Shown: positions 1 to 64,000 of the stretch, in pieces | Numbering within the stretch: position 1 is the stretch's first letter | Layout of the letters: each line of letters opens with the position of its first letter | NCBI GenBank assembly: GCA_963840965.1 | Contig: CAWJAW010000009.1 | Coordinates: 256,487-320,486 of the forward strand | Direction: 5' to 3' | From: an uncultured Bacteroidales bacterium | GTDB lineage: Bacteria > Bacteroidota > Bacteroidia > Bacteroidales > VadinHA17 | DNA: 64,000 nt | Translations under genes and position numbers: made by a program | The notes under the pieces: generated by a model | What the model was told of the DNA's origin: nothing | Seen by the model: only the letters and a program-made list of their open reading frames with translations | Databases searched by the model: none

Positions 1-158
1 CCGATTTCTTTTGAAACTCCCGACGATTTAGGATTGTCTTTTTTCCCCGGTCTGTGATCCTGGTCCTGTTCATTCAGACCCTGGAAAAATTTTACGATTG
101 GTCTTAAAAGAAGATAGATTATAATGCTGATTAATACAAAGCGGATTAAAATTGTCAT
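1..158 (-). CDS. small membrane protein; its C-terminal part runs off the window edge
   Basis: ATG at 158-156 on the minus strand. Translation MTILIRFVLISIIIYLLLRPIVKFFQGLNEQDQDHRPGKKDNPK.. gives one hydrophobic helix followed by a charged tail. Resembles small DUF4834-like Bacteroidota proteins, from memory only. Confidence 0.35.
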   Translation of the reverse strand, partial: MTILIRFVLISIIIYLLLRPIVKFFQGLNEQDQDHRPGKKDNPKSSGVSKEI

Positions 159-208
159 TTCGTTTTGAAGTTATTCTGTTTAAGTTATTCAATAATCATT
201 GTCTCCAA

Positions 209-2887
209 TTATCTGACCGAACTATCGATCCTATAGTTATAAAGGAACCTGTCGGATCCTCCCACTATAAGATTCCAACCCGGAGCAGAGGACAATTTTC
301 CTATTGAGAACATCGATGCTCCCCTGAGCGGGAATCCGTTCATTACCGTTCCCTTGCTGTCGACAAGCCATATCAGGTTACGACCGGCATCAAAAACCCC
401 GATCTTCCTGTCGGAAGAGGAGAATGTGAAACTGATCGGGCCCATGAGGGCTGGAGAATCGAAATCCTTAGAAAACATCTCTTTCTGATTGTGATCATAA
501 AGATACAGCATACTGCTGTCAATGAAAACATATTCACCAAAACCATCTCCATCCACATCAAAAAAATCGAATGAATGATCAAAACTAAACTTCCTGAAGC
601 TGAATTTTTTAACTTCTCCGTTGAATGACACTGTCTGGACCGTTCCGTCAGGTGCGGTACAAACGAGCGAAGAACCCGATCCGGACGAGAGTCTCAGGGC
701 CGATCCCGGAGCTTTGGTGACCGCATCATCAGGGGTAAGTCTGATCTTTCCGGTACGGTCGAGGAAGTATATGGAGGATTCATCAACCACAACAATAAAG
801 TCCTTTCCCGAGACTTTAAAGAAGCCGGCCTCGGATGTCACCGTTCCTGCCGTCCTGAACGGTTCCCATCCCTTCACCACACTTCCCGACTTATCGTAGG
901 AATAAACGTACTTATCCTCGCCAGCTATCACCAGCCTGTAGGTCCCGTTGTTCTCATAGTCAAAAAGGGCAAGCGGGCTTGTAGCCGGGGATCGAAGCCT
1001 CACCGGGTATCTGTCGACATAATTCCCGTTACGGTCGATAAGATGGAGGTTGTTCTTTCCGGCAAAGAGCAGCTGATATTTGCCGTTCCTGTAATAGTCG
1101 ATCATATACACAGATCCGTTTATTCTTTCCCTGAGAGGAAGCTTCCACAGCACCCTTCCCGCGGTGTTTATCAGATAGGCATTGTTTCCCGAATCCTGGA
1201 TAAATATCTCCTTCACTCCGGTGTTATGGTTGGTGAAGAAGAAGGGTTTGATTGCTGCAGTCGTATCAAGAAGTGTCTCCCATTCAGTAGTCGACTCTTC
1301 CATTACAAGTTCCTTATAACTTATTGTCAGATTATTATAGACCATTCCGTTAACGGATGCAAGCTGGTAGCCGATCGATTGTACCTTATCGAGAAGAGTT
1401 TTGTTGTCATTGAGTCCTTCAGCCAGTTCAAGTCCGAAGTAACCTGAAAAATAGTCGAGGCTTTTTGCCGGCACACAATAGAACAGATAACCTGCTCTGG
1501 AGGGGATCCCCTTCTCAAATTCCCTGTAAAGTAAATCATTTGCAAGAGTCTTGTTAAGCATATTGTCGTAGAGGAGGCGGGATATTGCGGCATATGAATT
1601 TCCGGTAATCATATAATTATCGTGGAAGGCGAAGCAGGAGTCGTCGAATCCTGGGGCAAAACCAGGTTCAAGTTCCAGCAACAATCCCGGTTTTCCGGTA
1701 AGATACACCGGTACTTTTGTCTGATCATCAGGTCTGAAATATGCTTTTTCCGACCTGCTGCCCGCTATTTCGAGGAAGATATTTTCGCACTGCACCCGGT
1801 TTTTAAGTTTGTAGATTACCAGGGTGTTCCGGTTTACCGGATTATTTCTGATGTCAATCCAGGCTTTGGTGATCTCATCGCCCAGGAAGGGCCTCAGCCT
1901 GCGTGCAAGGGTTGCGGCCTGGCCTTCTGTCGCTCCTCCGGCTGTTGCCGTCCCGTCACGGGGAGTCAGCACCATTGTTTCAAACATCGAAGTGGCAGAG
2001 GGAAGTATCCTGTAAGTCTGGAAGGCAATAGGTTCAACCGACCTGAAGCGGGAAAGCCGTTCGGAGTTTTCACTGCTCTCGATGTAACCGCTTATGGTAA
2101 GGCCGTCTTCCTTTATGAAGATATCACCTCCTGCGATGCCTCCAAGCTTTGAAATCCTGGCTGCAAGAGATGATTTTTCTTCCGGAAAAATCCTTTCAGC
2201 AGTTTTCAGTAGATTCCCCATTACAATAAAGATCTTGTCCTCGTTTTTCCCTGACGAAACAAGAATCTTCGAAAATCCGGGAGTATTTCTTATATCCGTT
2301 TCAGCAGTATTCTGCGACAGTGCCCTGGTAACAAGCTGACGGGATGTAGTGCATACAAGAAGTCCGGAGTTCAGGGTCACAAACAGGGTGTCGGTCCGGC
2401 CTCCAATCCGGAAAGGCAGCAAGGTCAGTCTTTTTCCCGAATTCCTTTCCTCTGTGATCTGGCTGATTCCTGCCTCCCCAATGGCTTCCCTGAGGTGTCT
2501 GTATCCTGTCTCGGCAGGGATCACCTTTGAGAGAAAAGGGGTAAGCCGGCCGTCCTCCCCGGAATGAAACGATATAACTGCTGTTCCGTCCTGGAGAAGC
2601 TTCCTGAAACCGGGTTTGTTTATCTGGTCGGCAATGTACTTAAGCCCTGAACTGAAGCCGGCCAGTTCCTTTATCTTTTCTAATTCTGAGAAAAGACCTT
2701 TTCCTGTGGTTAAGGAATTTACCAGATTCCGGAGATCGATTGTCTCAATTGCAATACCTGCATCCTGTCCGATAAGCTTCCATGGATCGGCAGCCATGGT
2801 CTTTCTGCTCTGATGCAGGAAATAAACCGCCAGTGTTACCGCTGCGAGAAGCAGGACAATAAAAGATATGGCAATCCGTCTCGACAT
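209..2887 (-). CDS. large membrane-anchored protein with beta-propeller/FG-GAP-like C-terminal repeats
   Basis: ORF 209..2908. The preferred start MSRRIAISFIVLLLAAV (2887) gives an N-terminal TM anchor. The C-terminal half has repeated Gly/Asp/aromatic motifs (FDVDGDGFGEYVF, YENNGTYRLVIAG). Family not recognised with certainty. Confidence 0.7.
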   Translation of the reverse strand: MSRRIAISFIVLLLAAVTLAVYFLHQSRKTMAADPWKLIGQDAGIAIETIDLRNLVNSLTTGKGLFSELEKIKELAGFSSGLKYIADQINKPGFRKLLQDGTAVISFHSGEDGRLTPFLSKVIPAETGYRHLREAIGEAGISQITEERNSGKRLTLLPFRIGGRTDTLFVTLNSGLLVCTTSRQLVTRALSQNTAETDIRNTPGFSKILVSSGKNEDKIFIVMGNLLKTAERIFPEEKSSLAARISKLGGIAGGDIFIKEDGLTISGYIESSENSERLSRFRSVEPIAFQTYRILPSATSMFETMVLTPRDGTATAGGATEGQAATLARRLRPFLGDEITKAWIDIRNNPVNRNTLVIYKLKNRVQCENIFLEIAGSRSEKAYFRPDDQTKVPVYLTGKPGLLLELEPGFAPGFDDSCFAFHDNYMITGNSYAAISRLLYDNMLNKTLANDLLYREFEKGIPSRAGYLFYCVPAKSLDYFSGYFGLELAEGLNDNKTLLDKVQSIGYQLASVNGMVYNNLTISYKELVMEESTTEWETLLDTTAAIKPFFFTNHNTGVKEIFIQDSGNNAYLINTAGRVLWKLPLRERINGSVYMIDYYRNGKYQLLFAGKNNLHLIDRNGNYVDRYPVRLRSPATSPLALFDYENNGTYRLVIAGEDKYVYSYDKSGSVVKGWEPFRTAGTVTSEAGFFKVSGKDFIVVVDESSIYFLDRTGKIRLTPDDAVTKAPGSALRLSSGSGSSLVCTAPDGTVQTVSFNGEVKKFSFRKFSFDHSFDFFDVDGDGFGEYVFIDSSMLYLYDHNQKEMFSKDFDSPALMGPISFTFSSSDRKIGVFDAGRNLIWLVDSKGTVMNGFPLRGASMFSIGKLSSAPGWNLIVGGSDRFLYNYRIDSSVR

Positions 2888-2965
2888 ATGAATTAATTTG
2901 GCACGCAATTTGAATTACCCTAAGTACACAGGCAATCTCAATATATCCTTGATCCTTCAAGGTCA

Positions 2966-2996
2966 GCCAGGTCAAAAGCCTGGCTTTTATTTTTTT
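2966..2996. terminator. hairpin plus T-run between divergent/convergent genes
   Basis: GCCAGG-TCAAAAG-CCTGGC followed by TTTTATTTTTTT on the + strand. It lies immediately 3' of trpS (minus strand), where it reads as an A-run plus hairpin, so orientation and function are ambiguous. Confidence 0.3.
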
Positions 2997-3988
2997 CAGA
3001 AAGGCTTGTAGCCAATAAGTTCCCTGACTTCTCTGACGGTGCGTGCCGCGCTTTCCCGGGCTTTTTCCCCGCCTTCCCTGACCACTTTTGCAAGATACTC
3101 ATTATCTGCAAGTATCTCGTTCAGTTTTTCGCGAATAGGAGTCAGTGCAATTATAATATCTTCAGCAAGTTGTTTCTTGAGGTCTCCGTAACGTATTTCG
3201 CAGGAGGCATGCTTTTCGCGGAAATGATCAACGACCTGTTTTTCCGACACGACCTCCAGTATTGTGAACAGGTTCTTTACCGGTTCCGACATAGCCTGTC
3301 GCATTTCAGTCGGACCTGCATCGGTGACTGCGCTCATTACCTTTTTTCTTATCGCCTGCGGAGTATCTGACAGATAGATGCCGTTGCCTTCGCTCTTCCC
3401 CATTTTCCCGCTTCCGTCGAGTCCCGGGATCTTGATCAGCTCCATACCGAAATTATAGGCATCGGGTTCCGGAAAGTATTCAACTCCGTATATGGAGTTG
3501 AACCGTCTGGCAAAACGCCTCGTCATTTCGAGATGCTGCTCCTGGTCCTTTCCCACCGGAACCTTGGTTGCCTTATGGATTATAATATCCGCAGCCATCA
3601 GTACGGGGTAAGTTAGCAAACCGGCGTTAATATTGTCGGGATGTTTCCTTATTTTTTCCTTGAATGAAGCAGTGCGTTCCAGTTCTCCGACATAAGCGTT
3701 CATATTAAGGAGCAGGTAGAGTTCCGAGACCTCGGGAACATCGCTCTGGATAAAAAGGGTGGCTGCTTCCGGGTCGATTCCGCATGCCAGGTATTCAGCC
3801 AGCACCTGCTTTATGTTTCCATGAAGGTCGTCGGGTTTGGGATGAGTAGTAAGGGCATGATAGTCGGCTATGAAGAAGTAGCATCTGTTCTCCTTCTGCA
3901 TTTTTATAAAGTTTCTTATCGCACCGTAATAATTCCCCAGGTGAAGTTTCCCTGTCGATCTGATCCCGCTCACAACTGTTTCCATCAT
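2996..3988 (-). CDS. trpS: tryptophan--tRNA ligase
   Basis: Class I motifs HLGNYYG (HIGH-like) and KMGKSEGN (KMSKS). A TrpS-like N-terminus MMETVVSGIRSTGKLHLGNY starts at 3988. The ORF itself extends to 4054. Confidence 0.9.
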   Translation of the reverse strand: MMETVVSGIRSTGKLHLGNYYGAIRNFIKMQKENRCYFFIADYHALTTHPKPDDLHGNIKQVLAEYLACGIDPEAATLFIQSDVPEVSELYLLLNMNAYVGELERTASFKEKIRKHPDNINAGLLTYPVLMAADIIIHKATKVPVGKDQEQHLEMTRRFARRFNSIYGVEYFPEPDAYNFGMELIKIPGLDGSGKMGKSEGNGIYLSDTPQAIRKKVMSAVTDAGPTEMRQAMSEPVKNLFTILEVVSEKQVVDHFREKHASCEIRYGDLKKQLAEDIIIALTPIREKLNEILADNEYLAKVVREGGEKARESAARTVREVRELIGYKPF

Positions 3989-4066
3989 CGCATCAATAAA
4001 ATTCCCCGCAAAATTAATTCTTTTTCCGAAAATCGTACCTTTGCCTGTCCACAATACAAGAAGGCC

Positions 4067-4405
4067 ATGGAATCAACGAGACAGAAAAAAGTATCCAGGC
4101 TCCTGCAAAAGGAGGCGGCCGATCTCTTTTTAAGGAAGGGAAATGAATTTGCACACGGCAAGATGATCTCCGTGACAAAGGTCAGGATAAGTCCCGATCT
4201 TTCCGTTGCCCGGATCTATCTGAGCATCTTTCCTTCAGAAGGACAGGACGGTATTCTGAAGGGTATACAGGAGCACTCGCCCAAGATCAGGTACGAGTTA
4301 GGCCAGAAAGTGGGAAAACAACTCCGCATCGTGCCTGAAATAGCCTTTTTCATCGACGATAGCCTTGATTACATTGACCACATCGACCAGCTTCTGAAAT
4401 CCTGA
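4067..4405 (+). CDS. rbfA: ribosome-binding factor A
   Basis: MESTRQKKVSRLLQKEAADLFL...VTKVRISPDLSVARIYLSIFP...LRIVPEIAFFIDDSLDY is a typical RbfA. ATG at 4067. The upstream part of ORF 3821.. is antisense to trpS. Confidence 0.85.
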   Translation: MESTRQKKVSRLLQKEAADLFLRKGNEFAHGKMISVTKVRISPDLSVARIYLSIFPSEGQDGILKGIQEHSPKIRYELGQKVGKQLRIVPEIAFFIDDSLDYIDHIDQLLKS

Positions 4406-4409
4406 GGAA

Positions 4410-5219
4410 ATGCATTACGATCCGGTCAAAAAAACGGTTGGAAGGATCTTTTCGGGTCCGGCAGCAATGAGGAAATTGTTTTACTTTTCCCTCGACATGC
4501 TGCTTCTGAGGGCCTGGCATGTAAGAAAGGCTCTTAAGTCGCTGGCAGATAAGTATCCGGGTGAGGCGAACATCCTCGATGCCGGCTCCGGTTTCGGCCA
4601 GTACACATGGCGGATGAGCAGGATGAACCGGCTTTGGAAGATAAAGGCCGTGGATATCGACCCGGAACATATTGAAAGCACAAGGGAATTTTTCAGGAAG
4701 TCAGGACTGGCCGGGAGGGTGAGCTGTGAGAAGCTTGACCTTACTGAACTGAAAGAATCGGAGATGTTCGATTTCATCCTGTCGGTTGACGTGATGGAAC
4801 ATATTGAAAGGGATGAGCTTGTTTTCAGGAATTTCTTCAAGGCTCTCAAACCGGGTGGTTCACTTCTGATATCAACCCCTTCCGACATGGGCGGATCGGA
4901 TGTTCATGGTGAAGGTGAAACATCATTCATTGAAGAGCATGTCAGGAACGGATACGGGATCGGTGATATCACCAGGAAGCTGGAGGGAGCAGGGTTCAGG
5001 AAAATCCGGACAGCCTACACCTACGGCAAACCCGGATCCATATCATGGCTCCTCTCGATGAAATACCCGATCAGGATGCTCAACACTTCGAAGCTGTTCA
5101 TCATTATTCTTCCGATATATTACATGTTCACCTTCCCGGTTGCTGTGGTTCTTAACTTTTTTGATCTCTTTCTGACTCATAAAACAGGAACCGGTCTGCT
5201 GGTTTCGGCAATCAGGTAA
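4410..5219 (+). CDS. class I SAM-dependent methyltransferase with C-terminal TM segment
   Basis: Motif I ILDAGSGFGQYT, a post-I acidic residue, LKPGGSLLISTP, and a hydrophobic C-terminus. Confidence 0.8.
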   Translation: MHYDPVKKTVGRIFSGPAAMRKLFYFSLDMLLLRAWHVRKALKSLADKYPGEANILDAGSGFGQYTWRMSRMNRLWKIKAVDIDPEHIESTREFFRKSGLAGRVSCEKLDLTELKESEMFDFILSVDVMEHIERDELVFRNFFKALKPGGSLLISTPSDMGGSDVHGEGETSFIEEHVRNGYGIGDITRKLEGAGFRKIRTAYTYGKPGSISWLLSMKYPIRMLNTSKLFIIILPIYYMFTFPVAVVLNFFDLFLTHKTGTGLLVSAIR

Positions 5220-5222
5220 AAA

Positions 5223-6443
5223 GTGAAACTTCCCCTTTACATAGCAAAAAGATATCTGTTTGCGAAGAAGTCGCGGAATGCAATCAATGTAATCTCTTCG
5301 ATATCAGTTGCAGGGGTGACTGTCGGCACCATGGCTCTGATAATCGTGCTTTCGGTTTTCAACGGCCTCGAAACCCTTGTCAGGTCCATCTTCAATACCT
5401 TTGATCCCGATCTTAAGATCACACCTGCGGAAGGGAAAACATTCATCCCCGACTCCCTTACCCTCAACCTGCTGGCCAGCGTAAACGGCGTGGCCTGCTA
5501 TTCGCTCTGCCTGGAGGAAAATGCCCTGCTGAGATACGGCGACAGGCAGTTTGTTGCCACAATAAAGGGAGTTGACGGGAATTATGCAGAAGTTACAGGC
5601 ATCGACAGCTCGATGTGGGACGGAGAATTCATTCTCAGGTCGGATCAGGGAAGGCCCTATGCAATCCCGGGAATCGGAGTAGCCAATTACCTGGGGATGA
5701 GAGTCAATTTCGTAACACCGCTTAACATCTATGTCCCGAAACGGACTGGTTCCGTTGATCTCGATCCCGGGAATGCCTTTATAAGGAATTATATTTTCCC
5801 TTCAGGCATCTACCAGGTGGAACAGGAATTCGACTCGAAGTATGTGTTTGTACCTGTTGACTTTGCGCGTGAGCTTCTCGAATACCAGTCAGAAGTGACC
5901 TCGATGGAGATAAAATTTGAAGAAGGAGCCCGGGAGGCTGATGTCCAGAGGGATGTCATGAAAATTTTCGGGCAGGGTTACGTCGTTCAGAACAAATATG
6001 AACAACAGGAGATCTTCTACAAGGTGATGCGGTCGGAACGGATCGCCATCTTCTTTATCCTCACACTGATACTGATAATTGCATCATTCAGCATTATCGG
6101 ATCTCTTACCATGCTCATCATTGAAAAGGAAAGGGACATCGGGATACTAAGGAGTCTGGGAGCCGACAATTTGCTGATCAGGAAGATATTTATTTTTGAA
6201 GGATGGCTGATCTCAATAATAGGCGCAATTGCAGGAATCATTCTGGGCTTCCTGATATGCTGGATCCAGCAGAAATACGGCATTGTAACCCTCCAGAGCG
6301 ACTCGCTTATTGTAAATGCCTATCCGGTGGAGATGAAGGTCAGGGATTTCATTATCGTTCCGCTCACCGTACTCCTCATAGGATTCTGGGCAGCATGGTA
6401 TCCTGTAAGATTCCTTACAAAAAAGTACCTTGCAAATGATTAA
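5223..6443 (+). CDS. FtsX/LolC-LolE family ABC transporter permease
   Basis: GTG start. MKLPLYIAKRYLFAKKSRNAINVISSISVAGVTVG.. is the canonical LolC/E-type N-terminus. Four TM segments and a large periplasmic loop. Confidence 0.85.
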   Translation: MKLPLYIAKRYLFAKKSRNAINVISSISVAGVTVGTMALIIVLSVFNGLETLVRSIFNTFDPDLKITPAEGKTFIPDSLTLNLLASVNGVACYSLCLEENALLRYGDRQFVATIKGVDGNYAEVTGIDSSMWDGEFILRSDQGRPYAIPGIGVANYLGMRVNFVTPLNIYVPKRTGSVDLDPGNAFIRNYIFPSGIYQVEQEFDSKYVFVPVDFARELLEYQSEVTSMEIKFEEGAREADVQRDVMKIFGQGYVVQNKYEQQEIFYKVMRSERIAIFFILTLILIIASFSIIGSLTMLIIEKERDIGILRSLGADNLLIRKIFIFEGWLISIIGAIAGIILGFLICWIQQKYGIVTLQSDSLIVNAYPVEMKVRDFIIVPLTVLLIGFWAAWYPVRFLTKKYLAND

Positions 6444-6452
6444 ATTCGGGCC

Positions 6453-7232
6453 ATGAGTTCTGTCAGACGGCATATTATTCCTGCGATGCTCATCATTCTG
6501 ATGGCTGCAGTCTCATGCTCTGGCCGCAGAAATAAGGCTGAGCACAAGGACATTATACCCGTTGACGATCTGACAGCAATTCTCACTGACTCATATCTTG
6601 CCGACGGTCTTCTGGCCATACCGGAGATCAGGTATAAATTCAATGAGGGCGACACCTTGCAGTCGTACGTCGACATCATTGAGGATCACGGCTACACCAA
6701 GGACGAGATGGACAGGACCATGAGGTACTATTTCATCCGGAAGCCCAAGAAGCTTGTAAAGATCTACGACAAGGTGCTGGGAAAGCTCAGCGAAATGGAG
6801 TCGATTGCCGACAAGGATCTTCTTGAATTCAGCTCCATAAACCTGAATCTGTGGCCCGGCGAGCGCTTCTTCCATCTGCCCGGACCCGACAGCACCGACA
6901 TTCCCTGGGTCGACATCAAAGGAGACTTCTACGGAACAATACATCTGAGTTTCACAATAACAATTTATCCCGGCGATCCAACTGCTGATCCGCACGTCGG
7001 ACTCTATTTCTCCCAGCTCGATTCGGGAGCAATTGAGAAAAGGGCAGGCTTCACTCCCATCAGGCTTTTGAAGGACGGACGTCCTCACAGCTACAGCCTC
7101 ACCATGGTGAATCCCTTTCCCGGCACGAGCCGTCTTAGGGGATGGTTTACCGGAGAGGCGCTCGCCCCTTACCTGAATTACCATCAGTGGATAAGCAACA
7201 TTGTACTCGCCCGTTCGAGAATAGTAAAATGA
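6453..7232 (+). CDS. hypothetical lipoprotein
   Basis: Signal peptide with lipobox LMAAVSC. No catalytic motifs recognised. Confidence 0.6.
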   Translation: MSSVRRHIIPAMLIILMAAVSCSGRRNKAEHKDIIPVDDLTAILTDSYLADGLLAIPEIRYKFNEGDTLQSYVDIIEDHGYTKDEMDRTMRYYFIRKPKKLVKIYDKVLGKLSEMESIADKDLLEFSSINLNLWPGERFFHLPGPDSTDIPWVDIKGDFYGTIHLSFTITIYPGDPTADPHVGLYFSQLDSGAIEKRAGFTPIRLLKDGRPHSYSLTMVNPFPGTSRLRGWFTGEALAPYLNYHQWISNIVLARSRIVK

Positions 7233-8404
7233 AGCACTTTTCAGCCCAGTATATTTTCACCAACGAAGGTCCGCCGCTGAAACGGGGGATAATATCCGTT
7301 AAAACCGACGGAACCATTGCGGGTATTGAGGATTCAGGAGGAAAACTTTCGGAAAGAGAATCGGCTGAATTCCACAACGGTATTATTATCCCGGGATTTG
7401 TCAACTGCCACTGCCACCTGGAACTCTCGCACATGAAGGGGCGGACAGCTCCGGGAAAGGGACTGGCGGAGTTCCTTAAAAATTTCCGGACCAAACGGGA
7501 AAACGGAAATGAAACCATACTCTTTTCAGCCGCTGAAGCTGACAGGGAGATGTATTCCGGAGGAGTTATGTTGTGTGCCGATATCTGCAACACAAGGATG
7601 ACCTTCGACATCAAGAAGAAAAGCAGGATAAAGTATATCAGCCTTCTGGAGGTCTTCGGGCTTCAGCCGGAAAAAGCCGGTCGCCGCATGGATGAAGTAC
7701 TGCAGCTTGCTGCCATTGCGCACGATTATAATCTCCCGTTTTCAATAGTCCCTCATGCAGCTTACTCGATATCTCTTACCCTTTTCAGACTTCTGAAGGA
7801 GGCAACGGCAAAAAACAGGATCACTTCGCTTCATTTCATGGAGACAAAAGCGGAGAAGACATTCCTGAAGTACTACGACGGACCGCTTATGGAATCGTAC
7901 CGTGATTCGGAACTGCTTCCTGAAAATCAGGCTTTCGTCAGAGACCATGCGGAGGCGGTTCTGGAGGAAGTAACTCCATCCGGAAACCTGATACTGGTAC
8001 ATAACACCTTTGTCGACCGGACCACAATCAGGAAAGTCAGGAACAGGAAAAATCTTTACTGGTGTCTTTGTCCACGGGCCAATCTCTATATTGAAGACCA
8101 TGTGCCTCCGGTTGATCTGCTCACCGGGGAAGGCTGCAGGATAGTAATTGGTACCGACAGTCTTGCCTCCAACGACAGTCTGAACATACTTGCTGAGCTA
8201 AAGGTACTTCAGGCGCATTTTCAGGAAATCCCGCTGGAGGAGCTTGTACGATGGGCCACACTCAACGGTGCGGCGGCCCTCAGGCAAGAAAATACATACG
8301 GCAGTATCCGGCGCGGGAAGAAACCAGGGTTGCTTCTTTTACAGGATGTTGATCTGCAAAAAATGAGGCTGCTGCCTCAGACGAGAGTAACGAGGCTGGT
8401 GTGA
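7229..8404 (+). CDS. amidohydrolase family (metal-dependent hydrolase/deaminase-like) protein
   Basis: PGFVNCHCHLELSH metal-binding HxH motif and a later IGTDSLASN motif. The ATG at 7229 overlaps the upstream stop (ATGA). Confidence 0.8.
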   Translation: MKHFSAQYIFTNEGPPLKRGIISVKTDGTIAGIEDSGGKLSERESAEFHNGIIIPGFVNCHCHLELSHMKGRTAPGKGLAEFLKNFRTKRENGNETILFSAAEADREMYSGGVMLCADICNTRMTFDIKKKSRIKYISLLEVFGLQPEKAGRRMDEVLQLAAIAHDYNLPFSIVPHAAYSISLTLFRLLKEATAKNRITSLHFMETKAEKTFLKYYDGPLMESYRDSELLPENQAFVRDHAEAVLEEVTPSGNLILVHNTFVDRTTIRKVRNRKNLYWCLCPRANLYIEDHVPPVDLLTGEGCRIVIGTDSLASNDSLNILAELKVLQAHFQEIPLEELVRWATLNGAAALRQENTYGSIRRGKKPGLLLLQDVDLQKMRLLPQTRVTRLV

Positions 8405-8414
8405 TTAAGATGAG

Positions 8415-8652
8415 TGGGAGAAAAGGAGAAGGGGAGAAGAGGAGAGAATGAATTAACTCCGTGAGAATCTGTGATTAACTCCGTGTTACTCCGTGTTTAA
8501 CATCTTGATAACCAGCGGTTATATTTGTATGACCACGTGGTTGAAGAACCCCCTTTTGGGGCAGGGGGTAAAACAGGCAGGGGGGTGAAACGGTTTCAGG
8601 GAGTCTCTTCGTCTCCCCTTCTCCCCTTCTCCCCTTCTCCCCTTCTTTCCTC
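8415..8652. repeat. inverted purine-rich/pyrimidine-rich arms enclosing AACTCCGTG modules and a GC palindrome
   Basis: GGGAGAAAAGGAGAAGGGGAGAAGAGGAGAGAA (8415-8447) faces (CCCCTTCT)x4 within 8604-8652. The interior has AACTCCGTG x3 and CCCCCTTTTGGGGCAGGGGGTA (8549-8570). Confidence 0.8.
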
Positions 8653-8702
8653 AGCCTGTTTGCAAATTTCTGTTATCTTTGCCCCGTTCAGTAACCGGGG
8701 AA

Positions 8703-9485
8703 ATGTCCACATTCTTATTTGACAAAATAATATTCGGTCCCGTCAGGAGCAGAAGGCTCGGGGTATCTCTTGGCATCAACCTTCTTCCGCTTAACCGGAA
8801 GGTCTGCAACTTTAATTGCATTTACTGCGAATGCGGCTGGACGGCCGGCGGATCAGATGAGAAAAGTCCGCTGCCCTCAAGGGAAGAAGTGTACAGGGCG
8901 CTCGAGACAAAGCTCGCTGAAATGAAGATCAGAGGTCTGGCTCCCGATGTAATCACCTTTGCAGGTAACGGAGAACCCACGCTTCATCCTGACTTCCCCG
9001 GTATAGTTGATGATTCCATCGAAATCCGCAACAGGTATTTCCCAGAAGCCAGGATAGCCGTCCTTTCAAACTCCACGAACATAACAGTTCCAAAGATAAG
9101 GGAAGCCCTGCTGAAAGTTGACCAGAACATCCTGAAACTCGATTCCGGATTTGACCTTACCGTCAGGGTTCACAACCAGCCGCGTGTCAATGTAAAAGTG
9201 AAGGAGCTCATTGAGAATCTTAGAGACTTCAACGGGCAGCTCATTATCCAGACCCTTTTCCTGAGAGGAAAACATGACGGCATAACAATCGACAACACCA
9301 CCCCCGAAGAGATTGAGGTATGGCTGAAGGCACTGGCTCTGATCCGGCCGGCCGAGGTGATGATATACACAATCTCAAGGGACACTCCCCAGGGGGACGC
9401 CCTTCACAAGGTACCTCTTGCCGATCTTAACCGGATAGCTGAAAAGGTCAGGAGGCTGGGAATAAAAACTGTTGTATCTGACTAG
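8703..9485 (+). CDS. radical SAM protein
   Basis: CNFNCIYCECGW matches the CxxxCxxC cluster motif near the N-terminus. ATG at 8703 (ORF starts at 8679). Confidence 0.8.
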   Translation: MSTFLFDKIIFGPVRSRRLGVSLGINLLPLNRKVCNFNCIYCECGWTAGGSDEKSPLPSREEVYRALETKLAEMKIRGLAPDVITFAGNGEPTLHPDFPGIVDDSIEIRNRYFPEARIAVLSNSTNITVPKIREALLKVDQNILKLDSGFDLTVRVHNQPRVNVKVKELIENLRDFNGQLIIQTLFLRGKHDGITIDNTTPEEIEVWLKALALIRPAEVMIYTISRDTPQGDALHKVPLADLNRIAEKVRRLGIKTVVSD

Positions 9486-9487
9486 CA

Positions 9488-10579
9488 TTGGATAAAATCA
9501 AAAATATACTTATTTGTCCGCTTGAATGGGGACTTGGTCATGCCGGACGCATGATACCGCTTGCAAAGGAGCTTCAGAAACGTAATTACAATGTTATAAC
9601 AGGATGCGGAAAGGTTCATCAGGAGCTGTTCAGCCGTGAACTGCCCGGTGCAGGGCACATCTATTTTCCGGGTTTCAGGCCAGGTTATTCGAGGTTCATC
9701 CCGCAATGGATTTTTCTTCTTCTCAAAACGCCTCTTCTCTTTTATCATATTGTTTCGGAACATATAAGGCTCAGACGGATCATCCGAAAGCACGAAATCG
9801 ACCTTGTGATAAGCGATAACCGTTTCGGGGCATGGAGCAGGAAAGTAAAAAGCGTATATGTCACCCACCTTCCTGTCATCCCGCTGCCCGACAGTCTGAG
9901 ATATCTCGAGTGGATCGGAGTACTGTTCCACAGGTTCTTCATCAACAGGTATTCGTACTGCCTTATTCCCGACCTTCCGGGCAAAATAAACCTGTCGGGC
10001 CGTCTCACACACGGGATAAAGCTTCCCAGGAACGTCAGGTTCATCGGGATACTGTCGAGGTTTTCAGGCATGACACCTACGGAATCGAATAATTTCAGTT
10101 TCCCTCACAACACCGTAGTATTATCGGGACCTGAACCACAGCGAGGCATCCTCAGGCGTAAAGTAACAAATGCCCTGAACCACTGGGATACAACCACAGT
10201 TGTGCTGGAAGGGAAGCCCGGTCACGAAACCAGGTCTGCAGCTAACGGAAAGGTAATCTCATACAATCACCTGGCAACCGAAGAAATGAGGGATGTTCTG
10301 GTCTCAAGCAGCAGTATCATCACCCGTTCGGGCTATTCTTCGATAATGGAGCTCATAAGCATCAGGTGCAGTGCAATGCTGATACCCACTCCGGGCCAGA
10401 CTGAGCAGGAGTACCTTGCCAGGCATCTTGCAGCAAAGGGATGGTTCCTCACAATCACTCAGAGACAGATCGATAAAATGATAACCCTTCCTCATCCTGA
10501 GCCGGCATGGCCCGACCTGATAATTGAAGAGAGCAGGGATCTGCTTGAGAAAGCTCTTGATGAGATCCTAAATCAGTAA
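9488..10579 (+). CDS. glycosyltransferase (GT-B, MurG/GT28-like)
   Basis: N-terminal ICPLEWGLGHAGRMIPLAKEL (G-rich loop) and C-terminal ITRSGYSSIMEL...PTPGQTEQ nucleotide-sugar-binding-like motif. Confidence 0.7.
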   Translation: MDKIKNILICPLEWGLGHAGRMIPLAKELQKRNYNVITGCGKVHQELFSRELPGAGHIYFPGFRPGYSRFIPQWIFLLLKTPLLFYHIVSEHIRLRRIIRKHEIDLVISDNRFGAWSRKVKSVYVTHLPVIPLPDSLRYLEWIGVLFHRFFINRYSYCLIPDLPGKINLSGRLTHGIKLPRNVRFIGILSRFSGMTPTESNNFSFPHNTVVLSGPEPQRGILRRKVTNALNHWDTTTVVLEGKPGHETRSAANGKVISYNHLATEEMRDVLVSSSSIITRSGYSSIMELISIRCSAMLIPTPGQTEQEYLARHLAAKGWFLTITQRQIDKMITLPHPEPAWPDLIIEESRDLLEKALDEILNQ

Positions 10580-11200
10580 AATAAACAGAATTATAATCAG
10601 GAAACCTGTCAGGTAGCCGGTCCAGACCTGTAAAGGATCGTGGGAATTCAGTTTAAGCCTTGCTGCGAGGATAAACCCGCTTGCTGCCAGCACCGCAAAA
10701 AGGTACCATGGTATAGGTGTGTACATCTTAACCCAAAGAGAGAAAACCGTTGCGGTGAGCGCTCCAGCCCCGGCTGCATGTATCGAGATTTTCCACCAGA
10801 AGTTGATCATCGACACCACGATCGACAGTACCGCTGTGGCAAAGATGAATGACTTGAGAAAGAACGGGATCTGATACCTGAGAACTATAAATGAGGTGGT
10901 GAAATACAGCATTGAGGCCGTCAGCATTGGAATAATACGTTCCCTTCTGTCCTCGAGGTGGTAAGAACTGATGAAGTTCCTCATCCTTAAAAAAGGAAGG
11001 AGCAGAAGCGGAATAAGAACATTGTTTACAAGCACCACGAGTAAGAGGACTCTTTTGGCTGAAGGAGGAAGGTATTTCAGGAATGTGGGAGCCGATATAA
11101 GAATTACCAGTCCGTACAATGGCATGAATAACGGGTGGAAGATGAACGAAAGGATTCTTGCCAGCTTGTCGGTTAAAGTGATATTGTTAAGGTTATTCAT
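10568..11200 (-). CDS. polytopic membrane protein, PAP2-like
   Basis: About 6 TM helices. Degenerate PAP2 motifs ISIHAAG and ARLKLNSHDPLQV. Confidence 0.55.
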   Translation of the reverse strand: MNNLNNITLTDKLARILSFIFHPLFMPLYGLVILISAPTFLKYLPPSAKRVLLLVVLVNNVLIPLLLLPFLRMRNFISSYHLEDRRERIIPMLTASMLYFTTSFIVLRYQIPFFLKSFIFATAVLSIVVSMINFWWKISIHAAGAGALTATVFSLWVKMYTPIPWYLFAVLAASGFILAARLKLNSHDPLQVWTGYLTGFLIIILFILLI

Positions 11201-11217
11201 TCGTGGTCTGGAGTAAT

Positions 11218-12678
11218 TCAGATTTCCCTTCTTAGCCTGGCAACGGGTATGTTGAGTTGTTCACGGTATTTGGCAACGGTTCTGCGGGCTATCTGATATC
11301 CCTTTTCCTGCAATATCTCGGTAAGCCTCTCATCGGTAAGAGGTCTTCTCTTCTCCTCATTCTCGATGCAGTCCTGCAGAATTCTCTTGATCTCCCTTGT
11401 TGACACCTCTTCACCGCTGTCGGTCTGTAGCCCTTCCGAGAAGAAATATTTCAGAGGCATAATACCGAAATGTGTCTGGATATATTTGCTGTTGGCAACC
11501 CTCGACACGGTTGAAATGTCAAGTCCGGTCATCTCGGCAACATCCTTCAGGATCATCGGCTTGAGCCTTGTTTCATCGCCGTCGATGAAATATTCCTCCT
11601 GATAATTAAGGATGGCGTTCATGGTGAGCAGCAGTGTATTCTGCCTTTGCCTTATGGCATCGATAAACCAGCGGGCCGAGTCGATTTTCTGTTTCACGAA
11701 CAAAACCGCCTCCTTCATCTCCTTTTTTTGTCCCTTGTCTCTGACGTACGACTGAAGCATCTCGTTATAGGAGGAATTAAGGCGCAATTCGGGGAGGTTT
11801 CTTGAATTAAGGTGGAGGTCGAACCCTTCCTCCGTATGCTCGAGAATGAAGTCGGGTATGATTGGCTGTGACGATCTGTTGAAGGAATCGCTGTAAAGGC
11901 TTCCCGGCTTGGGATTAAGCTTCAGGATCTCATCGATGGCAGCCTTGAGCTGTGTTTCGGTGATCCCCATTTTTGAAGTTATCTTGTCGTAGTGTCTTTT
12001 GCTAAACTCCTCAAAATACAGATCGATCAGGGTGTAGGCTGTCTTCAGCGCAGGCTGGGTCCGGTCCTTAATGGCAAGCTGGATCAGCAGGCACTCCCTC
12101 AGGGTTCTTGCTCCAACGCCAGAGGGATCAAGATCCTGGATTATCTCAAGGACCTCTTCCAGCTCTTTTTCAGTTGTGGTAACATTCTGAAGAAAAGCAA
12201 GGTCGTCGACGATGTTTACAAGTTCGCGCCTCAGGTATCCGTCTTCGTCGATATTTCCCAGGATATATTCACCCAGGATGTTCTGTTTTTCAGTAAGGTC
12301 CCTTAGTCTGAGCTGAGCTTCGAGGTGTTCCTGGAATGTTGATCCGACCGAGAACGGTATCTCGCTTCTTTTTTCGTCTTCCTTGCTGTAGTTGTTTGTC
12401 TGCAGGCGGTACTCGGGGATTTCGTCTTCCTGTATATAGTCGTCGATTGTGAATTCTTCCTGGTCCTTATCATTATCCTCATACTGATCCTCTTCAGCCT
12501 CCAGCGGGGAGACGTCATCATCTTCCTCGGAGCCTTCTTCGAGGGCAGGATTCTCCTCCAGTTCTTTCTTGATCCTCTGTTCGATCTGAAGAGTGGGAAT
12601 CTCCAGCAGCTTGATCATCTGGATCTGCTGCGGAGAGAGTTTCTGGAGAAGCTTCTGCTGTAATTTCTGCTTTAGCAT
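11218..12678 (-). CDS. rpoN: RNA polymerase sigma-54 factor
   Basis: MLKQKLQQKLLQKLSPQQIQMIKLLE.. N-terminus, an acidic region, and a C-terminal RpoN box ARRTVAKYREQL. The ATG at 12678 avoids overlap with asnS. Confidence 0.9.
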   Translation of the reverse strand: MLKQKLQQKLLQKLSPQQIQMIKLLEIPTLQIEQRIKKELEENPALEEGSEEDDDVSPLEAEEDQYEDNDKDQEEFTIDDYIQEDEIPEYRLQTNNYSKEDEKRSEIPFSVGSTFQEHLEAQLRLRDLTEKQNILGEYILGNIDEDGYLRRELVNIVDDLAFLQNVTTTEKELEEVLEIIQDLDPSGVGARTLRECLLIQLAIKDRTQPALKTAYTLIDLYFEEFSKRHYDKITSKMGITETQLKAAIDEILKLNPKPGSLYSDSFNRSSQPIIPDFILEHTEEGFDLHLNSRNLPELRLNSSYNEMLQSYVRDKGQKKEMKEAVLFVKQKIDSARWFIDAIRQRQNTLLLTMNAILNYQEEYFIDGDETRLKPMILKDVAEMTGLDISTVSRVANSKYIQTHFGIMPLKYFFSEGLQTDSGEEVSTREIKRILQDCIENEEKRRPLTDERLTEILQEKGYQIARRTVAKYREQLNIPVARLRREI

Positions 12679-12692
12679 GCCTGTCCGCTGAA

Positions 12693-14081
12693 TTAAAATT
12701 CCGCGTTTCTGGGTGTTCTTGGAAACGGAATTACGTCCCTTATATTTGACATACCTGTCATAAATAGTATCATTCGCTCGAATCCCAGTCCGAATCCGCT
12801 GTGAGGTGCCGTTCCGAATTTTCTTGTCTCGAGGTACCACCAGAGATCCTTTTCGGGAAGTCCGAGTTCCCTAATCCTGCCGATAAGTCTTTCGTAATCC
12901 TCTTCTCTCTGCGAACCGCCGATAATCTCTCCTATTCCCGGGAAGAGTACATCCATTGCCTTGACCGTCTTTCCGTCGTCATTTTGTTTCATGTAGAATG
13001 CCTTGATCTCCCTGGGATAATTTATAAGGATCACCGGTCTTTTGAAATGCTCCTCGACTAGGTATCTTTCGTGTTCTGCCTGCAGATCTCTTCCCCAACC
13101 CACAGGGAACTCCCATTTTTTATCTGCGGAAATGAGGATATCAACTGCCTCGGTGTATGTAAGTCTCACAAATTCGTTTGAAACTACAAAATTAAGCCTT
13201 TCAAGCAGTTCTTTGTCAATCATGCTGTTAAGGAACTTCAGGTCATCGCTGCAATTGTCGAGCGCATACCTGATGAGGTATTTCAGGAAATCCTCGGCAA
13301 GGTCCATATTGTCCTTAAGGTCGTAGAATGCCATTTCGGGCTCTATCATCCAGAATTCGGCCAGATGTCTGGGGGTATTAGAATTTTCGGCCCTGAAAGT
13401 TGGTCCGAATGTGTATATTTCTCCGAGGGCGAGCGCTCCCAGTTCTCCCTCAAGCTGACCGGACACCGTAAGATTGGTTGGCTTCCCGAAGAAGTCCTGA
13501 GTGTAGTCAATCGCTCCCTCTTCATTCCTCGGGGGATTGCCGGGTTCAAGAGTTGTAACCTGGAACATTTCGCCGGCGCCTTCAGCATCGCTTCCGGTAA
13601 TTATCGGAGTATGAAGATAGAAGAACCCCTTATCGTTAAAATACTTGTGAATGGCAAAGGCCATTGCATGTCTTATCCTGAATACGGCTCCGAAGGTGTT
13701 TGTCCTGAAGCGGAGATGAGCATGCTCCCTGAGAAATTCCATAGAATGGCCTTTCTTCTGAAGAGGATAGGTCTCAGCATCGCATTTCCCGTAAACTTCG
13801 ATTGCCGAGGCATTAATTTCCACATTCTGACCCTGTCCCTGCGATTCCACAAGCTCTCCTGTCACTGCTATGCATGCGCCGGTTGTAATATCCCTGAGCT
13901 GGCGCTCATCGAAATTGGCCATATCGGCCACCACCTGAATGTTGTTAATCGTTGAACCGTCGTTGAGGGCAATGAATGAGATATTCTTATTTCCTCTCCG
14001 TGTCCTGACCCAACCCTTTACCAGGACTACCTTTCCGACCACAGGGTCTGAAAGAAGCTCCTTAACTTTTTTTCTTTCCAT
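12693..14081 (-). CDS. asnS: asparagine--tRNA ligase
   Basis: Class II ligase with an OB fold ([23 protein letters not shown]) and motif 3/C-terminus [20 protein letters not shown]. Start MERKKV preferred (ORF extends to 14099). Confidence 0.92.
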
Positions 14082-14316
14082 ACCAGAAATAGATGTCACA
14101 AAATTTTCCCCCGCAAAAGTAATAAAATGTTAACCTTAAACTCCAATGTCATAGTCAGAATTTTATCAAGTGACTTCCTGCTAATGAGATAATTTGCCTA
14201 AAATGATAATATTTCTGTCCTAATTCAGTTTTATGATAGGCTGAAATCAGACGTTTTGCCCATCCTTTCAGGAAAATGAATAACTTTGAATATATAACAG
14301 TAAACCGATTGTCAAT

Positions 14317-15174
14317 ATGGAAGAGAAAAAGAAACTCGTAGTAGTGCCATGGGATTTTACAAAAGTTGCAGAATCGGCTTTGGCACATGCTGTCAAGATA
14401 GGGCGCCAGGTGCGTGCTGACATCTGTCTTCTTCATGTGGTCGATCCAGGGATCAAGACGAGGGAAGAAGGAGAGAAAAAAAGTCTCCTGAAGCATATTG
14501 CTGGTGAGAATGCCGTGAAATACAACATTGCAATTTTGTCGGAGGTGGTAAGGGGAAGCATTTTCTCGGCCATTACTGATTTTTCAAATGATGAAGACAG
14601 GAACACAAGCCTTGTTGTAATGGGAACCCATGGCATGAAAGGGATGCAGAAGCTAACCGGAAGCTGGGCCCTCAAGGTGATAGTCCACTCGAAGGTACCC
14701 TTTATCGTTGTTCAGGATCCCCCGGTTGATCAGAACAGGTATCACAACATCGTTTTCCCTGTCGATTTCAGGGTTGAGGATAAGGAAAAGATGGGAATGG
14801 CCATCTTCATGGGGAAATACTTCGATTCAAAGATCCACATTCTGAAGACCATGCCGTCGGACAAGGGGCTTTCGGCCAAGGTAAACAAGAACCTCAATTT
14901 TGCCATCAAATATCTGATCCAGAACAATGTTGAATATGAGATCCATGAGACGAAGTCGGGAAAAATGGCACAGAAAACAATCGACTTTGCGAATAAAATC
15001 AATGCCGATCTCATTCTCATAGTCACCACCAAGAGTCCGACTTTTGCCGATTACATGCTCGGGGCGTCGGAGCAGGAGATCATTGCCAACAGTTCGAGGC
15101 TTCCGGTTTGCTGCGTAAATCCGAAGGCATCATTTGCGAACACTTCGCAGTTTATGGGAGGCTGGCAGGCTTAG
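14317..15174 (+). CDS. universal stress protein (tandem Usp domains)
   Basis: VVMGTHGMKGMQKLTGSWALKVIVHSKVPFIVV and a second Usp-like half. Confidence 0.8.
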   Translation: MEEKKKLVVVPWDFTKVAESALAHAVKIGRQVRADICLLHVVDPGIKTREEGEKKSLLKHIAGENAVKYNIAILSEVVRGSIFSAITDFSNDEDRNTSLVVMGTHGMKGMQKLTGSWALKVIVHSKVPFIVVQDPPVDQNRYHNIVFPVDFRVEDKEKMGMAIFMGKYFDSKIHILKTMPSDKGLSAKVNKNLNFAIKYLIQNNVEYEIHETKSGKMAQKTIDFANKINADLILIVTTKSPTFADYMLGASEQEIIANSSRLPVCCVNPKASFANTSQFMGGWQA

Positions 15175-16825
15175 GAGCCGGTTTTACCAGAAACGTTGCG
15201 AGCACTGCTGCAATCAGCGAGAAGAAAAAAGTCGTCAGACGCGCGGGGACTCCCTTGTGCATAAAGGCCGCGGAAATTACCTGCAGTCTGCCGTCGTTGC
15301 CGGAGAACCCGGCTTTTTCTTTTATAGCTGATTCAAACCGCGACAGTTTTACAAACCTTTCCCCTTCAAGCGCCAGCAGAGGCTGGCTTTCTTCCATTGC
15401 TATCACATTTCTGTCAATAAGAGTCTGCACCTTTTCCCCGGTAATCCTGTAGTTCTGTTCATAGCCTCCGCTTATCCAGAATATTGTGAACAGCATTCCG
15501 GCCACAACGGTTATGATTGCGGCCCTCCCGTGGTATCTCTTCCAGAAAAGGGTAAGGAGCACCACGACCGAGAAGGTGCATCCGATTCCGGCCCAGACAT
15601 AGCTAACAATAGTAAAAATAAGGTCCGACGGTGATATATAGGAAAGGCCCAGGGCGACAACCGCCAGCAAAGCCGTTGTTATCCTGTGATGTCTGAGGGT
15701 AAGAACAGGAGCTTTTTCTTCATCATCCGTTTCCTTTTTCTTCATCACATTCTCAGTGAGTTCAGTAGCTGAAAGGATAAGAAGCGAATCGGCTGTCGAG
15801 ACCATTGCAGCTATGGCGCCGGTGATCATTATTCCTGCAAGCACGGGATGGAACAGCTTCAGCATCACGCTTGGCATAACATATTCGGGGTCGCTGAGTC
15901 CCGACGGTCCGAACATTGCAAGGCCTATCCATCCTATCATCAGGGCTCCGGCGTATGCGATGATTGTCCAGGCAATTCCTATGTTCCTGGCCTTTTTTGC
16001 CTGCCGGGCATCCCTTATCGACATGAACCTCACGCTCAGCTGGGGCTGGCCTCCAAGGTATCCGAAAAACCAGCTGAAGCCTCCGGCTATCAGCAGGCCG
16101 GCTCCAAATCCACTTGCGGTTCCCTTGAGAGAAACATAGCTGCTGCCTGCCTTCGAAAGGGCTTCACTTATTCCCGTGGCATAAAGCTCAGGATGGTCCG
16201 TAAGGTAAATGATACCTGCTATCGGTCCTGCAACAAGAATAATTATCATCAGTATCCCCTGTATAACATCGGTGTAAACGACGCTGCGGAATCCGCCGTA
16301 CACTGTGTATGGAACTATAATCGCAGCCGTGAGTATGGCTCCTTCCCAGGGTTTTATTCCAAACAGAGTATGGAGAGTCTTTCCTCCTCCGAGAAACTGA
16401 GCCCCGACGTAGAAAAAGAAGAAAAACACTATCACCAGGCTTGAGATCATCCGCAACATCCTGCCTGTTTCGCCGTGCCTGGCGGCAATGAATCCGGTGA
16501 AGGTGGTCACGTTGTATTTCTCTGCTTCATCTCGGAGCCGCCAGGCAAGCAAAGCCCATGCTGAAATTATCCCTGCAACGCATCCGGCCGCTGTCCATAT
16601 CTCAGTCAATCCCATTGCATAAGCTGCCCCGGGGAGTCCCAGGAGCGCCCATGATGATTCACCTGTAGCTCTTTCCGAGAGAGCCGCCACCCACCCGGGG
16701 AGTCTTCTTCCGGCTATGGCAAAATCCTGACCTGTTTTCACCTTTCTTCCCTGATACACTCCCCACAGGATAAGAAGGGATAAATAGCTGATCATGACGA
16801 TTATCAGAATGGTCTGGTTTCCCAT
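15152..16825 (-). CDS. sodium:solute symporter family transporter
   Basis: About 13 TM helices with an SSF-like N-terminal pattern (GRKVKTGQDFAIAGRRLPGWVAALSERATGESSW). Confidence 0.85.
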   Translation of the reverse strand: MGNQTILIIVMISYLSLLILWGVYQGRKVKTGQDFAIAGRRLPGWVAALSERATGESSWALLGLPGAAYAMGLTEIWTAAGCVAGIISAWALLAWRLRDEAEKYNVTTFTGFIAARHGETGRMLRMISSLVIVFFFFFYVGAQFLGGGKTLHTLFGIKPWEGAILTAAIIVPYTVYGGFRSVVYTDVIQGILMIIILVAGPIAGIIYLTDHPELYATGISEALSKAGSSYVSLKGTASGFGAGLLIAGGFSWFFGYLGGQPQLSVRFMSIRDARQAKKARNIGIAWTIIAYAGALMIGWIGLAMFGPSGLSDPEYVMPSVMLKLFHPVLAGIMITGAIAAMVSTADSLLILSATELTENVMKKKETDDEEKAPVLTLRHHRITTALLAVVALGLSYISPSDLIFTIVSYVWAGIGCTFSVVVLLTLFWKRYHGRAAIITVVAGMLFTIFWISGGYEQNYRITGEKVQTLIDRNVIAMEESQPLLALEGERFVKLSRFESAIKEKAGFSGNDGRLQVISAAFMHKGVPARLTTFFFSLIAAVLATFLVKPAPKPASLP

Positions 16826-17040
16826 GATATCAGATTTAGAGGTTTATCAAATTTATAAATTTTTTCGCGCCGTTCATAAAGCTATATGTTCGGATCTGAT
16901 CCAGCCCGTGACTCCACCCCAACACCCGCCTTCAGGATTTCACCCCCACACTCCCCAGGAGGGCCTTAATAGTCTTTTTATGTTGTAAAACCCAACCCCA
17001 TCCACTATCTTCGCATTCACAAACTCATATCCACTGGTTC

Positions 17041-17955
17041 ATGTCAATTGTAGTACAGGGCGTTACAAAGCTATATGGCAGTCAGAAAGCCCTCGATAAT
17101 GTTTCGTTTGAGATAAAGACAGGCGAGATCGTCGGATTTCTCGGTCCCAATGGTGCGGGCAAGTCGACCATGATGAAGATCATCACCGGCTTCATGCCCC
17201 CTACATCGGGAAAGGTGTTTGTGAACGGCATTGATACAGCCGGCGGGTCGCTCGAGATCAAGAAGAGGATCGGCTATCTGCCCGAAAACAATCCTCTCTA
17301 TCCCGAGATGTATGTAAGGGAATACCTTAAGTTTGCTGCCACACTGTACAAATCAGTACTTCCCGTAAAGGATCAGATTGACAACATCATAAAGATTACC
17401 GGGCTGGAGCCGGAGCAAAAAAAGAAAATAGGTTCACTTTCTAAAGGCTACCGTCAGAGAGTTGGTCTGGCGCAGGCTCTTATTCATAATCCCGATGTGC
17501 TGATACTGGACGAAGCCACCACAGGTCTAGATCCGAACCAGATAGTTGAGATAAGGAATCTCATCCGGGATGCCGGGCAGGAAAAGACAGTAATGCTGTC
17601 CACTCACATAATGCAGGAAGTAGAAGCGATCTGCGGCAGGGTGATTATCATCGACAAGGGAGTCATAGTGGCCGATGAAGAAAAGAGTGACATCTATTCG
17701 AAGATCAGCAGGGCACGGCAGACCATCCTGGTGGAGTTTGACAGGGATACAGATGAAGCTCTCCTGAGTGCGATCCCCGGAGCCGGAACGGTCAGAAAGG
17801 CAAAGGACAGGATCTGGATAATCGAGGCGCCGGGTGAAGCCGATGTCCGTCCGGCAATATTCTCATTTGCAGTCAGTAACAATCTTACAGTGCTGTCGCT
17901 TCAGAAACAGGAAAGCAATCTGGAGGAGGTGTTCAGGATGCTGACTAAGGCGTGA
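17041..17955 (+). CDS. gldA: ABC transporter ATP-binding protein, GldA-like
   Basis: Walker A GPNGAGKST, signature LSKGYRQR, Walker B LILDEATTGLD. N-terminus and length match the gliding-motility GldA as I recall it. The symbol is tentative. Confidence 0.75.
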   Translation: MSIVVQGVTKLYGSQKALDNVSFEIKTGEIVGFLGPNGAGKSTMMKIITGFMPPTSGKVFVNGIDTAGGSLEIKKRIGYLPENNPLYPEMYVREYLKFAATLYKSVLPVKDQIDNIIKITGLEPEQKKKIGSLSKGYRQRVGLAQALIHNPDVLILDEATTGLDPNQIVEIRNLIRDAGQEKTVMLSTHIMQEVEAICGRVIIIDKGVIVADEEKSDIYSKISRARQTILVEFDRDTDEALLSAIPGAGTVRKAKDRIWIIEAPGEADVRPAIFSFAVSNNLTVLSLQKQESNLEEVFRMLTKA

Positions 17956-17966
17956 GGGCATGAATG

Positions 17967-18011
17967 TCTTGCAAGTCGTGCAGGTCATGCAGGTCGTGCA
18001 GGTCGTGCAGG
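17967..18011. repeat. 9-nt tandem array (GTCKTGCAR) x5
   Basis: gtcttgcaa gtcgtgcag gtcatgcag gtcgtgcag gtcgtgcag. Confidence 0.9.
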
Positions 18012-18021
18012 CTTTGCACTT

Positions 18022-18122
18022 CGTAGCTTTCTTTGAACACCGTAGCTTTAGCGAAGGTGTTAGCGAAGAAGTGTCATTTCTCTGCGAAAACTCTGCGGTT
18101 TTCCTCTGCGAAACTCTGCGAG
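18022..18122. repeat. dispersed composite element; inverted copy at 43467-43592
   Basis: The reverse complement of 18022-18068 matches 43467-43513 at 46/47 positions by hand alignment. 18080-18122 is similar to the reverse complement of 43551-43592. Confidence 0.85.
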
Positions 18123-18292
18123 AAATTCTTGTTTTTCTAGCTTCTTTTTCCTTCCTTTGCCCCTCAGAATATGGTGGAGAAATTTGAGCTGATTGCAACC
18201 ACAGGAAAAAATGCTAAAATGCCTCTGATCCCGTCTTTCCAGTCAACCATTATTCCCACCAAATGTTGATATGTTAACTTAACAATTAAGAT

Positions 18293-19639
18293 ATGGGTTA
18301 TCTATTTACATCCGAATCAGTTTCGGAAGGGCATCCTGATAAGGTTGCCGATCAGATATCAGACGCTCTTCTTGATGAGTTCCTCAAGTGGGATCCCGAA
18401 TCAAAAGTGGCATGCGAGACTTTTGTAACGACCGGTCTTGTCCTTTGCGGCGGGGAAGTCCGCACCGAAGGCTGGGTCGATGTTCAGGAGACGGCGCGCC
18501 GCGTTATAAGGGAAATCGGCTATACAAAGGCCGAATACAGGTTCGACTGCGATTCGTGCGGAGTGATTTCCACAATTCATGAGCAGTCGCAGGACATCCG
18601 ACAGGGAGTTGACAGGGAAAAGCCCGAGGATCAGGGAGCCGGCGACCAGGGCATGATGTTCGGCTTCGCATGCCGCGAGATGGACAATTACATGCCTCTC
18701 AGCATCGAACTGGCTCAGACTCTTCTGAAGCAGCTTGCCGCGATCAGGAAAGAAGGGAAACAGATGAAATACCTCAGGCCCGACAGCAAATCGCAGGTTA
18801 CCATTGAATACGATGACAACAACAAACCTGTCAGGATCGACACCATAGTCATCAGCACCCAGCACGATGAATTCGTTCTTCCCGAAAATAAATCTGCAAA
18901 GGCAGCTAAAAAGGCCGAGCAGGAAATGCAGAATAAGATAAAGGATGATCTGAAGAAAACCCTGCTTCCCCGGGTCAAAAAGCTTCTCCCTAAAGAAATT
19001 GGCAAACTCATCAATGACGATGTGAAGCTACTGGTCAACCCTACGGGCAAGTTCGTTATCGGCGGACCTCACGGGGACACCGGGCTCACGGGCAGGAAGA
19101 TCATAGTCGACACCTACGGCGGACATGGAGCTCATGGCGGAGGCGCTTTTTCAGGGAAAGATTCATCTAAAGTCGACAGGTCGGCAGCCTATGCCGCCAG
19201 GCATATCGCCAAGAACCTGGTGGCTTCGGGAGTCTGCGACCAGGCACTGATCCAGATAGCATATGCAATCGGGGTGGCACAGCCGGTTGGGCTTTATGTA
19301 AACACTTACGGAACGGCAAAGGTAAAGGACAAGAAAGACAGGATACTGCACGACAGCGAGATAGCAGCCGTGCTGAATAAGCTGTTCGACCTCAGGCCTT
19401 ATTCAATTGTTGAACGTTTCGGACTGAAGAACCCGGTGTTCCTTTCTACAGCAACCTACGGTCACTTCGGACGCATCAATGAAACCAGGGAGGTAGAGGT
19501 TTACTACCCTGTCAAAGACTCAAAACCTGTCGGAACCAACGGAAACGGCAAGGAAGTCTATAGAAAGAAAGTTGAGTTCTTCGCGTGGGAGAAGCTGGAT
19601 TATGTTGACAGGATAAGGAAGGCGTTCGGGTTGGTTTAG
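18293..19639 (+). CDS. metK: S-adenosylmethionine synthase
   Basis: [25 protein letters not shown].., [42 protein letters not shown]. Carries a Lys-rich insertion. Confidence 0.95.
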
Positions 19640-19662
19640 TTTTACAGGTCTTGCAGGTCAGT

Positions 19663-19694
19663 ACGACTTGCACGACTTGCACGACTTGCACGAC
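19663..19694. repeat. 9-nt tandem array (ACGACTTGC) x3.5, inverse of the 17967 array
   Basis: acgacttgc x3 plus acgac. The reverse complement is GCAAGTCGT. Confidence 0.9.
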
Positions 19695-19715
19695 AAAACT
19701 CCCGGCTTTGCCGCT

Positions 19716-20670
19716 TTAAAACGCCGCTTTCACAATCCTTGCAACATTATCCGACCTGCCCAGCGTGTAGTAGTGTATCCCCGGAACTCCTTCAGCGATA
19801 AGATCTTTAGACTGCTGCACGGCCCATTCGATGCCCACTTCACGGGCTTCATTATCGTTCTTGCATTTTCTCAGGGCTGCCACGAGGTCGTTCGGCATAT
19901 CAATATGAAAAGTCTGGGGAAGAAGATTGATGTCATTCACCGCCGATATGGGTTTAATCCCTGCAATGATCGGAACATCAATTCCTATCGATCTGCATTC
20001 ATCCCTGAACCTGTAGAATTTCCTGTTGTCGAAGAACATCTGGGTCACTATGTAACTTGCTCCCGTTTCAACCTTGAGCTTTAAATTCTCAAGGTCAACC
20101 TGCCTGTTGGGGGCTTCAAAGTGCTTCTCGGGGTAACCGGCCACGCCGACGCAGAAAGATGCGGGCGCCGTATCCTGAAGTGATTCCTCAAGATATTTTC
20201 CGTTATTCATATCAACGATCTGCTGAACCAGCTCCCAGGTATGTGAGTGTCCGTCCTTTTCAGGAATAAAGCTGCGGCTTCCCCTCTGGGGATCGCCCCT
20301 CAGGGCAAGCACATCATTTATCCCGAGGAAGTTCATCTCGATAAGTACGTTCTCGGTCTCTTCCTTTCGTAAAACCGCCGCAAAGGACATGAGGAACCAC
20401 CGGGATGTCGTATTTATATTTCACCGCCGCCGCAAGGGCAAAGGTACCCGGACGTTTCCTCACCACCCTTTTCTCGAGCAGTCCGTCAGGACGCTCACGG
20501 TAAACAGTCTCATTACGGTGGGAAGTGAAATTTATATAGGCCGGACTGAATTCCATCAGCCGGTCGATTGTGGCATAAACCCTTTCAATACTGTGCCCTT
20601 TCAGGGGCGGAAGCAGTTCAAAAGTGAATAATGTACCTTTTGCGCTTCGGATCTTTTCAATAACACTCAT
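19716..20670 (-). pseudogene. metF: methylenetetrahydrofolate reductase, frame-broken
   Basis: Two ORFs (20314..20670 and 19716..20390) join as ..PHVLCGGFTK|EETENVLIEMNFLGINDVLALRGDP if one extra G in the coding-strand AAAGG (+ strand about 20363-20364) is removed. Confidence 0.85.
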
Positions 20671-20679
20671 ACAAACCTC

Positions 20680-23600
20680 TTATAAATTAGGGGCAAGCCA
20701 CCTGGCAGCCTCTTCAACAGTCATGTTCTTCCGTGATGCATAATCCCTGAGCTGATCTTCACCTATCTTACCCACGTTGAAGTAGGAAGAAAAAGGGTGT
20801 GAGAAGATGTAACCACTCACGGCAGCCGGAGGTATCATTGCAAAATTCTCAGTCAGCCGGGCTCCGGTGTTCCCTTCCGCGTCAAGGAGGTCAAATATAA
20901 TGCGTTTTTCTGTATGATCGGGACATGCCGGATAACCGGGCGCCGGTCTGATTCCCCTGTAGCGGATCTTCAGAAGGTCATCAAGTGTCAGATCCTCCCC
21001 TGCCGCAAATCCCCATTGCTCTTTCCTCACACGTTCGTGGAGATACTCAGCAGCCGCCTCGGCAATCCGGTCGCTCAGAATTCTGATCATTATGGTTGCA
21101 TAATCATCATTTTTGTAGCTGAGCATGGCTTCATCATCGAGAGCGGCCGAAACTACAAATGCTCCGATCCAGTCGGTGAGACCGGATGACTCCGGCGCAA
21201 TATAATCTGCCAGGCAAAGATTCGGGACACCCTTCTCCTTCAGCTCCTGGTTACGGAGGAAGGTGAACACCTTCTTCACAGTCCTGCCGTTTGAGTCATC
21301 AAGAACAAGAACATCATCCCCTGATGAGACTGCCGGGAAAAGTCCGAGCACACCATTGGCTTTCAGTAGTTTCTTGTCAATGATCTCTTTCAGATACTGT
21401 TGCGCATCATCATACAGCTTTCTCGCTTCCTCTCCTTTTACAGGATCATCGAATATCGCAGGGAATTTTCCCGAGACCTTCCATGCGAAGAAGAAGAAAG
21501 TCCAGTCGATGTAATTAGCAAGGACATCCAGATCAAATTCTTCAAAAACATGGATCCCCTTTTCGGTGGGTTCTGATATCTCTTCCTGACGCCATTCAGT
21601 TACAAGCCGGTTGCTCCGGGCTTCTACCAAAGAAAGGAGCTTCTTTTCGGATTTCCTTGAATTGTGGTCGCTTAGCATCTGCCTGTACTTCTCCCTTATC
21701 GAACCTGCATAAGCAGAATTGTCTGCCTGAAGCAGCGACGACATCACTCCCGCAGCCTTGGAAGCATCCTTCACATGGATCACAGATTTGGAATAAGCTG
21801 GGGCTATCTTCACTGCCGCATGTATCTCCGATGTGGTTGCACCGCCTATAAGCAGGGGCAGACCAACATTTCTTCTTTCCATTTCCGAAGCCACATGGAC
21901 CATCTCCTCGAGCGAGGGAGTGATCAGTCCGCTAAGCCCTATCACATCGGCCTTTTCAGTTATTGCAGCATCAATTATTTTATCAGCCGGCACCATAACG
22001 CCAAGGTCGACAACCTGGTAGTTGTTGCACGACAGGACAACACCAACAATGTTCTTTCCGATATCGTGCACATCACCCTTAACTGTTGCAAGAAGGATTT
22101 TTCCGGCACTCTTTTTTTCTTCCCCTTCGCTTTCAAGTTCGATATACGGCGCAAGTACGGCCACTGCCTTTTTCATCACCCTGGCGCTCTTCACCACCTG
22201 GGGGAGGAACATCTTACCTGATCCGAAAAGATCGCCCACCTCGTTCATCCCGTCCATCAGGGGTCCTTCTATTATATCGATTGACCTTCTGAACAACGGC
22301 CTTGCTTCCTCTATATCAGTTTCGATGAACTCATCGAGTCCGCGTTTCAGCGAATGCCTAATCCTGTCGAGGACAGGACGCGAGCGCCATTCATCCGCCT
22401 TCTCTTCCTTTTTCCCCTCGCTTTTAAGGCTCTCGGCATACTTCACCAGCCGTTCGGTGGAATCCTTCCGGCGGTTCAGCACCACATCCTCGGCAAGCTG
22501 AAGGAGCCCGGGCTCTATTTCGGTGTATACCTGGAGCATGCCCGGATTTACTATTGCCATATCGAGGCCAGCCTTTATGGCATGATAAAGAAACACCGAG
22601 TGCATTGCCTCGCGGACCCTGTCGTTACCCCTGAATGAGAATGACAGGTTGCTTATGCCTCCGCTGACCTTGCAGTGCGGGAGGTTATGCTTTATCCATT
22701 CCGTGGCCTTAATGAAATTGACTGCATAGTTGTTGTGCTCCTCAATGCCGGTCGCAACCGCAAGCACATTGGGATCGAATATTATATCCTCGGGCGGGAA
22801 ACCGATTTTTTCAGTCAGGATATCGTACGATCTGCGGGCAACTGCGATTCTCTTCTCATATGTATCGGCCTGGCCCTTTTCGTCGAACAGCATAACAACT
22901 GCTGCCGCCCCGTATTTTCTAATAAGACGGGCATGTTTGAGGAACACCTCCTCCCCTTCCTTGAGGCTTATCGAGTTAACAACCGATTTCCCCTGGATGC
23001 ATTTCAGAGCTGATTCTATTATGCTCCATTTCGACGAATCGATCATCAGGGGAAGCTTTGCAATGTCGGGTTCCGACATCACCAGGTTAACGAATTTCAC
23101 CATTGCCTTCTCAGAATCGAGCATGGCCTCATCCATGCAGATATCTATTATCTGCGCGCCGCCCTCAACCTGGTTCCGGGCAATGGCAAGAGCCTCATCG
23201 TACTTCTCTTCTCTGATGAGCCTTGCAAACTTGATCGAGCCCGACACATTGGTGCGTTCGCCTATATTGACGAAGTTGGTCCGGGGAGTTATCACAAGCG
23301 CCTCGAGCCCGCTGAGTCTTGTATATCTGGTAATTTCCGGACTTTTCCTTGGCTGATAAAGTTTTGCCTTTTCAGCTATTCTCCGGATATGTTCCGGAGT
23401 TGTGCCGCAGCATCCTCCGATTATGTTCACCCAGCCCTCCTTCATAAACTCCTCAGACAACAGATGCCATGAATGAGGCCGACTGATCATATTCTCCAAA
23501 CTGGTTGGGCAGACCGGCATTGGGATGAACCGAAACATTAAAATCCGTAAGAGCCGACAATTCCTGAATATAAGGTCTTAGCTGTTCGGCACCCAGGGCA

Positions 23601-24343
23601 CAGTTCAGCCCGATGCTGAAGAGCGGAAAATGAGACACCGACACCAGGAAGGCCTGGAGAGTCTGTCCGGTGAGTGTTCTTCCGCTTGCGTCGGTAATCG
23701 TTCCGGAAACCATCACCGGAAGACGGATTCCCCTCTCCTCGAAGATTGTCTCAATGGCATACAGGGCTGCCTTGCAGTTCAGTACATCAAAGATCGTCTC
23801 AACCATCAGGATATGTACCCCGCCGTCAATAAGTCCTGCTGCCTGTTCCCTGTAGGCCTCGGCAAGCTGGTCAAAACTGACCAGTCTGGCACCAGGATCA
23901 TTCACATCCGACGACATCGAGGCCGTGCGGTTCGTTGGACCGAGGGTTCCGACAATGAAATGGAAAGCGGGCTTCTCCGAGTTCTCAAAAAGGGTTATAG
24001 CCTTTTCAGCAAGCTTCGCCGAATAGAAATTCATATCATAAACCTGATCCTCCATGCCGTAGTCGGCCATCGATATCCTGTTTGAATTGAAGGTGTTCGT
24101 GGTGATCAGGTCGGCACCTGCTTCAAGATAGCCCTTGTGAATCTCCAGGATAACATCAGGCTTCGTTATTGAAAGGATGTCATTGTTCCCTTTCAGCGGA
24201 AGGGGATGATCCCTGAATTTTTCACCCCGGTAATCGGCCTCCTGAAGCTTGTACTTCTGAATCATCGTACCCATGGCTCCGTCGAGAACCAGGATTCGGT
24301 TGGTGATCAGGGATTCGAGTTTTTGTTTCATAATTAATTTCAT
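20680..24343 (-). pseudogene. metH: cobalamin-dependent methionine synthase, frame-broken
   Basis: The Hcy-binding N-terminal ORF (23453..24343, ..[20 protein letters not shown]) continues in another frame as [26 protein letters not shown] (20680..23538). The break is one extra nucleotide near 23467-23468. Pterin, B12 (DVHDIGKN) and AdoMet-activation domains are present. Confidence 0.9.
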
Positions 24344-24381
24344 TATTCAGGTTATACACCTTTTGCCGTTCAACTTCCTTT

Positions 24382-24512
24382 TACCCCCTGCCCCCCAAGG
24401 GGGGTTCTTCTTGCCCCCCTTGGGGGGTTGGGGGTTAGCCACCACTCCGGGGGGTTGAGGGAACTGTTTGTTGTTGATGACTCACATCCCATTGCACCCA
24501 CCCCCTGCCCCC

Positions 24513-24520
<8 letters not shown>
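24382..24520. repeat. GC-rich palindrome cluster
   Basis: TACCCCCTGCCCCCCAAGGGGGG (24382-24404), CCCCCCTTGGGGGG (24414-24427) and CCCCCTTAGGGGG (24508-24520, overlapping the hom stop). Confidence 0.85.
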
Positions 24521-27068
<2,548 letters not shown>

Positions 27069-27135
27069 GGCGTGCGGTATGCGGCTTGCGGCGCGAGGCG
27101 TGTGGCATTAGGAGCGAAGCATGCGGTGAATGAAT

Positions 27136-27168
27136 TACCGCGTACCGCGTACCTCGTACCGCGAACCG
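27136..27168. repeat. 7-nt tandem array (TACCGCG-like) x4.5
   Basis: taccgcg taccgcg tacctcg taccgcg aaccg. Confidence 0.85.
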
Positions 27169-27201
27169 TAAACACAAATACCGGATCGATATTGTCAAGG
27201 C

Positions 27202-27294
27202 TTACTGCCCCATGCCCATAGGCATGAGCGGCTTTTGAAGGTCCTGACTGATCTGAAAAAAATGTTTCATTGTCATAGTGTTCATTTTTATCAT
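27202..27294 (-). CDS. candidate Met-rich upstream ORF (30 codons)
   Basis: MIKMNTMTMKHFFQISQDLQKPLMPMGMGQ has 7 Met in 30 residues. The first AUG lies inside the 3' strand of riboswitch helix P1 (GAUGAUAA). There is no homology evidence. Confidence 0.3.
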   Translation of the reverse strand: MIKMNTMTMKHFFQISQDLQKPLMPMGMGQ

Positions 27295-27397
27295 CTCCCG
27301 TTTTGCCGGGATTAGGTTTTGGCACCTTTCTCCCGATTGGCCGGGATTGGTTGCCAGGGTTTCACAGAGCCTAATCTCTCCGCCCTTCTTAATAAAA
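27286..27397 (-). promoter_or_regulatory. SAM-I (S-box) riboswitch
   Basis: The minus strand reads UUAUUAAGAAGGGCGGAGAGAUUAGGCUCUGUGAAACCCUGGCAACC-AAUCCCGGCCAAUCGGGAGAAA-GGUGCCAAAACCUAA-UCCCGGCAAAACGGGA-GAUGAUAA. This matches the S-box core (GGnGGAGnGA, UGAAaCCC, GGCAACC, GGUGCYAA) with P1-P4 pairings. It lies upstream of metY-hom-metH-metF. Confidence 0.8.
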
Positions 27398-27439
27398 ATC
27401 AAACACCCTTAAATGGAAGGAATATTTGATTTGTGGCCA

Positions 27440-27470
27440 CAAATGTAAGAATGATTTTGGAAAAAACAAA
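27440..27470 (-). promoter_or_regulatory. candidate Bacteroidota sigma-A promoter (-33 TTTG / -7 TACATTTG)
   Basis: On the minus strand TTTG (27470-27467), a 19-nt spacer, then TACATTTG (27447-27440). It sits about 40 nt upstream of the riboswitch. Consensus is recalled from Bacteroides promoter studies. Confidence 0.4.
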
Positions 27471-27475
27471 AAAAC

Positions 27476-27579
27476 GGTACGCGGTATGCGGTACGCGGTA
27501 TGCGGTACAGCGGTATGCGGTATGCGGTATGCGGTACGCGGTATGCGGTATGCGGTATGCGGTACGCGGTAAGCGGTAA
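27476..27579. repeat. 7-nt tandem array (GGTAYGC) about x14
   Basis: ggtacgc/ggtatgc units run without interruption apart from one 8-nt unit. This is the left arm flanking the four-helix-bundle gene. Confidence 0.9.
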
Positions 27580-27628
27580 GAAGTACAAAGGTTGGTGACC
27601 TGCTGGTTAATTTCCAAAAGAAAATTCC

Positions 27629-27982
27629 TTACTTTTTTCTTGATAAGATTAACCTTGTTAGCATCGATGATATTTTATCGCATTCATCAACCAGTTGTTC
27701 CTGAGTTGACTTATCAACATATCCAATTTCAGATGCTATGATAAGCTGAGTCATCAGTTCAGCGGTAGATCCTTTTGCAATAAATAAGTATCGTATTGAA
27801 AGTCTGTTCGATCCCGATTCGTCTCCTTCAGCAATATTGCTGGAAATACTAACAGCGGCTCTTTGAATCTGATCCCTGAATCCAAAATCTCTCTTAAAAA
27901 ATTGATTTTGTGTTAGTTTATAGATCTTAACGGCAAGATCCCTGGCAATTTGCCAAACCTTAAGTTCCATGAAGTTTCCCAT
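27629..27982 (-). CDS. four-helix-bundle protein (23S rRNA intervening-sequence protein / S23p / Avd-like family)
   Basis: ELKVWQIARDLAVKIYKLT..FGFRDQIQRAAVSISSNIAEG....YLFIAKGSTAELMTQLIIA is the hallmark pattern of this family. 117 aa. Confidence 0.85.
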   Translation of the reverse strand: MGNFMELKVWQIARDLAVKIYKLTQNQFFKRDFGFRDQIQRAAVSISSNIAEGDESGSNRLSIRYLFIAKGSTAELMTQLIIASEIGYVDKSTQEQLVDECDKISSMLTRLILSRKK

Positions 27983-28065
27983 GATGCAGCGATTTAAAGA
28001 TTAATAAATTAATTAGCACGATATCCAAATATAATAAGAAACTTCACGCCGAGTACCACGCACAT

Positions 28066-28165
28066 CTTAATTCTTACCGCGTACCGCGTACCTCTTAACT
28101 CTTACCGCGTACCGCACACCGCGTACCGCGTACCTCTTAATTCTTGCCGCGTACCGCGTACCGCT
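28066..28165. repeat. higher-order array built on CGCGTACC (inverse of GGTAYGC)
   Basis: Three units of CTTAAYTCTTRCCGCGTACCGCGTACC(T). This is the right arm flanking the four-helix-bundle gene. Confidence 0.9.
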
Positions 28166-28218
28166 CTCAGTACAAAACTTAAAATTTTACACTACTTTTG
28201 CCTTAAATACCGGCATTA

Positions 28219-29688
28219 ATGCAACACTTATTATCGATCTACAACAGCCTTACCCGGCAAAAAGAAATCTTTGAGCCTCTTCACCCGCCTTTTGCGGGGA
28301 TGTATGTCTGCGGACCAACGGTTTACAGCAACGCTCATCTCGGACATGCACGTCCTGCGATAACCTTCGACCTGCTGTTCCGTTACCTGTCGCATCTGGG
28401 ATACAGGGTGAGGTATGTCAGGAATATAACCGATGTGGGTCACCTCGAGAATGATGCCGATGAAGGTGAGGACAAGATTGAAAAGACAGCAAGGCTTCAG
28501 AATCTCGAGCCCATGGAAGTGGTTCAGAACTATATGAACACCTTTCACAAGAACATGGATCAGCTCAACACCCTTAAGCCTTCGATCGAGCCAAGGGCAT
28601 CGGGACATATCATCGAACAGCAGGAATTCATCAGGCAGCTGCTGGATAAAGGCTATGCCTATGAAGTGAACGGATCGGTATATTTTGATGTTGAGAAGTA
28701 TAACAAGCAGTACAGGTACGGCAAGCTTTCGGGAAGGATACTCGAGGACCTGATGGCAAATACGAGGGTACTCGAGGGACAGCAGGAGAAACGCAATCCG
28801 GTTGACTTTGCCCTCTGGAAGAAGGCCACTCCGGAGCATCTCATGAGATGGCCTTCGGAATGGAGCGCAGGATATCCCGGCTGGCACCTCGAATGCTCGG
28901 CGATGAGTATTAAATATCTCGGGGATGTTTTCGATATACATGGCGGAGGGATGGATCTCCAGTTCCCGCATCACGACTGCGAGATAGCGCAATCGACGGC
29001 TGCACTTGGAAAGGAATCAGTAAGGTACTGGGTTCACAATAACATGATCACCATCAACGGCCAGAAGATGGCCCGTTCGCTGGGTAATTTCATCACACTC
29101 GACCAGTTCTTCAGCGGCGATCACCCCCTGCTCGAACAGGCTTTCAGTCCGATGACAGTCAGGTTCTTCATCCTTCAGGCGCATTACCGCAGCACGCTCG
29201 ATTTCTCGAACGAAGCCCTCGGGGCAGCCGGGAAGGGATACCAGAAGCTGATGAAAGCCATTGAGACACTCAACACCCTTAAACCCACCGCCAATCCCAC
29301 CGTGGATGTTAAAGATCTATCCTTAAGATGCTCCGAAGCAATGAATGACGACCTCAACACACCCATTCTTATCTCGCACCTTTTTGACGGAGTAAGGATC
29401 ATCAATTCCGTGAATGACGGAACGGAGACGATTGACGAGAAGGGTATCGAATCACTCAGGAAAATTTTTGATAATTATGTATTTCAGATTCTGGGGCTCA
29501 GGGACGAGACAAAAGACACCAAGTCCGATGATCTTGCAGATGAACTAATGAAGATAATCATTGATCTCCGTCAGGACGCCAGAACCAAAAAGGATTTCGG
29601 CACATCAGATAAGATAAGGGATGAACTGAAAAAAGCAGGTATTATCCTTAAGGATATGAAAGAGGGGGTCAGGTGGTCAATGGAGTAG
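28219..29688 (+). CDS. cysS: cysteine--tRNA ligase
   Basis: [18 protein letters not shown] (HIGH), KMARSLGN (KMSKS), and Zn-binding residues in [19 protein letters not shown]. Confidence 0.95.
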
Positions 29689-30272
29689 AAACGGATCCCC
29701 TCCTCGGAGGGGTTGGGGGTGGGTTAAGACAATGTGAGAGTGAGAGCGGGAGTGAGTAGAAAAACGTAATGGTAAACGGATCCCCTCCTCGGAGGGGTAG
29801 GGGTGGGTTAATAGTTATTATATAAATAATTATATGTCAAAAAAACGCAAAATCATCCCATATAATCCGGAACTTAAAGACCTGGCAAGTCAGCTCAGAA
29901 AGAATATGACTCTTTCAGAGGTTTTGCTCTGGATCGAGCTGAAAAATAAACAAATTCTTGGTTATGATTTTGACCGTCAGATTCCAATTGGGGATTACAT
30001 TGTCGATTTTTATTGCAAGGATTTAAGTCTGGCCGTTGAGATTGACGGGGATACTCATATATTCAAGTACGACGATGATGAGGTGAGGCAAAAGAATCTG
30101 GAGAAACTGGGTGTTCATTTTCTGAGATTTGAGGATATTGAGGTAAAAAAGAATATGGGGAATGTTCTGAGGGTTATTGAGGATTGGATTGAAAGAAGAA
30201 GACCCACCCCTACCCCTCCAAAGGAGGGGATCCTTAGAGAACCCACACCGAGCCCTCCAAAGGAGGGGATCC
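29689..30272 (+). mobile_element. DUF559-endonuclease mini-cassette bounded by duplicated terminal inverted repeats
   Basis: Left side: AAACGGATCCCCTCCTCGGAGGGGTWGGGGTGGGTTAA x2 (29689-29727, 29774-29811). Right side: the inverse copies ACCCACMCCKASCCCTCCAAAGGAGGGGATCC x2 (30202-30233, 30241-30272). The DUF559 ORF lies between them. Confidence 0.55.
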
Positions 30273-31795
30273 TTAGAGGACATATTTCTGCACCTGTTTT
30301 TGTTGGAAAACTTGCCATTGGCGGCACAAATCCTATCCGTATTCAGTCAATGACCAACACCGACACTCTCGACACCAAAGCCTCCGTTGCACAATGCATC
30401 AGAATAATTGAAGCCGGTGCCGACCTGGTGCGCCTTACTGCCCAGGGGATGAGGGAGGCGGCTTATCTTGCAAACATTAAAGCGGAACTGAGGAAGGCCG
30501 GATTTGAGACACCGCTTGTTGCGGATATTCATTTCAATCCCTCGGCCGCTGAACTTGCAGCAAGTATTGTCGAAAAGGTAAGGGTTAATCCGGGTAACTA
30601 TGCCGACAAGAGAGCATCATTCATAAAAGTGGAGTTCTCCGAACAGGAATACCGCGAGGAACTCGAAAGGATACACAAAAGGATATTGCCGCTTATCAAC
30701 ATATGCCACGAACACGGTACGGCTGTAAGGATAGGGGTCAATCACGGTTCACTGTCCGACAGGATAATGACCCGCTATGGCAACACCCCCGAGGGGATGG
30801 CAGTGTCGGCAATGGAATTCATAAGAATATTCCGGGCGGAGAATTTTCATAAGCTGGTACTGTCGATGAAATCGAGCGATACCGGCATAATGATAAAGTC
30901 TACCCACCGTTTGGTTGAGATGATGAAGGAGGAAGGATTCGCGTATCCTCTTCACCTGGGAGTGACCGAGGCAGGCGAAGGTGAGGATGGAAGGATAAGA
31001 TCATCGGCCGGCATCGGAGCGCTGCTGGCTGAAGGTATTGGCGATACTATCAGGGTTTCGCTGTCGGAAGCTCCCGAGAAAGAGATACCGGTGGCAAGGG
31101 AAATCCTGAATTTCCTTGCAGGTTCAGCCGGACGGGTAACAGATCCTGACAGCATCCTTGATTTCAAAACACACACTAAGCCATATAAGCCGGAAGTGGT
31201 GACTAATAATGACGGCATGTTTTCAGGAGAAGAAAATCAATGTTATAACAATGTTATAACGTTGTCAAAAGACAGTTTACCGCCTCCAGATATATTTAAA
31301 TATGAAGATGTTATCCTGAACGGAGAATTCAACGAGGATAACCCGGAAAAGCTGGCAATCGACTCAGCCGCCCTTCTTGGAAGATACTTCATCACACGTC
31401 AGGCTGGCGGAATATGCATCACGAACAAGGGAAAAATCAAAGGAGACAAGCTGAAGGAGCTTTCATTTTCAATTCTGCAGGCAACCGGAGCAAGGATTAC
31501 AAGGGTGGTTTATCTGTCATGTCCCACCTGCGGCCGGACCAGGTTCGATCTTCAGGAGGCGGTGAGGGAGGTGAAGGCTGTAACCGGTCACCTGACAGGA
31601 CTGAAGATTGCAGTGATGGGATGCATAGTGAACGGTCCGGGCGAAATGGCCGATGCGGATTACGGATACGTTGGGGCGGGGAACGGGAAGGTGCATATCT
31701 ACCGGGGAACAACCCAGGTGTTAAAGAACATTCCGCAGGAATCGGCTGCTGAAGCTTTACTGGCTCTTATTGAGAATGATCAGAGAGCGACGTGA
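29834..31795 (+). CDS. ispG: in-frame fusion ORF: N-terminal DUF559 (Vsr-fold endonuclease-like) domain + 4-hydroxy-3-methylbut-2-enyl diphosphate synthase
   Basis: Residues 1-125 (LRKNMTLSEVLLWIELKNKQILGYDFDRQIPIGDYIVDFYCKDLSLAVEIDGDTH..LRFEDIEV) are DUF559. The linker PTPTPPKEGILREPTPSPPKEGILRG is a translated repeat. Then IGGTNPIRIQSMTNTDT...GCIVNGPGEMADADYGYVG is IspG with the long Bacteroidota-type insert. There is no ATG/GTG/TTG between the repeat and the IspG core. Confidence 0.85.
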   Translation: MSKKRKIIPYNPELKDLASQLRKNMTLSEVLLWIELKNKQILGYDFDRQIPIGDYIVDFYCKDLSLAVEIDGDTHIFKYDDDEVRQKNLEKLGVHFLRFEDIEVKKNMGNVLRVIEDWIERRRPTPTPPKEGILREPTPSPPKEGILRGHISAPVFVGKLAIGGTNPIRIQSMTNTDTLDTKASVAQCIRIIEAGADLVRLTAQGMREAAYLANIKAELRKAGFETPLVADIHFNPSAAELAASIVEKVRVNPGNYADKRASFIKVEFSEQEYREELERIHKRILPLINICHEHGTAVRIGVNHGSLSDRIMTRYGNTPEGMAVSAMEFIRIFRAENFHKLVLSMKSSDTGIMIKSTHRLVEMMKEEGFAYPLHLGVTEAGEGEDGRIRSSAGIGALLAEGIGDTIRVSLSEAPEKEIPVAREILNFLAGSAGRVTDPDSILDFKTHTKPYKPEVVTNNDGMFSGEENQCYNNVITLSKDSLPPPDIFKYEDVILNGEFNEDNPEKLAIDSAALLGRYFITRQAGGICITNKGKIKGDKLKELSFSILQATGARITRVVYLSCPTCGRTRFDLQEAVREVKAVTGHLTGLKIAVMGCIVNGPGEMADADYGYVGAGNGKVHIYRGTTQVLKNIPQESAAEALLALIENDQRAT

Positions 31796-31810
31796 ATTGC
31801 TTCTGAAAAC

Positions 31811-31846
31811 GTCTTGCGGTCTTGCTGTCCTGCAGTCCTGCGGTCG
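31811..31846. repeat. GTCYTGCRG-type short repeats
   Basis: gtcttgcggtcttgctgtcctgcagtcctgcggtcg. The related 16-mer array at 46169-46204 is in inverse orientation. Confidence 0.7.
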
Positions 31847-31954
31847 TTACAGATTGTTTATCAGCATAAATCTGTGGGATTTCACTCTACGTAAAATGCG
31901 AGAAGCTTTTTCTTTTTCGTATTCACACCCTGAGGCCTTAATGCCTTAACGCCC

Positions 31955-33925
31955 TTATGCAAACCTGAAATCCAGTTGCTTCTTCTGCAGGTCGGCTTTC
32001 ACAACTTCAATTTTAACCCTGTCGCCCAGGGTGTAGATTTTTCCTGTCGATTTTCCACGGATACAGTAGTTCTCTTCATCGTACTCATAGTAGTCATCCG
32101 ACAGATCCCTGACGCTCACCATTCCCTCGCACTGGTTCTCGATGATCTCCACGTAGATCCCCCACTCGGTAACTCCCGAAATGACCCCGTCGAACGCCTG
32201 ACCCATTTTGTCGCTCATGAATTCAACCTGTTTGTACTTCACAGAAGCTCTTTCGGCTTCAGCGGCCACTCGTTCCATCTTTGAGGAGTGGTCGCACAGT
32301 TTCCCGATTTTCTCCTTGTTTCCGGGATCGTCGTGGTTCAGGTAAGCGGTGAGCAGCCGGTGCACCATCATATCGGGGTACCTCCGGATCGGTGAGGTGA
32401 AATGGGTGTAGTGCTTGAAAGCAAGTCCGTAGTGTCCTATGTTGTCGGTTGAATAGACTGCCTTTGCCATTGCCCTGAGCGCTATTGTCTCGATGATGTT
32501 TTGCTCGCTCCTGCCTGCAACTTCCTTCATCAGCCTGTTCATTGCTTTAGGAAGGTTATTCTCATCTGAAGTCAGCTTGTATCCGAAGCGGGTAATAAAG
32601 GTCCTGAAGTTGGATATCTTCTCAGGATCGGGCTTATCGTGAATCCTGTATACGAATGTTTTTCCGTGAAGCTTCTTGCCTACGTATTCTGCAACCCGGC
32701 GGTTAGCCAGGAGCATAAACTCTTCAATCAGCTGGTTTGCGGTTCCCATATCCCTGAATTTCACTCCCAGGGGTTTACCATTCTCGTCAAGTTCGAACTG
32801 CACCTCTGACCTCTCGAATGAAAAAGCCCCGTAAGCAAATCGTTTTGCACGCAGTTTCTGTGCAAGGTCGTGAAGCAGGAGTATCTGCTCCTTCATATCC
32901 CCCTCGCCCGTGTCGATCACCATCTGGGCTTCGTTGTACGAGAATCTTCTGTCGGAATTGATTATTGTCCGGCCAAACCACTCGTTCAGCACCTCTCCAT
33001 TCTCATCAAGCTCAAAGACAGCCGAATAGGTAAGCTTATCCTCCGCCGGCCGGAGTGAACATATTTCATTTGAGAGTCGTTCGGGAAGCATCGGGACCAC
33101 GCGGTCGACCAGGTAGACGGATGTAGCCCTTTGTTTTGCTTCTTCCTCGGTCAGCGATCCGGGTCGGACATAATAAGTGACATCGGCAATATGTACACCG
33201 GCTTCCCAGTTGCCGTTTTCAAGTTTCCTCAGTGACAGGGCATCATCGAAATCCTTGGCATCCGCCGGATCGATTGTGAAGGTAGGCACATCCCTGAAAT
33301 CCCTTCTATCGAGGATATCCTTTTCAGTTATTTCACCGCTGATTCGGGCTGCATCATTCTCAACTTCCTCAGTGAAAGTGTAAGGCAGCTCAAATTCAGC
33401 AAGTATTGCATGCATCTCGGTCGAATGTAGTCCGGGCTCCCCGAGGACATTAATAATCTCCCCTACCGGATTCTTCGAGCTTGGTTTCCATTCGACAATC
33501 CGTGCAACGGCCTTCTGCCCCTGTTTTCCGCCGTTAAGAGCCGACGTCGGGATGAAAATGTCAAAAGGCATATTCTTGTTATCGGGCATGAGGAATGCAA
33601 AACCTGGCATTACCTCAAGGGTGCCGACGAAGCTGGTTCTCCAGCGCTCCAGTATCTCCACAACCTCACCTTCGGGCCTGGCGCCTTTTCTCCTGGCATA
33701 AAGCCATACCTTCACCTTATCTCCGTGAAGGGCGGTGTTCAGGTTCCTGGCTGCAACGAAAACATCATCCTCCATGTCGTCAGAGCTGATGAATCCGTAT
33801 CCCATCCTCGTCATATCGACAGTTCCCGTGATATATATCCTTTCCTCGTGCCTTCCGCCGTGTTTCGAATTTTTCTTCCCTCCGAAGGACTCCTTAGCCT
33901 TCCTTCTGGTGTTCTTTCTTCCCAT
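31955..33925 (-). CDS. rnr: ribonuclease R
   Basis: Basic N-terminus, cold-shock-like domains, an RNB core (FTIDPADAKDFDDALS, HYGLAFKHYTHFTSPIRRYPD) and a C-terminal S1 domain. ATG at 33925 (ORF extends to 34027). Confidence 0.9.
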   Translation of the reverse strand: MGRKNTRRKAKESFGGKKNSKHGGRHEERIYITGTVDMTRMGYGFISSDDMEDDVFVAARNLNTALHGDKVKVWLYARRKGARPEGEVVEILERWRTSFVGTLEVMPGFAFLMPDNKNMPFDIFIPTSALNGGKQGQKAVARIVEWKPSSKNPVGEIINVLGEPGLHSTEMHAILAEFELPYTFTEEVENDAARISGEITEKDILDRRDFRDVPTFTIDPADAKDFDDALSLRKLENGNWEAGVHIADVTYYVRPGSLTEEEAKQRATSVYLVDRVVPMLPERLSNEICSLRPAEDKLTYSAVFELDENGEVLNEWFGRTIINSDRRFSYNEAQMVIDTGEGDMKEQILLLHDLAQKLRAKRFAYGAFSFERSEVQFELDENGKPLGVKFRDMGTANQLIEEFMLLANRRVAEYVGKKLHGKTFVYRIHDKPDPEKISNFRTFITRFGYKLTSDENNLPKAMNRLMKEVAGRSEQNIIETIALRAMAKAVYSTDNIGHYGLAFKHYTHFTSPIRRYPDMMVHRLLTAYLNHDDPGNKEKIGKLCDHSSKMERVAAEAERASVKYKQVEFMSDKMGQAFDGVISGVTEWGIYVEIIENQCEGMVSVRDLSDDYYEYDEENYCIRGKSTGKIYTLGDRVKIEVVKADLQKKQLDFRFA

Positions 33926-33988
33926 AATATTTGGTTTTCGCGAAGGTAAGAAAACGAACCGTTTATTTTGTACATTTGCCCTATAGTT

Positions 33989-34285
33989 ATGAATAAGTTG
34001 ACGACAAACGGACCGGTATATTCCCACTCCCCGAACATAGTCACCCGGAAGACGGGAAGCGAGTATGTGCTTATACCAGTGGCGAATAACATCGCCGATA
34101 TGAACAGTGTCTATACCCTTAACGAATCGGGAGCCTTTATCTGGGAACTGATCGACGGGAAGAGAAGCACCGGCGAAATAGTCGATGCGCTGGTCGAAGA
34201 ATACAATGTCGACAGGGGTGTGGCTGAGTCAGACGTCAATTCTTTCATGAGTGACATGAGTAAATATCTCATCATCAACATTTAG
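33989..34285 (+). CDS. PqqD-family protein (RiPP recognition element-like)
   Basis: ..VTRKTGSEYVLIPVAN..VYTLNESGAFIWELIDGKRSTGEIVDALVEEYNVDRGVAESDVNSFMSDM is the canonical PqqD/RRE pattern. About 98 aa from the ATG at 33989. Confidence 0.8.
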   Translation: MNKLTTNGPVYSHSPNIVTRKTGSEYVLIPVANNIADMNSVYTLNESGAFIWELIDGKRSTGEIVDALVEEYNVDRGVAESDVNSFMSDMSKYLIINI

Positions 34286-34398
34286 AATAATATTTTCCCC
34301 TTCCCCACGTTATCCTTCAGAGATTACGTTTAACTGAAAAACAATCTGAAGTGTATAACAGTGTAGGTTACCGGGAAAGCAGCGTGGGATTTTACAAC

Positions 34399-35310
34399 AT
34401 GCTGAAACAGCCAGCGATAAGAATGAGAGACTATACTCTTAACATAGCCGGATACAATATCAGGCTCGAGTCCCAGGAAGACGGACCCGATCTGATCCCT
34501 TCTCCCAGGTTTCTGCAGAGTATTGTCAGAGCCCTTGACTATGATGTCCTTATCAGGGTACATCATGGAAGGATCAGACCCGACGAGGATGCCGAAAGGC
34601 TTTTTGTGGCTCCCTATGTTGTTGAGGTAAAAGGCTATAAGGTAACAAAAAGTGATAATTTCTGGAGTGTTTACAAGCAGAACGGCGATCTTCTTATAAT
34701 TACAAATTTCCCCGATTCTCCCGGTAAAAAGGCAACTTTGAAACTGTCACTTGCATTGAGAGAATGGGATCTTTATATAGAGAATGCAGGCCGGAGCACC
34801 GATCCGATGGAATACCCGCTCGACGGACTAATTCTTTATTATCTCACGGCCATAAATGCCGACATTATGATCCATGCATCGGGAGTATCGTACAATGGCC
34901 GCGGCTACCTGTTCAGCGGGGTTTCAGGCAAAGGTAAGACAACAATGTCGTTATTGTGGGACAATATAGGCGCGCAGGTCATTCACGACGACAGGCTGAT
35001 AATAAGGAACACCGGCGGGATATACAGGATGCACAACACTCCCGTTTACAGGAATGATGTACCCCGGAGCGCTCCAATCGACAGGATCTTCCTTATCAGT
35101 CATGGCAATGAGAATGAAATGATTCAGATAAGGGAAGCATCAGCAGTCAGCATGGTAGTTGCCAACTGCATCCAGCATAATTACAGTCCGGATATGATAG
35201 CCCGCTTCCTTGGATCCATCTCGATGATGTGTTCGAAGGTTCCGGTGTCGACCCTTTCGTTTCGTCCCGACAGGAGCGTAATAGAATACATTCTCCGGAA
35301 TGACCAGTAA
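34399..35310 (+). CDS. HPr-kinase-like P-loop kinase (HprK C-terminal domain homologue)
   Basis: IHASGVSYNGRGYLFSGVSGKGKTTMSLLW...QVIHDDRLIIRN parallels the HprK catalytic core (lHG..v...G.GvLi.G.SG.GKS..al.L...GH.LvaDD). The ORF opens at 34351 (GTG). Confidence 0.7.
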   Translation: MLKQPAIRMRDYTLNIAGYNIRLESQEDGPDLIPSPRFLQSIVRALDYDVLIRVHHGRIRPDEDAERLFVAPYVVEVKGYKVTKSDNFWSVYKQNGDLLIITNFPDSPGKKATLKLSLALREWDLYIENAGRSTDPMEYPLDGLILYYLTAINADIMIHASGVSYNGRGYLFSGVSGKGKTTMSLLWDNIGAQVIHDDRLIIRNTGGIYRMHNTPVYRNDVPRSAPIDRIFLISHGNENEMIQIREASAVSMVVANCIQHNYSPDMIARFLGSISMMCSKVPVSTLSFRPDRSVIEYILRNDQ

Positions 35311-35764
35311 CAGACTGTCCCATACCGTACTCAATGATATCGGATTCATGCTTCTTGCCGAAGGAAAGACCATCAGGGTCAGGGCCGATGGCATGAGCAT
35401 GCACCCTTCAATAAAATCTGGATCTGTAATCTTTATCGAACCATACGAACCGGGAGCAAAACCACGTCCGGGCGAGATAATCGCATGGAAAAAAGACATG
35501 GGGATCGTTGTGCACCGGCTGGTAAATGCTTACATGCAGAAGATGCAAATGCATTACGTTACCCGCGGCGACAGCTGTATGGGTGAGGATGATCCGATAG
35601 TCTTTGAACAGATTGCGGGGAAGGTTGTCAGGATCGAATATCCTGAAGGGAAACAGGTGCCTGCTCATAAATATGCAGGTATCAGGCCGAATTACAGACT
35701 AAACAGGATATTGGTACGGATAATTTCGCAAATTTACAGGGTGAAGAGAGTTTTTGATCCCTGA
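35300..35764 (+). CDS. S24/S26-fold serine peptidase (SipW/archaeal-type signal-peptidase-like)
   Basis: ADGMSMHPSIKSGSVIFIEP (GxSMxP nucleophile motif), GEIIAW..GIVVHRLV (His), and YVTRGDSCMGEDDP..IAGKVV. Overlaps the kinase ORF by 11 nt. Confidence 0.7.
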   Translation: MTSNRLSHTVLNDIGFMLLAEGKTIRVRADGMSMHPSIKSGSVIFIEPYEPGAKPRPGEIIAWKKDMGIVVHRLVNAYMQKMQMHYVTRGDSCMGEDDPIVFEQIAGKVVRIEYPEGKQVPAHKYAGIRPNYRLNRILVRIISQIYRVKRVFDP

Positions 35765-35880
35765 CCCCCCTTCCCCCAGGAAGACTACCCCCCAACCCCC
35801 CCAGGGGGGGGCTCACTCCCTGGACCCGACCCCCCTTGGGGGGCAGGGGGTAGGGGGCCAGGGGTAGGGTCTTGGGGGTA
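35765..35880. repeat. GC-rich palindrome cluster inside the PqqD-to-ABC gene string
   Basis: CCCCCCCAGGGGGGGG, and CCCCCCTTGGGGGGCAGGGGGTA (35830-35852), which is the exact inverse of 24382-24404. Confidence 0.85.
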
Positions 35881-35906
35881 AAAAACTCTATGGTAACCAT
35901 TTCTTG

Positions 35907-37688
35907 ATGAACGGAAAGATCAAACTATTCAGGAAAGCCCTGGCCCTTGTCTATGACAGCGCGCCCGGGTGGGCCACGGTGAACATCGTGATCTCGGTCC
36001 TGCAGAGCATTTTTCCCCTTGCCCTTGTCTGGCTGATTAAGCTTCTGATAGATGAAATTACCAATGCTGCTCAAGCCGGCACGGGAGCGGTCAATATAGT
36101 GCCGATGGTGATCGCAGTGGTAGTCGTTTACTTCCTGGATGAGGTATGTTCCGATTCGGGCAACTTTGTGCGCAGCAAGCAGTCGGTGAAACTCGAGGGA
36201 TATATGTACAACCTGCTTCACTCGAAAGCTGTGAGGCTCGACCTTATCAACTTTGAGCATCCCGGATATTACGACTGTCTGTCGAGGGCAACATCCGAAG
36301 CTCCATGGAGGCCAAACAACATACTGAACAACATAGTATCGATGTTCCGGGGATTGCTGTCGCTGCTGCTGATGGCCGGACTTCTGTTCACCCTGCACTG
36401 GGGGGTTGCCCTGATGCTGCTGGTGGTGAACATTCCGGGGATATGGCTCAGGCTGCACTATGCCGATATTCTTTATAACTTTCAGAGGGAACAGACACCC
36501 GAAGCCAGAAAGTCGGCGTATTTCAGCTGGCTCCTTACCGGCGACAGGCCTTCAAGAGAGATCAGGCTGTTCGGGTTGGGTAACTACTTCATCTCGCTGT
36601 TTAAGAAATCCTTTAACAGGCAGAAGGAAGAAGAACTGAACATCCTCAGAAAAAGGACAGTTATTGAACTGATATCGGATGTGGTCAAGGCTTCCGCAAT
36701 ACTTGTACTGCTCCTGGTGATAGCCAGGCATACGGTTTCGGGAGATCTCAGTCTTGGACAGATGGCCATGTTCCTGCTGGCATTCAGGCAGGGTATGACC
36801 TACATAAAGGATCTGTTCGTTTCGGTGGCCGGGCTTTATGAAGACGGGCTGTATATAGGCGACACATTCGAATTCCTCGATCTGAAGGAAAGCGTAGTGG
36901 CCAATCCGCCGGTCACGGTTCCCACTGAGCTGAAATCGGAGATCAAAGTTGAAGATATTTCGTTCACCTATCCCGGGAATGACTATGCAACCTTAAACAA
37001 GGTTTCGTTTGAGATAAAGAAGGGTGAGATAATTGCGCTGGTTGGTCCCAACGGAGCCGGGAAAAGCACCCTTGTGAGGCTGCTCACCCGTCTTTACGAT
37101 CCGGATACAGGCAGTGTGAGATGGGACGGAAATGATATTAAAACAATGGATCCTGATCAGTTCAGACTTTTCTTTTCGGTTGTTTTTCAGGATTTCATGC
37201 TATATAACCTTCCGGCCGGGGAGAACATCAGGATGGGAAATATTGATGCACCGGACCCGGATGAAAAGATCAGGAAGGCTGCCGCAAACTCGGGTGTTCA
37301 TGAACTTCTGAACAATCTGCCGAAGGGCTACGACACCACAATCGGGACCCTCTTTGACGACAGCAGGGAGCTGAGCTGGGGCGAATGGCAAAAGATAGCG
37401 CTTGCGAGGGCCTTGTTCCGCGAGTCGCCGGTTCTGATCCTCGATGAACCCTCCAGTTCGCTCGATGCGGATACGGAGCATGAGATATTTAGCCGTTTCA
37501 GGGAGATAGTCAACGGACGTACCTCCATTCTTATAACTCACAGATTTACCAATGTAACCCTGGCTGACAGGATAATTGTGCTGGAGCACGGAAGCATAAC
37601 GGAAACCGGATCGCATGAGGAGTTGATGAAGATGAAGGGGAGATATTGGGAGATGTTTAGGAAGCAGGCGGGTAGGCATGGGGCGTGA
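35907..37688 (+). CDS. ABC exporter, fused permease/ATPase (MsbA/McjD-like architecture)
   Basis: Six-TM N-terminal half. Walker A GPNGAGKST, signature LSWGEWQKIALARA, Walker B ILDEPSSSLD. About 593 aa. Confidence 0.85.
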   Translation: MNGKIKLFRKALALVYDSAPGWATVNIVISVLQSIFPLALVWLIKLLIDEITNAAQAGTGAVNIVPMVIAVVVVYFLDEVCSDSGNFVRSKQSVKLEGYMYNLLHSKAVRLDLINFEHPGYYDCLSRATSEAPWRPNNILNNIVSMFRGLLSLLLMAGLLFTLHWGVALMLLVVNIPGIWLRLHYADILYNFQREQTPEARKSAYFSWLLTGDRPSREIRLFGLGNYFISLFKKSFNRQKEEELNILRKRTVIELISDVVKASAILVLLLVIARHTVSGDLSLGQMAMFLLAFRQGMTYIKDLFVSVAGLYEDGLYIGDTFEFLDLKESVVANPPVTVPTELKSEIKVEDISFTYPGNDYATLNKVSFEIKKGEIIALVGPNGAGKSTLVRLLTRLYDPDTGSVRWDGNDIKTMDPDQFRLFFSVVFQDFMLYNLPAGENIRMGNIDAPDPDEKIRKAAANSGVHELLNNLPKGYDTTIGTLFDDSRELSWGEWQKIALARALFRESPVLILDEPSSSLDADTEHEIFSRFREIVNGRTSILITHRFTNVTLADRIIVLEHGSITETGSHEELMKMKGRYWEMFRKQAGRHGA

Positions 37689-37875
37689 GGCGTGAGTCGT
37701 GAGGCGTGAGACGAAGGGACGAAGAGACGGAGGGACGAAGGGACGGCGTGAGTCGTGAGGCGTGAGGGAGTAAAGCCAGGCTCAGGGCTCAGGGCTCAGG
37801 GCGCAGGGTTCGGCTGAAGGGGAGATAACTCCGTGTTACTCTTTTTTTACTTCGTGCGACTCCGTGTTTAAACTC
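37682..37875. repeat. mosaic of 7-8-nt tandem arrays
   Basis: (GGCGTGAG/TCGTGAG)n, (ACGAAGGG/ACGGAGGG)n, GGCGTGAG again, (GGCTCAG)x3-4, then the AACTCCGTG..ACTCCGTGTTTAAAC module. The first unit supplies the ABC exporter's TGA stop. Confidence 0.9.
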
Positions 37876-38060
37876 CTGGATTTCATGGCAAAAAATTACC
37901 AGTATTCCTGCCGGTTTTGCAAAAAAGTAGCAATTCTGCCTAAAAATATTAACCCATAAAAAAAATTCTAAAAAAATTCTAAATTTTTTTGGTAAATTCC
38001 TGAATATTTGCTATGTTTAGTGTTGAAAGTCAGTGCGTGCTAATTTAAATTTTTTAGGTT

Positions 38061-38270
38061 ATGACAAGGATTTACAGAGAAAATCTGAAAGTCAGGATCC
38101 TAAAGCTGGCCGATATGCAAAGTACCGGTTCCCCTGATGATCTTGCATTCAGATTCAGTGTCAGTAAAAGAACGGTCAAGCGGATAGTAAACGAGATCCG
38201 CGGTGAAGGCTTTAACATAAGATACAGTCCGTCAAAGAAGTCGTATGTGACGGAGAAGGAATGTGTTTAG
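38061..38270 (+). CDS. small HTH-domain protein
   Basis: 69 aa. LAFRFSVSKRTVKRIVNEIRGEGFNI resembles an HTH_11/DeoR-N type helix-turn-helix. Sits between two repeat mosaics. Confidence 0.55.
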   Translation: MTRIYRENLKVRILKLADMQSTGSPDDLAFRFSVSKRTVKRIVNEIRGEGFNIRYSPSKKSYVTEKECV

Positions 38271-38441
38271 GATAGGTGTTTGCAATAAGGTTTTACGGGT
38301 ACGTCTCGCTGCCAATATCCTCGTACCTGGTTAATCCGTTCAAAGCGGATGGGTCGCCCTGACCCCTCGGGTCCCCGGAGTTCGCTGATTTTCCTCCGGG
38401 GATCTTCTATTCGTCGTGAGGGGTGAGGCGTGCGACAAAAG

Positions 38442-38480
38442 GTCATGCAGGTCGTGCAGGTCTTGCAGGTCGTGCAGGTC
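38442..38480. repeat. 9-nt tandem array (GTCNTGCAG) x4
   Basis: gtcatgcag gtcgtgcag gtcttgcag gtcgtgcag gtc. Same family as 17967 and 44697. Confidence 0.9.
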
Positions 38481-38570
38481 ATTCTCAAAAGCTGACAGAT
38501 GTTAGTGATTTTCTGCCAACTGGTTAGTGGTTGCCTTTACGCCGTAATGCCTTTACGCCTTTGCGCCTTC

Positions 38571-39041
38571 TTAAAACATCCTGTCCGACTCCTCGAGGAA
38601 TATATCGAAGTAGCCGTCGGTTATCATCAGGGAGTCCAGGGGATCAATGGTGTTTTTCACCTTGAAGAAGAAGTCGCCGCGAAGGTTTCCATGTTCGGTT
38701 CCCAGGATGCGGAATTGTCCGGATACAGCGTTATATGTAACGGAGCGGCCTCCTCCGAGTTCCCGTTTCCAGGTGGCTGTGAATTCAGGGAAGGTGAAGG
38801 TTGTTTTGGTGAAGGTATCATCGTAGGCTTCGATGCTGAGTGAATTGAACTCGTTGTTGAAGACCCGGTATTCGATGCCGGTTTTTTGTCCGGCCGTATA
38901 ATCGTTGTATTTTCTGGCTATTCCGGTGAAGGTATAGAGCTGTCCGCCGACAGTTGCCTCCAGGAGGCGGTTTTTCTCCGGCTCTTCGGTACAGGAAGGG
39001 AGGAGGAGGATCAATATAAGAAGCAGACTGAGCTTGCTCAT
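38571..39041 (-). CDS. hypothetical lipoprotein
   Basis: MSKLSLLLILILLLPSCTEEP signal/lipobox. A small beta-rich protein. Confidence 0.65.
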   Translation of the reverse strand: MSKLSLLLILILLLPSCTEEPEKNRLLEATVGGQLYTFTGIARKYNDYTAGQKTGIEYRVFNNEFNSLSIEAYDDTFTKTTFTFPEFTATWKRELGGGRSVTYNAVSGQFRILGTEHGNLRGDFFFKVKNTIDPLDSLMITDGYFDIFLEESDRMF

Positions 39042-39129
39042 TGATTGTGGTTTTCATATATAACTGTGGGGAGGGGGGGATTAGTATGTCCGGGGATCGT
39101 CTGTATTATGTGTATAACCCTGGTTGCTT

Positions 39130-39245
39130 TAACCCTGGCTTTAAAGCCAGGGTTTGAGCAGCCAGGGTTTGAGCAGCCAGGGTTAGGCAGCCAGGGTTAG
39201 GCAGCCAGGGTTAGGCAGCCAGGGTTAGGCAGCCAGGGTTATACA
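39130..39245. repeat. perfect 24-nt palindrome followed by a 14-15-nt tandem array x7
   Basis: AACCCTGGCTTTAAAGCCAGGGTT (39130-39153). Then GCCAGGGTTTGAGCA x2, GCCAGGGTTAGGCA x4 and GCCAGGGTTATACA x1 (39146-39245). Confidence 0.9.
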
Positions 39246-39311
39246 GCCCAAGATCGTGAGCTGAGATTATGTAGCAGATACAGGTTATGATATACTCATG
39301 AAGGGATAGGA

Positions 39312-39752
39312 TCAGGTCTGACTATTATACTGGGTGAAGCCGTGTTGCCTGATATACTCCTCGCACTCCTGATCCCAGGTTTTCGATCTGTGATGAGATT
39401 CCTGATTACGGATATAGTTCCTTACTCTGTTGATGTGTGATTCGCTGATCGAGGCGGCATAGTATTCGTCGGCCCACTCGAATCTGGTTTTGATAAGCTG
39501 GATCTTGTTTATCCAATGTGCGGATTCCCCCTTGATCAATTGCATCACTTTCGACAGCGCCTGATCACAGCCGAGCATAAGCAGACAGTGAAGGTGTTCG
39601 GTGTGTCCGTTCAGGAAATCAATATGTATGTCTTTCGAAGCTGCATTGGTACGGATGTGGTTTATCACTTCATACTTCCTTCCGGGATAGAGGCAAGGTA
39701 CCCGGTTTTTGGTGCCCCACACGCAGTGGATCCAGATTTTTACGTAGGACAT
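39312..39752 (-). CDS. IS200-like Y1 (HUH) transposase / REP-associated tyrosine transposase-like
   Basis: IWIHCVWGTKNR.., HUH motif in GHTEHLHCLL, catalytic Tyr context RVRNYIRNQESHH. 146 aa. No IS605-type tnpB partner. Confidence 0.85.
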   Translation of the reverse strand: MSYVKIWIHCVWGTKNRVPCLYPGRKYEVINHIRTNAASKDIHIDFLNGHTEHLHCLLMLGCDQALSKVMQLIKGESAHWINKIQLIKTRFEWADEYYAASISESHINRVRNYIRNQESHHRSKTWDQECEEYIRQHGFTQYNSQT

Positions 39753-39884
39753 GAGGATTGGGGTTAGTAGTTATACTGGTGGTGAGCTTCGTATGTCTGC
39801 GCCCCGCCCCCGCTGGGCAGCCGGGGTTGGGCAGCAGGGGTCAGATAGCATATGATGGGCAGCAGGGCAGATGGCAGACATGGT

Positions 39885-40469
39885 TCAGAAGCTAATATTG
39901 AGACCCGCTCTGGCAGTGGCGACGACGATCCCCCGGGTGTCGTTCTGGTAGACGCCTTTGAGGCTGATGCCGCTTCGTGGACCGGTCTTCATGATGGCTC
40001 CGAGGGAGACGGTGTAACCCGGAGCCGCGACGATATAATCACCGTGGGATCCTCCTCCAAGCTGAAGCTCTGTAGAATGGTATTGAACGTCAGGACCGGT
40101 GGCAACTACCCAGTGATATCTCCTTACATAGAATCCCAGTCCGGCCTCCAGATCGAAAACATCCGTCCTGACGGGATAGAAATAACCTGTCAGATCGAGA
40201 CCGGCGGCCTTTATATCCTTAAGTAAATCTATATCCACGTCATTATTGAAAAAACTGTAGAAACCTATCGAAGGGGCGACACTGAACCAGGAGGTCAGCG
40301 GCTGGATAAACTCGTTGTAATAGCAGAATCCGTCAATATCGCCCGATCCGGTAAAGGCATAGCCGGTTTCAAGGCGTAGGGAATTCATGCCAAATACACC
40401 TTCCTGCGAAATAGCAGATGCTGCCGGTAAAAACAGCATTAAAGTCACGAAATAGGATCTGATTTTCAT
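39885..40469 (-). CDS. outer-membrane beta-barrel protein
   Basis: Signal peptide MKIRSYFVTLMLFLPAASAISQ, alternating beta-strand pattern, C-terminal ..AGLNISF. Confidence 0.7.
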   Translation of the reverse strand: MKIRSYFVTLMLFLPAASAISQEGVFGMNSLRLETGYAFTGSGDIDGFCYYNEFIQPLTSWFSVAPSIGFYSFFNNDVDIDLLKDIKAAGLDLTGYFYPVRTDVFDLEAGLGFYVRRYHWVVATGPDVQYHSTELQLGGGSHGDYIVAAPGYTVSLGAIMKTGPRSGISLKGVYQNDTRGIVVATARAGLNISF

Positions 40470-40513
40470 TTTTTAAGAGTTAAGAATATGATTATGTTAA
40501 CATTATGTCCATA

Positions 40514-40700
40514 TTAAAACCTGAATCCAAATATCGGGGTTATCGAAAGACCTTCAAAGCCAAGAGCCCAGATAACATTCGAATCTGCCCTCAGGCCAAG
40601 GTAGAAATTGCTTTCGAACTGGTAGTAGTAATCGAGACAGATGGTGAAGCCGATTTCGTAAAAATCTCACTATAATCTAGTATTGATAATAAGTACCATC
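40514..40700 (-). pseudogene. C-terminal fragment of an OMP beta-barrel gene
   Basis: The minus frame reads ..YEIGFTICLDYYYQFESNFYLGLRADSNVIWALGFEGLSITPIFGFRF* with no start codon. It has a terminal aromatic residue like the neighbouring OMP. Confidence 0.35.
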
Positions 40701-40828
40701 ATTATATGCTTCAGCAATGTCAGGCCTTAAAAAACAATCTCTTTTAAGTTTGAATCCCACACCAGGTTCAATAAAATTGTTGCCCTTTAATTTTACCTGT
40801 CTCGAAAAAACCATATCGACCATTTGCC

Positions 40829-41104
40829 TTATTTCAAATGTCTTAAATCCTCAAAAGCTCCACCGTCCATATTGTCCATTCCATTGTTGCCATTGATAAT
40901 CTTGCCGTTAATGATAATGCCTGTTTTAAATTTATAACCACCTTCCAACCAATAGATTGGCCCATCTACAGCAGTAAATAACATCCATATAATATCCAGC
41001 TCCTGATCTGAATTGTAAACCTTTTCTCCTGTGAATTGCATATGACAGTAAAGGAGAGTAATAAAATGCTTATAAATTCCTTTTTCATACTGTAATCTGA
41101 TCAT
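40829..41104 (-). CDS. hypothetical ORF in AT-rich region (possibly a gene remnant)
   Basis: 91 aa with Gly/Asn-rich repeats (GIIINGKIINGNNG). Protein-like reading continues past the stop in another frame (NGRYGFFETGKIKG). Confidence 0.25.
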   Translation of the reverse strand: MIRLQYEKGIYKHFITLLYCHMQFTGEKVYNSDQELDIIWMLFTAVDGPIYWLEGGYKFKTGIIINGKIINGNNGMDNMDGGAFEDLRHLK

Positions 41105-42318
41105 TCATAAATTTTAACTTCAAACAACTGCATATACTGGTAAACAGATATTTATAAGGTGCTCGAAAATCAATTGCAGAATTTTACAAGGTAAATTCAT
41201 AATTTAAAACACAGGCCTGTACCAACAAAAAAGAAACTTCCATTATTCATATCATGTATCCTTGAATTAAGCTGAATACCATGTTTTTGAACAAATAAAA
41301 TGTAATATCTATGCCTGCGTGGTAACCGAAATGGTTATTACGAACATAATGATAATCATTAAAAATATATGTAAAGCTTCTTCCTCAAGATCATATTCAT
41401 ATTCAATGTTTTTTATGAAAGAAGCTTTTTGCTCTTGCCATAGATGCACCAGCAATGACATCCATTGTAATCCATTTCTTTTCAATTGGCCTGAGGAAAC
41501 TGAAATACTGCACCTAAATTCATTAATGACATTTCTGGGTATTTATATCTCAAGCGATCCTCCTATTTCACTATATGGAACTTCAAAGACAGATAATATT
41601 GAGAATTGTAAATGTCCAAATAGAACCTTTACTCCATACCACGATAAATGAAAATGAAGATTCTCCAGAAAACAGATTACCGCCTCCATAAGTATCGGAC
41701 AGATCTATTGAATAATTGAATAGAAACACTAATTTTTAGTTGAGTCAGTAGCCTTTGTAGATTCGACATTGGTTAACACAAAAAATCGAATAATATTGTT
41801 ACATTTTAATAAATAGTTCTTCATTTTCTATCATTTTTAAAACCATCCCTTTAGTTACTATCTTCACCAAAGGGATGGATAGCATATAAATTACTTAATA
41901 GAGAATCCTTAAAGGAGTTGTCAATTTAAAGACTTAGCACACGTTTTCCTTACAGTCCAACCATCTTTTACTTCATCACCTGGTTCAGGATTTGAATTTG
42001 TTCTCATAAACCAATCTCTATCCCATTCAGACAAGTCCTAAAAAATCCCCACCATAAGACACTTTGAATGTTGCAGTTACAGTTGGACTTAAGATTATCT
42101 GTTTTATAACCGACGATGTGCTTATACTAGCTTTCTTTGACAGTGTCATATTCATAAACTAGACATACACTGTTGTATTTTTTCGGCTCTCCAATTAGTA
42201 TCCCAACTAATATTAACAGTATACCAACCACCATTTGAATGAACAGTCCAATCATTAATAGCAGCTTTTGCATATGATCTAGGATAACTTAATTGGAATT
42301 ACTGTTGTAAATTTGCCG

Positions 42319-43074
42319 TTAACTGCTCCAGTTGTATAGATTATATTCTGGATAACCTCTAGATATTCTCAATTCTAGATCTCCTTCGAACAGACCACCA
42401 CAATAATCAGCACATCTTACTTTACCAACTTTTACTTCATATATTGGATCACCTTTTACACCAGCTATGGCATCAGTTAAGATTCCCTTAGTATCACCAT
42501 CCTCATCCTTCGGCATGACCAGCAGCACCATATTTTTATCAGCGTACTCTTCATTTACTCTTACCTGAACCATCTTTCTTCCCTCGAAGCGGTAGCCGGT
42601 GTTTTCAACATCGTTGTCGATGGGATGGGCGGCGACGGTGAAGGAAAGGGTACCTTTCGGGTAGAAGCTCGAAGGATAGGGGCAGTAGATATAGCAGTCA
42701 TTCTTTGAAAGGAAGTTAATCAGATCACTGGTATTGCCCTTGGACTCCGATGAGGTGCATCCTTTAATAAAGCCGGTCCGGAGGTTTCTGAATGATCCGG
42801 CGACACTCTTGGATTCATCCATAAGGTCGCTGAAGGGCAGGCTGTAGCATTCACGGTCTTCCCTTGAAAGGGAAACAAGTTCGTTAAGCACGGCTTCATC
42901 CTGTATAACATCGGCAAGGATTTGTGCTGCCTGATCAAGATTGGTCTTGAGAAGCGTTTCAGAATCGGTGAGGGCTCTCCTGCCGATCAGATCCTGATTA
43001 ATGGGTCCTGAATCATATTTTTCGCAGCTTGCCAGAGTAAGGCAAACAGCTATAACACAGACAATCTTTTTCAT
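42319..43074 (-). CDS. hypothetical lipoprotein
   Basis: MKKIVCVIAVCLTLASCEKYDSG lipobox (ORF opens at 43101). Protein-like reading continues beyond the stop at 42319. Confidence 0.6.
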   Translation of the reverse strand: MKKIVCVIAVCLTLASCEKYDSGPINQDLIGRRALTDSETLLKTNLDQAAQILADVIQDEAVLNELVSLSREDRECYSLPFSDLMDESKSVAGSFRNLRTGFIKGCTSSESKGNTSDLINFLSKNDCYIYCPYPSSFYPKGTLSFTVAAHPIDNDVENTGYRFEGRKMVQVRVNEEYADKNMVLLVMPKDEDGDTKGILTDAIAGVKGDPIYEVKVGKVRCADYCGGLFEGDLELRISRGYPEYNLYNWSS

Positions 43075-43466
43075 TTTAGAAAAATGTTTTGAATTGAACA
43101 TTTGGGTTATAAGCCCTTTGTTATATTTAAGGTTGCGACCTGTGGGGTAAGATCCCGGCGGATTGGCCGCTTTATCCCCGGGAGATGAGTCAGTTCTGTT
43201 TCATAGGCACGAGGTTTTACATGCAGTGAGACATTATGTTTATTCCACAAACAACATTAATTCAGTTTAAAATCAACCGCACCGTACTCCCTTTCACTGT
43301 ATTGCAATAGCAATATTAAAATGCGCCGGGGCCAGAATAAAATTTTTTTGCAATTATTTTTCGAAAAAATGAAAAAAATTTTCCGCGGGGGTATATATAA
43401 TAAAAAGGTATGGTTTGAAACACGAGGGGGAAGGGTATGAGGTATGAGGCGTGAGGCGTGAACCAC

Positions 43467-43592
43467 CTTCGCTAAAACCTTCGCTAAAGCTACGGTGTTC
43501 AAAGAAAGCTACGGCGGTCGAAGGGCGTGAAGGCGAAGAAGAAGAAGTTTCTCGCAGATTTGCGCAGAGGAAAACCGCAGATTTCCGCAGAG
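43467..43592. repeat. dispersed composite element, inverse copy of 18022-18122
   Basis: CTTCGCTAAAACCTTCGCTAAAGCTACGGTGTTCAAAGAAAGCTACG ... CTCGCAGATTTGCGCAGAGGAAAACCGCAGATTTCCGCAGAG. Confidence 0.85.
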
Positions 43593-43625
43593 GGCTTAAC
43601 CACGGTGTAACACGGAGTGTCAAAG

Positions 43626-43768
43626 AGATGCGTAAATCCCGAGCGCAGTTTCGGGGCAAGTCATCGAACTCATAAAACTCCGTGCGACTCCGCGGTTAAA
43701 TTATTGATTATAAATGAATAACTTCGTGTTACTCCGTTCCTAACTCCGTGCGACTCCGTGGTTAAACC
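43626..43768 (+). repeat. ~143-bp element, left direct repeat flanking HEPN-MNT
   Basis: GATGCGTAAATCCCGAGCGCAGTTTCGGGGCAAGTCA..CATAAAACTCCGTG..ATTATTGA..AACTCCGTGCGACTCCGTGGTTAAAC. Roughly 80-85% identical by eye to 44743-44886. Confidence 0.8.
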
Positions 43769-43885
43769 AATGGGCAAAGCCCTTCCGTGGTTAAGTCCCT
43801 GTGATTCCGTGGTTAAAGCAAGGGACAGGGGGTGAAGCTAAGCAAAAAACTGTGTGGGTGGGGAAAGGCAATTACATACGCCATC

Positions 43886-44296
43886 CTACTTACCTGTATT
43901 ATTTTTCTGGTCTATCAGCAATTCTATCTTTTCGATAAGTATTGCGACAGGCTGGAAAAGCGGCATTGTTTTTTCCTGATCAAAATCAAAGAAATCACCG
44001 TAGTCTCCCTTTTGTCTCCAGTCAAAGAGTTCAACGAAAAGCCTGCCTGATTCCTTATCAATCAATCCAGTTTTAATAAAATGAAGAGTGAATTGATGCT
44101 TCAGTCCTGCATGTGAGCTTGCATAAATATCAAATTTATAAAGAAGAGCTGATATAGCATAGAAGCAAGAATAATATAGTCTGTTGATTGAAGAATTCCA
44201 ATGTCCGTTTGTTGCAAGCAGTTTAGCAGCCTCCAGAGTCTCCCTGGAGATTTTCAAACGATAGCTGATGTAATCCGGATTTATTGATCGGGTCAT
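43886..44296 (-). CDS. HEPN domain protein (toxin-like partner of MNT)
   Basis: 136 aa, helical. ..INRLYYSCFYAISALL.. and WRQKGDYGD, an HEPN R-x4-6-(H/Y)-type motif. Overlaps the upstream NTase by 4 nt. Confidence 0.8.
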   Translation of the reverse strand: MTRSINPDYISYRLKISRETLEAAKLLATNGHWNSSINRLYYSCFYAISALLYKFDIYASSHAGLKHQFTLHFIKTGLIDKESGRLFVELFDWRQKGDYGDFFDFDQEKTMPLFQPVAILIEKIELLIDQKNNTGK

Positions 44297-44610
44297 AACC
44301 TGACACCTTCTCTTTTAATAGTCCGATAGAGAGGAGTTACCTTATGTAAGCTATTCCAGACCTGTTTCTGGTAAACGAAAGTAGAAAATACTTCACCTGT
44401 CTCGATCTCAATTTCAAAAAGACTATTCCGAAATGATCTTTCGATTTCCGTCGATACAGCATATTGTGTCAGGATCAGAATGTCCCAGTCAGATTCATTC
44501 CTGGCATCACCCCTGGCCCGCGAACCAAAAAGTATGACCTGAGCTTTAGGATCAATGATCTTAATGCTGCTTTTAATCCGCTTTAATATTTCGTCGTTTT
44601 TGAGGGTCAT
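44293..44610 (-). CDS. minimal nucleotidyltransferase (MNT) domain protein
   Basis: ILFGSRARGDARNESDWDILIL matches the GSxxRG...DxD pol-beta NTase motif. 105 aa. Confidence 0.85.
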   Translation of the reverse strand: MTLKNDEILKRIKSSIKIIDPKAQVILFGSRARGDARNESDWDILILTQYAVSTEIERSFRNSLFEIEIETGEVFSTFVYQKQVWNSLHKVTPLYRTIKREGVRL

Positions 44611-44742
44611 AATGCAAATCTACAAAATAAATGGATTGGCTGAATGGATGAAACCACTTATCGCTGATTTTAAGGCGACAAGGCGTGAAAGAGGAGAGGT
44701 CGTGCAGGTCATGCAGGCGCAGGTCAAGCAGGTCGTGTTAAA

Positions 44743-44886
44743 GTGATGCGTAAACCCCGAGCGTAGCGTCGGGGCAAGTCACCGGATTCATAAAACTCCG
44801 TGTTACTCCACAGATAAATTATTGAATATCAATAATTAACTCCGTGTTCCTCCTTTCTTAACTCCGTGCGACTCCGTGGTTAACTC
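44743..44886 (+). repeat. ~143-bp element, right direct repeat flanking HEPN-MNT
   Basis: GTGATGCGTAAACCCCGAGCGTAGCGTCGGGGCAAGTCA..CATAAAACTCCGTG..ATTATTGA..AACTCCGTGCGACTCCGTGGTTAAC. Confidence 0.8.
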
Positions 44887-44915
44887 CTTGCGACTCCGTG
44901 GTTAAAGAACCCCCT

Positions 44916-45635
44916 TCAAGGGGCAAAGGTTCTTACAACTGCATCCTTAATTGAGATTTTACCGGCGCCAAGCGAATTGTCCGATCCCAGGAGAAAATCA
45001 TTTGCAATTGTTGTGATGGATCTGCCTAACTGATCAATATCGACCGGCCTTATATGCCAGTCAGATTTCTGAAAAAGAAAAACCGGGAAGCTTTTAATAC
45101 GTTGTTCCACGTCAATCTCGTTGATTATTGCCTTGTTTTTAGCTTCGCCGAAAACCTCCATCCAGTTAAAGCTGTAGTTCTGAGATATCATGCATATATC
45201 AAAGACATCCTTTGGTTCATCGCGGCTGACAACAGCTGTAAGCTTATTTGTCAGTATATTAAGAGGTGTATCTATAAAACCATATTCATATTTATTGGCG
45301 ACACCACACCTGTAAGCAGTATCATTTACAAATTCAATCTTAAGCGCTCCTTCTTCGTCTTCAATATAAAAACGAACAAAATCCTCGTAAATAGTGCTTT
45401 GTTCCTTTAGCAGCGAAACTTGTCTTGCCAGGACTGTCTCAATATCCTTTACAAGAACATGAAACTCATGACTTTTATTCAGAAAAAAATACAGATCCTC
45501 ACTGAAGCGGTGGTTGAGATAAAATCTCCCCAGTGCAGTCCCGCCGGTCAGGTAAAAGTTACCAATTACCGGCTTCAAAGCCTGAAGCACCTTATCCTGC
45601 GTCCGGTAAAGCCTCCTGTAATCTTTTCCTGACAT
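44916..45635 (-). CDS. AbiEii/AbiGii-family nucleotidyltransferase toxin-like protein
   Basis: FYLTGGTALGRFYLNHRFSEDLYFF matches the family's N-terminal motif (GGTAL...RxSxDlDf) as recalled. Confidence 0.75.
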   Translation of the reverse strand: MSGKDYRRLYRTQDKVLQALKPVIGNFYLTGGTALGRFYLNHRFSEDLYFFLNKSHEFHVLVKDIETVLARQVSLLKEQSTIYEDFVRFYIEDEEGALKIEFVNDTAYRCGVANKYEYGFIDTPLNILTNKLTAVVSRDEPKDVFDICMISQNYSFNWMEVFGEAKNKAIINEIDVEQRIKSFPVFLFQKSDWHIRPVDIDQLGRSITTIANDFLLGSDNSLGAGKISIKDAVVRTFAP

Positions 45636-45897
45636 ACTTGTATTTTTTACGGACTGATTCCGGCCATAACGATGCGATAACCTTCTCAGTCATCATCTCC
45701 TTAACCTTTTCAACAGGTACAAGTTGGATGACTGTGAACCACGGTAAACCCGTCAGCATTCTGGTAAATAACTGCTCACGGCTTAAATGACCGGCTTCTT
45801 TAATCCTGCCGTCAAGCAAGCCATCCAATTCGGCGGGTGATATGGAGTAATCCCACATGACGGATTTGAGAATTTTATGACGCTGCCGTTTATCCAT
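45592..45897 (-). CDS. small upstream partner ORF (putative antitoxin)
   Basis: 101 aa, directly upstream of and overlapping the AbiEii-like ORF by 44 nt. No family recognised. Confidence 0.5.
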   Translation of the reverse strand: MDKRQRHKILKSVMWDYSISPAELDGLLDGRIKEAGHLSREQLFTRMLTGLPWFTVIQLVPVEKVKEMMTEKVIASLWPESVRKKYKYVRKRLQEALPDAG

Positions 45898-46168
45898 TCA
45901 TTAAAATGCTGCATTTCAACAAATATACTCAATATTTCGCATTTACGGGAAGGAGGAAAGGCAAGAAGGCGTGAGGATTAAGGCGTGAAGCGTGCTCCGT
46001 GTTACAAATGGTTAAACTCTTGCAATTCATATCGTTTCAGGGCAAATAATTATCGTTTTACGATATCCGGGTTATTGTAAGCAATGCCAGACGGGGCGTT
46101 GCCCCGCCCTATACTATTCCAGGCCTACGGCCTGAGTAAGAGATGGAAAATTCTGCAGCCCTGTCAGC

Positions 46169-46204
46169 GACCGCAAGACTGCAGGACCGCAAGACTGCAA
46201 GACC
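46169..46204. repeat. 16-nt tandem repeat x2.25
   Basis: GACCGCAAGACTGCAR x2 plus GACC. Inverse relative of 31811-31846. Confidence 0.8.
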
Positions 46205-46221
46205 TTCTTGCCGTCATGCCT

Positions 46222-46535
46222 TTACTGCAGCAGCGTCACGTTTCCGACTATCTTGAACGGCTTCCCGTCGGCATATTTGCCTTCGACGTACCAGACATAC
46301 ACTCCCTGCGGACAGAGCTGGCCCTTGTAATAACCGTTCCACGGAATGTTGATATCCCTGCTTTCGAATATCAGCACGCCAAGTCTGTTGAAGATCTGAA
46401 GCTTGTAGTTGATCACCTTCTGCCTGATCGGCGGATAGAAGAACTGGTCTACCTCGGTGCCGCCCGTCGGGAGGTCGCTCCTTTCGATCGGACCGGTCTT
46501 GTTCGGGGTAAACACCGTCGCAAACCTGATCTCCC
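46222..46535 (-). other. T9SS type-B C-terminal sorting domain (gliding-motility-associated CTD) coding segment
   Basis: ..FTPNKTG...FYPPIRQKVINYKLQIFNRLGVLIFESRDINIPWNGYYKGQLCPQGVYVWYVEGKYADGKPFKIVGNVTLLQ* matches the CHU_C/type-B CTD pattern as recalled. Confidence 0.75.
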
Positions 46536-49500
46536 CTACCGGCTCGACAGTCACTGCCGGCGACAGCTTGTACATGTCGGTACAGCCGTTCGTCGAATAA
46601 GCCCAGAGGGTTATGTCGTAGTCGCCTTCATCCATATACCTGTGATACGGCTCCTTCACCTTCGAGGTGTCGCCGTCGCCAAAGTCCCACAGATACGATG
46701 TGGCACCCTGACTAAGGTTGAAACATCTCACCCTTTCATCATTCACATATACCAACGGCGGGGCGATCTCGAAGTAAGCCTTCGGGGAAGGCCATGCTTC
46801 CACCACCTGGGTGTACATCGAGTTGCCGCCCGGACCGGTAACCACAAGTTCTATCCTGTATGTGCCGGGAGTGAAGTATGTATAGGTCGGGTTTTTCGCC
46901 GTCGATATACTTCCGTCTCCGAAATCCCAGCGGTATGTTGTTCCGGGAACTTCGGTGTTCAGGGATGTGTTGTTTATGGTGACATATAACGGTGCGCATC
47001 CCGATGGTATCGAATCGAACAACGCCACAGGTGCCGGAGGAACAACCGATACGTCATGACTTACGCTGTCGGAGCAGTTTGCGTTCGAGGCTATAAGAGT
47101 TACGGTATAGGTACCTACATCATTATAGCTGTGAACCGGATTCTCGTCGGTGGAAGTACCACTATCGCCGAACCTCCAGAGCCAGTTCCATGTGCCGTCA
47201 CTGGTCTCATTGGTAAACTGAACCGGATTTCCGGCCGGATCAAAGATCTGGGTTACCGGATCGGCGGTAAACTGAGGCAGAGGCACCGGCATCACCGTTA
47301 TGTCGAAGGTCTTTGTATCGACACAGTTGTAGAATGATGTCGTCGTGAGCCTTACAGTGTGCACCACAGGCGCTGTTGTAAGGTTGACGTAAAGATGAGA
47401 TGACACATTGGTGGCATATCCCGACACACCGTCGCCATACTCCCAGAAGTACCTTGTAGCACCCGGCAGCGCGGTGAAGGTTATTGAATTGCCGGAGCAG
47501 ATGACATCTACATTGGGTGTGAAGGTTGCATCAACAGCCGGATAAACTGTTACCAGCCGGGTATATTCTGCCGAACATCCTCCGGGCGACTCCACTGTCA
47601 GCTTCACATTGTGATATTCAATCGATCCCGGATTACTGTTTACAAACACATGAACAGGGCTGGCATCAACCGTGTTGGTTGTTCCATCGTCAAAGTCCCA
47701 GGTGAAGCTTGTTATTCCTGTCATATCCTTCGAGAATGTCACGCTAACCGGAGTGCAGCCATAATCAACATCCTGTGTGAACTGCGCCGACGGACTGTCA
47801 ACGACTACTGCAACATCATCATTTGAGGTACATCCGTTGCTGTCGGTTACCCTGTAGTTCATGTTGTAAGTACCCGAAATGAACGAAGTGAAGGCGGGTG
47901 ACTGAACCGTGTAGCTGTTCAAAGGACCCACATCGCCTGTCCAGCGGTGCTGTGTATAAATACCTGAACCACCGGTCGGATTGCCATCTATCACTATAGG
48001 CACTCCTCCACAGGCTGCTACCGGATCGATAGCGCTGAAGTCGACAACCGGATTGGCATTAACAGTCAGAGTTGCAGGATTCGTATACGTCGTTGCACAA
48101 CCTGTTATCAGGGCAAGCCTGTACTGGTTGGTGTTTAGTGCAACAGGTGCATTCATTATTGCAAGCTGCTGTGTATTAGTACCTATGTAAGTTGCATTAT
48201 CCGTAAGGTTGGTCCATACTCCTCCTGAGAATACCTGCCATTGCAGTGAGGTATATCCTGTACCGTTGCCGAGTAAGGTTATTGAACCGTTTTCGCAAAT
48301 GGGCGGGGCCGTTGGATGAAGAGTCACAGCCGGAGGATTGACAACCCTCAGAACCGCAAAGTTAGTATTGACAGGAACTCCGCAGATCCCGGCTGCAACT
48401 GCCCTGAATACCCAGTTGTTATGTATTGCCTGGGCATTTGTTACAGAAAGCGTACTGGTTGTTGAGCCTGTGATATGGGCATCATCAGTCGAGAGTATGA
48501 AACCCGCTCCCTTGTTCACATACCACTGCCAGGTTACGCCGTCACCGTCGGCATCAGCTTCAAAAATGGCATCCTGCCCGAGGCATACGGTTGAATCCTT
48601 CGGATGAATTGTTATCTCGGGAGCCGTGTTTACAGTCAGTGTTGCATCGGCCGAAGTAACAGTTGTTCCACAGCCGGTCACCTCAACATGATATACGAAT
48701 CCGTCCATTCCCCTTATTGTATTGAATATCTGAAGAGTCGGAGTCATGGATCCGAAATAGGTGCCGCCGTCGGTAGTAGGAACGGGTCCTGAACCATCAT
48801 TGACAAACCACTGGTAAGTAAGATTAGTGCCTGTTGCAGTTACCCTGAAGCTTGCCAGGTTGAATTCGCATACTGCAGGCGACGGTGTGAATGAAGTTAT
48901 CACAGGCAGGTCGCTTACTATCACAGTGGCGGTACCACTGAGGTTAGGCGAAGGCTCAGTGACATTGCATCCATTGGCATCCGTTACGCTGATAAGACTG
49001 TAGGTTGTGGTGACAGCAGGGAAAGGGGTGACAATGATATCGTCGCCGCTGTCGTAGCTATTGACAACACCATGGTTGGCAATATTAACTGTGAACGGAC
49101 CCGTGCCGCTTAGCATTGTTACTCTTATAACAGAGCTTTCTCCGGGGCAGATCGTTGCACCTCCGGTGAGGAAGGCAACGGGACGCGGGTTGACAAGCAC
49201 TTCCACCACGTTGCTGTACACCGGCATGCATGTTCCGGAAGTAACCATTCTCCTGTAGTGCTGGGTATAAGTAGCTCCCGACGGCGGTGTATACCCGCTC
49301 AAATTCGCATTAGCCGCAATGTTCACGAACGGACCTGCTGCATTGGCAGACGACTGCCACTGGTAGATGTATGCACCGGGACCGCCTGCAGGACCAGTCA
49401 CTTGCGTGATGGGTACAGGGTTGTTGCCATAGCATACCACCTGGTTGTCCTCTATTGAACCCGGGGTAAGATCAGCGGGTTGGGTGATGTTGATCACTGC

Positions 49501-51693
49501 CTGTGCGGAGCAGCCGTTGATATCGACAACCGTAACTCTCACAAATCCAGCTCCTGCATTGAAGAAGGTCTTGGAATTGAATCCGGACGCTGCCACAGTG
49601 CCTCCTGTGGTATTATCATCCACAATGAAGGTGTAAGGCATAGTACCGCCTGCAGCATAGAAAGTGCCCATGCCGTCGTTATCGCCGAAGCAGTCGAGAA
49701 CGACATCTCCGGTCGACGACAGAGAAAGTGTGAGTGGCTCGGTTATCAGCAGGTTCGGATAAAGTATTACCGAACAGGCTATGTGAGCTGCATCTCTCAT
49801 CCTGACATCATAGGTGCCGGGTGCGAGGTTATTAAAGGTGCTGGTTCCATGCCATGAAACGCCTCCGGTAACTGAATACTCATAGGTACCATAACCACCA
49901 ACAGGATTAGTAATGGTAATCGTCCCGTCATCAAATCCGTTGCACGACACTTCGGTCTTGCTGACCGTTGCCGAAAGCATTGCCGGCTGTGTGATAACAT
50001 AGGCGTTGTTAAGAACAATTATGCATCCGGGATGAGCGGCATCCCTTATAAGGATGTTGTAGGCGCCGGCTATAAGGTTTGTAAATATGCCGGTCGAATT
50101 CCATGAACCTCCGCCGTTGATGCTGTATTCATACGTACCGTAGCCGCCCGTTGCACCGCTTATCGTTATTGTGCCGTCATTTCCGCCGAAACAACTGACG
50201 TTCGTGCTGTTGATAGTGGCCGAAAGGACTGCCGGTTCTGTGATCTCAAGCGCCGGATCCAGGATCATAACGCACAGAGGATTGGCGGCATCCCTTATAC
50301 TGACTTCGTAGGTTGCAGGTACAAGGTTGCTGAAGGTACCGAATCCCTGCCAGGTGGTACCATTTATGCTGTACTGGTAAGTACCATAGCCGCCTGACGG
50401 ATTGGTTATGCTGATTGTACCGTTATTGGCTCCGAAGCAGGTCACATCGGTCTTGTCAACCGTTGCTGAAAGAACAGCAGGTTCGTTGATGACAAGTGCC
50501 GGGTTCAAGGTTATAACGCATCCGGGATTGGCTGCATCACTGATCCTTACGTCGTATGTTCCAGGTTCAAGGTTGGCAAATGTGCCTGGTCCCTGCCATG
50601 ATGCACCACCGTCAATACTGTAAGCATATGTTCCATAACCGCCATTGGGCGATGTTATGGTTATAGTACCATTGTCCGCTCCGAAGCAGGTCACATGAGT
50701 CCTGTTTACCTGTGCCGTAAGCACTGCGGGTTCACTTATCCTGAACGATCCGTCGAGTATAACCACACAAAGAGGATTGGCTGCATCGCGTATCTGGACA
50801 TTGTAATAACCAGGGGCAAGTGAGCTGAAACTTCCTGATGCCTGCCAGTTAAGACCGCCGTTAATACTGTATCCGTATGTTCCGTAGCCTCCCGTTGCAC
50901 CGCTAATGGTTATTGTACCATTATTTGCACCAAAACAGGTTACATTGGTACCGGCCAGGTCCGCGGCCAGCCTGTCCGGCTGGGTGATGATCAGGGACGG
51001 ATCGAGAATTATCGAGCATGCAATGTTGTTTGCATCCCTTATCCTTACATCGTAGCTTCCGGGAGTAAGGTAATTGAATACTCCTGACGACTGCCATGCT
51101 GCACCGCCGTTTACTGTGTACTGGTAAGTTCCGTAACCGCCGGCAGCGCCGGTGATCTCAATCCTGCCGTCATTGGCGCCGTTACATGTCACCATTGAGG
51201 CTGTGACCGTTGCAGAAAGAACAGGAGGTTCGGTAATCACAAGGGCCGGATCGAGTATCATTACGCAGGCCGGATGTGCCCGGTCGCGGATCCTGACATC
51301 ATAGGAGCCCGGAGCCAGACCGCTGAAGGTACCTGATGTCTGCCAGTTAATGCCTCCATCGACACTGTAATCATAAGTACCATAGCCTCCGGAAGGTGAT
51401 GATATTATTATCGTGCCGTCATTTGCTCCGAAACAGGTGATCCCTGTTTTGCTGACTGCGGCTGAAAGAACGACCGGTTCGGTTATGACAACCGAAGGAT
51501 TGAGGATTATGACACAGGTCTGATTGACAGCATCCCTGATCCTGACATCATAAGTACCGGGAGCAAGGCCGGTGAATGATCCGGAAGCCTGCCAGTTGGA
51601 ACCGCCATCGCGGCTGTACTCATAGCTTCCATAGCCGCCCGTCGCATTGGTAATGGTTATTGTACCGTTATTAGCACCGTTGCAGGTGACCAT
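46222..51693 (-). CDS. giant T9SS adhesin, C-terminal fragment (SprB repeats, Ig-like, PKD-like, type-B CTD)
   Basis: 1823 aa. About 8 SprB-type repeats (VTCxGANDGTITI..GGYGTYxYS.DGG..WQ..G.F..L.PG.Y.V.IRDA...C), then Ig-like modules, PKD-like modules (W.FGDG..S), then the CTD. The reading frame continues upstream after a 1-nt shift. Confidence 0.9.
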   Translation of the reverse strand: MVTCNGANNGTITITNATGGYGSYEYSRDGGSNWQASGSFTGLAPGTYDVRIRDAVNQTCVIILNPSVVITEPVVLSAAVSKTGITCFGANDGTIIISSPSGGYGTYDYSVDGGINWQTSGTFSGLAPGSYDVRIRDRAHPACVMILDPALVITEPPVLSATVTASMVTCNGANDGRIEITGAAGGYGTYQYTVNGGAAWQSSGVFNYLTPGSYDVRIRDANNIACSIILDPSLIITQPDRLAADLAGTNVTCFGANNGTITISGATGGYGTYGYSINGGLNWQASGSFSSLAPGYYNVQIRDAANPLCVVILDGSFRISEPAVLTAQVNRTHVTCFGADNGTITITSPNGGYGTYAYSIDGGASWQGPGTFANLEPGTYDVRISDAANPGCVITLNPALVINEPAVLSATVDKTDVTCFGANNGTISITNPSGGYGTYQYSINGTTWQGFGTFSNLVPATYEVSIRDAANPLCVMILDPALEITEPAVLSATINSTNVSCFGGNDGTITISGATGGYGTYEYSINGGGSWNSTGIFTNLIAGAYNILIRDAAHPGCIIVLNNAYVITQPAMLSATVSKTEVSCNGFDDGTITITNPVGGYGTYEYSVTGGVSWHGTSTFNNLAPGTYDVRMRDAAHIACSVILYPNLLITEPLTLSLSSTGDVVLDCFGDNDGMGTFYAAGGTMPYTFIVDDNTTGGTVAASGFNSKTFFNAGAGFVRVTVVDINGCSAQAVINITQPADLTPGSIEDNQVVCYGNNPVPITQVTGPAGGPGAYIYQWQSSANAAGPFVNIAANANLSGYTPPSGATYTQHYRRMVTSGTCMPVYSNVVEVLVNPRPVAFLTGGATICPGESSVIRVTMLSGTGPFTVNIANHGVVNSYDSGDDIIVTPFPAVTTTYSLISVTDANGCNVTEPSPNLSGTATVIVSDLPVITSFTPSPAVCEFNLASFRVTATGTNLTYQWFVNDGSGPVPTTDGGTYFGSMTPTLQIFNTIRGMDGFVYHVEVTGCGTTVTSADATLTVNTAPEITIHPKDSTVCLGQDAIFEADADGDGVTWQWYVNKGAGFILSTDDAHITGSTTSTLSVTNAQAIHNNWVFRAVAAGICGVPVNTNFAVLRVVNPPAVTLHPTAPPICENGSITLLGNGTGYTSLQWQVFSGGVWTNLTDNATYIGTNTQQLAIMNAPVALNTNQYRLALITGCATTYTNPATLTVNANPVVDFSAIDPVAACGGVPIVIDGNPTGGSGIYTQHRWTGDVGPLNSYTVQSPAFTSFISGTYNMNYRVTDSNGCTSNDDVAVVVDSPSAQFTQDVDYGCTPVSVTFSKDMTGITSFTWDFDDGTTNTVDASPVHVFVNSNPGSIEYHNVKLTVESPGGCSAEYTRLVTVYPAVDATFTPNVDVICSGNSITFTALPGATRYFWEYGDGVSGYATNVSSHLYVNLTTAPVVHTVRLTTTSFYNCVDTKTFDITVMPVPLPQFTADPVTQIFDPAGNPVQFTNETSDGTWNWLWRFGDSGTSTDENPVHSYNDVGTYTVTLIASNANCSDSVSHDVSVVPPAPVALFDSIPSGCAPLYVTINNTSLNTEVPGTTYRWDFGDGSISTAKNPTYTYFTPGTYRIELVVTGPGGNSMYTQVVEAWPSPKAYFEIAPPLVYVNDERVRCFNLSQGATSYLWDFGDGDTSKVKEPYHRYMDEGDYDITLWAYSTNGCTDMYKLSPAVTVEPVGEIRFATVFTPNKTGPIERSDLPTGGTEVDQFFYPPIRQKVINYKLQIFNRLGVLIFESRDINIPWNGYYKGQLCPQGVYVWYVEGKYADGKPFKIVGNVTLLQ

Positions 51694-51712
51694 GGTAGTC
51701 GTAATGACTCCG

Positions 51713-53593
51713 TTAAGAACGGCGCGGCTGGGTTATCTGAAGAGCGTTATTGAGCACTATCAGGCATGAAGGATGGGCCGCATCGCGTGTTATAACATTG
51801 TAATAACCCGGTCCGAGACCAGTGAAGCTGCCTGACGACTGCCATGCACCGCCTCCGTTGATGCTGAATTCATAAGTGCCGTAACCGCCTGTCGGGTTTG
51901 TGATGGTGATAGTACCATCGGCGCTGCCGAAACAGGTCACGTTGGTCCTGGCAACATCAGCATTTAAAACAGAGGGCTGGGTTATATCAAGGGCCGGATC
52001 AAGTGTAAGCTCGCATGTCGGATGAATTGCATCGCGCATTCTGACATCATAGGTGCCGGGAGCAAGGTTTGAGAAGGTGTTCAGACCTGACCAGTTGACT
52101 CCGCCATTGATTGAATATTCATAGCTTCCGTATCCGCCTGTTGAATTTGTGATGGTGATGATGCCGTTATTCGCACCGAAACATGTCACCATTGTGGGTG
52201 TCACCGTGGCCGAAAGAATTGCCGGTTCGGTAATGACAAGTGCCGGGTTCAAGGTTATAACGCATCCTGGATTTGCAGCATCTCCGATCATTACATCATA
52301 TGTTCCGGGTTCGAGGTTACTAAATATGCCTGATCCCTGCCATGTTGTACCGCCGTCAATACTGTAAGCATAAGTTCCGTAACCTCCCGTTGCACCGCTA
52401 ATAGTAATCCTTCCATCATCGGCACCGTTGCATGTAACGTTCATGCTGGTGACGTTAGCCGAAAGAACCGGAGGTTCCGTTATCCTGAGCGATCCGTTGA
52501 GCGTTACCATACATGTCGGGAAGGCTGCATCCCTTATCATCACATTGTAGAAGCCCGGAGCAAGGGCGATGAAGTTTCCGCTTGTCTGCCAGTTGGTTCC
52601 GCCATCGGTGCTGTATTCGTAAGTTCCGTATCCGCCCCGGGGATTTATTATTGTTATTGTTCCGTCGTTCGCCCCGTAGCAGGTTACATTGGTGCTTGCC
52701 ACATCCGCGGCCAGCTTGTCCGGCTGAGTTATTTCAAGGGCCGGATCAAGAACTATCTCGCATGTTATATCGGCTGCATCCCTTATCCTTACATTATAGG
52801 TTCCGGGAGCCAGGCCGGTGAAAGTACCGGATGTCTGCCACGATGAACCGCCGTTCACAGTGTAGGAATAAGCTCCGGACCCGCCAAGAGGATTGGATAT
52901 TGTTATCGTTCCGTTAATTGCGCCGTTACATGTAACGTTTGTCGATGCAAGGTCGGCGCTTATCGGGTCGGGCTGGGTGATCGTTGCCGCGGGAAGCGTT
53001 ACCACGCACAATGGATTGGCCCTGTCCCTGATCCTTACATCATATATACCCGGAGCCAGATTGCTGAACGTACCTGTCAGCTGCCAGTTGCTTCCTCCAT
53101 CGGCTGAATATTCATAAGTGCCGTAACCGCCTGTTGGATTCGATATTATTATTCTGCCGTTGTTCGATCCGTTGCAGGTTATATTAACTGCTGTAACCAC
53201 AGCATTGAGTTCTGCCGGTTCTGTTATAACAAGTTGCGGGTTCAATATAACGAAGCATCCGTTATACAGGGCATCTCTCATCCTTACGTCATATGTTGCC
53301 GGTTGCTGGTTGGTAAATGTGCCCGATCCCTGCCAGGTTGAACCACCATCAATACTGTATTCATAAGTTCCGTATCCGCCGAGCGGGTTGGTAATGGTTA
53401 TTATCCCGTTGTTGGCTCCGAAACAGGTCACCATGGTGGTTGTTATGGTTGCCCTGAGTATTGCCGGCTGGGTAATGCCAAGCGCATTATTGAGGACAAT
53501 TACACAACCCTGATGGGCCGCATCCCTGATCTGGACGTTGTAGGTTCCCTGGCTGAGCCCGGTGAAACTTCCCGACGCCTGCCATGCAGCCAC
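51713..53593 (-). CDS. giant adhesin fragment (8 SprB repeats)
   Basis: 626 aa made purely of SprB-type repeats. Joined to its neighbours by single-nucleotide frame breaks at about 51721-51727 and about 53590. Confidence 0.85.
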   Translation of the reverse strand: MAAWQASGSFTGLSQGTYNVQIRDAAHQGCVIVLNNALGITQPAILRATITTTMVTCFGANNGIITITNPLGGYGTYEYSIDGGSTWQGSGTFTNQQPATYDVRMRDALYNGCFVILNPQLVITEPAELNAVVTAVNITCNGSNNGRIIISNPTGGYGTYEYSADGGSNWQLTGTFSNLAPGIYDVRIRDRANPLCVVTLPAATITQPDPISADLASTNVTCNGAINGTITISNPLGGSGAYSYTVNGGSSWQTSGTFTGLAPGTYNVRIRDAADITCEIVLDPALEITQPDKLAADVASTNVTCYGANDGTITIINPRGGYGTYEYSTDGGTNWQTSGNFIALAPGFYNVMIRDAAFPTCMVTLNGSLRITEPPVLSANVTSMNVTCNGADDGRITISGATGGYGTYAYSIDGGTTWQGSGIFSNLEPGTYDVMIGDAANPGCVITLNPALVITEPAILSATVTPTMVTCFGANNGIITITNSTGGYGSYEYSINGGVNWSGLNTFSNLAPGTYDVRMRDAIHPTCELTLDPALDITQPSVLNADVARTNVTCFGSADGTITITNPTGGYGTYEFSINGGGAWQSSGSFTGLGPGYYNVITRDAAHPSCLIVLNNALQITQPRRS

Positions 53594-54527
53594 CTCCGTT
53601 AATTGAATATTGATACGTGCCGTAACCGCCGGTCGGATTGGTAATTGTTATAGTTCCATCGGACCCGCCGAAACAGGTCACATTTGTGCTGGCTATATCG
53701 GCATCAAGCACGACCGGCTGGGTGATTTCCAGGGCCGGATCGAGAATCGCTTCGCATGTAATATTAGCAGCATCCCTGATCCTGACATCATAATTGCCGG
53801 GTAAAAGTCCGGTGAAATTGCCGACCATGGTCCATGTGACACCACCGTTTATGCTGTACTGATAAGTACCATAACCTCCGGCCGGATCGCTGATGGTAAT
53901 AATGCCGTTATTTGCTCCGAAACAGGATATCATTGTCGGTGTAACGGTAGCGGACAGAGGCAGAGGCTCGGTTATAACGAGTCCCGGGTTCAAAGTAATA
54001 ACGCATCCGGGATTTGCGGCATCTCCGATCCTTACGTCATATGTTCCGGGTACAAGGTTAATAAATGTGCCTGATCCCTGCCAGGTTGTACCACCATCAA
54101 TACTGTATCTGTAAGTTCCGTAACCGCCCATCGGATTGGTGATGGTTATCCTGCCGTCATCGGCGCCATAGCATGTTATGGCGCTACCGGCAACGCTTGC
54201 CGACAGCACTGCCGGTTGGGTAATCTGAAGAGCCGGACGAAGTGTGATCTCGCAAGTGATGTTTGCAGCATCCCTTATTTTTACATTATAGAAACCCGGG
54301 GCAAGGCCGGTGAAGATGTTTCCGTTCTGCCAAACTGTGCCGCCGTCTATGGTATACTGATAGGTCCCGTATCCGCCCAATGGGTTTGTGATCGTTATAG
54401 TACCATCAGCCGCCCCGTTGCAGGTAACATTGGCACTGGTCACTGTTGCCGACAGAACCGGAGGTTCCGTTATCTGAAGTGCAGGATTGAGGGTTATAAA
54501 GCAGGCAGGATTGACCCTGTCACGCAT
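53487..54527 (-). CDS. giant adhesin fragment (SprB repeats)
   Basis: 346 aa of SprB-type repeats. The upstream part of the same repeat is readable after a frame break at about 54719-54720. Confidence 0.85.
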   Translation of the reverse strand: MRDRVNPACFITLNPALQITEPPVLSATVTSANVTCNGAADGTITITNPLGGYGTYQYTIDGGTVWQNGNIFTGLAPGFYNVKIRDAANITCEITLRPALQITQPAVLSASVAGSAITCYGADDGRITITNPMGGYGTYRYSIDGGTTWQGSGTFINLVPGTYDVRIGDAANPGCVITLNPGLVITEPLPLSATVTPTMISCFGANNGIITISDPAGGYGTYQYSINGGVTWTMVGNFTGLLPGNYDVRIRDAANITCEAILDPALEITQPVVLDADIASTNVTCFGGSDGTITITNPTGGYGTYQYSINGGGCMAGVGKFHRAQPGNLQRPDQGCGPSGLCNCPQ

Positions 54528-54657
54528 TCTGACATCGTATGTTCCCGGGGCCAGGTTACTGAAATTGCCTGTCAGATGCCAGCTGCCACCTGCATTGACT
54601 GTGTATTCATAGGTACCATAGCCGCCTGTTGCTCCGCTGACGGTTATGGTACCATTG

Positions 54658-57600
54658 TTAGCGCCGTAACAGGTAACGTTGGTACTGCCAACTGTTGCTG
54701 CCAGCTGAGCCGGTTCTGTTAATAACGACTGCCGGACTGAGGATCACCACGCAAAGCGGAAATGCCCTGTCGCGTATCCTGACGTCGTAGGTACCGGCTG
54801 AAAGTCCGGTGAAAACGGGCGTGTCCTGCCAGTTGCTTCCACCGTCGTGGCTGTACTGGAAAGTTCCGTAACCGCCTGAAGGATTGGTTATGGTTATGGT
54901 ACCATTACCGGCTCCGAAACAGGTAATATCTGTTTTGGAAACGGTACCCGTCAGCTGTGCCGGACCGGTTATCTGTAAGCCCGGATTGAGCGTCATCATG
55001 CATGTCGGATTGACAAGATCCCTAATCACTATCACATAGGTTCCGGGAGCAAGTCCGGTGAACAATCCCGATCCATCCCATGTAGTGCCTCCGTCGATGC
55101 TGTACTCCCATGTTCCCGAGCCTCCTGTTGAGCCCGTGATGCTTATCGTGCCATCGTCGGCACCATAACATGTTACGTTTGTACGGGCCACAGCGGCATT
55201 CAGCGGCTGAGGCTGGGTAAGGGTGGTGTTAGCTGTTGCGGAACATCCCTTCGAGTCGGAGACGGTAACGCCATAATAGCCTGCATTGAGTCCTGCTATA
55301 TCTTCCGTTGGAGCCGTAAACCCGTTCGGACCGGTCCATGAAATCCCGAACGGAGCAGTTCCGCCCGTGATGGTCATGTCGATTGATCCGGTCGGAACAT
55401 TGTGACATATCAGATTGGTTCCTGTAAGAGAAAGCGAAGGCGGCTGGTTTACGGTGATAGTTGCAGTTCCCGAAAGCACTCCGTCGCAGTTGTTAAAGTC
55501 GGTGAGCGAAGTGAGAGTGTAGGTTGTGCTGACCAGCGGCGATACGTTCACCGTGTAAACATTGTTCGGATAGTTGGTCACCGGAATCGTTGTAGTTCCG
55601 TCGCTGTATGTGAAGGTGAAGGGAGCGACGCCTGTAAACGTCATGGTGAGCGTTAGCGAACCACCCCGGCAAAGTTCTCCAAGGCCGCTTATTATTCCGG
55701 TCGGTTTCGGGAAGTAGGTTATTGTCGTGCTTCCGGTTCCGGTTGCGGTGCATCCGGTGGCATCGGTTATATTCACTATGGTATATGTACCGGCCAGAGT
55801 TGCATTTATGATATAGGGATTATCGCTCGTAGTGACAGGGTCCTGAGCTACGCCATTAATGGCGTAGTTGAAGGAGAATGGAGCTGTACCTATGAACGAG
55901 ACGTTCAGCGGTCTTGTTCCTCCGTCGCACATGTTGCCGCCGTTGCTGATGTTGGCTGAAGGCTGCGGATTTACAGTTACTGAGAACGGATTATGGTTGG
56001 TGACGCATCCGGCGATGTTGGTTTCGCGGACCATTATGGTGCCGCCCACATTACCGAAGAGCACCGATATGCTGCTTGCCGAAGGATTACCTATTATCGC
56101 GGCTCCCCCTGGAAGTGTCCAGCTGTAGGTCGATCCAACCCTGTTTGTAACGCTGTAGGTATGAGTTGTGTAAGCGCAGACTACAGCATCGCCTGTTATA
56201 TCTTCTTTGGCAGGACTTTCCCATACCTGAACAGGCAGGATGAAGGGATCGCCCGAACATCCCAGCGAGTTAGTCTCGAAAACGGTAATATTGCCCGTTC
56301 CCGGTGTTAAGGAAGCTGATATCATTATGGCGTTGGTATTGAAGTCGAATGTCTTCATGCCAACAGCCGGATCGACTGTCCAGGTGAAAGATGAACCACC
56401 GACAGGAGGGACAGTATAAACAACAGGGTTGTCTCCGACGCAGAGGTCGTCCCTTCCGGAAATTGCCGGGGGTAGCGGCTCCTGATTTATTGTAATGACA
56501 ACAGGCACAGCATTACCGGCACAGCCGTCAGCGCTTGTGGGGATGATGTTGTATGTTGCGGTTATCGGAGCTGAGCCGTAGTTGGTGATCACATCGGCAA
56601 TATGAATTGTACCTGAAGGATCAGCGTCAACAAAGACGCCGGCAGTGCCCTGAGGTGATGAATCGGACATCGAGGGAGCGTCCCAGTTGAAGATGGTGCC
56701 GGCAGGAGTGTTAGCGGGAACAAGCAATATTTCATAATCAATCGGAACTCCGGAGCAGACGGTCCCGGTCTGGCCGGGGACTATCACCGGCTGGGGACGG
56801 ATCGTCATTACCACATCGACCGGATCGCCGAAACAGTCGGGAGCCAATACGGGCTGCACACGATATGTTACAGTCTTGTTGACGCCCGTAAGGTTGCTGT
56901 AGATATCGCCCGACAGGAAGGTTGCCGGTGCTGTTCCATTCGGAATAACAGCATTTGTTCCGGCCGGTGTCAGTCCGGTTTCATAATTGACCGATATGAT
57001 ATTATAATGCGAAGGTGTTACCGATCCGGCAGCTTCCTTAAGCACCAGGCCAATCGGAACGTTACTGCATGCAAAGTCATTGAGGTCCGGATCGAGGACC
57101 GGTTCGGAGCCGATCAGGAAAACAATATCTTCAGGTTCGCCGGCACAGCCGTTGTAATACGGAGTGACGGTATAGGTAGCTGTACCTACAAGGCCGAGAG
57201 TATTTATGAAAGTGTCGGTGATATTGGCTGATGAAGCGCTGTTCCTTGCCGTTCCTCCCGTGAAGGCAGGATTGACCGGATTAAGGACGGGGGCATCCCA
57301 TCTGAATGTAACTCCTGCGGCAGGATTGGTGAAATTATCGAGCTGAATTTCGAAGTCAAGGGCATTGCCCGAACAGGCGTTTTCCGTCTGACCCGGAGTA
57401 ATGACGGGTTCAGGTTTCACAACAATGGTGATGTCGGCCGGATTACCTTCGCAGCCTGCTGCGCTGACCGGAACGACAGTGTAGACCACATTAACGTTGG
57501 CGGAGGTGACATTGATCCAGGCATCGTCCGAGATGGATGAAGACGGAAGACCGGAGCCCGAAGACGGAAGTCCGGCTGAAGCGGTCAATCCGTTAGAATT

Positions 57601-57840
57601 GATGTTTGTTATATTATAGGAAGCTGCCGCAACACCTCCAGCGTTTACGGCCAGGGTTATGCCTGTTGCTTCACGACTGCATACCGTTGTTCCCGGAGTA
57701 GCCATTACCGGCTCCGGATTGACGGTTATGGTCATTGTAGTCGGATTGCCGGTACAGTTTGAAGCGCTGACCGGTACTACTGTGTAGATTACATTTACGG
57801 GGACGGGGGTGGTATTTCTCCAGGCATCGTCAGCTATCAC
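54658..57840 (-). CDS. giant adhesin fragment (Ig-like modules then first SprB repeats)
   Basis: 1060 aa with recurring ..C.G.....ITVNP.P modules and a C-terminal onset of SprB repeats. Confidence 0.85.
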   Translation of the reverse strand: MIADDAWRNTTPVPVNVIYTVVPVSASNCTGNPTTMTITVNPEPVMATPGTTVCSREATGITLAVNAGGVAAASYNITNINSNGLTASAGLPSSGSGLPSSSISDDAWINVTSANVNVVYTVVPVSAAGCEGNPADITIVVKPEPVITPGQTENACSGNALDFEIQLDNFTNPAAGVTFRWDAPVLNPVNPAFTGGTARNSASSANITDTFINTLGLVGTATYTVTPYYNGCAGEPEDIVFLIGSEPVLDPDLNDFACSNVPIGLVLKEAAGSVTPSHYNIISVNYETGLTPAGTNAVIPNGTAPATFLSGDIYSNLTGVNKTVTYRVQPVLAPDCFGDPVDVVMTIRPQPVIVPGQTGTVCSGVPIDYEILLVPANTPAGTIFNWDAPSMSDSSPQGTAGVFVDADPSGTIHIADVITNYGSAPITATYNIIPTSADGCAGNAVPVVITINQEPLPPAISGRDDLCVGDNPVVYTVPPVGGSSFTWTVDPAVGMKTFDFNTNAIMISASLTPGTGNITVFETNSLGCSGDPFILPVQVWESPAKEDITGDAVVCAYTTHTYSVTNRVGSTYSWTLPGGAAIIGNPSASSISVLFGNVGGTIMVRETNIAGCVTNHNPFSVTVNPQPSANISNGGNMCDGGTRPLNVSFIGTAPFSFNYAINGVAQDPVTTSDNPYIINATLAGTYTIVNITDATGCTATGTGSTTITYFPKPTGIISGLGELCRGGSLTLTMTFTGVAPFTFTYSDGTTTIPVTNYPNNVYTVNVSPLVSTTYTLTSLTDFNNCDGVLSGTATITVNQPPSLSLTGTNLICHNVPTGSIDMTITGGTAPFGISWTGPNGFTAPTEDIAGLNAGYYGVTVSDSKGCSATANTTLTQPQPLNAAVARTNVTCYGADDGTISITGSTGGSGTWEYSIDGGTTWDGSGLFTGLAPGTYVIVIRDLVNPTCMMTLNPGLQITGPAQLTGTVSKTDITCFGAGNGTITITNPSGGYGTFQYSHDGGSNWQDTPVFTGLSAGTYDVRIRDRAFPLCVVILSPAVVINRTGSAGSNSWQYQRYLLRR

Positions 57841-59900
57841 ACTGCCTGCGAAGTCCGTTGCCGGGCGCAGGGGAATCCGCTGATGCGATAAGATCCGTTG
57901 GGATTTATTGATGTTATATTATATGAAGACGCAGCGACACTTCCGGAGGCAGTTGCCAGATTGAAGTTCAGAGGGGCATCGCTGCAGAGGGTAGTATTGA
58001 GGTTTGCAAGTACGGGTTCTGGATTGACAGTTATTGTGACAGTCATCGGATTGCCAGGGCAACCAGATGCACTCACCGGCACAACTGTATAGACTACATC
58101 GACGGGACCGGATGTCGTGTTGGTCCACGCATCGTTTGCTATGACGTTGGCCGCGAGCCCGTTGCCGGGGGCAGGGGAACCTGCAGATGCGGTTAATCCG
58201 TTTGCATTGATTGAGGTGATATTATAAGAAGAAGCTGCCACGCTTCCTGCTGCAGTTGCAAGGCTGAATCCCAGTGCCTCGTCGCTGCACCTGGTAGTAT
58301 TCAGGGATGCAAGGACAGGCTCGGGATTGATAGTGATAGTCATCGTATAGGTATCGCCGGAACAGCCGTTAACCCCCACCGGAACGATTGAATAGACGAC
58401 ATTCACGGGAGCGTTGGTGGTGTTGGTCCAGGCATCATCTGCAATGACAGTGGCCGCAAGCCCCGTGCCGCTCGCCGGTGAGCCCGCTGACGCCGTAAGT
58501 CCATTAGCATTGATAGCTGTTATATTATAGCTGGCAGCAGGTGAACTACCCAGTGCAAGGCTCAGATTGAATCCGAAGGCGGCGTCGCTGCAGATGCTTC
58601 TGTCGAGGTTTGCCAGCACTGGTTCAGGCCGTACCGTAAGGGTTACATCGACCGGGTTGCCGGCACAACCGGCAGCGCTTACCGGAACAACAGTATAGAC
58701 CACGTTAACATTGGCGGCGGTCTTGTTGGTCCATGCATCATCAGCAATTACGCCTGCAAGCAGGCCGTTGCCAACGGCAGGGGAACCTGCTGAGGAAATA
58801 AGTCCGCCGTCGTTTATGGATGTGATATTGTACGCAGCGGCCGGAACGCTCGTCCCTGCAACCGCAAGGGTTATTCCCGAGGGAGCATCGCTGCACACCG
58901 CGTTTGAAAGATTAGCAAGCGAAGGTTCCGGATTTACAGTAATGGTTATTGTGCGCGGATCGCCCAGGCACCCTGCAGCGCTGACCGGGACTACAGTATA
59001 GATTACGTTGACGGGACTGGCCGTGGTGTTGGTCCAGGCGTCATTGGCAATGACGTTGGCAGGGAGCACGGAGCCCGTGGCAGGTGAGCCTGCTGAAGCG
59101 GTTAATCCGTTTGCATTTATTGAAGTTATATTGTATGAAGCTGCAGGGACGCTTCCTGTTGCAACTGCAAGGTTGAATCCCAGCGGCTCGTCGCTGCACC
59201 TGGTTGCATTGAGAGTTGCAAGAGAAGGCTCCGGATTTACGGTGATAGTCATTGAATAAGTATCACCCGTGCAGCCGTTAGTACCAACAGGAACGATTGA
59301 ATAGACGACGTTCACGGGAGCATTGCTCAGGTTCCTCCATGCATCATCAGCAATAACATTGGCAGCGAGCGCGGTACCGATCGCCGGAGATCCCGCTGAC
59401 GCCGTAAGCCCGTTGTTATTTATGGCGGTGATATTATAAGATGCCGCAGGAGAACTTCCTGCTGCAACCGAGAGACTGAACCCAAGAGCCTCATCGCTGC
59501 ACTTTGAAGTACTTAGATTTGCAAGAACAGGTTCGGGCCTTACTGTCAGGGTTACATTCTCCGCATTTCCGGCACAGCCCTGCGAGCTTACCGGCACCAC
59601 CGAATATATAACGTTTACGTTGGCAGAAGTCTTGTTTGTGTATGCATCATCAGCGATCACATTGGCCGCGAACGCCGTACCGGTCGCCGGAGATCCCGCC
59701 GACGGAGTAAGACTATTCATACTGATGGACGCGATATTGTATGTGAGTCCGGTTATTGTTGCACCCGGATTGGAAATTGAAAAAGTGATTGCCGAAACCT
59801 CATCACTGCAGACGGTATTGCTCAATGAAGCAAGATCGGGGATATCATTTATGTTAAAGGAATGTGCAGGTGTCATCCATGGACCTGTGCCGCATCCGTT
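57400..59900 (-). repeat. tandem array of about 9 ~95-aa coding modules with a 3-module higher-order period
   Basis: Module subtypes recur every third unit (SPAASYNITAIN..VVYSIVPVG.NGC.GDTY.MTIT / ..ANVIANDAWTNTT.. / ..TLTVRPEPVLANL..). Boundaries are approximate. Confidence 0.7.
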
Positions 59901-61202
59901 CGAACCCGCAACAGTGACGGTATAGGTTCCGGGAGCTAGGCCGGTAAGAACTATTGAAATCTCACTGGTTGTGGTTGTTGCATTGTCTGTTCCCGCGATC
60001 CACGAGAAATCCCAGATATATTCGATTGCTGTGGCAACATTTGAAACATCGAGGTTAAGGGTTCCGTTGCGGCAGATGTTCGTTGCCCCCGATACGAATG
60101 CCGGAGCTGTTGTGGGCGGACCAGGGTTGACTGTTACCGGATAGGGAGTTGTTGTTCTGTTACATCCTGTAGCTGTGATTGTCTCAGTGACGGTAACGCT
60201 TCCGTTGCCAACGGTACTCCATCTTATGGTTACCGAATTGCCGGTAGAAGCTCCAACGAATGTTCCGAGAGAGGTTGACCATGAATAAGTATGGTTCGCA
60301 ATGAAAGGAGTGGTGTAGGTTTCCTCGTCATTCTGGCAGACATTGTTAGGGCCGGAGATAACAGGATCGGGCAGCGGATTGACGACCACGTTGACAGTTG
60401 TGGTTACCGGCGATCCGCATCCGAATGTTGCTGTACGGCGGTAGCGGTAAGTCCCCGGAGTGTTCATTGTCTCGCTGAAAGTGGCTGCCGAGCCGGTCAG
60501 CGATGTCCATGAAGTGTATGGAGAAACAGCTCTTTCCCAGCTGTATACCGGACCGGATGATGCCGGTGTTCCGGTAAATGCTGATGTTGAATTCGTTATG
60601 CTGACCGTACCCCCGGCGCATATTTGAGCTCCGCTTATTGCACCCGCATTATGTGTAATGGAATACACTGTTACATCGGCTGTGGTGCTTACAGGCGATC
60701 CGCAGCCGAATGCAGCTGTGCGCCGGTAGCGGTAATAACCGGGTGTTGCGATTGTCTCGGTAATGGTGGCTCCTGTACCCGGACGTGCCGTCCATACCGT
60801 GAAAGCCGGACCGGGCGCTCTTTCCCAGCTGTATGTTGGTCCCGATGATGCAGGTGTACCGGTTGAAGCATCTGAAGCGCTTGGTATGGTGAACGAGCTT
60901 CCGGCGCAGGCGGTGGTATTGGAAATGGAGCCGGGATTATGAGTTGTTGAAAAGACATTGTATGTCTGTTGTTGTGGACACAGTCGAACCGCATCCGAAG
61001 GTTGCCCTGCGCTGGTACCTGTAAGTACGCCGGAGTATTCAGGGTTTCGGTGTAAGTCCTCGCCGGAACCAGCAGGTTTGTCCATGTTGAAAACGGACCC
61101 GGCGCCCTTCTCCAGCTGTAGGTTGGTCCTGCCGAGGCAGGGGTGCCTGTGTTGCGGCGTAACTTTGCTATAGTGATCAGATTTCGCCGGGACAGACATC
61201 AT
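57837..61202 (-). CDS. giant adhesin fragment (~95-aa tandem modules)
   Basis: 1121 aa with about 8 modules ..CSD..LGF.L.....S..A.SYNIT.IN.NGLTASAGSPA.G..L.A.VIADDAWTN.T..PVNVVY.VVPV...GC.G....MTITVNPEP. Confidence 0.85.
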   Translation of the reverse strand: MMSVPAKSDHYSKVTPQHRHPCLGRTNLQLEKGAGSVFNMDKPAGSGEDLHRNPEYSGVLTGTSAGQPSDAVRLCPQQQTYNVFSTTHNPGSISNTTACAGSSFTIPSASDASTGTPASSGPTYSWERAPGPAFTVWTARPGTGATITETIATPGYYRYRRTAAFGCGSPVSTTADVTVYSITHNAGAISGAQICAGGTVSITNSTSAFTGTPASSGPVYSWERAVSPYTSWTSLTGSAATFSETMNTPGTYRYRRTATFGCGSPVTTTVNVVVNPLPDPVISGPNNVCQNDEETYTTPFIANHTYSWSTSLGTFVGASTGNSVTIRWSTVGNGSVTVTETITATGCNRTTTPYPVTVNPGPPTTAPAFVSGATNICRNGTLNLDVSNVATAIEYIWDFSWIAGTDNATTTTSEISIVLTGLAPGTYTVTVAGSNGCGTGPWMTPAHSFNINDIPDLASLSNTVCSDEVSAITFSISNPGATITGLTYNIASISMNSLTPSAGSPATGTAFAANVIADDAYTNKTSANVNVIYSVVPVSSQGCAGNAENVTLTVRPEPVLANLSTSKCSDEALGFSLSVAAGSSPAASYNITAINNNGLTASAGSPAIGTALAANVIADDAWRNLSNAPVNVVYSIVPVGTNGCTGDTYSMTITVNPEPSLATLNATRCSDEPLGFNLAVATGSVPAASYNITSINANGLTASAGSPATGSVLPANVIANDAWTNTTASPVNVIYTVVPVSAAGCLGDPRTITITVNPEPSLANLSNAVCSDAPSGITLAVAGTSVPAAAYNITSINDGGLISSAGSPAVGNGLLAGVIADDAWTNKTAANVNVVYTVVPVSAAGCAGNPVDVTLTVRPEPVLANLDRSICSDAAFGFNLSLALGSSPAASYNITAINANGLTASAGSPASGTGLAATVIADDAWTNTTNAPVNVVYSIVPVGVNGCSGDTYTMTITINPEPVLASLNTTRCSDEALGFSLATAAGSVAASSYNITSINANGLTASAGSPAPGNGLAANVIANDAWTNTTSGPVDVVYTVVPVSASGCPGNPMTVTITVNPEPVLANLNTTLCSDAPLNFNLATASGSVAASSYNITSINPNGSYRISGFPCARQRTSQAV

Positions 61203-61539
61203 TGCCGTCTATTGCGCCGGCATTACGGGCTGTTGAAAACACGGTTACATCGACTGTTGTTGTAACGGGAGTTCCGCATCCGAAGGTTGCAGTACGGCGG
61301 TATCTGTAGACACCTGGGGTGTTCATTGTCTGGCTGAAGGAGGCGTTGGTGCCGGTAAGACGTGTCCATGTGCCGAAATGGGATACGGTAGCCCGGTGCC
61401 AGCTGTAATACGGGACCCGATGATGCCGGTGTGCCTGTTGTGGCTCTGCATCATTTGCAATAGACGACCGTTTGTCCTCTGCATATGTCTGAGCTTGTAA
61501 TCGAACCGGCGTTATGGCTTGTCGAATATACGGGGACAT
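61177..61539 (-). CDS. giant adhesin fragment
   Basis: Contains ..YRYRRTATFGCGTPVTTTVDVTV.., a motif repeated in the flanking fragments. A short frame island between breaks. Confidence 0.6.
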   Translation of the reverse strand: MSPYIRQAITPVRLQAQTYAEDKRSSIANDAEPQQAHRHHRVPYYSWHRATVSHFGTWTRLTGTNASFSQTMNTPGVYRYRRTATFGCGTPVTTTVDVTVFSTARNAGAIDGNDVCPGEI

Positions 61540-62983
61540 CGACAGTGGTGGTTACCGGTGTGCCGCATCCAAAAGTTGCAGTACGGCGGTAGCGGTACAC
61601 TACCCGATGTTGCCATGGTTTCACTGAAGGTTGCGTTGGTGCCCGTGAGAGCTGTCCAGACTTGTATAAGGGCGACACGGACCGGTGCCAGCTGTAAGTG
61701 GGTCCGGATGATGCCGGAGTGCCTGTGGAAGCGGCTGTGGTACTTGTTATATTGACGACGCTCCCCGGACAAACGCCCGATCCGGCTATTGTACCCGGAT
61801 TATGAGTGGTTGAATAGACAGCAAGCGTTATGTCTCTGTCATTCGAGTTACACCTTGGATCCGTGACATAACGCAGGAAAACGCTTATGTCCCTGTTTCC
61901 GGTTGTTGATCCGACATTTACGGTGATCTGGCGGGTGCCCTGTCCTGATGCTATGGTAAGGCCCGGACCGACGCTCCATACATACTCCATGGCCCCTCCG
62001 ATGGGCTTTGTCATTATTACGGCCGGAACGCTGTAAACAAGACCGTTTACATTCGGGCAGGTGCCGGTGGGACCGGTTATCGGACCGGGACGCTCGATTT
62101 CTTCCCTGATGGTAAGAGTGACCTCTGTGGCGGGGCTCATGCAGAACAGGCCGCTGGTTTCCTGGTCGGTTACCCAGAAAGTGTATACACCCGGGGCTGT
62201 TTGTGTAGGAATGTAAGTGTCGCCTGTTCCGACATCGTTTGTAAGAGCGGCATCCGAATACCATGTGAAAGTGCCTGCCGGGGCGCTTGTAACCTCGAGG
62301 GTCCGGTCCTCGCCAAAGCATATTGTGCGGCTTGGCGCTGTGGGGGCATCGGGAGCATCGACCACAAGTATCCTTATATGCGTAAAAACCGGCGGGTCGG
62401 CCGGGTAGGGGTTACACTTGTTCCAGTTGCGCAGGTAGACATCGAAGTATTCAGCTGCGCGGCAGTCGTCAGGGATAAGTATTGTCTGGCTGAGTTGGCC
62501 CGTGGCCGTTATCGGTCCTATTACCGGTAACTGCTCATAACCGTTGGCCGTTGTGGCAGGGTTAGCACCCCCGATGATTACGGGGGCGAGAGTGCCGAGT
62601 GTTGTTCCGATTGTGTTTTGGATGCCGCCTCCGTCGTCCTCACCGTACACCCACTGGATCGTTCTGGGTTCATCGTTCGGAGGAGCAGGAGTACCATCGG
62701 GGAAAGTAGGGTCCTGGCAGTTCCAGTCGCTTATATCCCTGAGGGTAATAATGTGCTGTGAGCCTTCGCAGACCTCAACAACAGCAGTCTCGCCTGAGGC
62801 AACATCCTCAATTATAATCTGACCGTCGTTGTCGCCCTGGTCGCGGCCATGGACATCGATCGGATAGGTTACAAGGCTTACCTCACCGCAGGGATTCCTG
62901 ACTGTAAGAGTGACATTATAAACGCAGTTGGATGCTGTTGTGTAGGTGTGTGTGAAAAAGCCAATGTGCTGTCGGAATATCAT
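61451..62983 (-). CDS. giant adhesin fragment (N-proximal)
   Basis: 510 aa of Ig/PKD-like content. The upstream sequence (..TTWSLNWGDGTTNTYTSTA) continues in another frame. Confidence 0.8.
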   Translation of the reverse strand: MIFRQHIGFFTHTYTTASNCVYNVTLTVRNPCGEVSLVTYPIDVHGRDQGDNDGQIIIEDVASGETAVVEVCEGSQHIITLRDISDWNCQDPTFPDGTPAPPNDEPRTIQWVYGEDDGGGIQNTIGTTLGTLAPVIIGGANPATTANGYEQLPVIGPITATGQLSQTILIPDDCRAAEYFDVYLRNWNKCNPYPADPPVFTHIRILVVDAPDAPTAPSRTICFGEDRTLEVTSAPAGTFTWYSDAALTNDVGTGDTYIPTQTAPGVYTFWVTDQETSGLFCMSPATEVTLTIREEIERPGPITGPTGTCPNVNGLVYSVPAVIMTKPIGGAMEYVWSVGPGLTIASGQGTRQITVNVGSTTGNRDISVFLRYVTDPRCNSNDRDITLAVYSTTHNPGTIAGSGVCPGSVVNITSTTAASTGTPASSGPTYSWHRSVSPLYKSGQLSRAPTQPSVKPWQHRVVYRYRRTATFGCGTPVTTTVDVPVYSTSHNAGSITSSDICRGQTVVYCK

Positions 62984-63142
62984 TGTCTAGCCGTTGAAGT
63001 ATATGTGTTTGTGGTTCCGTCGCCCCAGTTAAGGCTCCATGTGGTTCCGGCAAATATACCGGTTTTGTTTACATCTGTTTGTTTCCCGGGTGTTAAAGGA
63101 TCGGTATCAGGCAATTCGATTGTAAAAATTGCCAGCTGGCCT

Positions 63143-63388
63143 TTATTTACGCAGACCGAAGGAATGGGGAAGCCGGTAAGGAGGTAGACGGGGGGGCAGG
63201 GTGTAGTAGTTGCTCAAAACCTTACTGATGATGCTTGCAACAACACCAGATGAATTTGCTGCAACAAAAAAAACGGTATGAGTAGTATTTGCAAATGATT
63301 GATATTCAAAACCAGATTGAAGAACAGTATTTAGCCTGACCATCCACGTAATTGATATAACTGCTGTTAGATACAACCTGATAGGCAT
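63143..63388 (-). CDS. giant adhesin fragment (near N-terminus)
   Basis: An 81-aa frame island. Further upstream, a signal-peptide-like KVRRIILFLILFSLYSSAITFGQA is encoded from about 63634, with an ATG one frame off at 63644-63642. Confidence 0.45.
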   Translation of the reverse strand: MPIRLYLTAVISITWMVRLNTVLQSGFEYQSFANTTHTVFFVAANSSGVVASIISKVLSNYYTLPPRLPPYRLPHSFGLRK

Positions 63389-64000
63389 GGTTGAGAATCC
63401 GTTACCTGCCAGAGCCTTATATTATCAGATGCCGCATCCAGTGAATTATAGCTAGATACGACAATATAACTGTCCCTTGCATATTAATCCCATAATTACA
63501 GGTTATAGATAGAGGACCAGTCTGAAGGAACAGATGGTGGTATCCTGAAACCCAGGATGGAGCCTGCCCAAAGGTTATAGCAGATGAATATAAACTAAAT
63601 AAAATTAGAAATAGAATAATTCTTCTTACTTTAAGAATAAAGCATTTTGTAATATTAAAGGAATCGATGCTCCCATGTCAGGTGTGTTTAGGTTGCCTAT
63701 AATAATTTAGCCCCGCGGGTTGGGCTCCGGGGCTGGAAAACATTAATTTAAGGGTACAATGTATTGTCTATAGGCGGCCTTTTGTTTGGTTAGATATTAA
63801 CGGACAATTAGCGGGATTATTATACTTGAAATGAAAGGCGTAACGGCATTAAGGAATGAGGCTGCATTAAGGAAAGAATAGGAGAAGTGGAGAAAGGGTG
63901 AAAGCGTGGTGACCATCGCTCTAATATTTTACTAATTTTACACTTACATCATTTTGAAATGCCTGACTTCACTCTGAATACTTATTACCAGCTTCTCAAG

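Follow-up and report, generated by a model that had tools for sequence, protein, structure and literature searches.

The intergenic repeats described here have their nearest known relatives in REP/BIME elements, cyanobacterial STRRs, TAACTGA heptamers, MITEs and rRNA intervening-sequence (IVS) elements. A cis-acting RNA role has been proposed for the TAACTGA heptamer repeats of Beggiatoaceae, Cyanobacteria and Bacteroidetes, and heptamer arrays in overlapping taxa are located just upstream of start codons (MacGregor, 2015; PMC4679880). The 23S rRNA IVS of Coxiella contains a PF05635 ORF and tandem heptamers that vary in number among strains, and RNase III cuts the 28-bp terminal stem at its borders (PMC4990558).

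In this study, 64,000 nucleotides of a contig from an uncultured Bacteroidales bacterium (CAWJAW010000009.1; hereafter the window) were analyzed. A preliminary description had reported that short tandem repeats and GC palindromes fill almost every intergenic space. All of the units that it listed are present in the window, and TRF detects an array in 17 of the 22 intergenic regions of at least 50 nt between 8405 and 46221. Tandem arrays account for 1301 of the 7851 intergenic nt (16.6%) and 332 of 56149 coding nt (0.59%), and the data support a limited vocabulary of repeats that is restricted to intergenic DNA. The likeness to REP/BIME mosaics was confirmed, but not the idea of a single unclassifiable system: at least four types of element are superimposed in the mosaic (Table 1), several of which have clear precedents: heptamer STRR-like arrays, IVS-type four-helix-bundle (4HB) cassettes ending in inverted repeats, REP-like hairpins and MITEs.

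Table 1. Repeat-bearing features of the window.
Feature	Position	Strand	Details
Inverted 8-mer arrays	8417-8646		(GGAGAAGR)n 8417-8445; (TCTCCCCT)n 8612-8646 (TRF)
Concatenated arrays	17947-18130	+	Start within ABC ATPase gene stop codon: GGCGTGAG, (GTCGTGCAG)5, modules A, B
Module A (CGTAGCTTT/AGCGAAGG)	18022-18068	+	Part of 17947-18130
Module B, (CTCTGCGAAA)4	18078-18130	+	Part of 17947-18130
Hairpin of opposed 9-mer arrays	19640-19700		(CAGGTCNTG)2 and (ACGACTTGC)3.6; convergent metK/metF gap; fold z = -3.6
DUF559-end-type G/C palindromes	24382-24523		Back to back 24382-24440; third copy 24500-24523, its loop providing TAA stop of homoserine dehydrogenase gene; fold z = -5.9
(GATAAAC)6 and (CGCGGTA)4.7 (mRNA sense)	27027-27168	-	metY 5' leader
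4HB cassette	27475-28164	-	PF05635 gene 27629-27982, Pfam E = 3.6e-34 ("23S rRNA IVS protein")
DUF559 cassette	29689-30278	+	DUF559 gene 29834-30193, Pfam E = 1e-27
(GTCYTGCR)4.4 and (GCCTTAAY)2.4	31808-31953		31808-31846 past ispG stop; 31935-31953 against rnr stop
G/C palindromes and (GGGGGTA)n	35765-35880		Begin at S24 peptidase gene stop codon
Concatenated arrays	37674-37875	+	(AGGCGTG)5, (GACGAAGG)4.5, (GGCGTGA)3, (GGCTCAG)4, then CTCCGTG arm 37826-37875; arrays include ABC transporter gene stop codon
GGCGTGAG-like units, (AGGTCGTGC)4.6, (GCCTTTAC)4.6	38405-38569		Last abuts stop of minus-strand gene 38571-39041
Y1 (IS200/RAYT-like) transposase region	39115-39865	-	Gene 39312-39752; Pfam Y1_Tnp E = 4.7e-23
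Composite	43434-43830	+	(GGTATGA)(TGAGGCG) units, reverse-complement modules A 43465-43513 and B 43545-43592, complete CACGGAG/CTCCGTG hairpin 43596-43700, CTCCGTG arms up to 43818
Second composite copy	44660-44925	+	GGCGTGA units, (AGGTCRTGC)4.6, small hairpin, CTCCGTG arms 44793-44906, G/C hairpin with AbiEii stop codon in loop
GGCGTGAG units, degenerate CTCCGTG arm, (GACCGCAAGACTGCAG)2.2	45950-46206		Units and arm 45950-46016; (GACCGCAAGACTGCAG)2.2 46168-46206, adjoining stop of 1823-aa SprB/PKD gene

The mosaics do bracket the small accessory genes, as had been stated, and each gene type is associated with its own ends. The PF05635 gene has (CGGTAYG)14.7 (27475-27578) on one side and inverse (TACCGCG)-type arrays (28049-28164) on the other; the arms, of 78 nt, are 81% complementary, and the arrays pair with each other in the predicted fold (dG -255 kcal/mol, z = -11). 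The Coxiella IVS provides a precedent for such a cassette. The same architecture occupies the same site at loci L122, L125, L202 and L204-L213 and other sites at L047, L042, L144 and L214-L222. Including the cysS/metY site of the window, 4HB genes with inverted heptamer arrays at both ends were found at eight distinct genomic sites, seven of them in other genomes; at some sites the unit sequences differ. Among contigs encoding an identical 4HB protein, both the length of the arrays and the units that compose them vary (L214/L215/L216; L204 versus L205). No mobility function is known for 4HB proteins, which counts against reading these units as selfish cassettes.

DUF559 genes are bounded by G/C hairpins with a G-rich tail as cognate inverted repeats, and each of three subtypes is accompanied by an inverted hairpin of its own. 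In the window, two copies of GGATCCCCTCCTCGGAGGGGTnGGGGTGGGTTAA (29689-29815) precede the gene and two copies of the inverse 39-mer (30197-30274; TRF period 39 nt, 2 copies) follow it, with flanks that pair in the predicted fold (z = -7.1). A 653-aa ORF at 29834-31795 was rejected as a single gene, being DUF559 and IspG read through the repeats. The cassette is missing at the orthologous site in L202, L122, L124, L145 and L146, and L133, L134, L136, L143 and L223/L224 have it, with 1-6 flank copies; an identical DUF559 protein is encoded on contigs with either 4 or ~9 GACGAAGR units. One site (L225-L230) counts against the cassette reading, as its 3' copy is direct and not inverted. Such hairpins also occur solo. 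As previously noted, 24382-24404 and 35830-35852 are exact reverse complements (23/23), with a relative at 8549-8570. The last of these belongs to a G/C hairpin with a GGGGGTA tail (8549-8590), which lies together with a CTCCGTG arm (8452-8501) and the mini-palindrome ACCACGTGGT (8536-8545) between the 8-mer arrays at 8417 and 8612; these arrays form a 30-nt inverted pair (90% complementary) and pair in the RNA fold of 8405-8678 (z = -5.7).

A third kind of element is represented by the AACTCCGTG module, which corresponds to one arm of a long hairpin. This hairpin, (CACGGAG)n-loop-(CTCCGTG)n, has the form (CACGGAG N2-3)3-4 - loop - (N2-3 CTCCGTG)3-4. The module had been placed at seven or more sites, all in + orientation. 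Eight exact copies exist, all on the + strand (8455, 8477, 37827, 43676, 43742, 44794, 44838 and 44860), as are all 12 copies of the 24-nt module family; some of the positions originally quoted need correction, however, since 43675 and 44793 should be 43676 and 44794, 43720 reads AACTTCGTG and 45987 is degenerate. The uniform orientation holds for exact copies only, an inverted CTCCGTG-module arm being present at 43596-43625, and it reflects half-elements of a palindromic hairpin.

Modules common to distant loci, another feature of the preliminary description, are supported here both within the window and between species. Module A is the reverse complement of 43467-43513 at 46 of 47 positions. 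The genome-scale extent of the repeats was assessed through relatives. In other Bacteroidales MAG loci, an AGGCGTG array was found in L042, GACGAAGG arrays in L003 and L225-L228, and a GGCTCAG array in L068; L008, L026 and L030 have GACCGCAA arrays.

The arrays and hairpins might be cis-acting RNA elements, an explanation that is considered unlikely. Repeats abut or contain the stop codons of 13 of the 16 genes checked. In the metY leader, a SAM-I riboswitch (27285-27398) is followed by the arrays and then by the ATG at 27025, placing (GATAAAC)6 immediately 5' of the start codon, which recalls the heptamer arrays of MacGregor (2015; PMC4679880); an ORF at 27050-27325 was rejected as a gene because it is the riboswitch leader. 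Several units always face the same way with respect to the gene upstream, including the GGCGTKAR units and the segments 31808-31846 and 46168-46206, which are 90% complementary. Locus L202, which is syntenic with the window over 20 kb at 86-91% DNA identity, was compared space by space. The two spaces separating the ABC gene from metK share module set and order but differ in copy number (window versus L202: GGCRTGAG 1 versus 4, module A 2 versus 1, module B 4 versus 2), and the shared order upstream of metK implies that some arrays persist for a long time and could reflect function.

Against a cis-acting role, close relatives carry unrelated elements or none at the orthologous metY leader, cysS>ispG space and 3' side of metK. 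The position of the metY arrays is taken by other heptamers in L122/L125, G/C hairpins in L202 and L123 and an inverted AACCAGG pair in L124, and is empty in L139/L141. The cysS>ispG space, across ~30 syntenic metagenome contigs, may be 38-70 nt and repeat-free, or contain a CACGGAG hairpin, 9-mer arrays, solo hairpins, a 4HB gene or 1-4 DUF559 genes. The L202 metK/metF space (222 nt) additionally contains ~15 TACCGCG-type heptamers, and hairpin-rich insertions of 500 nt and 900 nt occur elsewhere in this locus; copy-number changes, swapped elements and missing cassettes all separate it from the window. Copy number also differs among strains with identical proteins, the composites at 43-46 kb are antisense to every flanking gene, and no repeat of the window or of the sampled relatives reaches an Rfam gathering score. 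Furthermore, the hairpins are trailed by A-runs rather than T-runs and are thus not canonical terminators.

A less probable explanation is that REP/BIME-like repeats spread through single-strand (HUH/Y1) transposition, driven by the IS200/RAYT-like gene of the window or by paralogues elsewhere. On one side this gene has a perfect 24-nt palindrome and tandem 14-mers, (AGCCAGGGTTAGGC)6.8 (hairpin fold z = -4.7), and on the other degenerate direct copies. Whatever the gene orientation, the + strand carries not only the exact AACTCCGTG copies but also all eight GGCGTGAG copies (shuffle mean 1.39; at least eight in 0/100 shuffles) and all six intergenic GTCGTGCAG copies. Single-stranded DNA transposons reportedly gain a replication-linked orientation bias (Ton-Hoang et al., 2010), and such spread, if true, would also account for the strand bias relative to replication. 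However, this bias is based on ~7 intergenic regions, several with one duplicated composite in common, while heptamer arrays and G/C hairpins are found in both orientations. The protein, initially named a RAYT, falls below the NCBIfam cut-offs for RAYT (24.5 versus 80 bits) and IS200 (53 versus 55 bits), AGCCAGGGTTAGGC is found nowhere else in the window, and no Y1 gene adjoins the CACGGAG hairpins at 120 loci. The Y1 transposase has a private flanking repeat and is not cognate with the main vocabulary.

It is very improbable that 43-46 kb is an integron-like array, with HEPN-MNT and AbiE cassettes and the CACGGAG/CTCCGTG hairpin as an attC-like site with RYYYAAC...GTTRRRY ends. HEPN-MNT is bracketed by direct 162-nt repeats (43604-43765/44722-44883; 83% identical), the complete hairpin at 43594-43700 (fold z = -3.1) starts with GCTTAAC and ends with GTTAAAT, and the cargo consists of toxin-antitoxin genes, which are typical of chromosomal integrons. 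However, no integrase was found in the window, the hairpin arms comprise 3-4 periodic 10-nt units, unlike attC, and many copies end in GTAAAA instead of GTTRRRY. These hairpins stand singly between housekeeping genes in many phyla, and none of 61 encloses a gene. That the repeats are assembly or sequencing artefacts is hardly credible, as independent assemblies from different projects, Illumina and long-read alike, have the same arrays and hairpins at the orthologous positions (L001, L122, L125, L202, L203, L204-L213). The metH and metF genes are split by frameshifts and several further ORF pairs overlap, suggesting indel errors, in which case the G/C palindromes may have imprecise homopolymer lengths.

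On balance, the mosaics are probably selfish or neutral repetitive DNA that is prone to slippage and forms a population throughout the lineage, and not a conserved cis-regulatory code. This reading is supported by the restriction of the arrays to intergenic DNA, the variable occupancy of orthologous sites, the copy-number differences among species and strains, the link between each gene type and its ends, and mobility in a relative. One relative contains a true MITE (245 bp, bearing terminal inverted repeats of 17 bp and target duplications of 7-8 bp) inside the loops of CCCCTCC..GGAGGGG hairpins; target-site duplications could not be delimited for the cassettes or the CACGGAG hairpin, no transposase or recombinase is linked to the elements, and the CACGGAG hairpins have no recurring protein family at their side. 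Pure neutral slippage does not explain short units that recur as arrays in several species, nor a CACGGAG core found in at least seven phyla. Four layers may be envisaged. Cassettes would comprise one small gene with repeats at both ends that pair into a long terminal stem, either PF05635 between inverted heptamer arrays or DUF559, a Vsr-fold nuclease, between inverted G/C hairpins with a G-rich tail. Their ends would also be dispersed without the gene, as solo hairpins and solo arrays. The gene-less CACGGAG/CTCCGTG hairpin would form the third layer, the AACTCCGTG modules of the window being mostly its single arms, and plain 7-9 nt arrays, which begin 0-20 nt from stop codons, the fourth, lengthening and shortening through replication slippage up to a functional boundary, typically a stop codon. 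Composites would arise when one element becomes nested within another by inserting into its loop, and we infer that cassettes could spread by recombining with, or homing to, cognate solo repeats, DUF559 acting as the nuclease. Long stems may render insertions harmless to neighbouring genes because RNase III would excise the transcribed stems, as in 23S rRNA intervening sequences. The repeats of this lineage would pile up only where they are tolerated, and turn over much faster than the neighbouring genes.

The preliminary description had read the spaces between genes as arrays drawn from a limited set of units, and TRF combined with a curated gene map bears out this intergenic confinement. The 61 rows reported for the window cover 1301 of 7851 intergenic nucleotides (16.6%) and 332 of 56149 coding nucleotides (0.59%), an enrichment of ∼28-fold, and arrays are borne by 17 of the 22 intergenic regions of at least 50 nt inside 8405-46221. 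Each unit listed previously was found, and the long composites match at 46/47 and 23/23 positions as claimed; GGCGTGAG occurs in eight copies against a shuffle mean of 1.39 in the window, and the array periods also include 8, 9, 10, 14 and 16 nt. Placement of the arrays is non-random. When the sequence was folded, as had been suggested, the flanks paired with each other in three inverted-pair regions (z values in the table). The repeats are also associated with gene ends: in 13 of the 16 genes examined the stop codon lies within repeats or is followed by repeats starting 0-20 nt after it, and the stop codons of homoserine dehydrogenase and AbiEii are located in hairpin loops. Two earlier gene readings had to be withdrawn, since ORF 27050-27325 is not a gene but the leader of the SAM-I riboswitch and the 653-aa ORF 29834-31795 is the DUF559 gene and ispG read together through repeats. 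The genes in the window include T9SS/SprB-type giants and those for MetK, MetH, CysS, IspG and RNase R; this gene content and the TAnnTTTG-type promoter boxes indicate a Bacteroidales genome.

Positions of repeat features, riboswitches, interrupted genes and other regions in the window
Feature	Position	Strand	Description
Facing arrays	8417-8445 / 8612-8646		(GGAGAAGR)n faces (TCTCCCCT)n; single-strand fold is a panhandle with paired flanks, z = -5.7
Extragenic palindromes	24382-24440, 35783-35860, 8549-8590, 29689-29815		Short, imperfect, single or alternating
4HB cassette	27475-27578 / 28049-28164		(CGGTAYG)14.7 faces (TACCGCG)-type arrays with the 4HB gene between; '23S rRNA intervening sequence protein' family; arms paired, z = -11
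DUF559 cassette	29689-29815 / 30197-30274		Two GGATCCCCTCCTCGGAGGGG..GGGGTGGGT copies face two inverse 39-mers with the DUF559 gene between; single-strand fold is a panhandle with paired flanks, z = -7.1
Inverted CACGGAG arm	43596-43625		
Direct composite repeat	43604-43765 / 44722-44883		162 nt, 83% identity, bracketing HEPN-MNT
SAM-II riboswitch	18168-18227	+	Before metK
SAM-I riboswitch	27285-27398	-	Before metY (O-acetylhomoserine sulfhydrylase-like)
TAnnTTTG-type promoter boxes	e.g. before 8679 and 28219		
metF	19716-20670		Two overlapping ORFs, 224 + 118 aa
metH	20680-24343		Two overlapping ORFs, 952 + 296 aa
Other overlapping ORF pairs	11218-12840 / 12693-14099; 51713-53593 / 53487-54527		Overlaps of 100-150 nt
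Conserved cluster	34045-37688		PqqD-like, ScmC-like, S24 peptidase and ABC transporter genes
Short ORF	37864-37959		31 codons (MFKLLDFMAKNYQYSCRFCKKVAILPKNINP, CxxC motif), directly after a CTCCGTG arm
Hairpin region	38290-38400		3' of a 69-aa HTH gene (38061-38270); GGTACG..CGTACC and CCCCGGAG..CTCCGGGG
Low-GC island	39885-43101		GC 31-41% against about 49%; five ORFs

The extent of the repeats beyond the window, previously called genome-scale, was judged from relatives, in which gene calls were crude ORF calls. The closest fetched sequence is the NCBI Bacteroidales MAG GCA_049294075.1 (L202; L-numbers denote contigs or loci fetched for comparison), which is syntenic with 17850-37405 at 86-91% DNA identity. 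In addition, a metagenome scan with CysS gave about 30 contigs with the order hom-metY-x-cysS-y-ispG-rnr, where x and y are the intergenic spaces, at CysS identities of 71-87%. Space y is only 38-70 nt long and free of repeats in four contigs (L124, L146, L145 and L122); elsewhere it holds a complete CACGGAG/CTCCGTG hairpin (L123), 9-mer arrays (L127), solo CCCCTCC..GGAGGGG hairpins (L130, L142 and L149), a second 4HB (four-helix-bundle) gene (L144) or, in nine contigs, DUF559 genes of two subtypes. Space x is occupied by the 4HB cassette in the window, L122 and L125, by CACGGAG hairpins in L123 and L124, by other hairpins in L127 and by no element in L139 and L141. Between the ABC gene and metK, the window and L202 share an identical module order but not copy numbers (GGCRTGAG, 1 versus 4; module A, the composite at 18022-18068, 2 versus 1; CTCTGCGAAA, 4 versus 2). 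The metY leader contains (GATAAAC)n and (CGCGGTA)n in the window and unrelated G/C hairpins in L202, which is without the DUF559 cassette, carries about 15 TACCGCG-type heptamers after metK and has hairpin-rich insertions of 500 and 900 nt that are not in the window. Arrays become sparser with distance, from 16.7 nt/kb in the window and 10-48 in the closest contigs to 0-5 in the majority of relatives with 71-75% identity. The comparison of orthologous spaces that had been called for finds other elements, other copy numbers or none at the same positions; this presence/absence and copy-number polymorphism consists of insertions, deletions and slippage events, not of conserved sites.

The units themselves are not confined to the window. 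Among Bacteroidales MAG loci fetched solely for containing the AACTCCGTG module (one arm of a long gene-less CACGGAG/CTCCGTG hairpin), the shared units that form arrays include GACCGCAA (L008, L026 and L030), AGGCGTG (L042), GACGAAGG (L003), GGCTCAG (L068), GTTTATC (L021) and GGGGAGAA (L008); L008 also contains the DUF559-type 39-mer and the CTCTGCG module. The same short units recur as arrays across several species.

TAACTGA direct repeats, including those of Bacteroidetes, have been described previously (MacGregor, 2015; PMC4679880). The window arrays resemble these, cyanobacterial STRR heptamers and 'long simple sequence repeats' in being intergenic tandem repeats of ∼7 nt with different units often concatenated, in a patchy distribution that includes Bacteroidetes and in the existence of related strains without the repeat at the same site. 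However, the units are others, the window arrays come as inverted pairs around specific gene families, and no tandem copies of TAACTGA, STRR (CCCCAGT, TTGGTCA and CAACAGT) or HIP1 were found in the window. A general regulatory role such as that proposed for TAACTGA repeats (PMC4679880) is disfavoured because the corresponding positions in close relatives are empty or occupied by other elements, although individual arrays may be regulatory, for example those with the conserved module order upstream of metK. Readings of the repeats as terminators, multi-frame stop codons or G-quadruplexes each fit a subset of units only. An RNA panhandle enclosing metK between inverted 9-mer arrays was rejected, since both the probable metK promoter and the SAM-II riboswitch are downstream of the 5' array. 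The SAM-I leader has about 260 nt extra between the aptamer and the start codon, including two tandem arrays.

Part of the repeats bound small genes. The 4HB protein matches PF05635 (S23p) with a Pfam E value of 3.6e-34 and 117.6 bits (cut-off 33.8), and the arms of its cassette, which are 78 nt long and 81% complementary, pair in the minimum-free-energy fold. Close homologues number about 2000 in the protein collection, many of them on very short contigs. Seven contexts beyond the orthologous cysS/metY site were fetched, four by look-up (giant surface-protein genes in two settings, AAA_14/DUF4143 genes and an NTP_transf_5 gene) and the remaining three as L047, L042 and L144; inverted heptamer arrays bound the 4HB gene in all seven, with unit sequences that differ among several of them (CGGNNNG, GAGATAT, GCGTAWA and GTATTAT). 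Contigs encoding an identical 4HB protein differ in the number and composition of units (L214, L215 and L216; L204 versus L205); the arrays thus change far more rapidly than the gene does. Three further arrangements were seen: IS3-family insertions in the heptamer arrays on both sides of a cassette with an identical 4HB protein (ENA contig L001, 1372-1395 and 1958-1985), two 4HB genes on opposite strands within 1.2 kb of a 1.2 Mb contig (L222, 1-1560), and a 4HB fragment beside a GIY-YIG-like gene followed by (ACCTTGA)17 (L042).

The rRNA intervening sequences of Leptospira, Coxiella and Xanthomonas, long ago proposed to be mobile or selfish elements, likewise place a PF05635 ORF in the loop of a long terminal-inverted-repeat stem. 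In Coxiella 23S rRNA, the ORF is bordered by a 28-bp terminal stem that is cut by RNase III, and, as in the cassettes, it is adjoined by tandem heptamers of which the number differs between strains (PMC4990558). In contrast, the 4HB cassette is located between protein-coding genes at at least eight different sites and not in rRNA, and its whole stem consists of heptamer arrays of up to ∼100 nt per arm instead of a unique 28-bp repeat. In the window it is flanked by cysS and the riboswitch leader of metY, outside any rRNA helix, and no rRNA was found there.

DUF559 genes show a similar arrangement with G/C hairpins. About 2000 close homologues were found, with three subtypes that each have their own cognate inverted hairpin. 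In L223/L224 (ERZ25039554 contig_58828, 138160-141513), the space between cysS and ispG contains four DUF559 genes in tandem with a period of 573 nt, the first of which is preceded by six cognate hairpins in direct repeat. At the site between metK and metH, strains with an identical DUF559 protein carry 4 or about 9 GACGAAGR units, and the 3' hairpin copy is direct, not inverted. These palindromes are like REP/BIME sequences and REPINs in being short, G/C-rich and intergenic, in lying near gene 3' ends and in occurring singly, as opposed pairs or in clusters, and like REP/RAYT systems in flanking a small gene in inverted orientation with cognate repeats for each gene subtype. However, the flanked gene encodes a DUF559 (PD-(D/E)XK, Vsr-fold) nuclease and not a Y1 transposase, and the GTAG-type conserved head was not found. 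The only Y1 gene present has unrelated flanks, its flanking 14-mer and palindrome occurring nowhere else in the window; formerly labelled RAYT, it encodes a Y1 transposase that falls below the NCBIfam cut-offs for both RAYT (24.5 bits; cut-off 80) and IS200 (53 bits; cut-off 55). Intrinsic terminators do not describe the hairpins, whose palindrome is prolonged by a T-run on the 5' side and an A-run on the 3' side. The Vsr-fold homing endonuclease I-Bth0305I has been listed together with DUF559 (PMC3424549), and free-standing homing endonuclease genes share with these cassettes a small nuclease gene between conserved housekeeping genes, presence or absence among close relatives and tandem amplification; cognate hairpin flanks, however, are not a described feature of such genes, and the nuclease role of DUF559 here is putative.

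The CACGGAG/CTCCGTG hairpin is a further element and has no gene. A scan for AACTCCGTGNNACTCCGTG over one genome per GTDB species gave at least 120 stretches, with about 70 chance matches expected in the whole collection (an estimate assuming uniform composition); the matches are clearly not due to chance, since they carry a GGT(T)AA(A) extension that was not required, occur repeatedly within a genome and in most cases are accompanied by an inverted partner. In full, the element reads TTT(A)ACCACGGAGT-NN-CACGGAG... loop ...CTCCGTG-NN-ACTCCGTGGT(T)AAA; each arm comprises 3-4 units of 10 nt, and the element folds into 7-bp helices with small internal loops between them (z = -4.4 to -6.1). The matches listed comprise 232 arms, among which 61 pairs run CACGGAG...CTCCGTG and only 10 run the other way round; a cargo-carrying version was sought among the 61 pairs, but no loop (10-199 nt) contains a gene. 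Complete hairpins among the matches listed span at least seven phyla (Bacteroidota, Spirochaetota [Treponema], Planctomycetota, Alpha-/Gammaproteobacteria, Myxococcota, Elusimicrobiota and Gemmatimonadota), across which the 7-nt core is conserved, and mis-binning is unlikely because some lie on contigs of 0.9-5 Mb. The median distance to a gene 3' end is 37 nt and that to a gene start is 131 nt, and an all-against-all comparison of 1532 ORFs within 2 kb gave no protein family recurring by the module (both among the matches listed). Rfam 15 does not contain these hairpins, the search returning only sub-threshold miRNA-precursor look-alikes for them and only the SAM-I and SAM-II riboswitches otherwise. 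Only two matches were found in IMG/VR, the hairpin being rare in viral contigs. Integron attC sites or CALINs do not fit hairpins that, among the matches listed, stand alone between housekeeping genes without ever enclosing a gene, and no integrase is present in the window. A literature search on the CACGGAG motif, DUF559 with inverted repeats and 4HB with heptamers gave nothing specific beyond PMC4679880 and PMC4990558.

An orientation of the AACTCCGTG module with respect to genes was rejected for the at least 120 GTDB loci: as the element is palindromic, orientation merely reports which arm matched, and the distance asymmetry is an artefact of measuring from one arm. In the window, all eight exact copies are on the + strand, as had been claimed for every copy, but one inverted CACGGAG arm is also present; the elements here are mostly single arms, which explains the apparent uniformity. 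Exact GGCGTGAG (eight copies) and intergenic GTCGTGCAG (six) are likewise on the + strand only inside 8405-46221, whatever the strand of the flanking genes, and the G-rich units and CTCCGTG arms keep to one strand throughout about 38 kb. Cumulative GC skew is lowest near 25 kb.

In two related MAGs, MFD03899 and MFD00032, the hairpin forms the centre of a true MITE of 245 bp with 17-bp terminal inverted repeats and target duplications of 7-8 bp. This element is inserted in the loop of CCCCTCC..GGAGGGG hairpins, which directly shows that nesting builds the mosaics. The CACGGAG hairpins are, like MITEs, small, non-coding, palindromic and present in multiple copies per genome. However, they were found without a target duplication or parent IS, their arms are tandem 10-nt units and their core crosses phyla. 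In the window, the terminal repeat of the 245-bp MITE is absent and no target duplication could be defined.

Several other regions of the window were noted. The overlapping ORFs, including metF and metH, which are intact single genes in L202 (317 and 1216 aa), probably stem from indel errors in a long-read assembly, if they are not pseudogenes; with small indel errors likely, the palindromes may contain homopolymers of incorrect length. The low-GC island has almost no tandem arrays, its five ORFs have no Pfam or NCBIfam matches, and it resembles DNA of recent acquisition, not yet colonised by the repeats. The conserved cluster, also in L202, resembles a peptide-maturation ('SynChlorMet'-type) cassette. 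The several stable hairpins 3' of the HTH gene match no Rfam family and may be a small RNA or terminator region, and the 31-codon ORF may be due to chance.

The best-supported reading is a fast-turnover, multi-layer population of selfish or neutral repeats. Its layers would be repeat-bounded cassettes, the ends of such cassettes without a gene, a periodic hairpin that likewise has no gene, and plain arrays prone to slippage. Plain arrays would expand by slippage up to functional boundaries, and cassettes may be disseminated through recombination or through homing to solo repeats of the cognate type, for which DUF559 would supply the nuclease; a homing endonuclease is known among Vsr-fold proteins (PMC3424549). 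RNase III could, as in intervening sequences, remove the stems from transcripts. It is conceivable, although on balance unlikely, that the 4HB (PF05635, Avd/S23p-like) and DUF559 genes are the active cores of undescribed array-bounded mobile cassettes, of which the ends are tandem-repeat stems and which move through single-stranded, folded intermediates or else home to solo repeats of the cognate type; that the STRR/TAACTGA heptamers of Cyanobacteria, Beggiatoaceae and Bacteroidetes are their footprints and landing pads; and that the CACGGAG/CTCCGTG hairpin, in at least seven phyla, is their most successful gene-less derivative, recognised by a widely conserved putative factor.

To our knowledge, 35 years of cataloguing intergenic short tandem repeats in Cyanobacteria, Beggiatoaceae and Bacteroidetes have yielded neither a source nor a function for them, and few unexplained small genes are as abundant in the same phyla as those of the PF05635 'IVS protein' and DUF559 families. 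The arrays have practical consequences: they break short-read assemblies, many homologues being found on contigs shorter than 2 kb, they fuse adjacent ORFs in annotation, such as DUF559 and IspG in the window, and they rewrite gene 3' ends, since stop codons lie inside repeats. The present analysis shows that both gene families sit in repeat-bounded cassettes and that a large part of the intergenic vocabulary consists of cassette ends, so that two old puzzles become one testable question.

Follow-up and report, generated by a model that had tools for sequence, protein, structure and literature searches.

A conserved leader open reading frame with clustered methionine codons behind a SAM-I riboswitch upstream of metY in Bacteroidales: a candidate Met-sensing leader peptide

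Classical leader-peptide attenuators, which include trpL, hisL, leuL and thrL of Proteobacteria as well as Bacteroid-trp, place a short open reading frame (ORF) in the 5' leader of a biosynthesis operon, with codons for the end product enriched near the 3' end of the ORF and embedded in RNA structure. To our knowledge, methionine is the textbook amino acid whose synthesis lacks known control by a leader peptide. Combination of an aptamer with a small ORF in one leader is exemplified by Salmonella mgtA, in which a Mg2+ riboswitch is accompanied by the proline-rich mgtL. B12 riboswitches with translated upstream ORFs (uORFs) have been described in Mycobacterium tuberculosis (PMC11260477), and leader peptides of the Ile, His and Trp types have been proposed for Flavobacterium psychrophilum in the supplement of PMC9723704. 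Among uORFs that respond to Cys are the leaderless polycysteine sORFs of mycobacteria (bioRxiv 10.1101/834739) and the uORFC-8-2 motif upstream of cysS in Rhodobacterales (PMC8632094).

The locus described here lies within 64,000 nucleotides of DNA from an uncultured Bacteroidales bacterium (hereafter the window; Table 1). As in the attenuators of Proteobacteria, Bacteroid-trp and the Ile and His leaders of F. psychrophilum, a short ORF is present in the 5' leader of a biosynthesis operon, and as in the classical examples the end-product codons are enriched near its 3' end and embedded in RNA structure; unlike in those examples, the amino acid is Met, the leader ORF stands directly behind a riboswitch and no canonical terminator/antiterminator pair was identified. 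The locus resembles mgtA/mgtL and the B12/uORF leaders of M. tuberculosis in that aptamer and small ORF share one leader, in which two signals or layers would be integrated, and in that Rho, in place of an intrinsic terminator, could plausibly mediate the output. It differs from both in the class of riboswitch (SAM-I) and in phylum, in that the uORF codons would report the precursor amino acid of the riboswitch ligand and in that lineages lacking the aptamer carry the uORF as a module by itself. A uORF start close to the switching helix, as looked for in riboswitch-uORF pairs, was found in 56 of 56 leaders (13–17 nt), translation being indicated by the coding signature described below. Runs of codons for sulphur amino acids before sulphur-metabolism genes, and use of one ORF type over several operons (a 'ribulon'), are shared with the Cys-responsive uORFs, whereas the invariant residue is Met, Cys runs being confined to the versions from Cytophagales, and unmasking of a downstream ribosome-binding site, which is the mechanism of the mycobacterial sORFs, was not predicted.

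An S-box core on the minus strand (27397-27286), located downstream of a promoter-like pair and upstream of metY-hom-metH-metF, had been proposed in the initial annotation, and all three elements were recovered. Rfam covariance model RF00162 matched from position 1 to 108 of its 108 positions with 70.7 bits (E=1.6e-14), against a gathering score of 44.4, and on this evidence the SAM-I aptamer in the metY leader is genuine. Related loci that were scanned had the same arrangement, with full-length orthologous aptamers. The identity and order of the four genes were confirmed with Pfam and NCBIfam models. The promoter-like pair, read directly from the sequence, presumably is a promoter, given its likeness to the known Bacteroides -33/-7 consensus, and the leaders of relatives were likewise preceded by TAnnTTTG boxes. 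A predicted hairpin abuts the 5' strand of P1, and its sequence block recurred in three other loci (L107, L125 and L154). In aptamer architecture, full-length Rfam match and position upstream of Met/Cys genes, the element is like canonical SAM-I riboswitches of Firmicutes. In contrast with these, neither a terminator/antiterminator nor a Shine-Dalgarno sequestor was found here, and the first start codon past the aptamer opens a leader ORF of 22 codons, with approximately 260 nt between it and the start of the regulated gene.

Table 1. Features of the metY leader and operon (window positions; position 1 is the first letter of the window).
Feature	Position	Strand	Basis or remark
Promoter-like pair, Bacteroidota type	27440..27470	-	TTTG 27470-27467, 19-nt spacer, TACATTTG 27447-27440
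5' leader hairpin AAAUCAAAUAUUCC...GGGUGUUUGAUUU	27397..27431	-	MFE fold; abuts P1 5' strand
SAM-I (S-box) riboswitch aptamer	27285..27398	-	RF00162 full-length match, 27398..27285
AUG at junction/P1 boundary, start proposed in the initial annotation	27292..27294	-	In frame in the window; not conserved as start
A-rich spacer, 14 nt, aptamer end to conserved AUG	27271..27284	-	13-17 nt in 56/56 leaders with aptamer and ORF, window included
Upstream ORF, 22 codons + TAA, MKHFFQISQDLQKPLMPMGMGQ; Met at codons 1, 16, 18, 20	27202..27270	-	Conserved start, frame, length and stop; synonymous excess
Predicted hairpin around Met-codon cluster and stop codon	27194..27248	-	MFE folds; inner stem CAUGCC/GGCAUG 27226-27211
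Conserved block AUCGAUCCGGUAUUUG, resembling the 3' arm and tail (...GUCCGGUAUUUG) of main-clade hairpin H3	27175..27190	-	Alignments
Predicted GC-rich hairpin; GGUACGC heptamer repeats and inverted copies, no U tail	27069..27168	-	Window's clade only; Tandem Repeats Finder array 27136-27168
A-rich AUAAACG tandem repeat, 5.9 copies, up to metY start codon	27027..27067	-	Sequence and repeat scan
metY (O-acetylhomoserine sulfhydrylase), first operon gene	25721..27025	-	Pfam; NCBIfam TIGR01326, 632.6 bits
hom	25724-24513	-	Pfam/NCBIfam
metH	24343-20680	-	Pfam/NCBIfam
metF	20670-19716	-	Pfam/NCBIfam

A set of 80 orthologous metY loci was compared, taken from genomes that represent species and belong for the most part to uncultured Bacteroidales. 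A small ORF with the C-terminal motif (M)PLMPM[CG]M[CGR][RQ]-stop was noted in approximately 65 of them, so that the conserved Met-rich uORF for which the leaders of relatives were to be searched was indeed found. The majority peptide was MNSIHLTHNNFIMPLMPMCMCR, with 4 internal Met among 21 internal codons as opposed to only 3 in the window peptide, and that of a close relative (L169) was MKHFFQISQYLQKPLMPMGMGR. In 60 leaders, those of the window and of 59 loci, an in-frame AUG stood exactly 16 codons 5' of the CCN-AUG-NNN-AUG core. These leaders comprise 56 distinct sequences, 48 of which have their stop at codon 23. Indels 5' of the ORF varied from 1 to 5 nt, and frame-breaking indels inside it were absent. 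When metagenomes were scanned for the core motif, a further 73 loci of the same architecture were found, 65 of them with exactly 22 codons and with 52 distinct peptides among them. Within the window itself no further copies of the core were present; a 32-codon ORF that overlaps a SAM-II element upstream of metK was not Met-rich.

The protein-coding signature of the ORF was evident from substitutions between 25 independent nearest-neighbour pairs. Thus, the 79 single-base codon changes comprised 40 synonymous and 39 non-synonymous ones where the expected synonymous fraction was 0.184 (p=1e-10), and differences at codon positions 1, 2 and 3 numbered 39, 26 and 59, respectively, an excess at the third position (p=7e-4). 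Gene callers leave the ORF unannotated, and its +2 frame is also mostly open. As judged from these comparisons, together with its occurrence apart from the aptamer and its genomic contexts (see below), the leader ORF is conserved, bears the signature of a coding sequence, stands as an autonomous element and is linked to the Met pathway; its translation we infer from the same signature.

The start of this ORF differs from the one first proposed, which was an AUG in the 3' strand of P1 opening a Met-rich ORF of 30 codons (MIKMNTMTMKHFFQISQDLQKPLMPMGMGQ; 27294-27202, with TAA at 27204-27202). Such an ORF is present in the window and is richer in Met than expected by chance (at least 6 internal Met in 29 codons, p=2e-5, at the background of 2.0% that is the internal Met frequency of six long ORFs of the window; for the 22-codon ORF, at least 3 Met in 21 internal codons, p=8e-3). 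The start, however, is not in P1. Of the AUG at 27294-27292, the Rfam alignment assigns only the G to the P1 3' strand (27292-27285, GAUAAAAA) and the other two bases, A and U, to the junction. Among relatives, between 73 and 78 nt separated this strand from the ORF core. The AUG was therefore in frame no more often than expected by chance, in about one third of the loci, and in four loci (L009, L010, L030 and L054) it was absent, the sequence at its position being GAUAAUAA. The conserved start is the fourth AUG of the ORF as first drawn, at 27270 in the window and 14 nt past the aptamer. The hairpin that had been pointed out around the Met codons was also present, CAUGCC-UAUG-GGCAUG (27226-27211) containing three in-frame AUG codons.

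The inner stem of this hairpin was predicted in 4 of 4 sequences from the clade of the window. For the main clade, 51 leaders were examined, in which the Met hairpin, extending from codon 13 to the stop, was predicted to be 91.6% paired with almost no covariation, and covariation was unable to prove the hairpin because the sequence is almost invariant. Codons 16–20 (AUG CCU AUG KGC AUG) showed no nucleotide variation, silent positions included. The amino acid at residues 19 and 21 varied (C, G, R or D), with the second base kept at both codons and the third base also kept at codon 19. The invariance of codons 16–20 and these kept bases suggest that part of the 'Met/Cys' pattern reflects constraint on an RNA hairpin, and it is unlikely that Cys codons in the main clade are sensed. 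As for the mutually exclusive structures of an attenuator, alternative CCGG/CAGG-CCUG pairings could be drawn by eye in some loci and were unsupported by covariation. A candidate start-codon sequestor of the main clade, AUGAAU/AUUCAU, was predicted to be 95% paired and included one covarying pair; it was not relied upon, since, being absent from the window's clade and retained in the aptamer-less locus L056, it is inseparable from conservation of the peptide.

Downstream of the ORF the leaders diverge. The most stable structure of the spacer was the GC-rich hairpin of the window's clade, with predicted energies of -27.3 kcal/mol in the window and -27.7 to -41.6 in L002-L004. Approximately 28 main-clade loci carried a hairpin of 41 nt (H3; RCCGGA...GUCCGGU with the tail UAUUUGU) that ends 25–28 nt before metY. 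By covariance model, H3 was absent from the window leader; it showed no significant covariation and is not a canonical terminator. Scanning of the sense strand between aptamer or ORF and metY detected no canonical intrinsic terminator in the window, L039 or L014, which for the window bears out the failure of the initial annotation to find one. Pairing of the P1 3' strand with codons 2–13, which would make an anti-P1 helix, was predicted in the window's clade by MFE and RNAalifold. It was set aside because, for the majority of the 56 leaders, its duplex energy did not surpass that obtained with shuffled targets (p=0.52 for the window). The metY start region of the window was predicted to be mostly unpaired (0.77). 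Simulation of a stalled ribosome left the predicted accessibility of the metY start unchanged at about 60% (unpaired fractions of 0.59, 0.60 and 0.58), and translational unmasking of metY was rejected as unsupported. Codons 2–15 of the ORF were rich in C and poor in G (0.289 versus 0.091, with C at least twice G in 54 of 60), the corresponding values for the spacer being 0.173 and 0.166. The only consistent feature of an expression platform was the start codon 13–17 nt after the aptamer; a distance of no more than 15 nt has been used as a criterion for direct translational control (Barrick and Breaker, PMC2258182).

The reading that we favour, and consider moderately probable, is that SAM-I and a Met-sensing leader peptide act in tandem, with the riboswitch probably gating initiation at the leader ORF. 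The leader would then consist of two sensors in series, first the aptamer and then the translated 22-codon ORF, which probably senses Met supply through the speed of the ribosome. The last third of the ORF would provide a cluster of Met codons, (M)PLMPMxMx-stop, within a hairpin that also holds the stop codon. When charged elongator tRNA-Met is scarce, a ribosome would stall on the AUG cluster and cover the hairpin and the C-rich RNA, and transcription or expression of the operon would go on; when Met is plentiful, the ribosome would complete the ORF and depart, and the leader would return to a default OFF state. Binding of SAM would close P1 and tie up its A-rich 3' strand, which is 14–21 nt upstream of the leader AUG. 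Shine-Dalgarno pairing is not used in Bacteroidota. Since the P1 3' strand falls inside the region that a ribosome of this kind needs single-stranded, SAM would be expected to lower leader translation and thus to turn expression OFF. With the SAM-bound and the Met-replete states both OFF, the operon would be on only when SAM and charging of tRNA-Met are both low. Dual sensing of this kind, as suggested in the initial annotation, is plausible. The sensor part, in which Met codons of a translated ORF would gauge how much charged tRNA-Met is available, has good support; the coupling to SAM-I is proposed from geometry, namely the 13–17 nt between aptamer and leader AUG.

For the output step, a translating or stalled ribosome may shield the leader from premature termination, possibly Rho-dependent. 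This output is preferred, although unproven, because the metY start is predicted to be open and no canonical terminator is present, and because codons 2–15 are C-rich and G-poor and are followed by a long untranslated spacer.

Autonomy of the ORF from the aptamer was evident from nine genome loci, of at least five groups, in which it was kept without any SAM-I match. These were two loci with TTG at the leader start position (L008 and L053), three with an AUG start and GGAG just upstream (L056, L058 and L060), three with the form MA..PMCMCR (L019, L023 and L043) and one from Prolixibacteraceae (L079) with the peptide MNNRIHTVSFRCMMPMGMMMRMLSRMSK. On metagenome contigs, the same ORF preceded metX (without the aptamer in L107 and L179, with it in L173). 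The downstream gene was that for aspartate kinase in L191, which has the aptamer, and a MetY paralogue in L085, which gave no SAM-I match. The conserved ORF was found only upstream of Met-pathway genes. Two further kinds of context were not counted: a PiT-family transporter after a leader remnant (L088, L123, L190 and L174), on account of a strong terminator and rearrangement between the two, and hom directly downstream (L125, L154 and L164), these being remnants of metY deletions rather than independent contexts.

These loci bear on the alternative that SAM-I merely toggles translation of the ORF, which would serve as a shield of C-rich RNA from Rho or another route of termination or decay, the Met codons being a by-product of the CAUG hairpin and charging of tRNA-Met not being sensed. 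The C-rich, G-poor composition of the ORF and its 13–17 nt spacing from the aptamer are as expected from such a relay, the core hairpin consists of CAUG palindromes that are invariant at the nucleotide level, and riboswitch-controlled uORFs of this general kind occur in M. tuberculosis (PMC11260477). A pure relay, however, would have no input in the five or more aptamer-less groups that have kept the ORF. Nor would a single hairpin explain 9 Met in the 28 codons of the Prolixibacteraceae ORF or the Cys runs of other orders, and the AUG at codon 18 is invariant although, in the hairpin loop, it is unpaired. We consider this alternative unlikely, and sensing of Met codons by the ribosome the better account.

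In other orders, Met/Cys-rich ORFs of differing sequence were noted, for example one ending ...CMMPMGMMMRM. In Cytophagales, SAM-I was followed by Met/Cys-rich ORFs of yet other sequence, MSMSMPAMGCCCCCC in Pontibacter and ...NACCMCCMS in Marinoscillum. 'CCMGMFF' ORFs of Chitinophaga (L071 and L073) were discarded on account of their overlap with the beginning of a gene that runs divergently.

Arrest of the ribosome by a nascent peptide in response to a small molecule is known from TnaC with tryptophan and from the plant CGS1 MTO1 peptide with SAM. By analogy, a nascent ...MPLMPMxMxR-stop peptide might respond to Met, SAM or homocysteine rather than to tRNA charging. Amino acid conservation in the main clade extended beyond the Met codons (NSIHLTHNNF) and was accompanied by synonymous variation, Pro-Met pairs lie directly 5' of the stop and length was fixed at 22 codons in most loci, all of which would suit such a peptide. 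In contrast, the N-terminal two thirds differed freely between clades (MKHFFQISQDLQK, MARYFYIRTLSLQ and versions of 36 codons), and residues 19, 21 and 22 were variable. Since the peptides of other orders are quite different again, codon sensing fits better than a specific interaction between peptide and ribosome tunnel, and arrest by the peptide itself is considered unlikely.

It is improbable that the ORF is untranslated, in the sense of being the RNA expression platform of the riboswitch that is open in one frame by chance. The predicted hairpins (92.8% paired), the invariance of the core as RNA, the mostly open +2 frame and the silence of gene callers would all agree with this, yet neither the synonymous excess nor the third-position excess would be expected from it, start, frame and stop position were strictly kept while flanking indels were free, the ORF persisted without an aptamer and almost no covariation was seen.

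The Met/Cys-rich tails of the peptides resemble Cu(I)-binding motifs. Although a copper-sensing, Cys-containing uORF is known in Bordetella (PMC9426467), a functional metal-binding or enzyme-modulating small peptide that is merely co-transcribed with the operon is very improbable, as the ORF was found only upstream of Met-pathway genes, Gly, Arg or Asp can stand in place of its Cys, as is also seen in the window, and its N-terminus is poorly conserved across clades.

The initial annotation knew of no comparable pairing in Bacteroidota, and in the searchable full-text literature, a body from which most subscription journals are absent, no description of a Met-rich leader peptide or of a SAM-I/uORF tandem was found. 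Seven variants of the peptide were all absent, by exact look-up, from a collection of 15 billion proteins.

A more far-reaching form of the favoured reading is possible, though on balance doubtful, namely a two-input gate that would be the first Met-specific ribosome-mediated attenuator, in which SAM-I directly gates initiation at the ORF, ribosomes stalled on the AUG cluster shield the C-rich leader from Rho and copies of the ORF module upstream of metY, metX and aspartate kinase genes form a Met 'ribulon' across Bacteroidota. If true, this would mean that the operon is expressed only when SAM and charged tRNA-Met are both low, and it would explain how SAM-I can act in a phylum without Shine-Dalgarno pairing. 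A conserved leader ORF with Met codons would fill the missing Met case of leader-peptide control. A leader ORF that begins 13–17 nt past the aptamer is a concrete candidate for the expression platform of SAM-I in Bacteroidota, and lineages with aptamer and ORF, as opposed to ORF only, upstream of several genes of the pathway offer a natural comparison of how a metabolite sensor and a sensor of translation rate may be combined.

The leader of the metY-hom-metH-metF operon has several variants among related loci. Immediately 5' of the 5' strand of P1, the closing helix of the SAM-I aptamer, stands a hairpin, AAAUCAAAUAUUCC...GGGUGUUUGAUUU, and its sequence block recurs in relatives, among them L107, a locus with the Met-rich leader ORF before metX. 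In L107, a clean deletion between both strands of P1 appears to have removed the aptamer itself. In one lineage the leader ORF has 36 codons (...NHFWFNNFTMPLMPMCMR) and was found before metX (L173), aspartate kinase (L191) and metY (L145), each copy being preceded by its own SAM-I aptamer; the complete two-sensor module of aptamer and ORF appears to have been duplicated in this lineage. In three other oriented leaders (L125, L154 and L164), SAM-I and the leader ORF are intact, and what comes next is a remnant of metY, either truncated or with an internal deletion, with hom behind it. Here the regulatory leader has persisted longer than its first gene.

The 20-nt core motif CTNATGCCTATGGGCATGGG was also noted in an unrelated conserved context on several metagenome contigs (L081, L098, L108, L109, L111, L122, L126, L149 and L161), where it reads MPMGMGLL[LP]L[RP]RRF... 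This context is probably a different element with the same CAUGCC/GGCAUG palindrome.

In both metH and metF the coding sequence is divided between two ORFs that overlap and differ in frame, and the Hcy-binding domain of metH runs on across the ORF junction. The splits look like frameshifts and represent either errors in the assembly or operon decay. Tandem heptamer arrays flank the leader on both sides, one of them between the met promoter and a PF05635 gene, and 7-9-nt tandem repeats also occur in many other intergenic regions of the window (61 TRF rows).

Features around the leader and in the operon
Feature	Position	Strand	Remark
5' hairpin	27397-27431	-	directly 5' of P1 5' strand
metH ORFs	24343-23453, 23538-20680	-	overlap 23453-23538
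metF ORFs	20670-20314, 20390-19716	-	overlap 20314-20390
SAM-II 'long loop' aptamer	18168-18227	+	RF01726, 50.8 bits
metK (SAM synthetase)	18293-19639		downstream of SAM-II aptamer
GTTTATC array	27027-27067		5.9 copies, adjoins metY start
Inverted heptamer copies	27136-27168		downstream of small (leader) ORF
CGGTATG/CGGTACG array	27475-27578		14.7 copies, immediately upstream of met promoter
Member of the 23S rRNA intervening-sequence protein family (PF05635)	27629-27982	-	gene directly upstream of leader
Heptamer array	28049-28164

SAM-II was also noted near the leader in L164 and in L079, a Prolixibacteraceae locus with no SAM-I match in its leader. In the window, the SAM-I aptamer and the SAM-II aptamer lie 9 kb apart. 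No species with both classes was reported by Barrick and Breaker (2007) (PMC2258182). The SAM-II aptamer lies upstream of metK, and one genome therefore carries SAM-I on the biosynthesis operon and SAM-II on the SAM synthetase.

Follow-up and report, generated by a model that had tools for sequence, protein, structure and literature searches.

A four-helix-bundle gene between inverted arms of tandem heptamers: an IVS-like cassette outside rRNA

Between metY and cysS in a Bacteroidales MAG lies an insert of ~690 bp that carries a four-helix-bundle (4HB) gene and whose two ends are inverted runs of a 7-base repeat. The placement of the 4HB gene within such inverted arms is a trait of the gene family as a whole, rather than a local oddity, and the module, which resembles the intervening sequences (IVS) of rRNA, is both real and general. 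We propose, with a probability of roughly 45%, that positions 27475-28165 of the 64,000-nt stretch of DNA analyzed here (the window) constitute an IVS-type cassette outside rRNA, the arms of which would pair in an RNA spanning both, with RNase III then cutting the resultant stem. The features to which the argument refers are the following, in window coordinates.

27066-27168: gene-less heptamer pair, GGCGTGCGGTATGCGGCTTGCGG ... TACCGCGTACCGCGTACC, from the repeat search of the window
27440-27474, minus strand: left host boundary, the metY/SAM-riboswitch promoter, from by-eye alignment of 16 orthologous spacers
27475-27586: arm 1, heptamers CGGTAYG, G-rich on the plus strand, from TRF, exact copies, inverted pairs and folds
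27629-27982, minus strand: 4HB gene, 117 aa, of the 23S_rRNA_IVP / S23p / Avd-like family
28013-28033, minus strand: promoter-like region in the cassette, a Bacteroidota-type -7 box plus GTGCTAA
28049-28165: arm 2, TACCGCG blocks, C-rich on the plus strand, from TRF, exact copies and inverted pairs
28193-28200, plus strand: right host boundary, the cysS -7 box TACTTTTG, from alignment of orthologous spacers

The tandem part of arm 1 (27475-27578) comprises 14.7 copies at period 7 with 88% matches by TRF or, read at period 14, repeats of the unit CGGTACGCGGTATG with 92% matches; the inner end of this arm, GGTAAGAAGTAC, lies outside the tandem repeat. The array of arm 2 (28049-28164) is composite, with two to four TACCGCG heptamers per block and TCTTAAYTCT spacers between the blocks, and TRF accordingly reports periods of 35/42 along with a period-7 row at 28075-28164 (12.9 copies, 75%). 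On the sense (-) strand of the gene, arm 2 is the G-rich 5' arm, and arm 1, beginning 43 nt past the stop codon, is the C-rich 3' arm. Exact copies of GGTAYGC number 12 on the plus strand (27476-27567), and exact copies of GGTACGC number seven on the minus strand (28079-28162). Across the whole window, 22 of the 25 GGTAYGC matches fall within 27076-28162; the chance expectation is 9.6 +/- 3.7 for the entire 64 kb, and a count of 25 was reached in 0 of 100 shuffles.

A preliminary description of this DNA had held that heptamer arrays lie inverted around the gene and could pair as a stem of ~100 nt. TRF, the exact copies and the inverted-repeat search agree on the first point, the best arm pair from the last of these (27509-27586 with 28088-28165) being 78 nt long and 81% complementary, and the inverted repeat continues into non-repeat sequence at the inner ends of the arms. 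As to the second point, RNAfold predicts for 27455-28175 an imperfect stem of ~100 nt that closes the whole segment on either strand, with energies of -255 and -256.4 kcal/mol and z-scores against shuffles of -9.6 and -10.4, that is, about -10. This predicted closing stem is present in both the minimum-energy and the centroid folds of both strands. Some 60 short-period arrays are found by TRF in the window, many of them within other spacers. The metK gene of the window is also bracketed by matched inverted arrays, and such arms are thus not exclusive to 4HB genes.

The 117-aa product had been assigned to the S23-IVS/Avd-like four-helix-bundle family, and profile and structure matches place it there: PF05635 (3.6e-34, 117.6 bits, cut-off 33.8), TIGR02436 (1e-33, 115.8 bits, cut-off 24) and NF008912 (129.5, cut-off 124), with Xcc0516 (PDB 2GSC, 3.3e-14) as the nearest solved structure. 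The PADLOC and PHROGs libraries gave no match to the protein. The GC content of its ORF is 36%, as opposed to 49-51% in the adjacent genes. To our knowledge, the binding carried out by Avd is the only biochemical role known within the 4HB family. Its partners there are nucleic acid and reverse transcriptase (PMC10053308). A pentameric toroid has been described in the S23p family (PMC4990558), and PDB 2GSC likewise has five chains.

The location of the cassette between the met-operon promoter and cysS, also part of the preliminary description, is confirmed by what lies on either side. On the left, a SAM-I riboswitch (27285-27398, minus strand) leads metY (25721-27025, minus strand), and on the right cysS begins at 28219 on the plus strand; the genes within ~3 kb are homoserine dehydrogenase (hom), metY, cysS and DUF559-ispG. 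The metY promoter features a -7 box, TACATTTG, at 27440-27447, followed by a T-run with a -33 TTTG, and both this promoter and the cysS element are kept in relatives that have no cassette. An A-run beside arm 1 was considered as a terminator tail and rejected, as it belongs to the metY promoter, whose -33 region it forms, and is found at empty sites also; its conservation in cassette-less relatives identifies it as host sequence.

The promoter consensus of the Bacteroidetes is TAnnTTTG. Within the cassette, between the upstream arm (arm 2) and the ATG of the 4HB gene, there is a -7 box of this type, TATATTTG, at 28026-28033, followed by a conserved GTGCTAA at 28013-28019, and the leader AAATCGCTGCATC reaches from this region to the ATG. 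Of 21 homologous loci from Bacteroidota, 16 have the pattern TAnnTT[TG][GA] at about -45 to -62. Judged by the consensus, the motif is a putative promoter, and since it sits downstream of the 5' arm, the 4HB gene's own mRNA would carry the C-rich arm only. In two Desulfobacterota loci, scans for sigma-70 promoters and for terminators gave nothing above shuffle level.

That gene and arms arrived together is seen from the orthologous metY-cysS spacers, which were found by a cysS scan and 16 of which were aligned by eye. Five of these (the window, L001, L002, L081 and L084) hold the 4HB gene together with its arms, the filled spacer of the window being 1,193 nt long and those of L081/L084 1,147-1,255 nt. 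Six minimal spacers of 418-475 nt (L089, L096, L097, L100, L102 and L142) hold neither gene nor arrays, the cysS promoter following directly on that of the riboswitch. Because the spacers that are without the gene are also without the arrays, gene and arms represent one old insertion. Still other relatives have other small inserts at the same spot, namely a CACGGAGTT/AACTCCGTG hairpin insert in L082 and L083, G/C palindromes in L086 and L099, a 500-nt insert in L090, and an ORF flanked by CCCC..GGGG hairpins in L113, and the metY-cysS spacer is therefore an insertion hot spot.

Comparison of the five orthologs gives a dN/dS of 0.08-0.19 at dS values of as much as 0.67, from which it follows that the protein is functional and under purifying selection and that the insertion is old. 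The arms, for their part, vary in length: L001, a 97% ortholog, has 4.4 upstream versus 30.7 downstream copies, with arms of up to 215 nt, and L081 and L084 have differing copy numbers. The variable triplets shift on both arms together, being TAC/TAT in the window and L001, CGT/TAC in L081 and CGT/CGA in L002. The orientation of the cassette relative to cysS is constant in 5/5 orthologs; an inverton, considered as a candidate, was rejected on this ground and because no recombinase gene is adjacent. Neither a target-site duplication, nor near-identical copies, nor a close filled/empty pair was seen among the loci compared.

The same anatomy is found throughout the family. We fetched 80 homologous loci, with 56-97% protein identity, from Bacteroidota, Desulfobacterota, Nitrospirota, Leptospirales, Sumerlaeota, Geobacter and others, of which 68 were usable for a flank test that takes 200 nt per side, scores the local alignment of the inverted flanks with a threshold of at least 12, and uses neighbor genes of the same locus as controls. 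(RNAduplex on 250-nt flanks was dropped as noisy, G+C-rich shuffles pairing almost equally well, in favor of local alignment and the matching of TRF units.) The preliminary description was to count as refuted if other copies of the gene lacked inverted arrays, and it is not refuted, with 55/68 homologous loci reaching the threshold as compared with 7/106 neighbor genes (Mann-Whitney p 3.5e-19). Of the three top-scoring controls, two are themselves 4HB genes, namely a divergent member of PF05635 (L005:1704-2060, E 9e-13) and a further copy in L058, and the third has a cassette on either side of it. The loci with complementary flanks come from at least five phyla.

Tandem arrays with units of 6-9 nt are present by TRF on at least one side in 68/68 loci and on both sides in 53, and of the matched pairs 37 have a period of 7 and 12 a period of 8. 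The median array has 4.6 copies on the upstream side and 4.3 on the downstream side, the largest reaching about 30 copies, and a typical arm is thus roughly 30 nt, matching the known size of IVS stems. The units themselves vary by locus (GGTATGC, AGGCGCA, AAGGTAT, GGTGTAGT, CCGGTTA and others), and the units of the two arms agree within one mismatch in 59% of loci versus 10.6% for cross-locus pairings. L019, L024 and L065, all from one MAG, are several copies each with its own unit, and the idea of a genome-specific heptamer was rejected on that basis. The same matched arms are seen at most of eight IMG/VR loci of 32-52% identity, and GGAGAAA/GGCGAAA arms with their complements occur in a second subfamily, whose identity to the protein of the window is only 21%. 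In this subfamily and in Desulfobacterota the G-rich arm ends about 10-30 nt from the ATG, a distance at which it must lie in the mRNA leader. A search with Rfam of 20 homologous loci on short contigs found no rRNA.

Beyond complementarity, the arms have a fixed polarity. Around 4HB genes, the G-rich arm is 5' and the C-rich arm 3' in 35:0 cases; the same order holds 15:0 where pairs without a gene are separated by less than 150 nt, and 114:12 for all pairs, the reversed cases consisting of the C-arm of one element and then the G-arm of the next. Palindromic, CCGG-type units without skew account for seven neutral loci. As the palindromic layout reads alike on both strands, polarity is silent on the orientation of the gene.

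One gene-less pair lies next to the cassette itself, between the SAM riboswitch and the metY start codon, with arms at 27066-27110 and 27136-27168. At the corresponding site, L081/L084 have 12 copies, a 6-nt loop and three copies, and the pair is missing from the orthologous spacers of the empty-site relatives. It is probably a derivative or a sibling of the cassette arms. The fold of 27020-27180, which includes it, is no better than those of shuffles (z -0.26).

In the explanation that we favor, the cassette, which is placed between the divergent metY and cysS promoters of the host, consists of a functional 4HB gene, with a putative promoter of its own in the lineage of the window, and inverted arms of tandem 7-nt units. 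The G-rich 5' arm would pair with the C-rich 3' arm, in any of many possible registers, in an RNA covering both, and the long double-stranded stem so formed would enclose the 4HB gene. In the window such a spanning RNA would be supplied by read-through from outside, and where the arm abuts the start codon it would be the gene's own mRNA. RNase III would then cut the stem, as in the homologous rRNA cassette, which would free the cassette, insulate it from host transcripts and limit its own expression. Slippage would lengthen and shorten the arms, with complementarity retained. Under this proposal, the cassette would be harmless, whether in rRNA or between genes, because its stem is cut out by RNase III, and it may be mobile as well.

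Several observations count against a simple RNA model of this kind, namely the promoter-like motif within the cassette, the unequal and unstable arms (in the window, 14.7 copies versus a spacer-interrupted array), the polarity of the arms, and the lack of any G.U excess. An RNase III stem gives no reason to expect the strict G-5'/C-3' order. With respect to wobble, the arm mismatches comprise 121 sense-wobble, 109 antisense-wobble and 281 transversion cases, with no G.U excess on either strand; in the absence of such asymmetry, this comparison cannot tell RNA from DNA pairing. Taken together, the evidence does not decide whether it is at the RNA or the DNA level that the arms pair.

The explanation that fares best after the one we favor is, then, that pairing occurs in DNA, the arms being terminal inverted repeats of a foldback-type mobile element that pair in single-stranded or cruciform form for insertion, excision or recombination. 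Pairing in RNA would be incidental, and the arms would serve as the substrate of the 4HB protein itself or of an enzyme of the host. We consider this unlikely, though it deserves serious attention. The joint presence or absence of gene and arms in orthologous spacers is what one would expect of a mobile element, as are the low GC content of the ORF (36% versus about 50% in host genes), a protein identity of about 60% between phyla, the multiple copies per genome with separate units (L019, L024, L065), the other small inserts of relatives in the same spacer (L082/83, L086/99, L090, L113) and the occurrence of rRNA inserts bearing an S23p-type ORF at several sites. An architecture that is identical on either strand, and arm mismatches with frequent transversions and no G.U bias, point in the same direction. 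On the other hand, no recombinase or transposase is present in or beside the cassette, the neighbors being hom, metY, cysS and DUF559-ispG, and neither a target-site duplication nor recent identical copies are seen. The metY-cysS copy has, moreover, stayed put over a dS of 0.67 with its orientation constant in 5/5 orthologs, and the experimental data on homologous arms concern RNA cleavage only.

The polarity of the arms would find a ready explanation if they acted unpaired, as transcription insulators that stop cassette-started transcripts before these reach host genes. RNA leaving the cassette in either direction would be C-rich and G-poor, like a Rho loading site, while RNA entering it would be G-rich, and such a function would call for the G-rich arm to be 5' whichever strand is read, as it is 35:0 around 4HB genes and 15:0 in pairs without a gene. 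The internal promoter-like motif, from which transcripts bearing the C-rich arm alone would arise, and the position of the cassette directly upstream of the riboswitch-controlled metY promoter are also in accord with it. We nevertheless think an insulator improbable, since it leaves unexplained both the sharing of a unit within a locus, with different units between loci, and the extension of the inverted repeat into the non-repeat inner ends, and since several loci (the seven neutral cases) have skew-free, palindromic CCGG-type units.

The arms might also have no function, being slippage-prone simple repeats that lie near the gene by chance or that resemble one another only through gene conversion or template switching. 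The abundance of short-period arrays in the window, about 60 and many of them in other spacers, would fit such an account, as would the fast change in copy number, the missing wobble signature and the gene-less pair that folds like its shuffles. It is quite improbable all the same, given that the association with 4HB genes spans phyla and two subfamilies, that units are matched by locus and not by genome (L019, L024 and L065 differ), that empty sites are without arrays, and that polarity is invariant; chance placement of the arrays beside the gene is largely refuted.

A more far-reaching version of the mobile-element idea, to which we would attach very small odds, holds that 4HB cassettes are a hitherto overlooked class of phylum-spanning bacterial foldback elements whose arms are made directionally and which are the source of rRNA IVS and of many intergenic heptamer arrays. 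The arms would, at similarly long odds, be laid down by telomerase-like reiterative copying, with the Avd-like 4HB protein as the cofactor of a polymerase or reverse transcriptase acting in trans. Their 6-8-nt, G-strand-like repeats would be ordered as when two telomeres fuse head to head, reading (G-strand)n...(C-strand)n on either strand, a parallel on which we would place equally slight reliance. Arrays derived from such elements would include the arm pairs that lack a gene and perhaps also STRR or long simple-sequence repeats, which is no less speculative.

Very doubtful, too, is the suggestion that the 4HB protein, as a pentamer, recognizes the repeat units on either side of its own gene, much as TRAP and iteron-binding proteins do with theirs, and so regulates or packages its own RNA or DNA. 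Although the family forms pentameric toroids (PDB 2GSC; PMC4990558), a typical arm has about 4-5 units and the role of Avd is to bind nucleic acid and reverse transcriptase (PMC10053308), the units vary widely among loci whose proteins are 60-80% identical, with complementarity conserved and sequence not, and sequence-specific protein sites were rejected on account of this variety.

Our search of the literature available to us found no description of inverted tandem-repeat arms around free-standing 4HB genes, of the co-variation of such arms or of their polarity. Since the early 1990s, it has been asked where rRNA IVS come from, what purpose they serve and what the very widespread S23p/Avd-like 4HB proteins do. 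If an ORF-carrying IVS is simply what a general cassette looks like when it resides in rRNA, then the arms belong to the biology of the element and are not an accident specific to rRNA. That general cassette, a 4HB gene within co-evolving inverted tandem-repeat arms whose polarity is fixed, would number in the thousands of copies over a range of phyla, and the question would become testable in ordinary intergenic copies in cultured bacteria. Such a cassette would also account for the origin of some short tandem repeats between bacterial genes that have so far lacked an explanation, and would offer a simple rule for annotating cassette ends.

Among known systems, the intergenic heptamer arrays described as cyanobacterial STRR, as long simple-sequence repeats and as TAACTGA in Beggiatoaceae, Cyanobacteria and Bacteroidetes (PMC4679880) share with the cassette arms their intergenic tandem 7-nt units, patchy phylogeny and variable copy number. 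They differ in that published accounts portray them as runs of a single genome-wide unit in direct orientation, in many cases immediately 5' of start codons, and not as matched inverted pairs around one gene family. REPIN/RAYT systems likewise feature a single small gene between inverted short repeats, with gene-less pairs elsewhere in the genome, but the gene of the cassette is of PF05635 and not a Y1/HUH transposase (PF01797), and its flanks are locus-specific tandem arrays in place of a genome-wide palindrome. A separate IS200/Y1_Tnp gene is found in the window at 39312-39752. The Avd protein of diversity-generating retroelements is of the same superfamily, a pentameric four-helix bundle, whereas the reverse transcriptase and the template/variable repeats of such retroelements are absent within about 3 kb of the cassette, where the heptamer arms are the sole repeats.

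Foldback elements, such as FB of Drosophila and TU of the sea urchin, have long terminal inverted repeats made up of short tandem units. The cassette resembles these in its copy number, which is variable and unequal between arms and between copies (4.4 versus 30.7 in L001), and in that some copies have a coding middle while others are bare arm pairs. Foldback elements are eukaryotic and have no sequence or protein relationship to the cassette, which in addition has a strict G-5'/C-3' polarity and units of 7-8 nt; what the two share is an architecture of inverted tandem-unit termini and unequal arms.

The closest likeness in parts is to the ORF-containing IVS of 23S rRNA, which are known from helix 45 of Coxiella burnetii and from Leptospira, Brucella and Xanthomonas. 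The Coxiella IVS contains an S23p ORF within a 28-bp stem of terminal inverted repeats, has two to three tandem heptamers, their number varying by strain, just 5' of the ATG, and is cut by RNase III at a site mapped to the first repeat (PMC4990558). The rRNA IVS have been regarded as selfish or formerly mobile (PMC4990558), and ORFs of the 23S_rRNA_IVP type have been reported in 16S and 23S inserts of CPR bacteria at several sites, mostly the tips or bases of stem-loops (bioRxiv 10.1101/2024.02.27.582315). Here, too, a PF05635/S23p protein is enclosed by terminal inverted repeats capable of forming a stem, with tandem heptamers of variable copy number in the arm and an insert of about 430-700 nt. 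The window cassette departs from the rRNA IVS in the far greater length of its arms, which are about 100 nt and almost wholly tandem units, in the promoter-like motif of its lineage, and in a protein that is under purifying selection, whereas the Coxiella ORF has been described as decaying. The earlier term "IVS-like module outside rRNA" is a fair one in view of the conserved, co-varying arms, the empty sites and this part-by-part match, although the earlier interpretation is supported only in part, excision and mobility being inferences. A true IVS takes the place of a helix tip (helix 25 or 45) within a 23S or 16S rRNA gene. Because the cassette lies between protein-coding genes, in a window where Rfam finds no rRNA, we call it an IVS-type cassette and not an IVS.

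Two 9-mer arrays in the window form a matched inverted pair, being reverse complements with one mismatch and having the G-rich arm 5', and they enclose both metK and its neighboring riboswitch:

17966-18011, array of GTCGTGCAG, 5.1 copies
18168-18227, SAM-II riboswitch
18293-19639, metK
19663-19694, array of ACGACTTGC, 3.6 copies

Because these arrays bracket metK, a housekeeping gene can also lie between such arms. At other loci carrying a four-helix-bundle (4HB, PF05635) gene (L055 4150-5071, L167, L043 and L048), the flanks are paired or serial: some genes have a complete pair of G-rich and C-rich arms on either side, [G C] gene [G C], while others are flanked by several G blocks in series, then several C blocks. 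Both arrangements suggest nested or repeated arm formation.

Other small genes in the window have repeat or hairpin flanks. An endonuclease-like DUF559 ORF at 29834-30280 (PF04480, 6.7e-29) is joined in frame to ispG via two 39-nt repeats (30202-30278) containing CCCCTCC..GGAGGGG palindromes, and has the appearance of a further selfish gene of small size flanked by hairpins. A further region, 39145-39870, is built around a transposase gene:

39145-39241, 14-mer array of AGCCAGGGTTAGGC, 6.8 copies
39312-39752, minus strand, IS200-like Y1 transposase gene, RAYT-like (PF01797, 4.7e-23)
39800-39870, degenerate G-rich repeats on the opposite side of the gene

Distinct from the rest of the window is an AT-rich stretch of ~1.8 kb (~40480-42320), whose ORFs are only short and broken.

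A composite intergenic element recurs at 8452-8501, 37674-37880, 43420-43800, 44680-44905 and 45940-46030. Its G-rich part consists of AGGCGTG and AGGTCGTGC arrays and its C-rich part of AACTCCGTGYGACTCCGTGGTTAA arrays; it also has a core whose sequence, gatgcgtaaaYcccgagcg..tcggggcaagtca, is conserved. Toxin-antitoxin-type genes are interspersed with its arrays across 43886-45897:

43886-44610, minus strand, HEPN and nucleotidyltransferase pair
44916-45635, minus strand, AbiEii with a small ORF upstream

The window's own 4HB cassette lies in an insertion hot spot, the spacer that separates the divergently oriented promoters of metY and cysS. In related Bacteroidales, the orthologous spacers (L081-L160) hold at least five unrelated small inserts at this same position. 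In L082 and L083 a CACGGAGTT/AACTCCGTG hairpin occupies the exact position that the cassette has in the window, and the L113 insert carries an ORF and CCCC..GGGG hairpins similar to those at DUF559-ispG.

Directly abutting the metY start codon are six tandem copies of GTTTATC (GATAAAC on the metY strand; 27024-27069), adjoined by a gene-less pair of the cassette's heptamers (27066-27168). Comparison of orthologous metY-cysS spacers finds both absent from relatives lacking the 4HB gene and cassette arms. The GTTTATC run recalls the heptamer runs found just 5' of start codons in Beggiatoaceae (PMC4679880).

Follow-up and report, generated by a model that had tools for sequence, protein, structure and literature searches.

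How can an essential enzyme be made from a gene that has no start codon of its own? The question is raised by ispG in the stretch of DNA analysed here, 64,000 nt (64 kb) from an uncultured Bacteroidales bacterium, referred to below as the window. IspG carries out the penultimate step of the MEP isoprenoid pathway, which we take to be the sole isoprenoid route of this organism. In the window its coding sequence runs on without interruption from that of a small DUF559 nuclease gene bracketed by inverted GC-rich elements (arms). The features of the locus, numbered from the first nucleotide of the window, are as follows:

28219..29688 (+): cysS (cysteinyl-tRNA synthetase), the conserved upstream neighbour; Pfam tRNA-synt_1e, E 7e-104; cysS-ispG synteny is found whether or not a cassette is present
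29689..29727 (+): outer left arm, AAAC-GGATCCCCTCC-TCG-GAGGGG-TT-GGGGGTGGGTTAA, a 7-bp GC hairpin followed by a G-block
29728..29773 (+): spacer between the left arms, GTGAGA-rich; the relative L163 has the same spacer type
29774..29811 (+): inner left arm, 97% identical to the outer left arm over 30 nt
29812..29833 (+): AT-rich leader TAGTTATTATATAAATAATTAT, preceding the DUF559 ATG
29834..30196 (+): DUF559 (Vsr-like PD-(D/E)XK) nuclease domain, codons 1-121; Pfam E 1e-27
30155..30157 (+): Met108 ATG, the last canonical in-frame start before the IspG core
30197..30235 (+): inner right arm, an inverse copy, translated RRPTPTPPKEGIL
30236..30274 (+): outer right arm, an inverse copy 87% identical to the inner right arm, translated REPTPSPPKEGIL
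30275..31795 (+): ispG (GcpE) without its own start codon, beginning RGHISAPVFVGKLAIGGTNPIRIQSMTNT.., with the stop at 31793-31795
29834..31795 (+): single ORF of 653 codons, running from DUF559 through a repeat-encoded linker to IspG

A first-pass annotation, made from the letters alone, had described a DUF559 ORF with two left arms and two inverse right arms, the left repeats starting right behind the cysS stop. Both points were borne out: the four arms lie at the coordinates listed, and the cysS TAG stop (ending at 29688) directly abuts the first left arm. The two left copies share the core GGATCCCCTCC-TCG-GAGGGG-T(T/A)-GGGG(G)TGGGTTAA and recur with a period of 85 nt, which is not divisible by 3, and the inner copy has an 18-nt exact inverted match to 30202-30219. 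The right arms, of 39 nt each, show 79-85% complementarity with the left ones across 27-33 nt. Other copies of the arms, which the same annotation proposed to count, were not found outside the cassette within the 64-kb window; the hairpin core CCCTCC-N2-5-GGAGGG occurs four times, always at the DUF559 cassette (0.01 expected from shuffles). No target-site duplication was seen at the arms, which are flanked by AAAC on the left and TTAG on the right (TAGAAAC/GGATCC... and ...GGATCC/TTAGAGG, the slash marking the junction). A related but different hairpin array is located at 24380-24530 of the window, and a Y1_Tnp (IS200-like) gene at 39312..39749 lies beside a different repeat array.

The right arms had also been read as PTPTPPKEGILRE/PTPSPPKEGILRG passing into IspG with no stop and no ATG, GTG or TTG, and the ORF and Pfam matches agree with this reading. 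The only in-frame ATG/GTG/TTG codons of the fused ORF are codons 1, 25, 31, 84 and 108, and neither such a start codon nor a stop was found between Met108 and IQSMTNT. The absence of a separate canonical ispG start is thus confirmed, Met108 being the last candidate before the IspG core. Exact look-up returned no record of the window's 653-aa protein.

Both parts of this ORF match known protein families. The N-terminal part matches DUF559 (PF04480), a large family of unknown function, over aa 14-117, scoring 96.6 bits where the gathering cut-off is 20.6 and covering profile positions 3-106 of 109. Retention of the PD-(D/E)XK catalytic residues, a check suggested at the outset, was observed: the motif D58 / E69-x-D71-G / H75 / R98 is intact in the window protein and, among 37 homologues, E69, D71, G72, H75 and R98 are invariant and D58 nearly so. 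The stretch VDFYC...VEIDGDTH aligns with VDFMC...VEADGGQH of PDB 3HRL (sequence match E 7.5e-13). Foldseek with the DUF559 model (pLDDT 84) also retrieved 3HRL (TM 0.83), together with the catalytic domain of I-Bth0305I, 3R3P_B (TM 0.65/0.80, E 8e-4, probability 1.00). The protein consists of the catalytic domain only, without an extra DNA-binding domain, and its dN/dS is about 0.04-0.17. Among the PADLOC defence-system models, one 17.7-bit match to a methyl-directed REase model was obtained, which is not meaningful. A review of the PD-(D/E)XK superfamily places DUF559 together with Vsr and I-Bth0305I (PMC3424549).

The C-terminal part matches GcpE (PF04551) over aa 154-647 with E 7e-119, the match spanning profile positions 3-342 of 343. 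An alignment of 50 sequences shows no variation at the Fe-S ligands C563, C566, C597 and E604, and ispG pN/pS is about 0.15. In the AlphaFold model, two confident domains are predicted, with pLDDT >90 from residue 150 on and <50 for the linker, residues 125-148. DUF559 and GcpE were the only Pfam families reported on the fused ORF, and no Hint/intein family was among them. An N-terminal passenger domain need not inactivate IspG, since active recombinant E. coli IspG has reportedly been made as an N-terminal maltose-binding-protein fusion.

To locate the start of translation, we scored candidate codons with a start-context model built from the 31 presumed starts of the window and scored in-sample. 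The ATG at 29834 obtained 8.45 and is the most start-like of the candidate codons: none of the 262 ATGs inside the long ORFs of the window scored as high, and among the 31 presumed starts it ranks at the 93rd percentile. Transcription signals were also sought. No intrinsic terminator was found between cysS and ispG. In 9 fused loci, the Bacteroides -7 box TAnnTTTG was absent from the whole region that starts 150 nt ahead of the DUF559 ATG and ends at the ispG 5' end. A sigma-70-type promoter scan, a model unsuited to Bacteroidetes, gave three weak matches where 1.3 were expected. The only known RNA families detected were two SAM riboswitches, both elsewhere in the window. These sequence features point to ATG 29834 as the most likely start, from which IspG would be made as a nuclease-linker-IspG protein.

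The other canonical candidate downstream of the nuclease core is the ATG at 30155 (Met108). Were IspG mainly made from it, the product would be of 546 aa with a leader of ~41 residues, composed of the last nuclease helix and the linker, and separate translation of the same mRNA, beginning at 29834, would supply the nuclease. Initiation in Bacteroidetes does not use Shine-Dalgarno pairing, an A-rich stretch, GTAAAAAAGAAT, precedes this ATG in all fused loci, and local folding around it is weak (-6.6 kcal/mol compared to a presumed-start median of -7.2), all of which would suit initiation there. However, its context score of -1.38 lies at the 6th percentile of presumed starts and is unremarkable among internal ATGs. 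Moreover, the ATG and its A-rich context are equally kept in unfused members, and are not specific to the fusion, because they encode the VKKNM of the nuclease. Ribosomes initiating at 29834 would in any case read through, so that the full-length protein would still be made. We therefore regard initiation mainly at Met108 as unlikely, though it retains roughly one chance in a handful.

Initiation at a non-canonical codon, located either within the right arms or immediately behind them, perhaps following RNase III cleavage of the arm stem, would make continuity with DUF559 irrelevant. Near-cognate in-frame codons are indeed present past Met108 (ATC 30230, ATC 30269 and ATT 30284). As RNA, the arms pair outer with outer and inner with inner around the nuclease ORF (MFE -220.5 kcal/mol, z -6.7), in the same geometry as ORF-bearing rRNA intervening sequences. 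Nevertheless, near-cognate starts are generally inefficient, and the codon at the 'YIS' position is ATT, ATA, ATC, GTC or GTT across fused loci, so that no start-like codon is conserved there. The right-arm region is also GC-rich and structured, unlike the start sites of the window. Variable arm positions gave no significant left-right covariation (identical spacers in 3/20 compared to 1.1 expected, p 0.08; loops p 0.41). This speaks against pairing being under selection, and a pure pairing function of the arms is for this reason not favoured. Such a start is accordingly improbable, and ATG 29834 is retained as the preferred start below.

Is the cassette a newcomer? The first-pass annotation had viewed it as an insertion that captured the 5' end of ispG and proposed a search for an empty site. 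Such sites were found in outgroups, where cysS and ispG are adjacent without a cassette and 4 nt apart (L069: TAG + 4 nt + ATG). Since the window also lacks the native start of its relatives, the part of the claim stating that the cassette took over the ispG 5' end stands. A recent or unique event is not supported: the order cysS-DUF559-ispG is found in at least 20 loci of one Bacteroidales subclade, and the nuclease gene is under purifying selection. DUF559 pairs have a median pN of 0.129 and a median pS of 0.762. Between the window and its nearest fused relative, L163, DUF559 shows dN 0.024 and dS 0.66, and ispG of the same pair pN 0.052 and pS 0.60. Compared to all other copies, including those at other loci, the window's DUF559 shows pS of 0.69-0.86, L163 (pS 0.44) excepted. 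The sole high-identity DUF559 copies result from local tandem amplification (97%); in L167, the whole cassette is amplified in tandem to 4 copies. These sequence comparisons indicate that the cassette has long resided in the cysS-ispG spacer throughout the subclade, passed on by vertical inheritance, and that DUF559 is as strongly constrained by purifying selection as ispG, with which it has diverged in parallel.

Several observations would nonetheless fit a recent insertion of an active mobile element, either a free-standing homing endonuclease or a TIR transposon, onto the ispG start in this genome. The homing endonuclease I-Bth0305I has a similar catalytic domain (TM 0.80), inverted arms flank the gene, and similar cassettes occur at other genomic sites (L086/L089/L105, L098, L111-L114). 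Presence also varies among close relatives. L162, with the closest IspG (91% identity), is empty: it has lost the cassette and kept a repeat remnant in the leader, and is not a simple arm-to-arm deletion product. L001 (IspG 86%) carries another cassette at the cysS-ispG site, with a different repeat-flanked gene of family PF05635. Against such a recent arrival, comparisons between copies, at other loci as well as at this one, show saturation at synonymous sites (L163 again excepted), the window copy co-diverges with ispG, and the same locus is occupied in the at least 20 lineages mentioned above. The lack of a visible target-site duplication, of other arm copies in the 64 kb and of an additional DNA-binding domain also speaks against it, as does the virtual absence of the DUF559 family from viral contigs. 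We consider this explanation highly unlikely and keep to that of a resident cassette. A phage origin of the DUF559 gene was likewise considered and rejected, as one distant match (36% identity) was obtained in 2.9 million viral contigs.

Three states were observed at the orthologous site. In unfused relatives with a native ispG start, the protein begins M-x5-6-(I/L)(T/S/N)PYIS..IG (MxxxxxxTPYIS), which is absent from the window. In others, ispG has its own ATG followed by a repeat-encoded leader, as in L129 (MNDKPTPNPSREGSQKKYIT), L095 and L054, the latter with an ATG in each repeat. The third state is the fusion. The junction EG(S/N)-x-(K/R)(K/R)-YIS is common to the leader and fused forms, and the outer right arm of the window corresponds to the repeat-encoded IspG leader of relatives. 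In nearly all close homologues, the first right arm encodes the C-terminal tail KPTPxPSxEGN of the nuclease. The number of right arms in fused loci is 1, 2, 3, 4, about 6 or about 17.

Among the best 120 database matches (JGI, ENA, NCBI, Logan), 36-37 distinct clusters are full-length fusions of DUF559 to IspG. They are scattered over the IspG tree, on which the fused state needs at least 27 changes by neighbour-joining; this tree is poorly resolved, and its 120 sequences were picked by score and are enriched in fusions. Sequence relationships of this kind imply that the fusion arose or reverted many times. Its route is likely a deletion between repeat copies already in one frame and not a new insertion: because the right-arm leader shares its frame with the DUF559 tail, deletion between copies would automatically give an in-frame fusion. 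IspGs beginning 'MTNT...' (482-489 aa) were considered as start-less unfused genes, for which a different mechanism would have been needed, and rejected, as the two loci inspected, L164 and L165, proved to be gene-calling artefacts.

As repeats are error-prone in assembly, the window fusion could in principle be a sequencing or assembly artefact, the true sequence having a stop and a start. Of the two loci just named, L165 has a GTG start and L164 is a fused locus in which a 1-nt indel breaks the frame; the latter is a nanopore contig. In contrast, the start-less in-frame form is found in many independent short- and long-read assemblies with differing repeat numbers. The same architecture is present in L163, L083, L082, L081, L088, L096 and L054, and L163 agrees with the window codon for codon around the junction. 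A missed stop or frameshift had been named beforehand as the observation that would overturn the fusion, and none appeared in any independent fused assembly. The flanking repeats, too, are present in the relatives that share the N-terminal extension. An artefact is thus extremely unlikely, the least probable of the explanations considered, and the fusion is taken as real in what follows.

Taken together, these results are best explained, and in our judgement probably so, by a resident, vertically inherited DUF559 cassette in which recombination between arms produced an in-frame fusion, with IspG most likely translated from ATG 29834. The cassette comprises one small nuclease gene with, on each side, at least one inverted 38-42-nt element made of a 7-bp CCCCTCC/GGAGGGG hairpin and a GGGGTGGGT block. 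It may have entered the original 4-nt cysS-ispG spacer in an ancestor of the subclade and been inherited vertically thereafter. The nuclease ORF would normally read through the first right arm to give the KPTPxPSxEGN tail and, in part of the clade, a right-arm copy would have become the first ispG codons in the same frame. Deletion or unequal recombination between copies could then remove both the DUF559 stop and the ispG start, giving the state of the window. The recombination in the window itself is not reconstructable base by base, and ispG copies were judged within the 64-kb window. With translation starting inside the nuclease ORF, most likely at ATG 29834, the predicted 653-aa product would consist of a folded nuclease, a disordered repeat-encoded linker of ~25 Pro/Thr/Ser/Glu/Gly residues and a normal IspG. 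We propose that the fusion is a tolerated by-product of recombination-prone arms and not a designed bifunctional enzyme.

What the nuclease acts on is suggested by the arms. All close loci share the blocks CCCCTCC, GGAGGGG and GGGGTGGGT and differ in the loop and the 3-nt spacer; blocks of the left arm are kept 10-25 nt upstream of every close DUF559 family member. Distant DUF559 genes (48-62% identity) bear their own variant hairpin arms, for example TGTCCCCTTGAGGGGAC; flanking inverted hairpins exceeded all shuffles in 12/37 distant family members. This pairing of each DUF559 gene with its own hairpin arms points to a likely substrate, and recognition of its own arms would be the most likely role of the nuclease.

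The open-access papers and preprints searched contain no account of a cassette built in this way, and among the listed papers that mention DUF559 none deals, by title and abstract, with repeat-flanked cassettes or IspG fusions. More speculatively, and with clear reservation, DUF559 and its inverted hairpin/G-block arms might represent an undescribed nuclease-plus-repeat class, a PD-(D/E)XK counterpart of RAYT/REPIN. By acting on the arms, the nuclease might then cause arrays to grow and shrink, cassettes to duplicate and neighbouring start regions to be invaded. As one frame of the arms is open, such a system could time and again give new N-termini to the essential genes beside it (ispG here, rnpA in L122), and it would be retained through fusion and not through a toxin-antitoxin mechanism. 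If so, the fused nuclease would be impossible to lose without a compensating mutation.

In dozens of natural lineages, translation of the essential IspG appears to depend on the frame in which a nuclease gene is read. Fixation of an accessory gene by such a route is unusual, and a two-domain protein of 653 aa is predicted from it. The arrangement also creates an annotation pitfall, as the output of gene callers includes 'fusion proteins' of DUF559 and IspG, IspGs cut short to 'MTNT...' and low-complexity tails encoded by the repeats, all of which call for careful interpretation. Other repeat-flanked mini-cassettes in the same genome, such as that of a four-helix-bundle gene, suggest that these may be a general, undescribed feature of intergenic regions in these Bacteroidales.

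The cassette can be compared with several known systems. JGI labels the homologues 'very-short-patch-repair endonuclease', and Vsr does share the PD-(D/E)XK subgroup and the fold. In structure, however, 1VSR is weakly similar (E 0.12, TM 0.42/0.39), and the Pfam Vsr model (PF03852) gave no match at E 0.001 or better, DUF559 and a sub-threshold MTES_1575 alone being reported. No Dcm-type cytosine-5 methyltransferase gene was seen beside DUF559, whose neighbours are cysS and ispG in all of the at least 20 loci, and we know of no flanking hairpin arrays for vsr. With I-Bth0305I (EDxHD/Vsr-like), the catalytic fold is shared, as noted above for 3R3P. Like free-standing homing endonuclease genes, the DUF559 gene is small, wedged between conserved housekeeping genes and absent in some relatives. 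It differs from them in having neither an intron/intein context nor an additional DNA-binding domain, and in its lack of recent spread, as judged by its pS to copies other than L163; homing endonuclease genes are not known to carry inverted repeat arms.

As in inteins, the nuclease domain shares one frame with an essential protein, so that loss of the frame would cost the host that protein. In contrast to inteins, DUF559 is N-terminal and not internal, a Hint/splicing domain is lacking, nothing suggests removal of the nuclease from IspG, and the fusion is facultative among relatives. The 23S rRNA intervening sequences, in which an S23p/four-helix-bundle ORF lies within inverted repeats forming an RNase III stem, resemble the cassette in that a small ORF sits inside inverted repeats able to form a long transcript stem. 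Genes of this same S23p family (PF05635) also occur in equivalent repeat-flanked cassettes, nearby at 27629..27982 of the window and at the cysS-ispG site of L001. The DUF559 cassette is located instead in an mRNA spacer, its arms do not covary at variable positions, and processing is only conjectural.

A parallel in layout is offered by RAYT/REP (REPIN) systems, in which inverted REP hairpins lie on both sides of a single-copy gene for an IS200-like tyrosine transposase. Here, the enzyme is a DUF559 PD-(D/E)XK nuclease and not an HUH/Y1 transposase, and the arms are translated and are not dispersed in the 64 kb. In both systems, nevertheless, a small nuclease-type gene has inverted GC-rich hairpin copies on both sides, is a vertically inherited resident that does not jump, and is accompanied by arms whose sequence shifts together with the protein across the family.

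The cassette, a DUF559 gene with its inverted arms (hairpin plus G-block elements), lies between cysS and ispG, and its features in the window are as follows.

28219..29688, plus strand: cysS (tRNA-synt_1e, E 7e-104), with TAG as stop codon
29689-29727 and 29774-29811: left arms, two direct copies, AAACGGATCCCCTCCTCGGAGGGGT(T/A)GGGG(G)TGGGTTAA
29834..31795, plus strand: fused ORF, 653 aa, with a DUF559 domain at residues 14-117 (E 1e-27) and a GcpE/IspG domain at residues 154-647 (E 7e-119)
30197-30235 and 30236-30274: right arms, two inverse copies, 39 nt each

The cysS stop, two left arms and two inverse right arms match exactly those described in the first-pass annotation, and the first left repeat unit directly abuts the cysS TAG. 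Right and left arms show 79-85% complementarity over 27-33 nt. In the 64-kb window, the hairpin core CCCTCC-N2-5-GGAGGG has four occurrences, always at the cassette (0.01 expected). Canonical in-frame start codons of the fused ORF are codons 1, 25, 31, 84 and 108. A codon scan of 29834..31795 agrees with the in-frame DUF559-IspG fusion claimed earlier: no stop codon lies between the two parts in the window frame, nor is any ATG, GTG or TTG present in this frame from Met108 (ATG 30155) to IQSMTNT.

With canonical codons alone, IspG synthesis must start at ATG 29834 or ATG 30155. In a start-context model built on 31 long window ORFs, a small training set scored in-sample, ATG 29834 obtained 8.45, above all 262 internal ATGs, and ATG 30155 obtained -1.38 (6th percentile of presumed starts). 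Around Met108, the A-rich context is set by the conserved nuclease sequence VKKNM and is identical in unfused relatives. Between DUF559 and ispG, no terminator was found by scanning and no Bacteroides-type -7 box separates the two; across fused loci, the junction carries ATT, ATA, ATC, GTC or GTT, with no conserved near-cognate codon. Modelling of the complete ORF with AlphaFold (pLDDT 83.8) gave a confident nuclease domain, a linker (pLDDT below 50 at residues 125-148) and, from residue 150, a confident IspG. E. coli IspG with maltose-binding protein fused to its N-terminus has been obtained in active form, so a passenger domain at this end does not necessarily abolish activity. Taken together, IspG is very probably translated from a start within the DUF559 ORF, and ATG 29834 is the somewhat favoured candidate.

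The protein is a bona fide DUF559 member. Among solved structures, the nearest in sequence is 3HRL, a Neisseria gonorrhoeae DUF559 protein (E 7.5e-13), whose VDF...VExDGxxH motif is kept. The catalytic residues whose presence the first-pass annotation had left to be checked are in place: among 37 homologues E69, D71, G72, H75 and R98 are invariant and D58 is nearly so. The AlphaFold model of DUF559 (pLDDT 84) matches 3HRL (TM 0.83) as well as the homing endonuclease I-Bth0305I in its catalytic domain (3R3P; TM 0.80, E 8e-4), with a weak structural match to E. coli Vsr; these matches agree with the placement of Vsr, DUF559 and I-Bth0305I in one group (PMC3424549). Purifying selection on the DUF559 gene is strong (median pN 0.129 versus pS 0.762 between pairs; dN 0.024 and dS 0.66 between the window and locus L163 of a relative). 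For ispG, the first 150 codons of the same two loci gave pN 0.052 and pS 0.60. The nuclease of the cassette thus looks functional, as predicted from conservation and modelling.

Searching with the DUF559 part retrieved upwards of 2,000 homologues, about 75% identical at best. The usual homologue has 133-135 aa, and its C-terminus, KPTPxPSxEGN, is translated from the first right arm; longer ones carry multiple units of this type or an N-terminal extension across the left arms. In 30 of 30 close loci, a left element lies 10-25 nt 5' of the ATG and an inverse copy 3' of the domain, multiple copies being common on either flank, with the consensus (A/T)TCCCCTCC-N2-4-GGAGGGG-N2-5-GGGGTGGGTT(T). Three blocks of the element are conserved between loci while the loop and a short spacer vary, and no loop/spacer covariation was detected between proximal left and right arms (3/20 versus 1.1 expected, p 0.08). 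Mere pairing fits this pattern less well than a sequence-specific recognition motif does. Distant DUF559 genes (48-62% identity, marine and other metagenomes) carry their own arm variants, such as TGTCCCCTTGAGGGGAC plus AGGGGTGT, indicating that protein and arms change together; in 12 of 37 the arms scored beyond all shuffles. One such gene, on TARA marine contig L122 (2920-3801), with 59% identity to that of the window and inverted arms of its own (TTGTCCCCTTGAGGGGACCT), shares its reading frame with rnpA (Ribonuclease_P, E 1.7e-19). The rnpA ATG is missing where expected (..DNFNISFPKKEKL) and the only upstream ATG is at the end of the nuclease domain, which places the right arm inside the RnpA leader.

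The empty site sought from the outset was found in relatives. In outgroup L069, the cysS TAG is followed after 4 nt by the ispG ATG, with no cassette, and L004, L012, L021, L028 and L079 resemble it; the ancestral arrangement is, as judged from these outgroups, cysS adjoining ispG. The order cysS-DUF559-ispG was observed at at least 20 loci of the cassette-bearing subclade, in three states. In state A (L056, L084, L092, L093, L097, L100, L101, L106/L108, L110 and L167), the DUF559 ORF ends past its arms and the start of ispG is native, M-x5-6-(I/L)(T/S/N)PYIS(S/T)xVxIG. In state B (for example L129, MNDKPTPNPSREGSQKKYITPVVNIG, and L095), ispG keeps its own ATG and a right-arm repeat, in frame with the nuclease tail, supplies its first codons; many database proteins have an N-terminus of this type, MKNNLN..SPSQGDHRGS... 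State C (the window, L081, L082, L083, L088 and L096) is a single DUF559-ispG ORF without intervening ATG, GTG or TTG. L163 is state C but for one TTG within the IspG core, 14 codons 5' of IQSM. L054, from a Microflora Danica MAG, is a single ORF too, yet each of its approximately 17 right arms (2007-3060, 63-nt unit, ..AKMIKPTPDHSQEGNPKEDNP..) contains an ATG, the expanded arms giving a 1064-codon DUF559-repeat-IspG ORF.

The junction EG(S/N)-x-(K/R)(K/R)-YIS is common to states B and C, in which nuclease tail and IspG leader are one repeat in one frame. A deletion between two right-arm copies would therefore take out the DUF559 stop together with the ispG start, and could have generated the fusion with the frame kept automatically. 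Fused loci carry 1, 2, 3, 4, about 6 or about 17 right arms. In L167 (1590-4110 of a 178-kb Microflora Danica nanopore contig), four tandem cassettes with a period of 573 nt and 97% identical proteins lie between cysS and an unfused ispG, with six left arms ahead of the first copy and three right arms behind each. From such variable counts and tandem cassettes, the arms look recombination-prone.

The closest IspG (L162, 91%) also has no cassette: TAG is followed by 7 nt, then ATGACCTCAGGAGGGAGCC..., and its leader is still similar to the last arm. L001 (IspG 86%) carries at precisely the same site a different cassette, in which an unrelated repeat forms inverted arrays around a 23S_rRNA_IVP four-helix gene and the ispG ATG comes directly after the last repeat. 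A third kind of small gene is found in L002, a Rikenellaceae MAG locus, where a 62-aa HicB-like antitoxin ORF (2788-2976, E 1e-14) lies between cysS and ispG and the likely ispG ATG is within its 3' end, in a different frame. These differing inserts mark the cysS-ispG junction as a hot spot for small accessory genes.

Among the best 120 matches to the full 653-aa query, 36-37 distinct 90%-identity clusters are full-length DUF559+GcpE proteins (638-804 aa, 60-84% identical), most without Met between nuclease residue 110 and IQSM. Their sources are assemblies of JGI, ENA, NCBI and Logan, with contigs as long as 468 kb. On a rough neighbour-joining tree of 110 IspG sequences, a score-selected sample enriched for fusions, the fused state is scattered (at least 27 changes by Fitch parsimony). 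Despite the rough tree, several close fused/unfused sister pairs, such as the window and database protein P0254 or P0241 and P0295, show repeated transitions between the two states. About 40% of loci inspected at the DNA level are fused, some relatives' contigs being nanopore assemblies with indels (L164).

In the RNA fold, outer left pairs with outer right and inner with inner, enclosing the nuclease ORF (MFE -220.5 kcal/mol, z -6.7), the same stem-around-ORF geometry as in ORF-bearing rRNA intervening sequences. Such pairing is an automatic outcome of any inverted repeat and, since the arms do not covary, selection for it is unsupported. Recognition by the nuclease of its own arms, as in RAYT/REP pairs, would fit the conserved blocks, the arms co-varying with the protein across the family and the unstable arrays. 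Synonymous sites between cassette copies at different loci are saturated, with no sign of recent spread, no target-site duplication is visible around the window cassette, and viral contigs contain almost no member of the family. The other arm copies that the first-pass annotation proposed to count did not appear, the 64-kb window containing no solo arm outside the cassette. Recent mobility is, on these grounds, unsupported.

Other repeats and cassettes occur in the window. A second mini-cassette (27475-28164) just upstream of cysS includes a gene for a 117-aa 23S_rRNA_IVP four-helix bundle (27629..27982, minus strand, E 3.6e-34), of the same family as that of L001, between about 15 heptamers CGGTA(C/T)G (27475-27578) and inverse TACCGCG-type repeats (28049-28164). 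At this position, L163 (177-572), L087, L088 and L092 have a second, divergent DUF559 gene (41-47% identity, measured in the last three). Related GC hairpins plus G-block form an intergenic array with no gene (24380-24530; units GCCCCCC-TT-GGGGGG-TTGGGGGTT and ACCCACCCCC-TGCCCCC-TTA-GGGGG-TTTGGGGGTT), which could be a remnant left by a lost cassette or a sister repeat family in solo form. An IS200-like Y1 transposase gene (39312..39749, minus strand, 145 aa, Y1_Tnp E 4.6e-23) adjoins a 14-nt tandem array (AGCCAGGGTTAGGC x 6.8, 39145-39241), possibly a RAYT with REP-like repeats. Inverted 9-mer arrays flank metK (18293..19636; region 17947-19694), GTCGTGCAG-type at 17947-18024 and ACGACTTGC at 19663-19694, with a SAM-II riboswitch upstream of the gene (18168-18227). 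The gene for a Cys/Met-metabolism PLP enzyme (25721..27022, minus strand) has a SAM (S-box) riboswitch upstream of it (27285-27398, minus strand, 70.7 bits). A HEPN (43886..44293) and minimal nucleotidyltransferase (44293..44607) pair and an AbiEii-like nucleotidyltransferase toxin gene (44916..45632), all on the minus strand, form a small toxin-antitoxin/defence cluster (43886-45632) with repeat arrays at its borders. Further intergenic tandem arrays are at 8452-8646, 37674-37808, 38440-38482, 44704-44905 and 46169-46204.

Several known systems were considered for the cassette. Vsr was rejected, there being no Vsr HMM match and no linked methyltransferase, as were a RAYT because of the wrong fold and an intein because no Hint domain is present; nor did the cassette pass, when tested, as an active homing endonuclease or a transposon. 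Among the listed papers of the accessible literature that mention DUF559 (22 of 25), titles and abstracts describe no repeat-flanked cassette or IspG fusion; the fusion proteins are already in databases, labelled simply IspG. In its working, the cassette is closest to RAYT/REP, a resident nuclease with its own repeats. In contrast to RAYT/REP, the repeats of the cassette are translated and have absorbed the start of the essential gene ispG.
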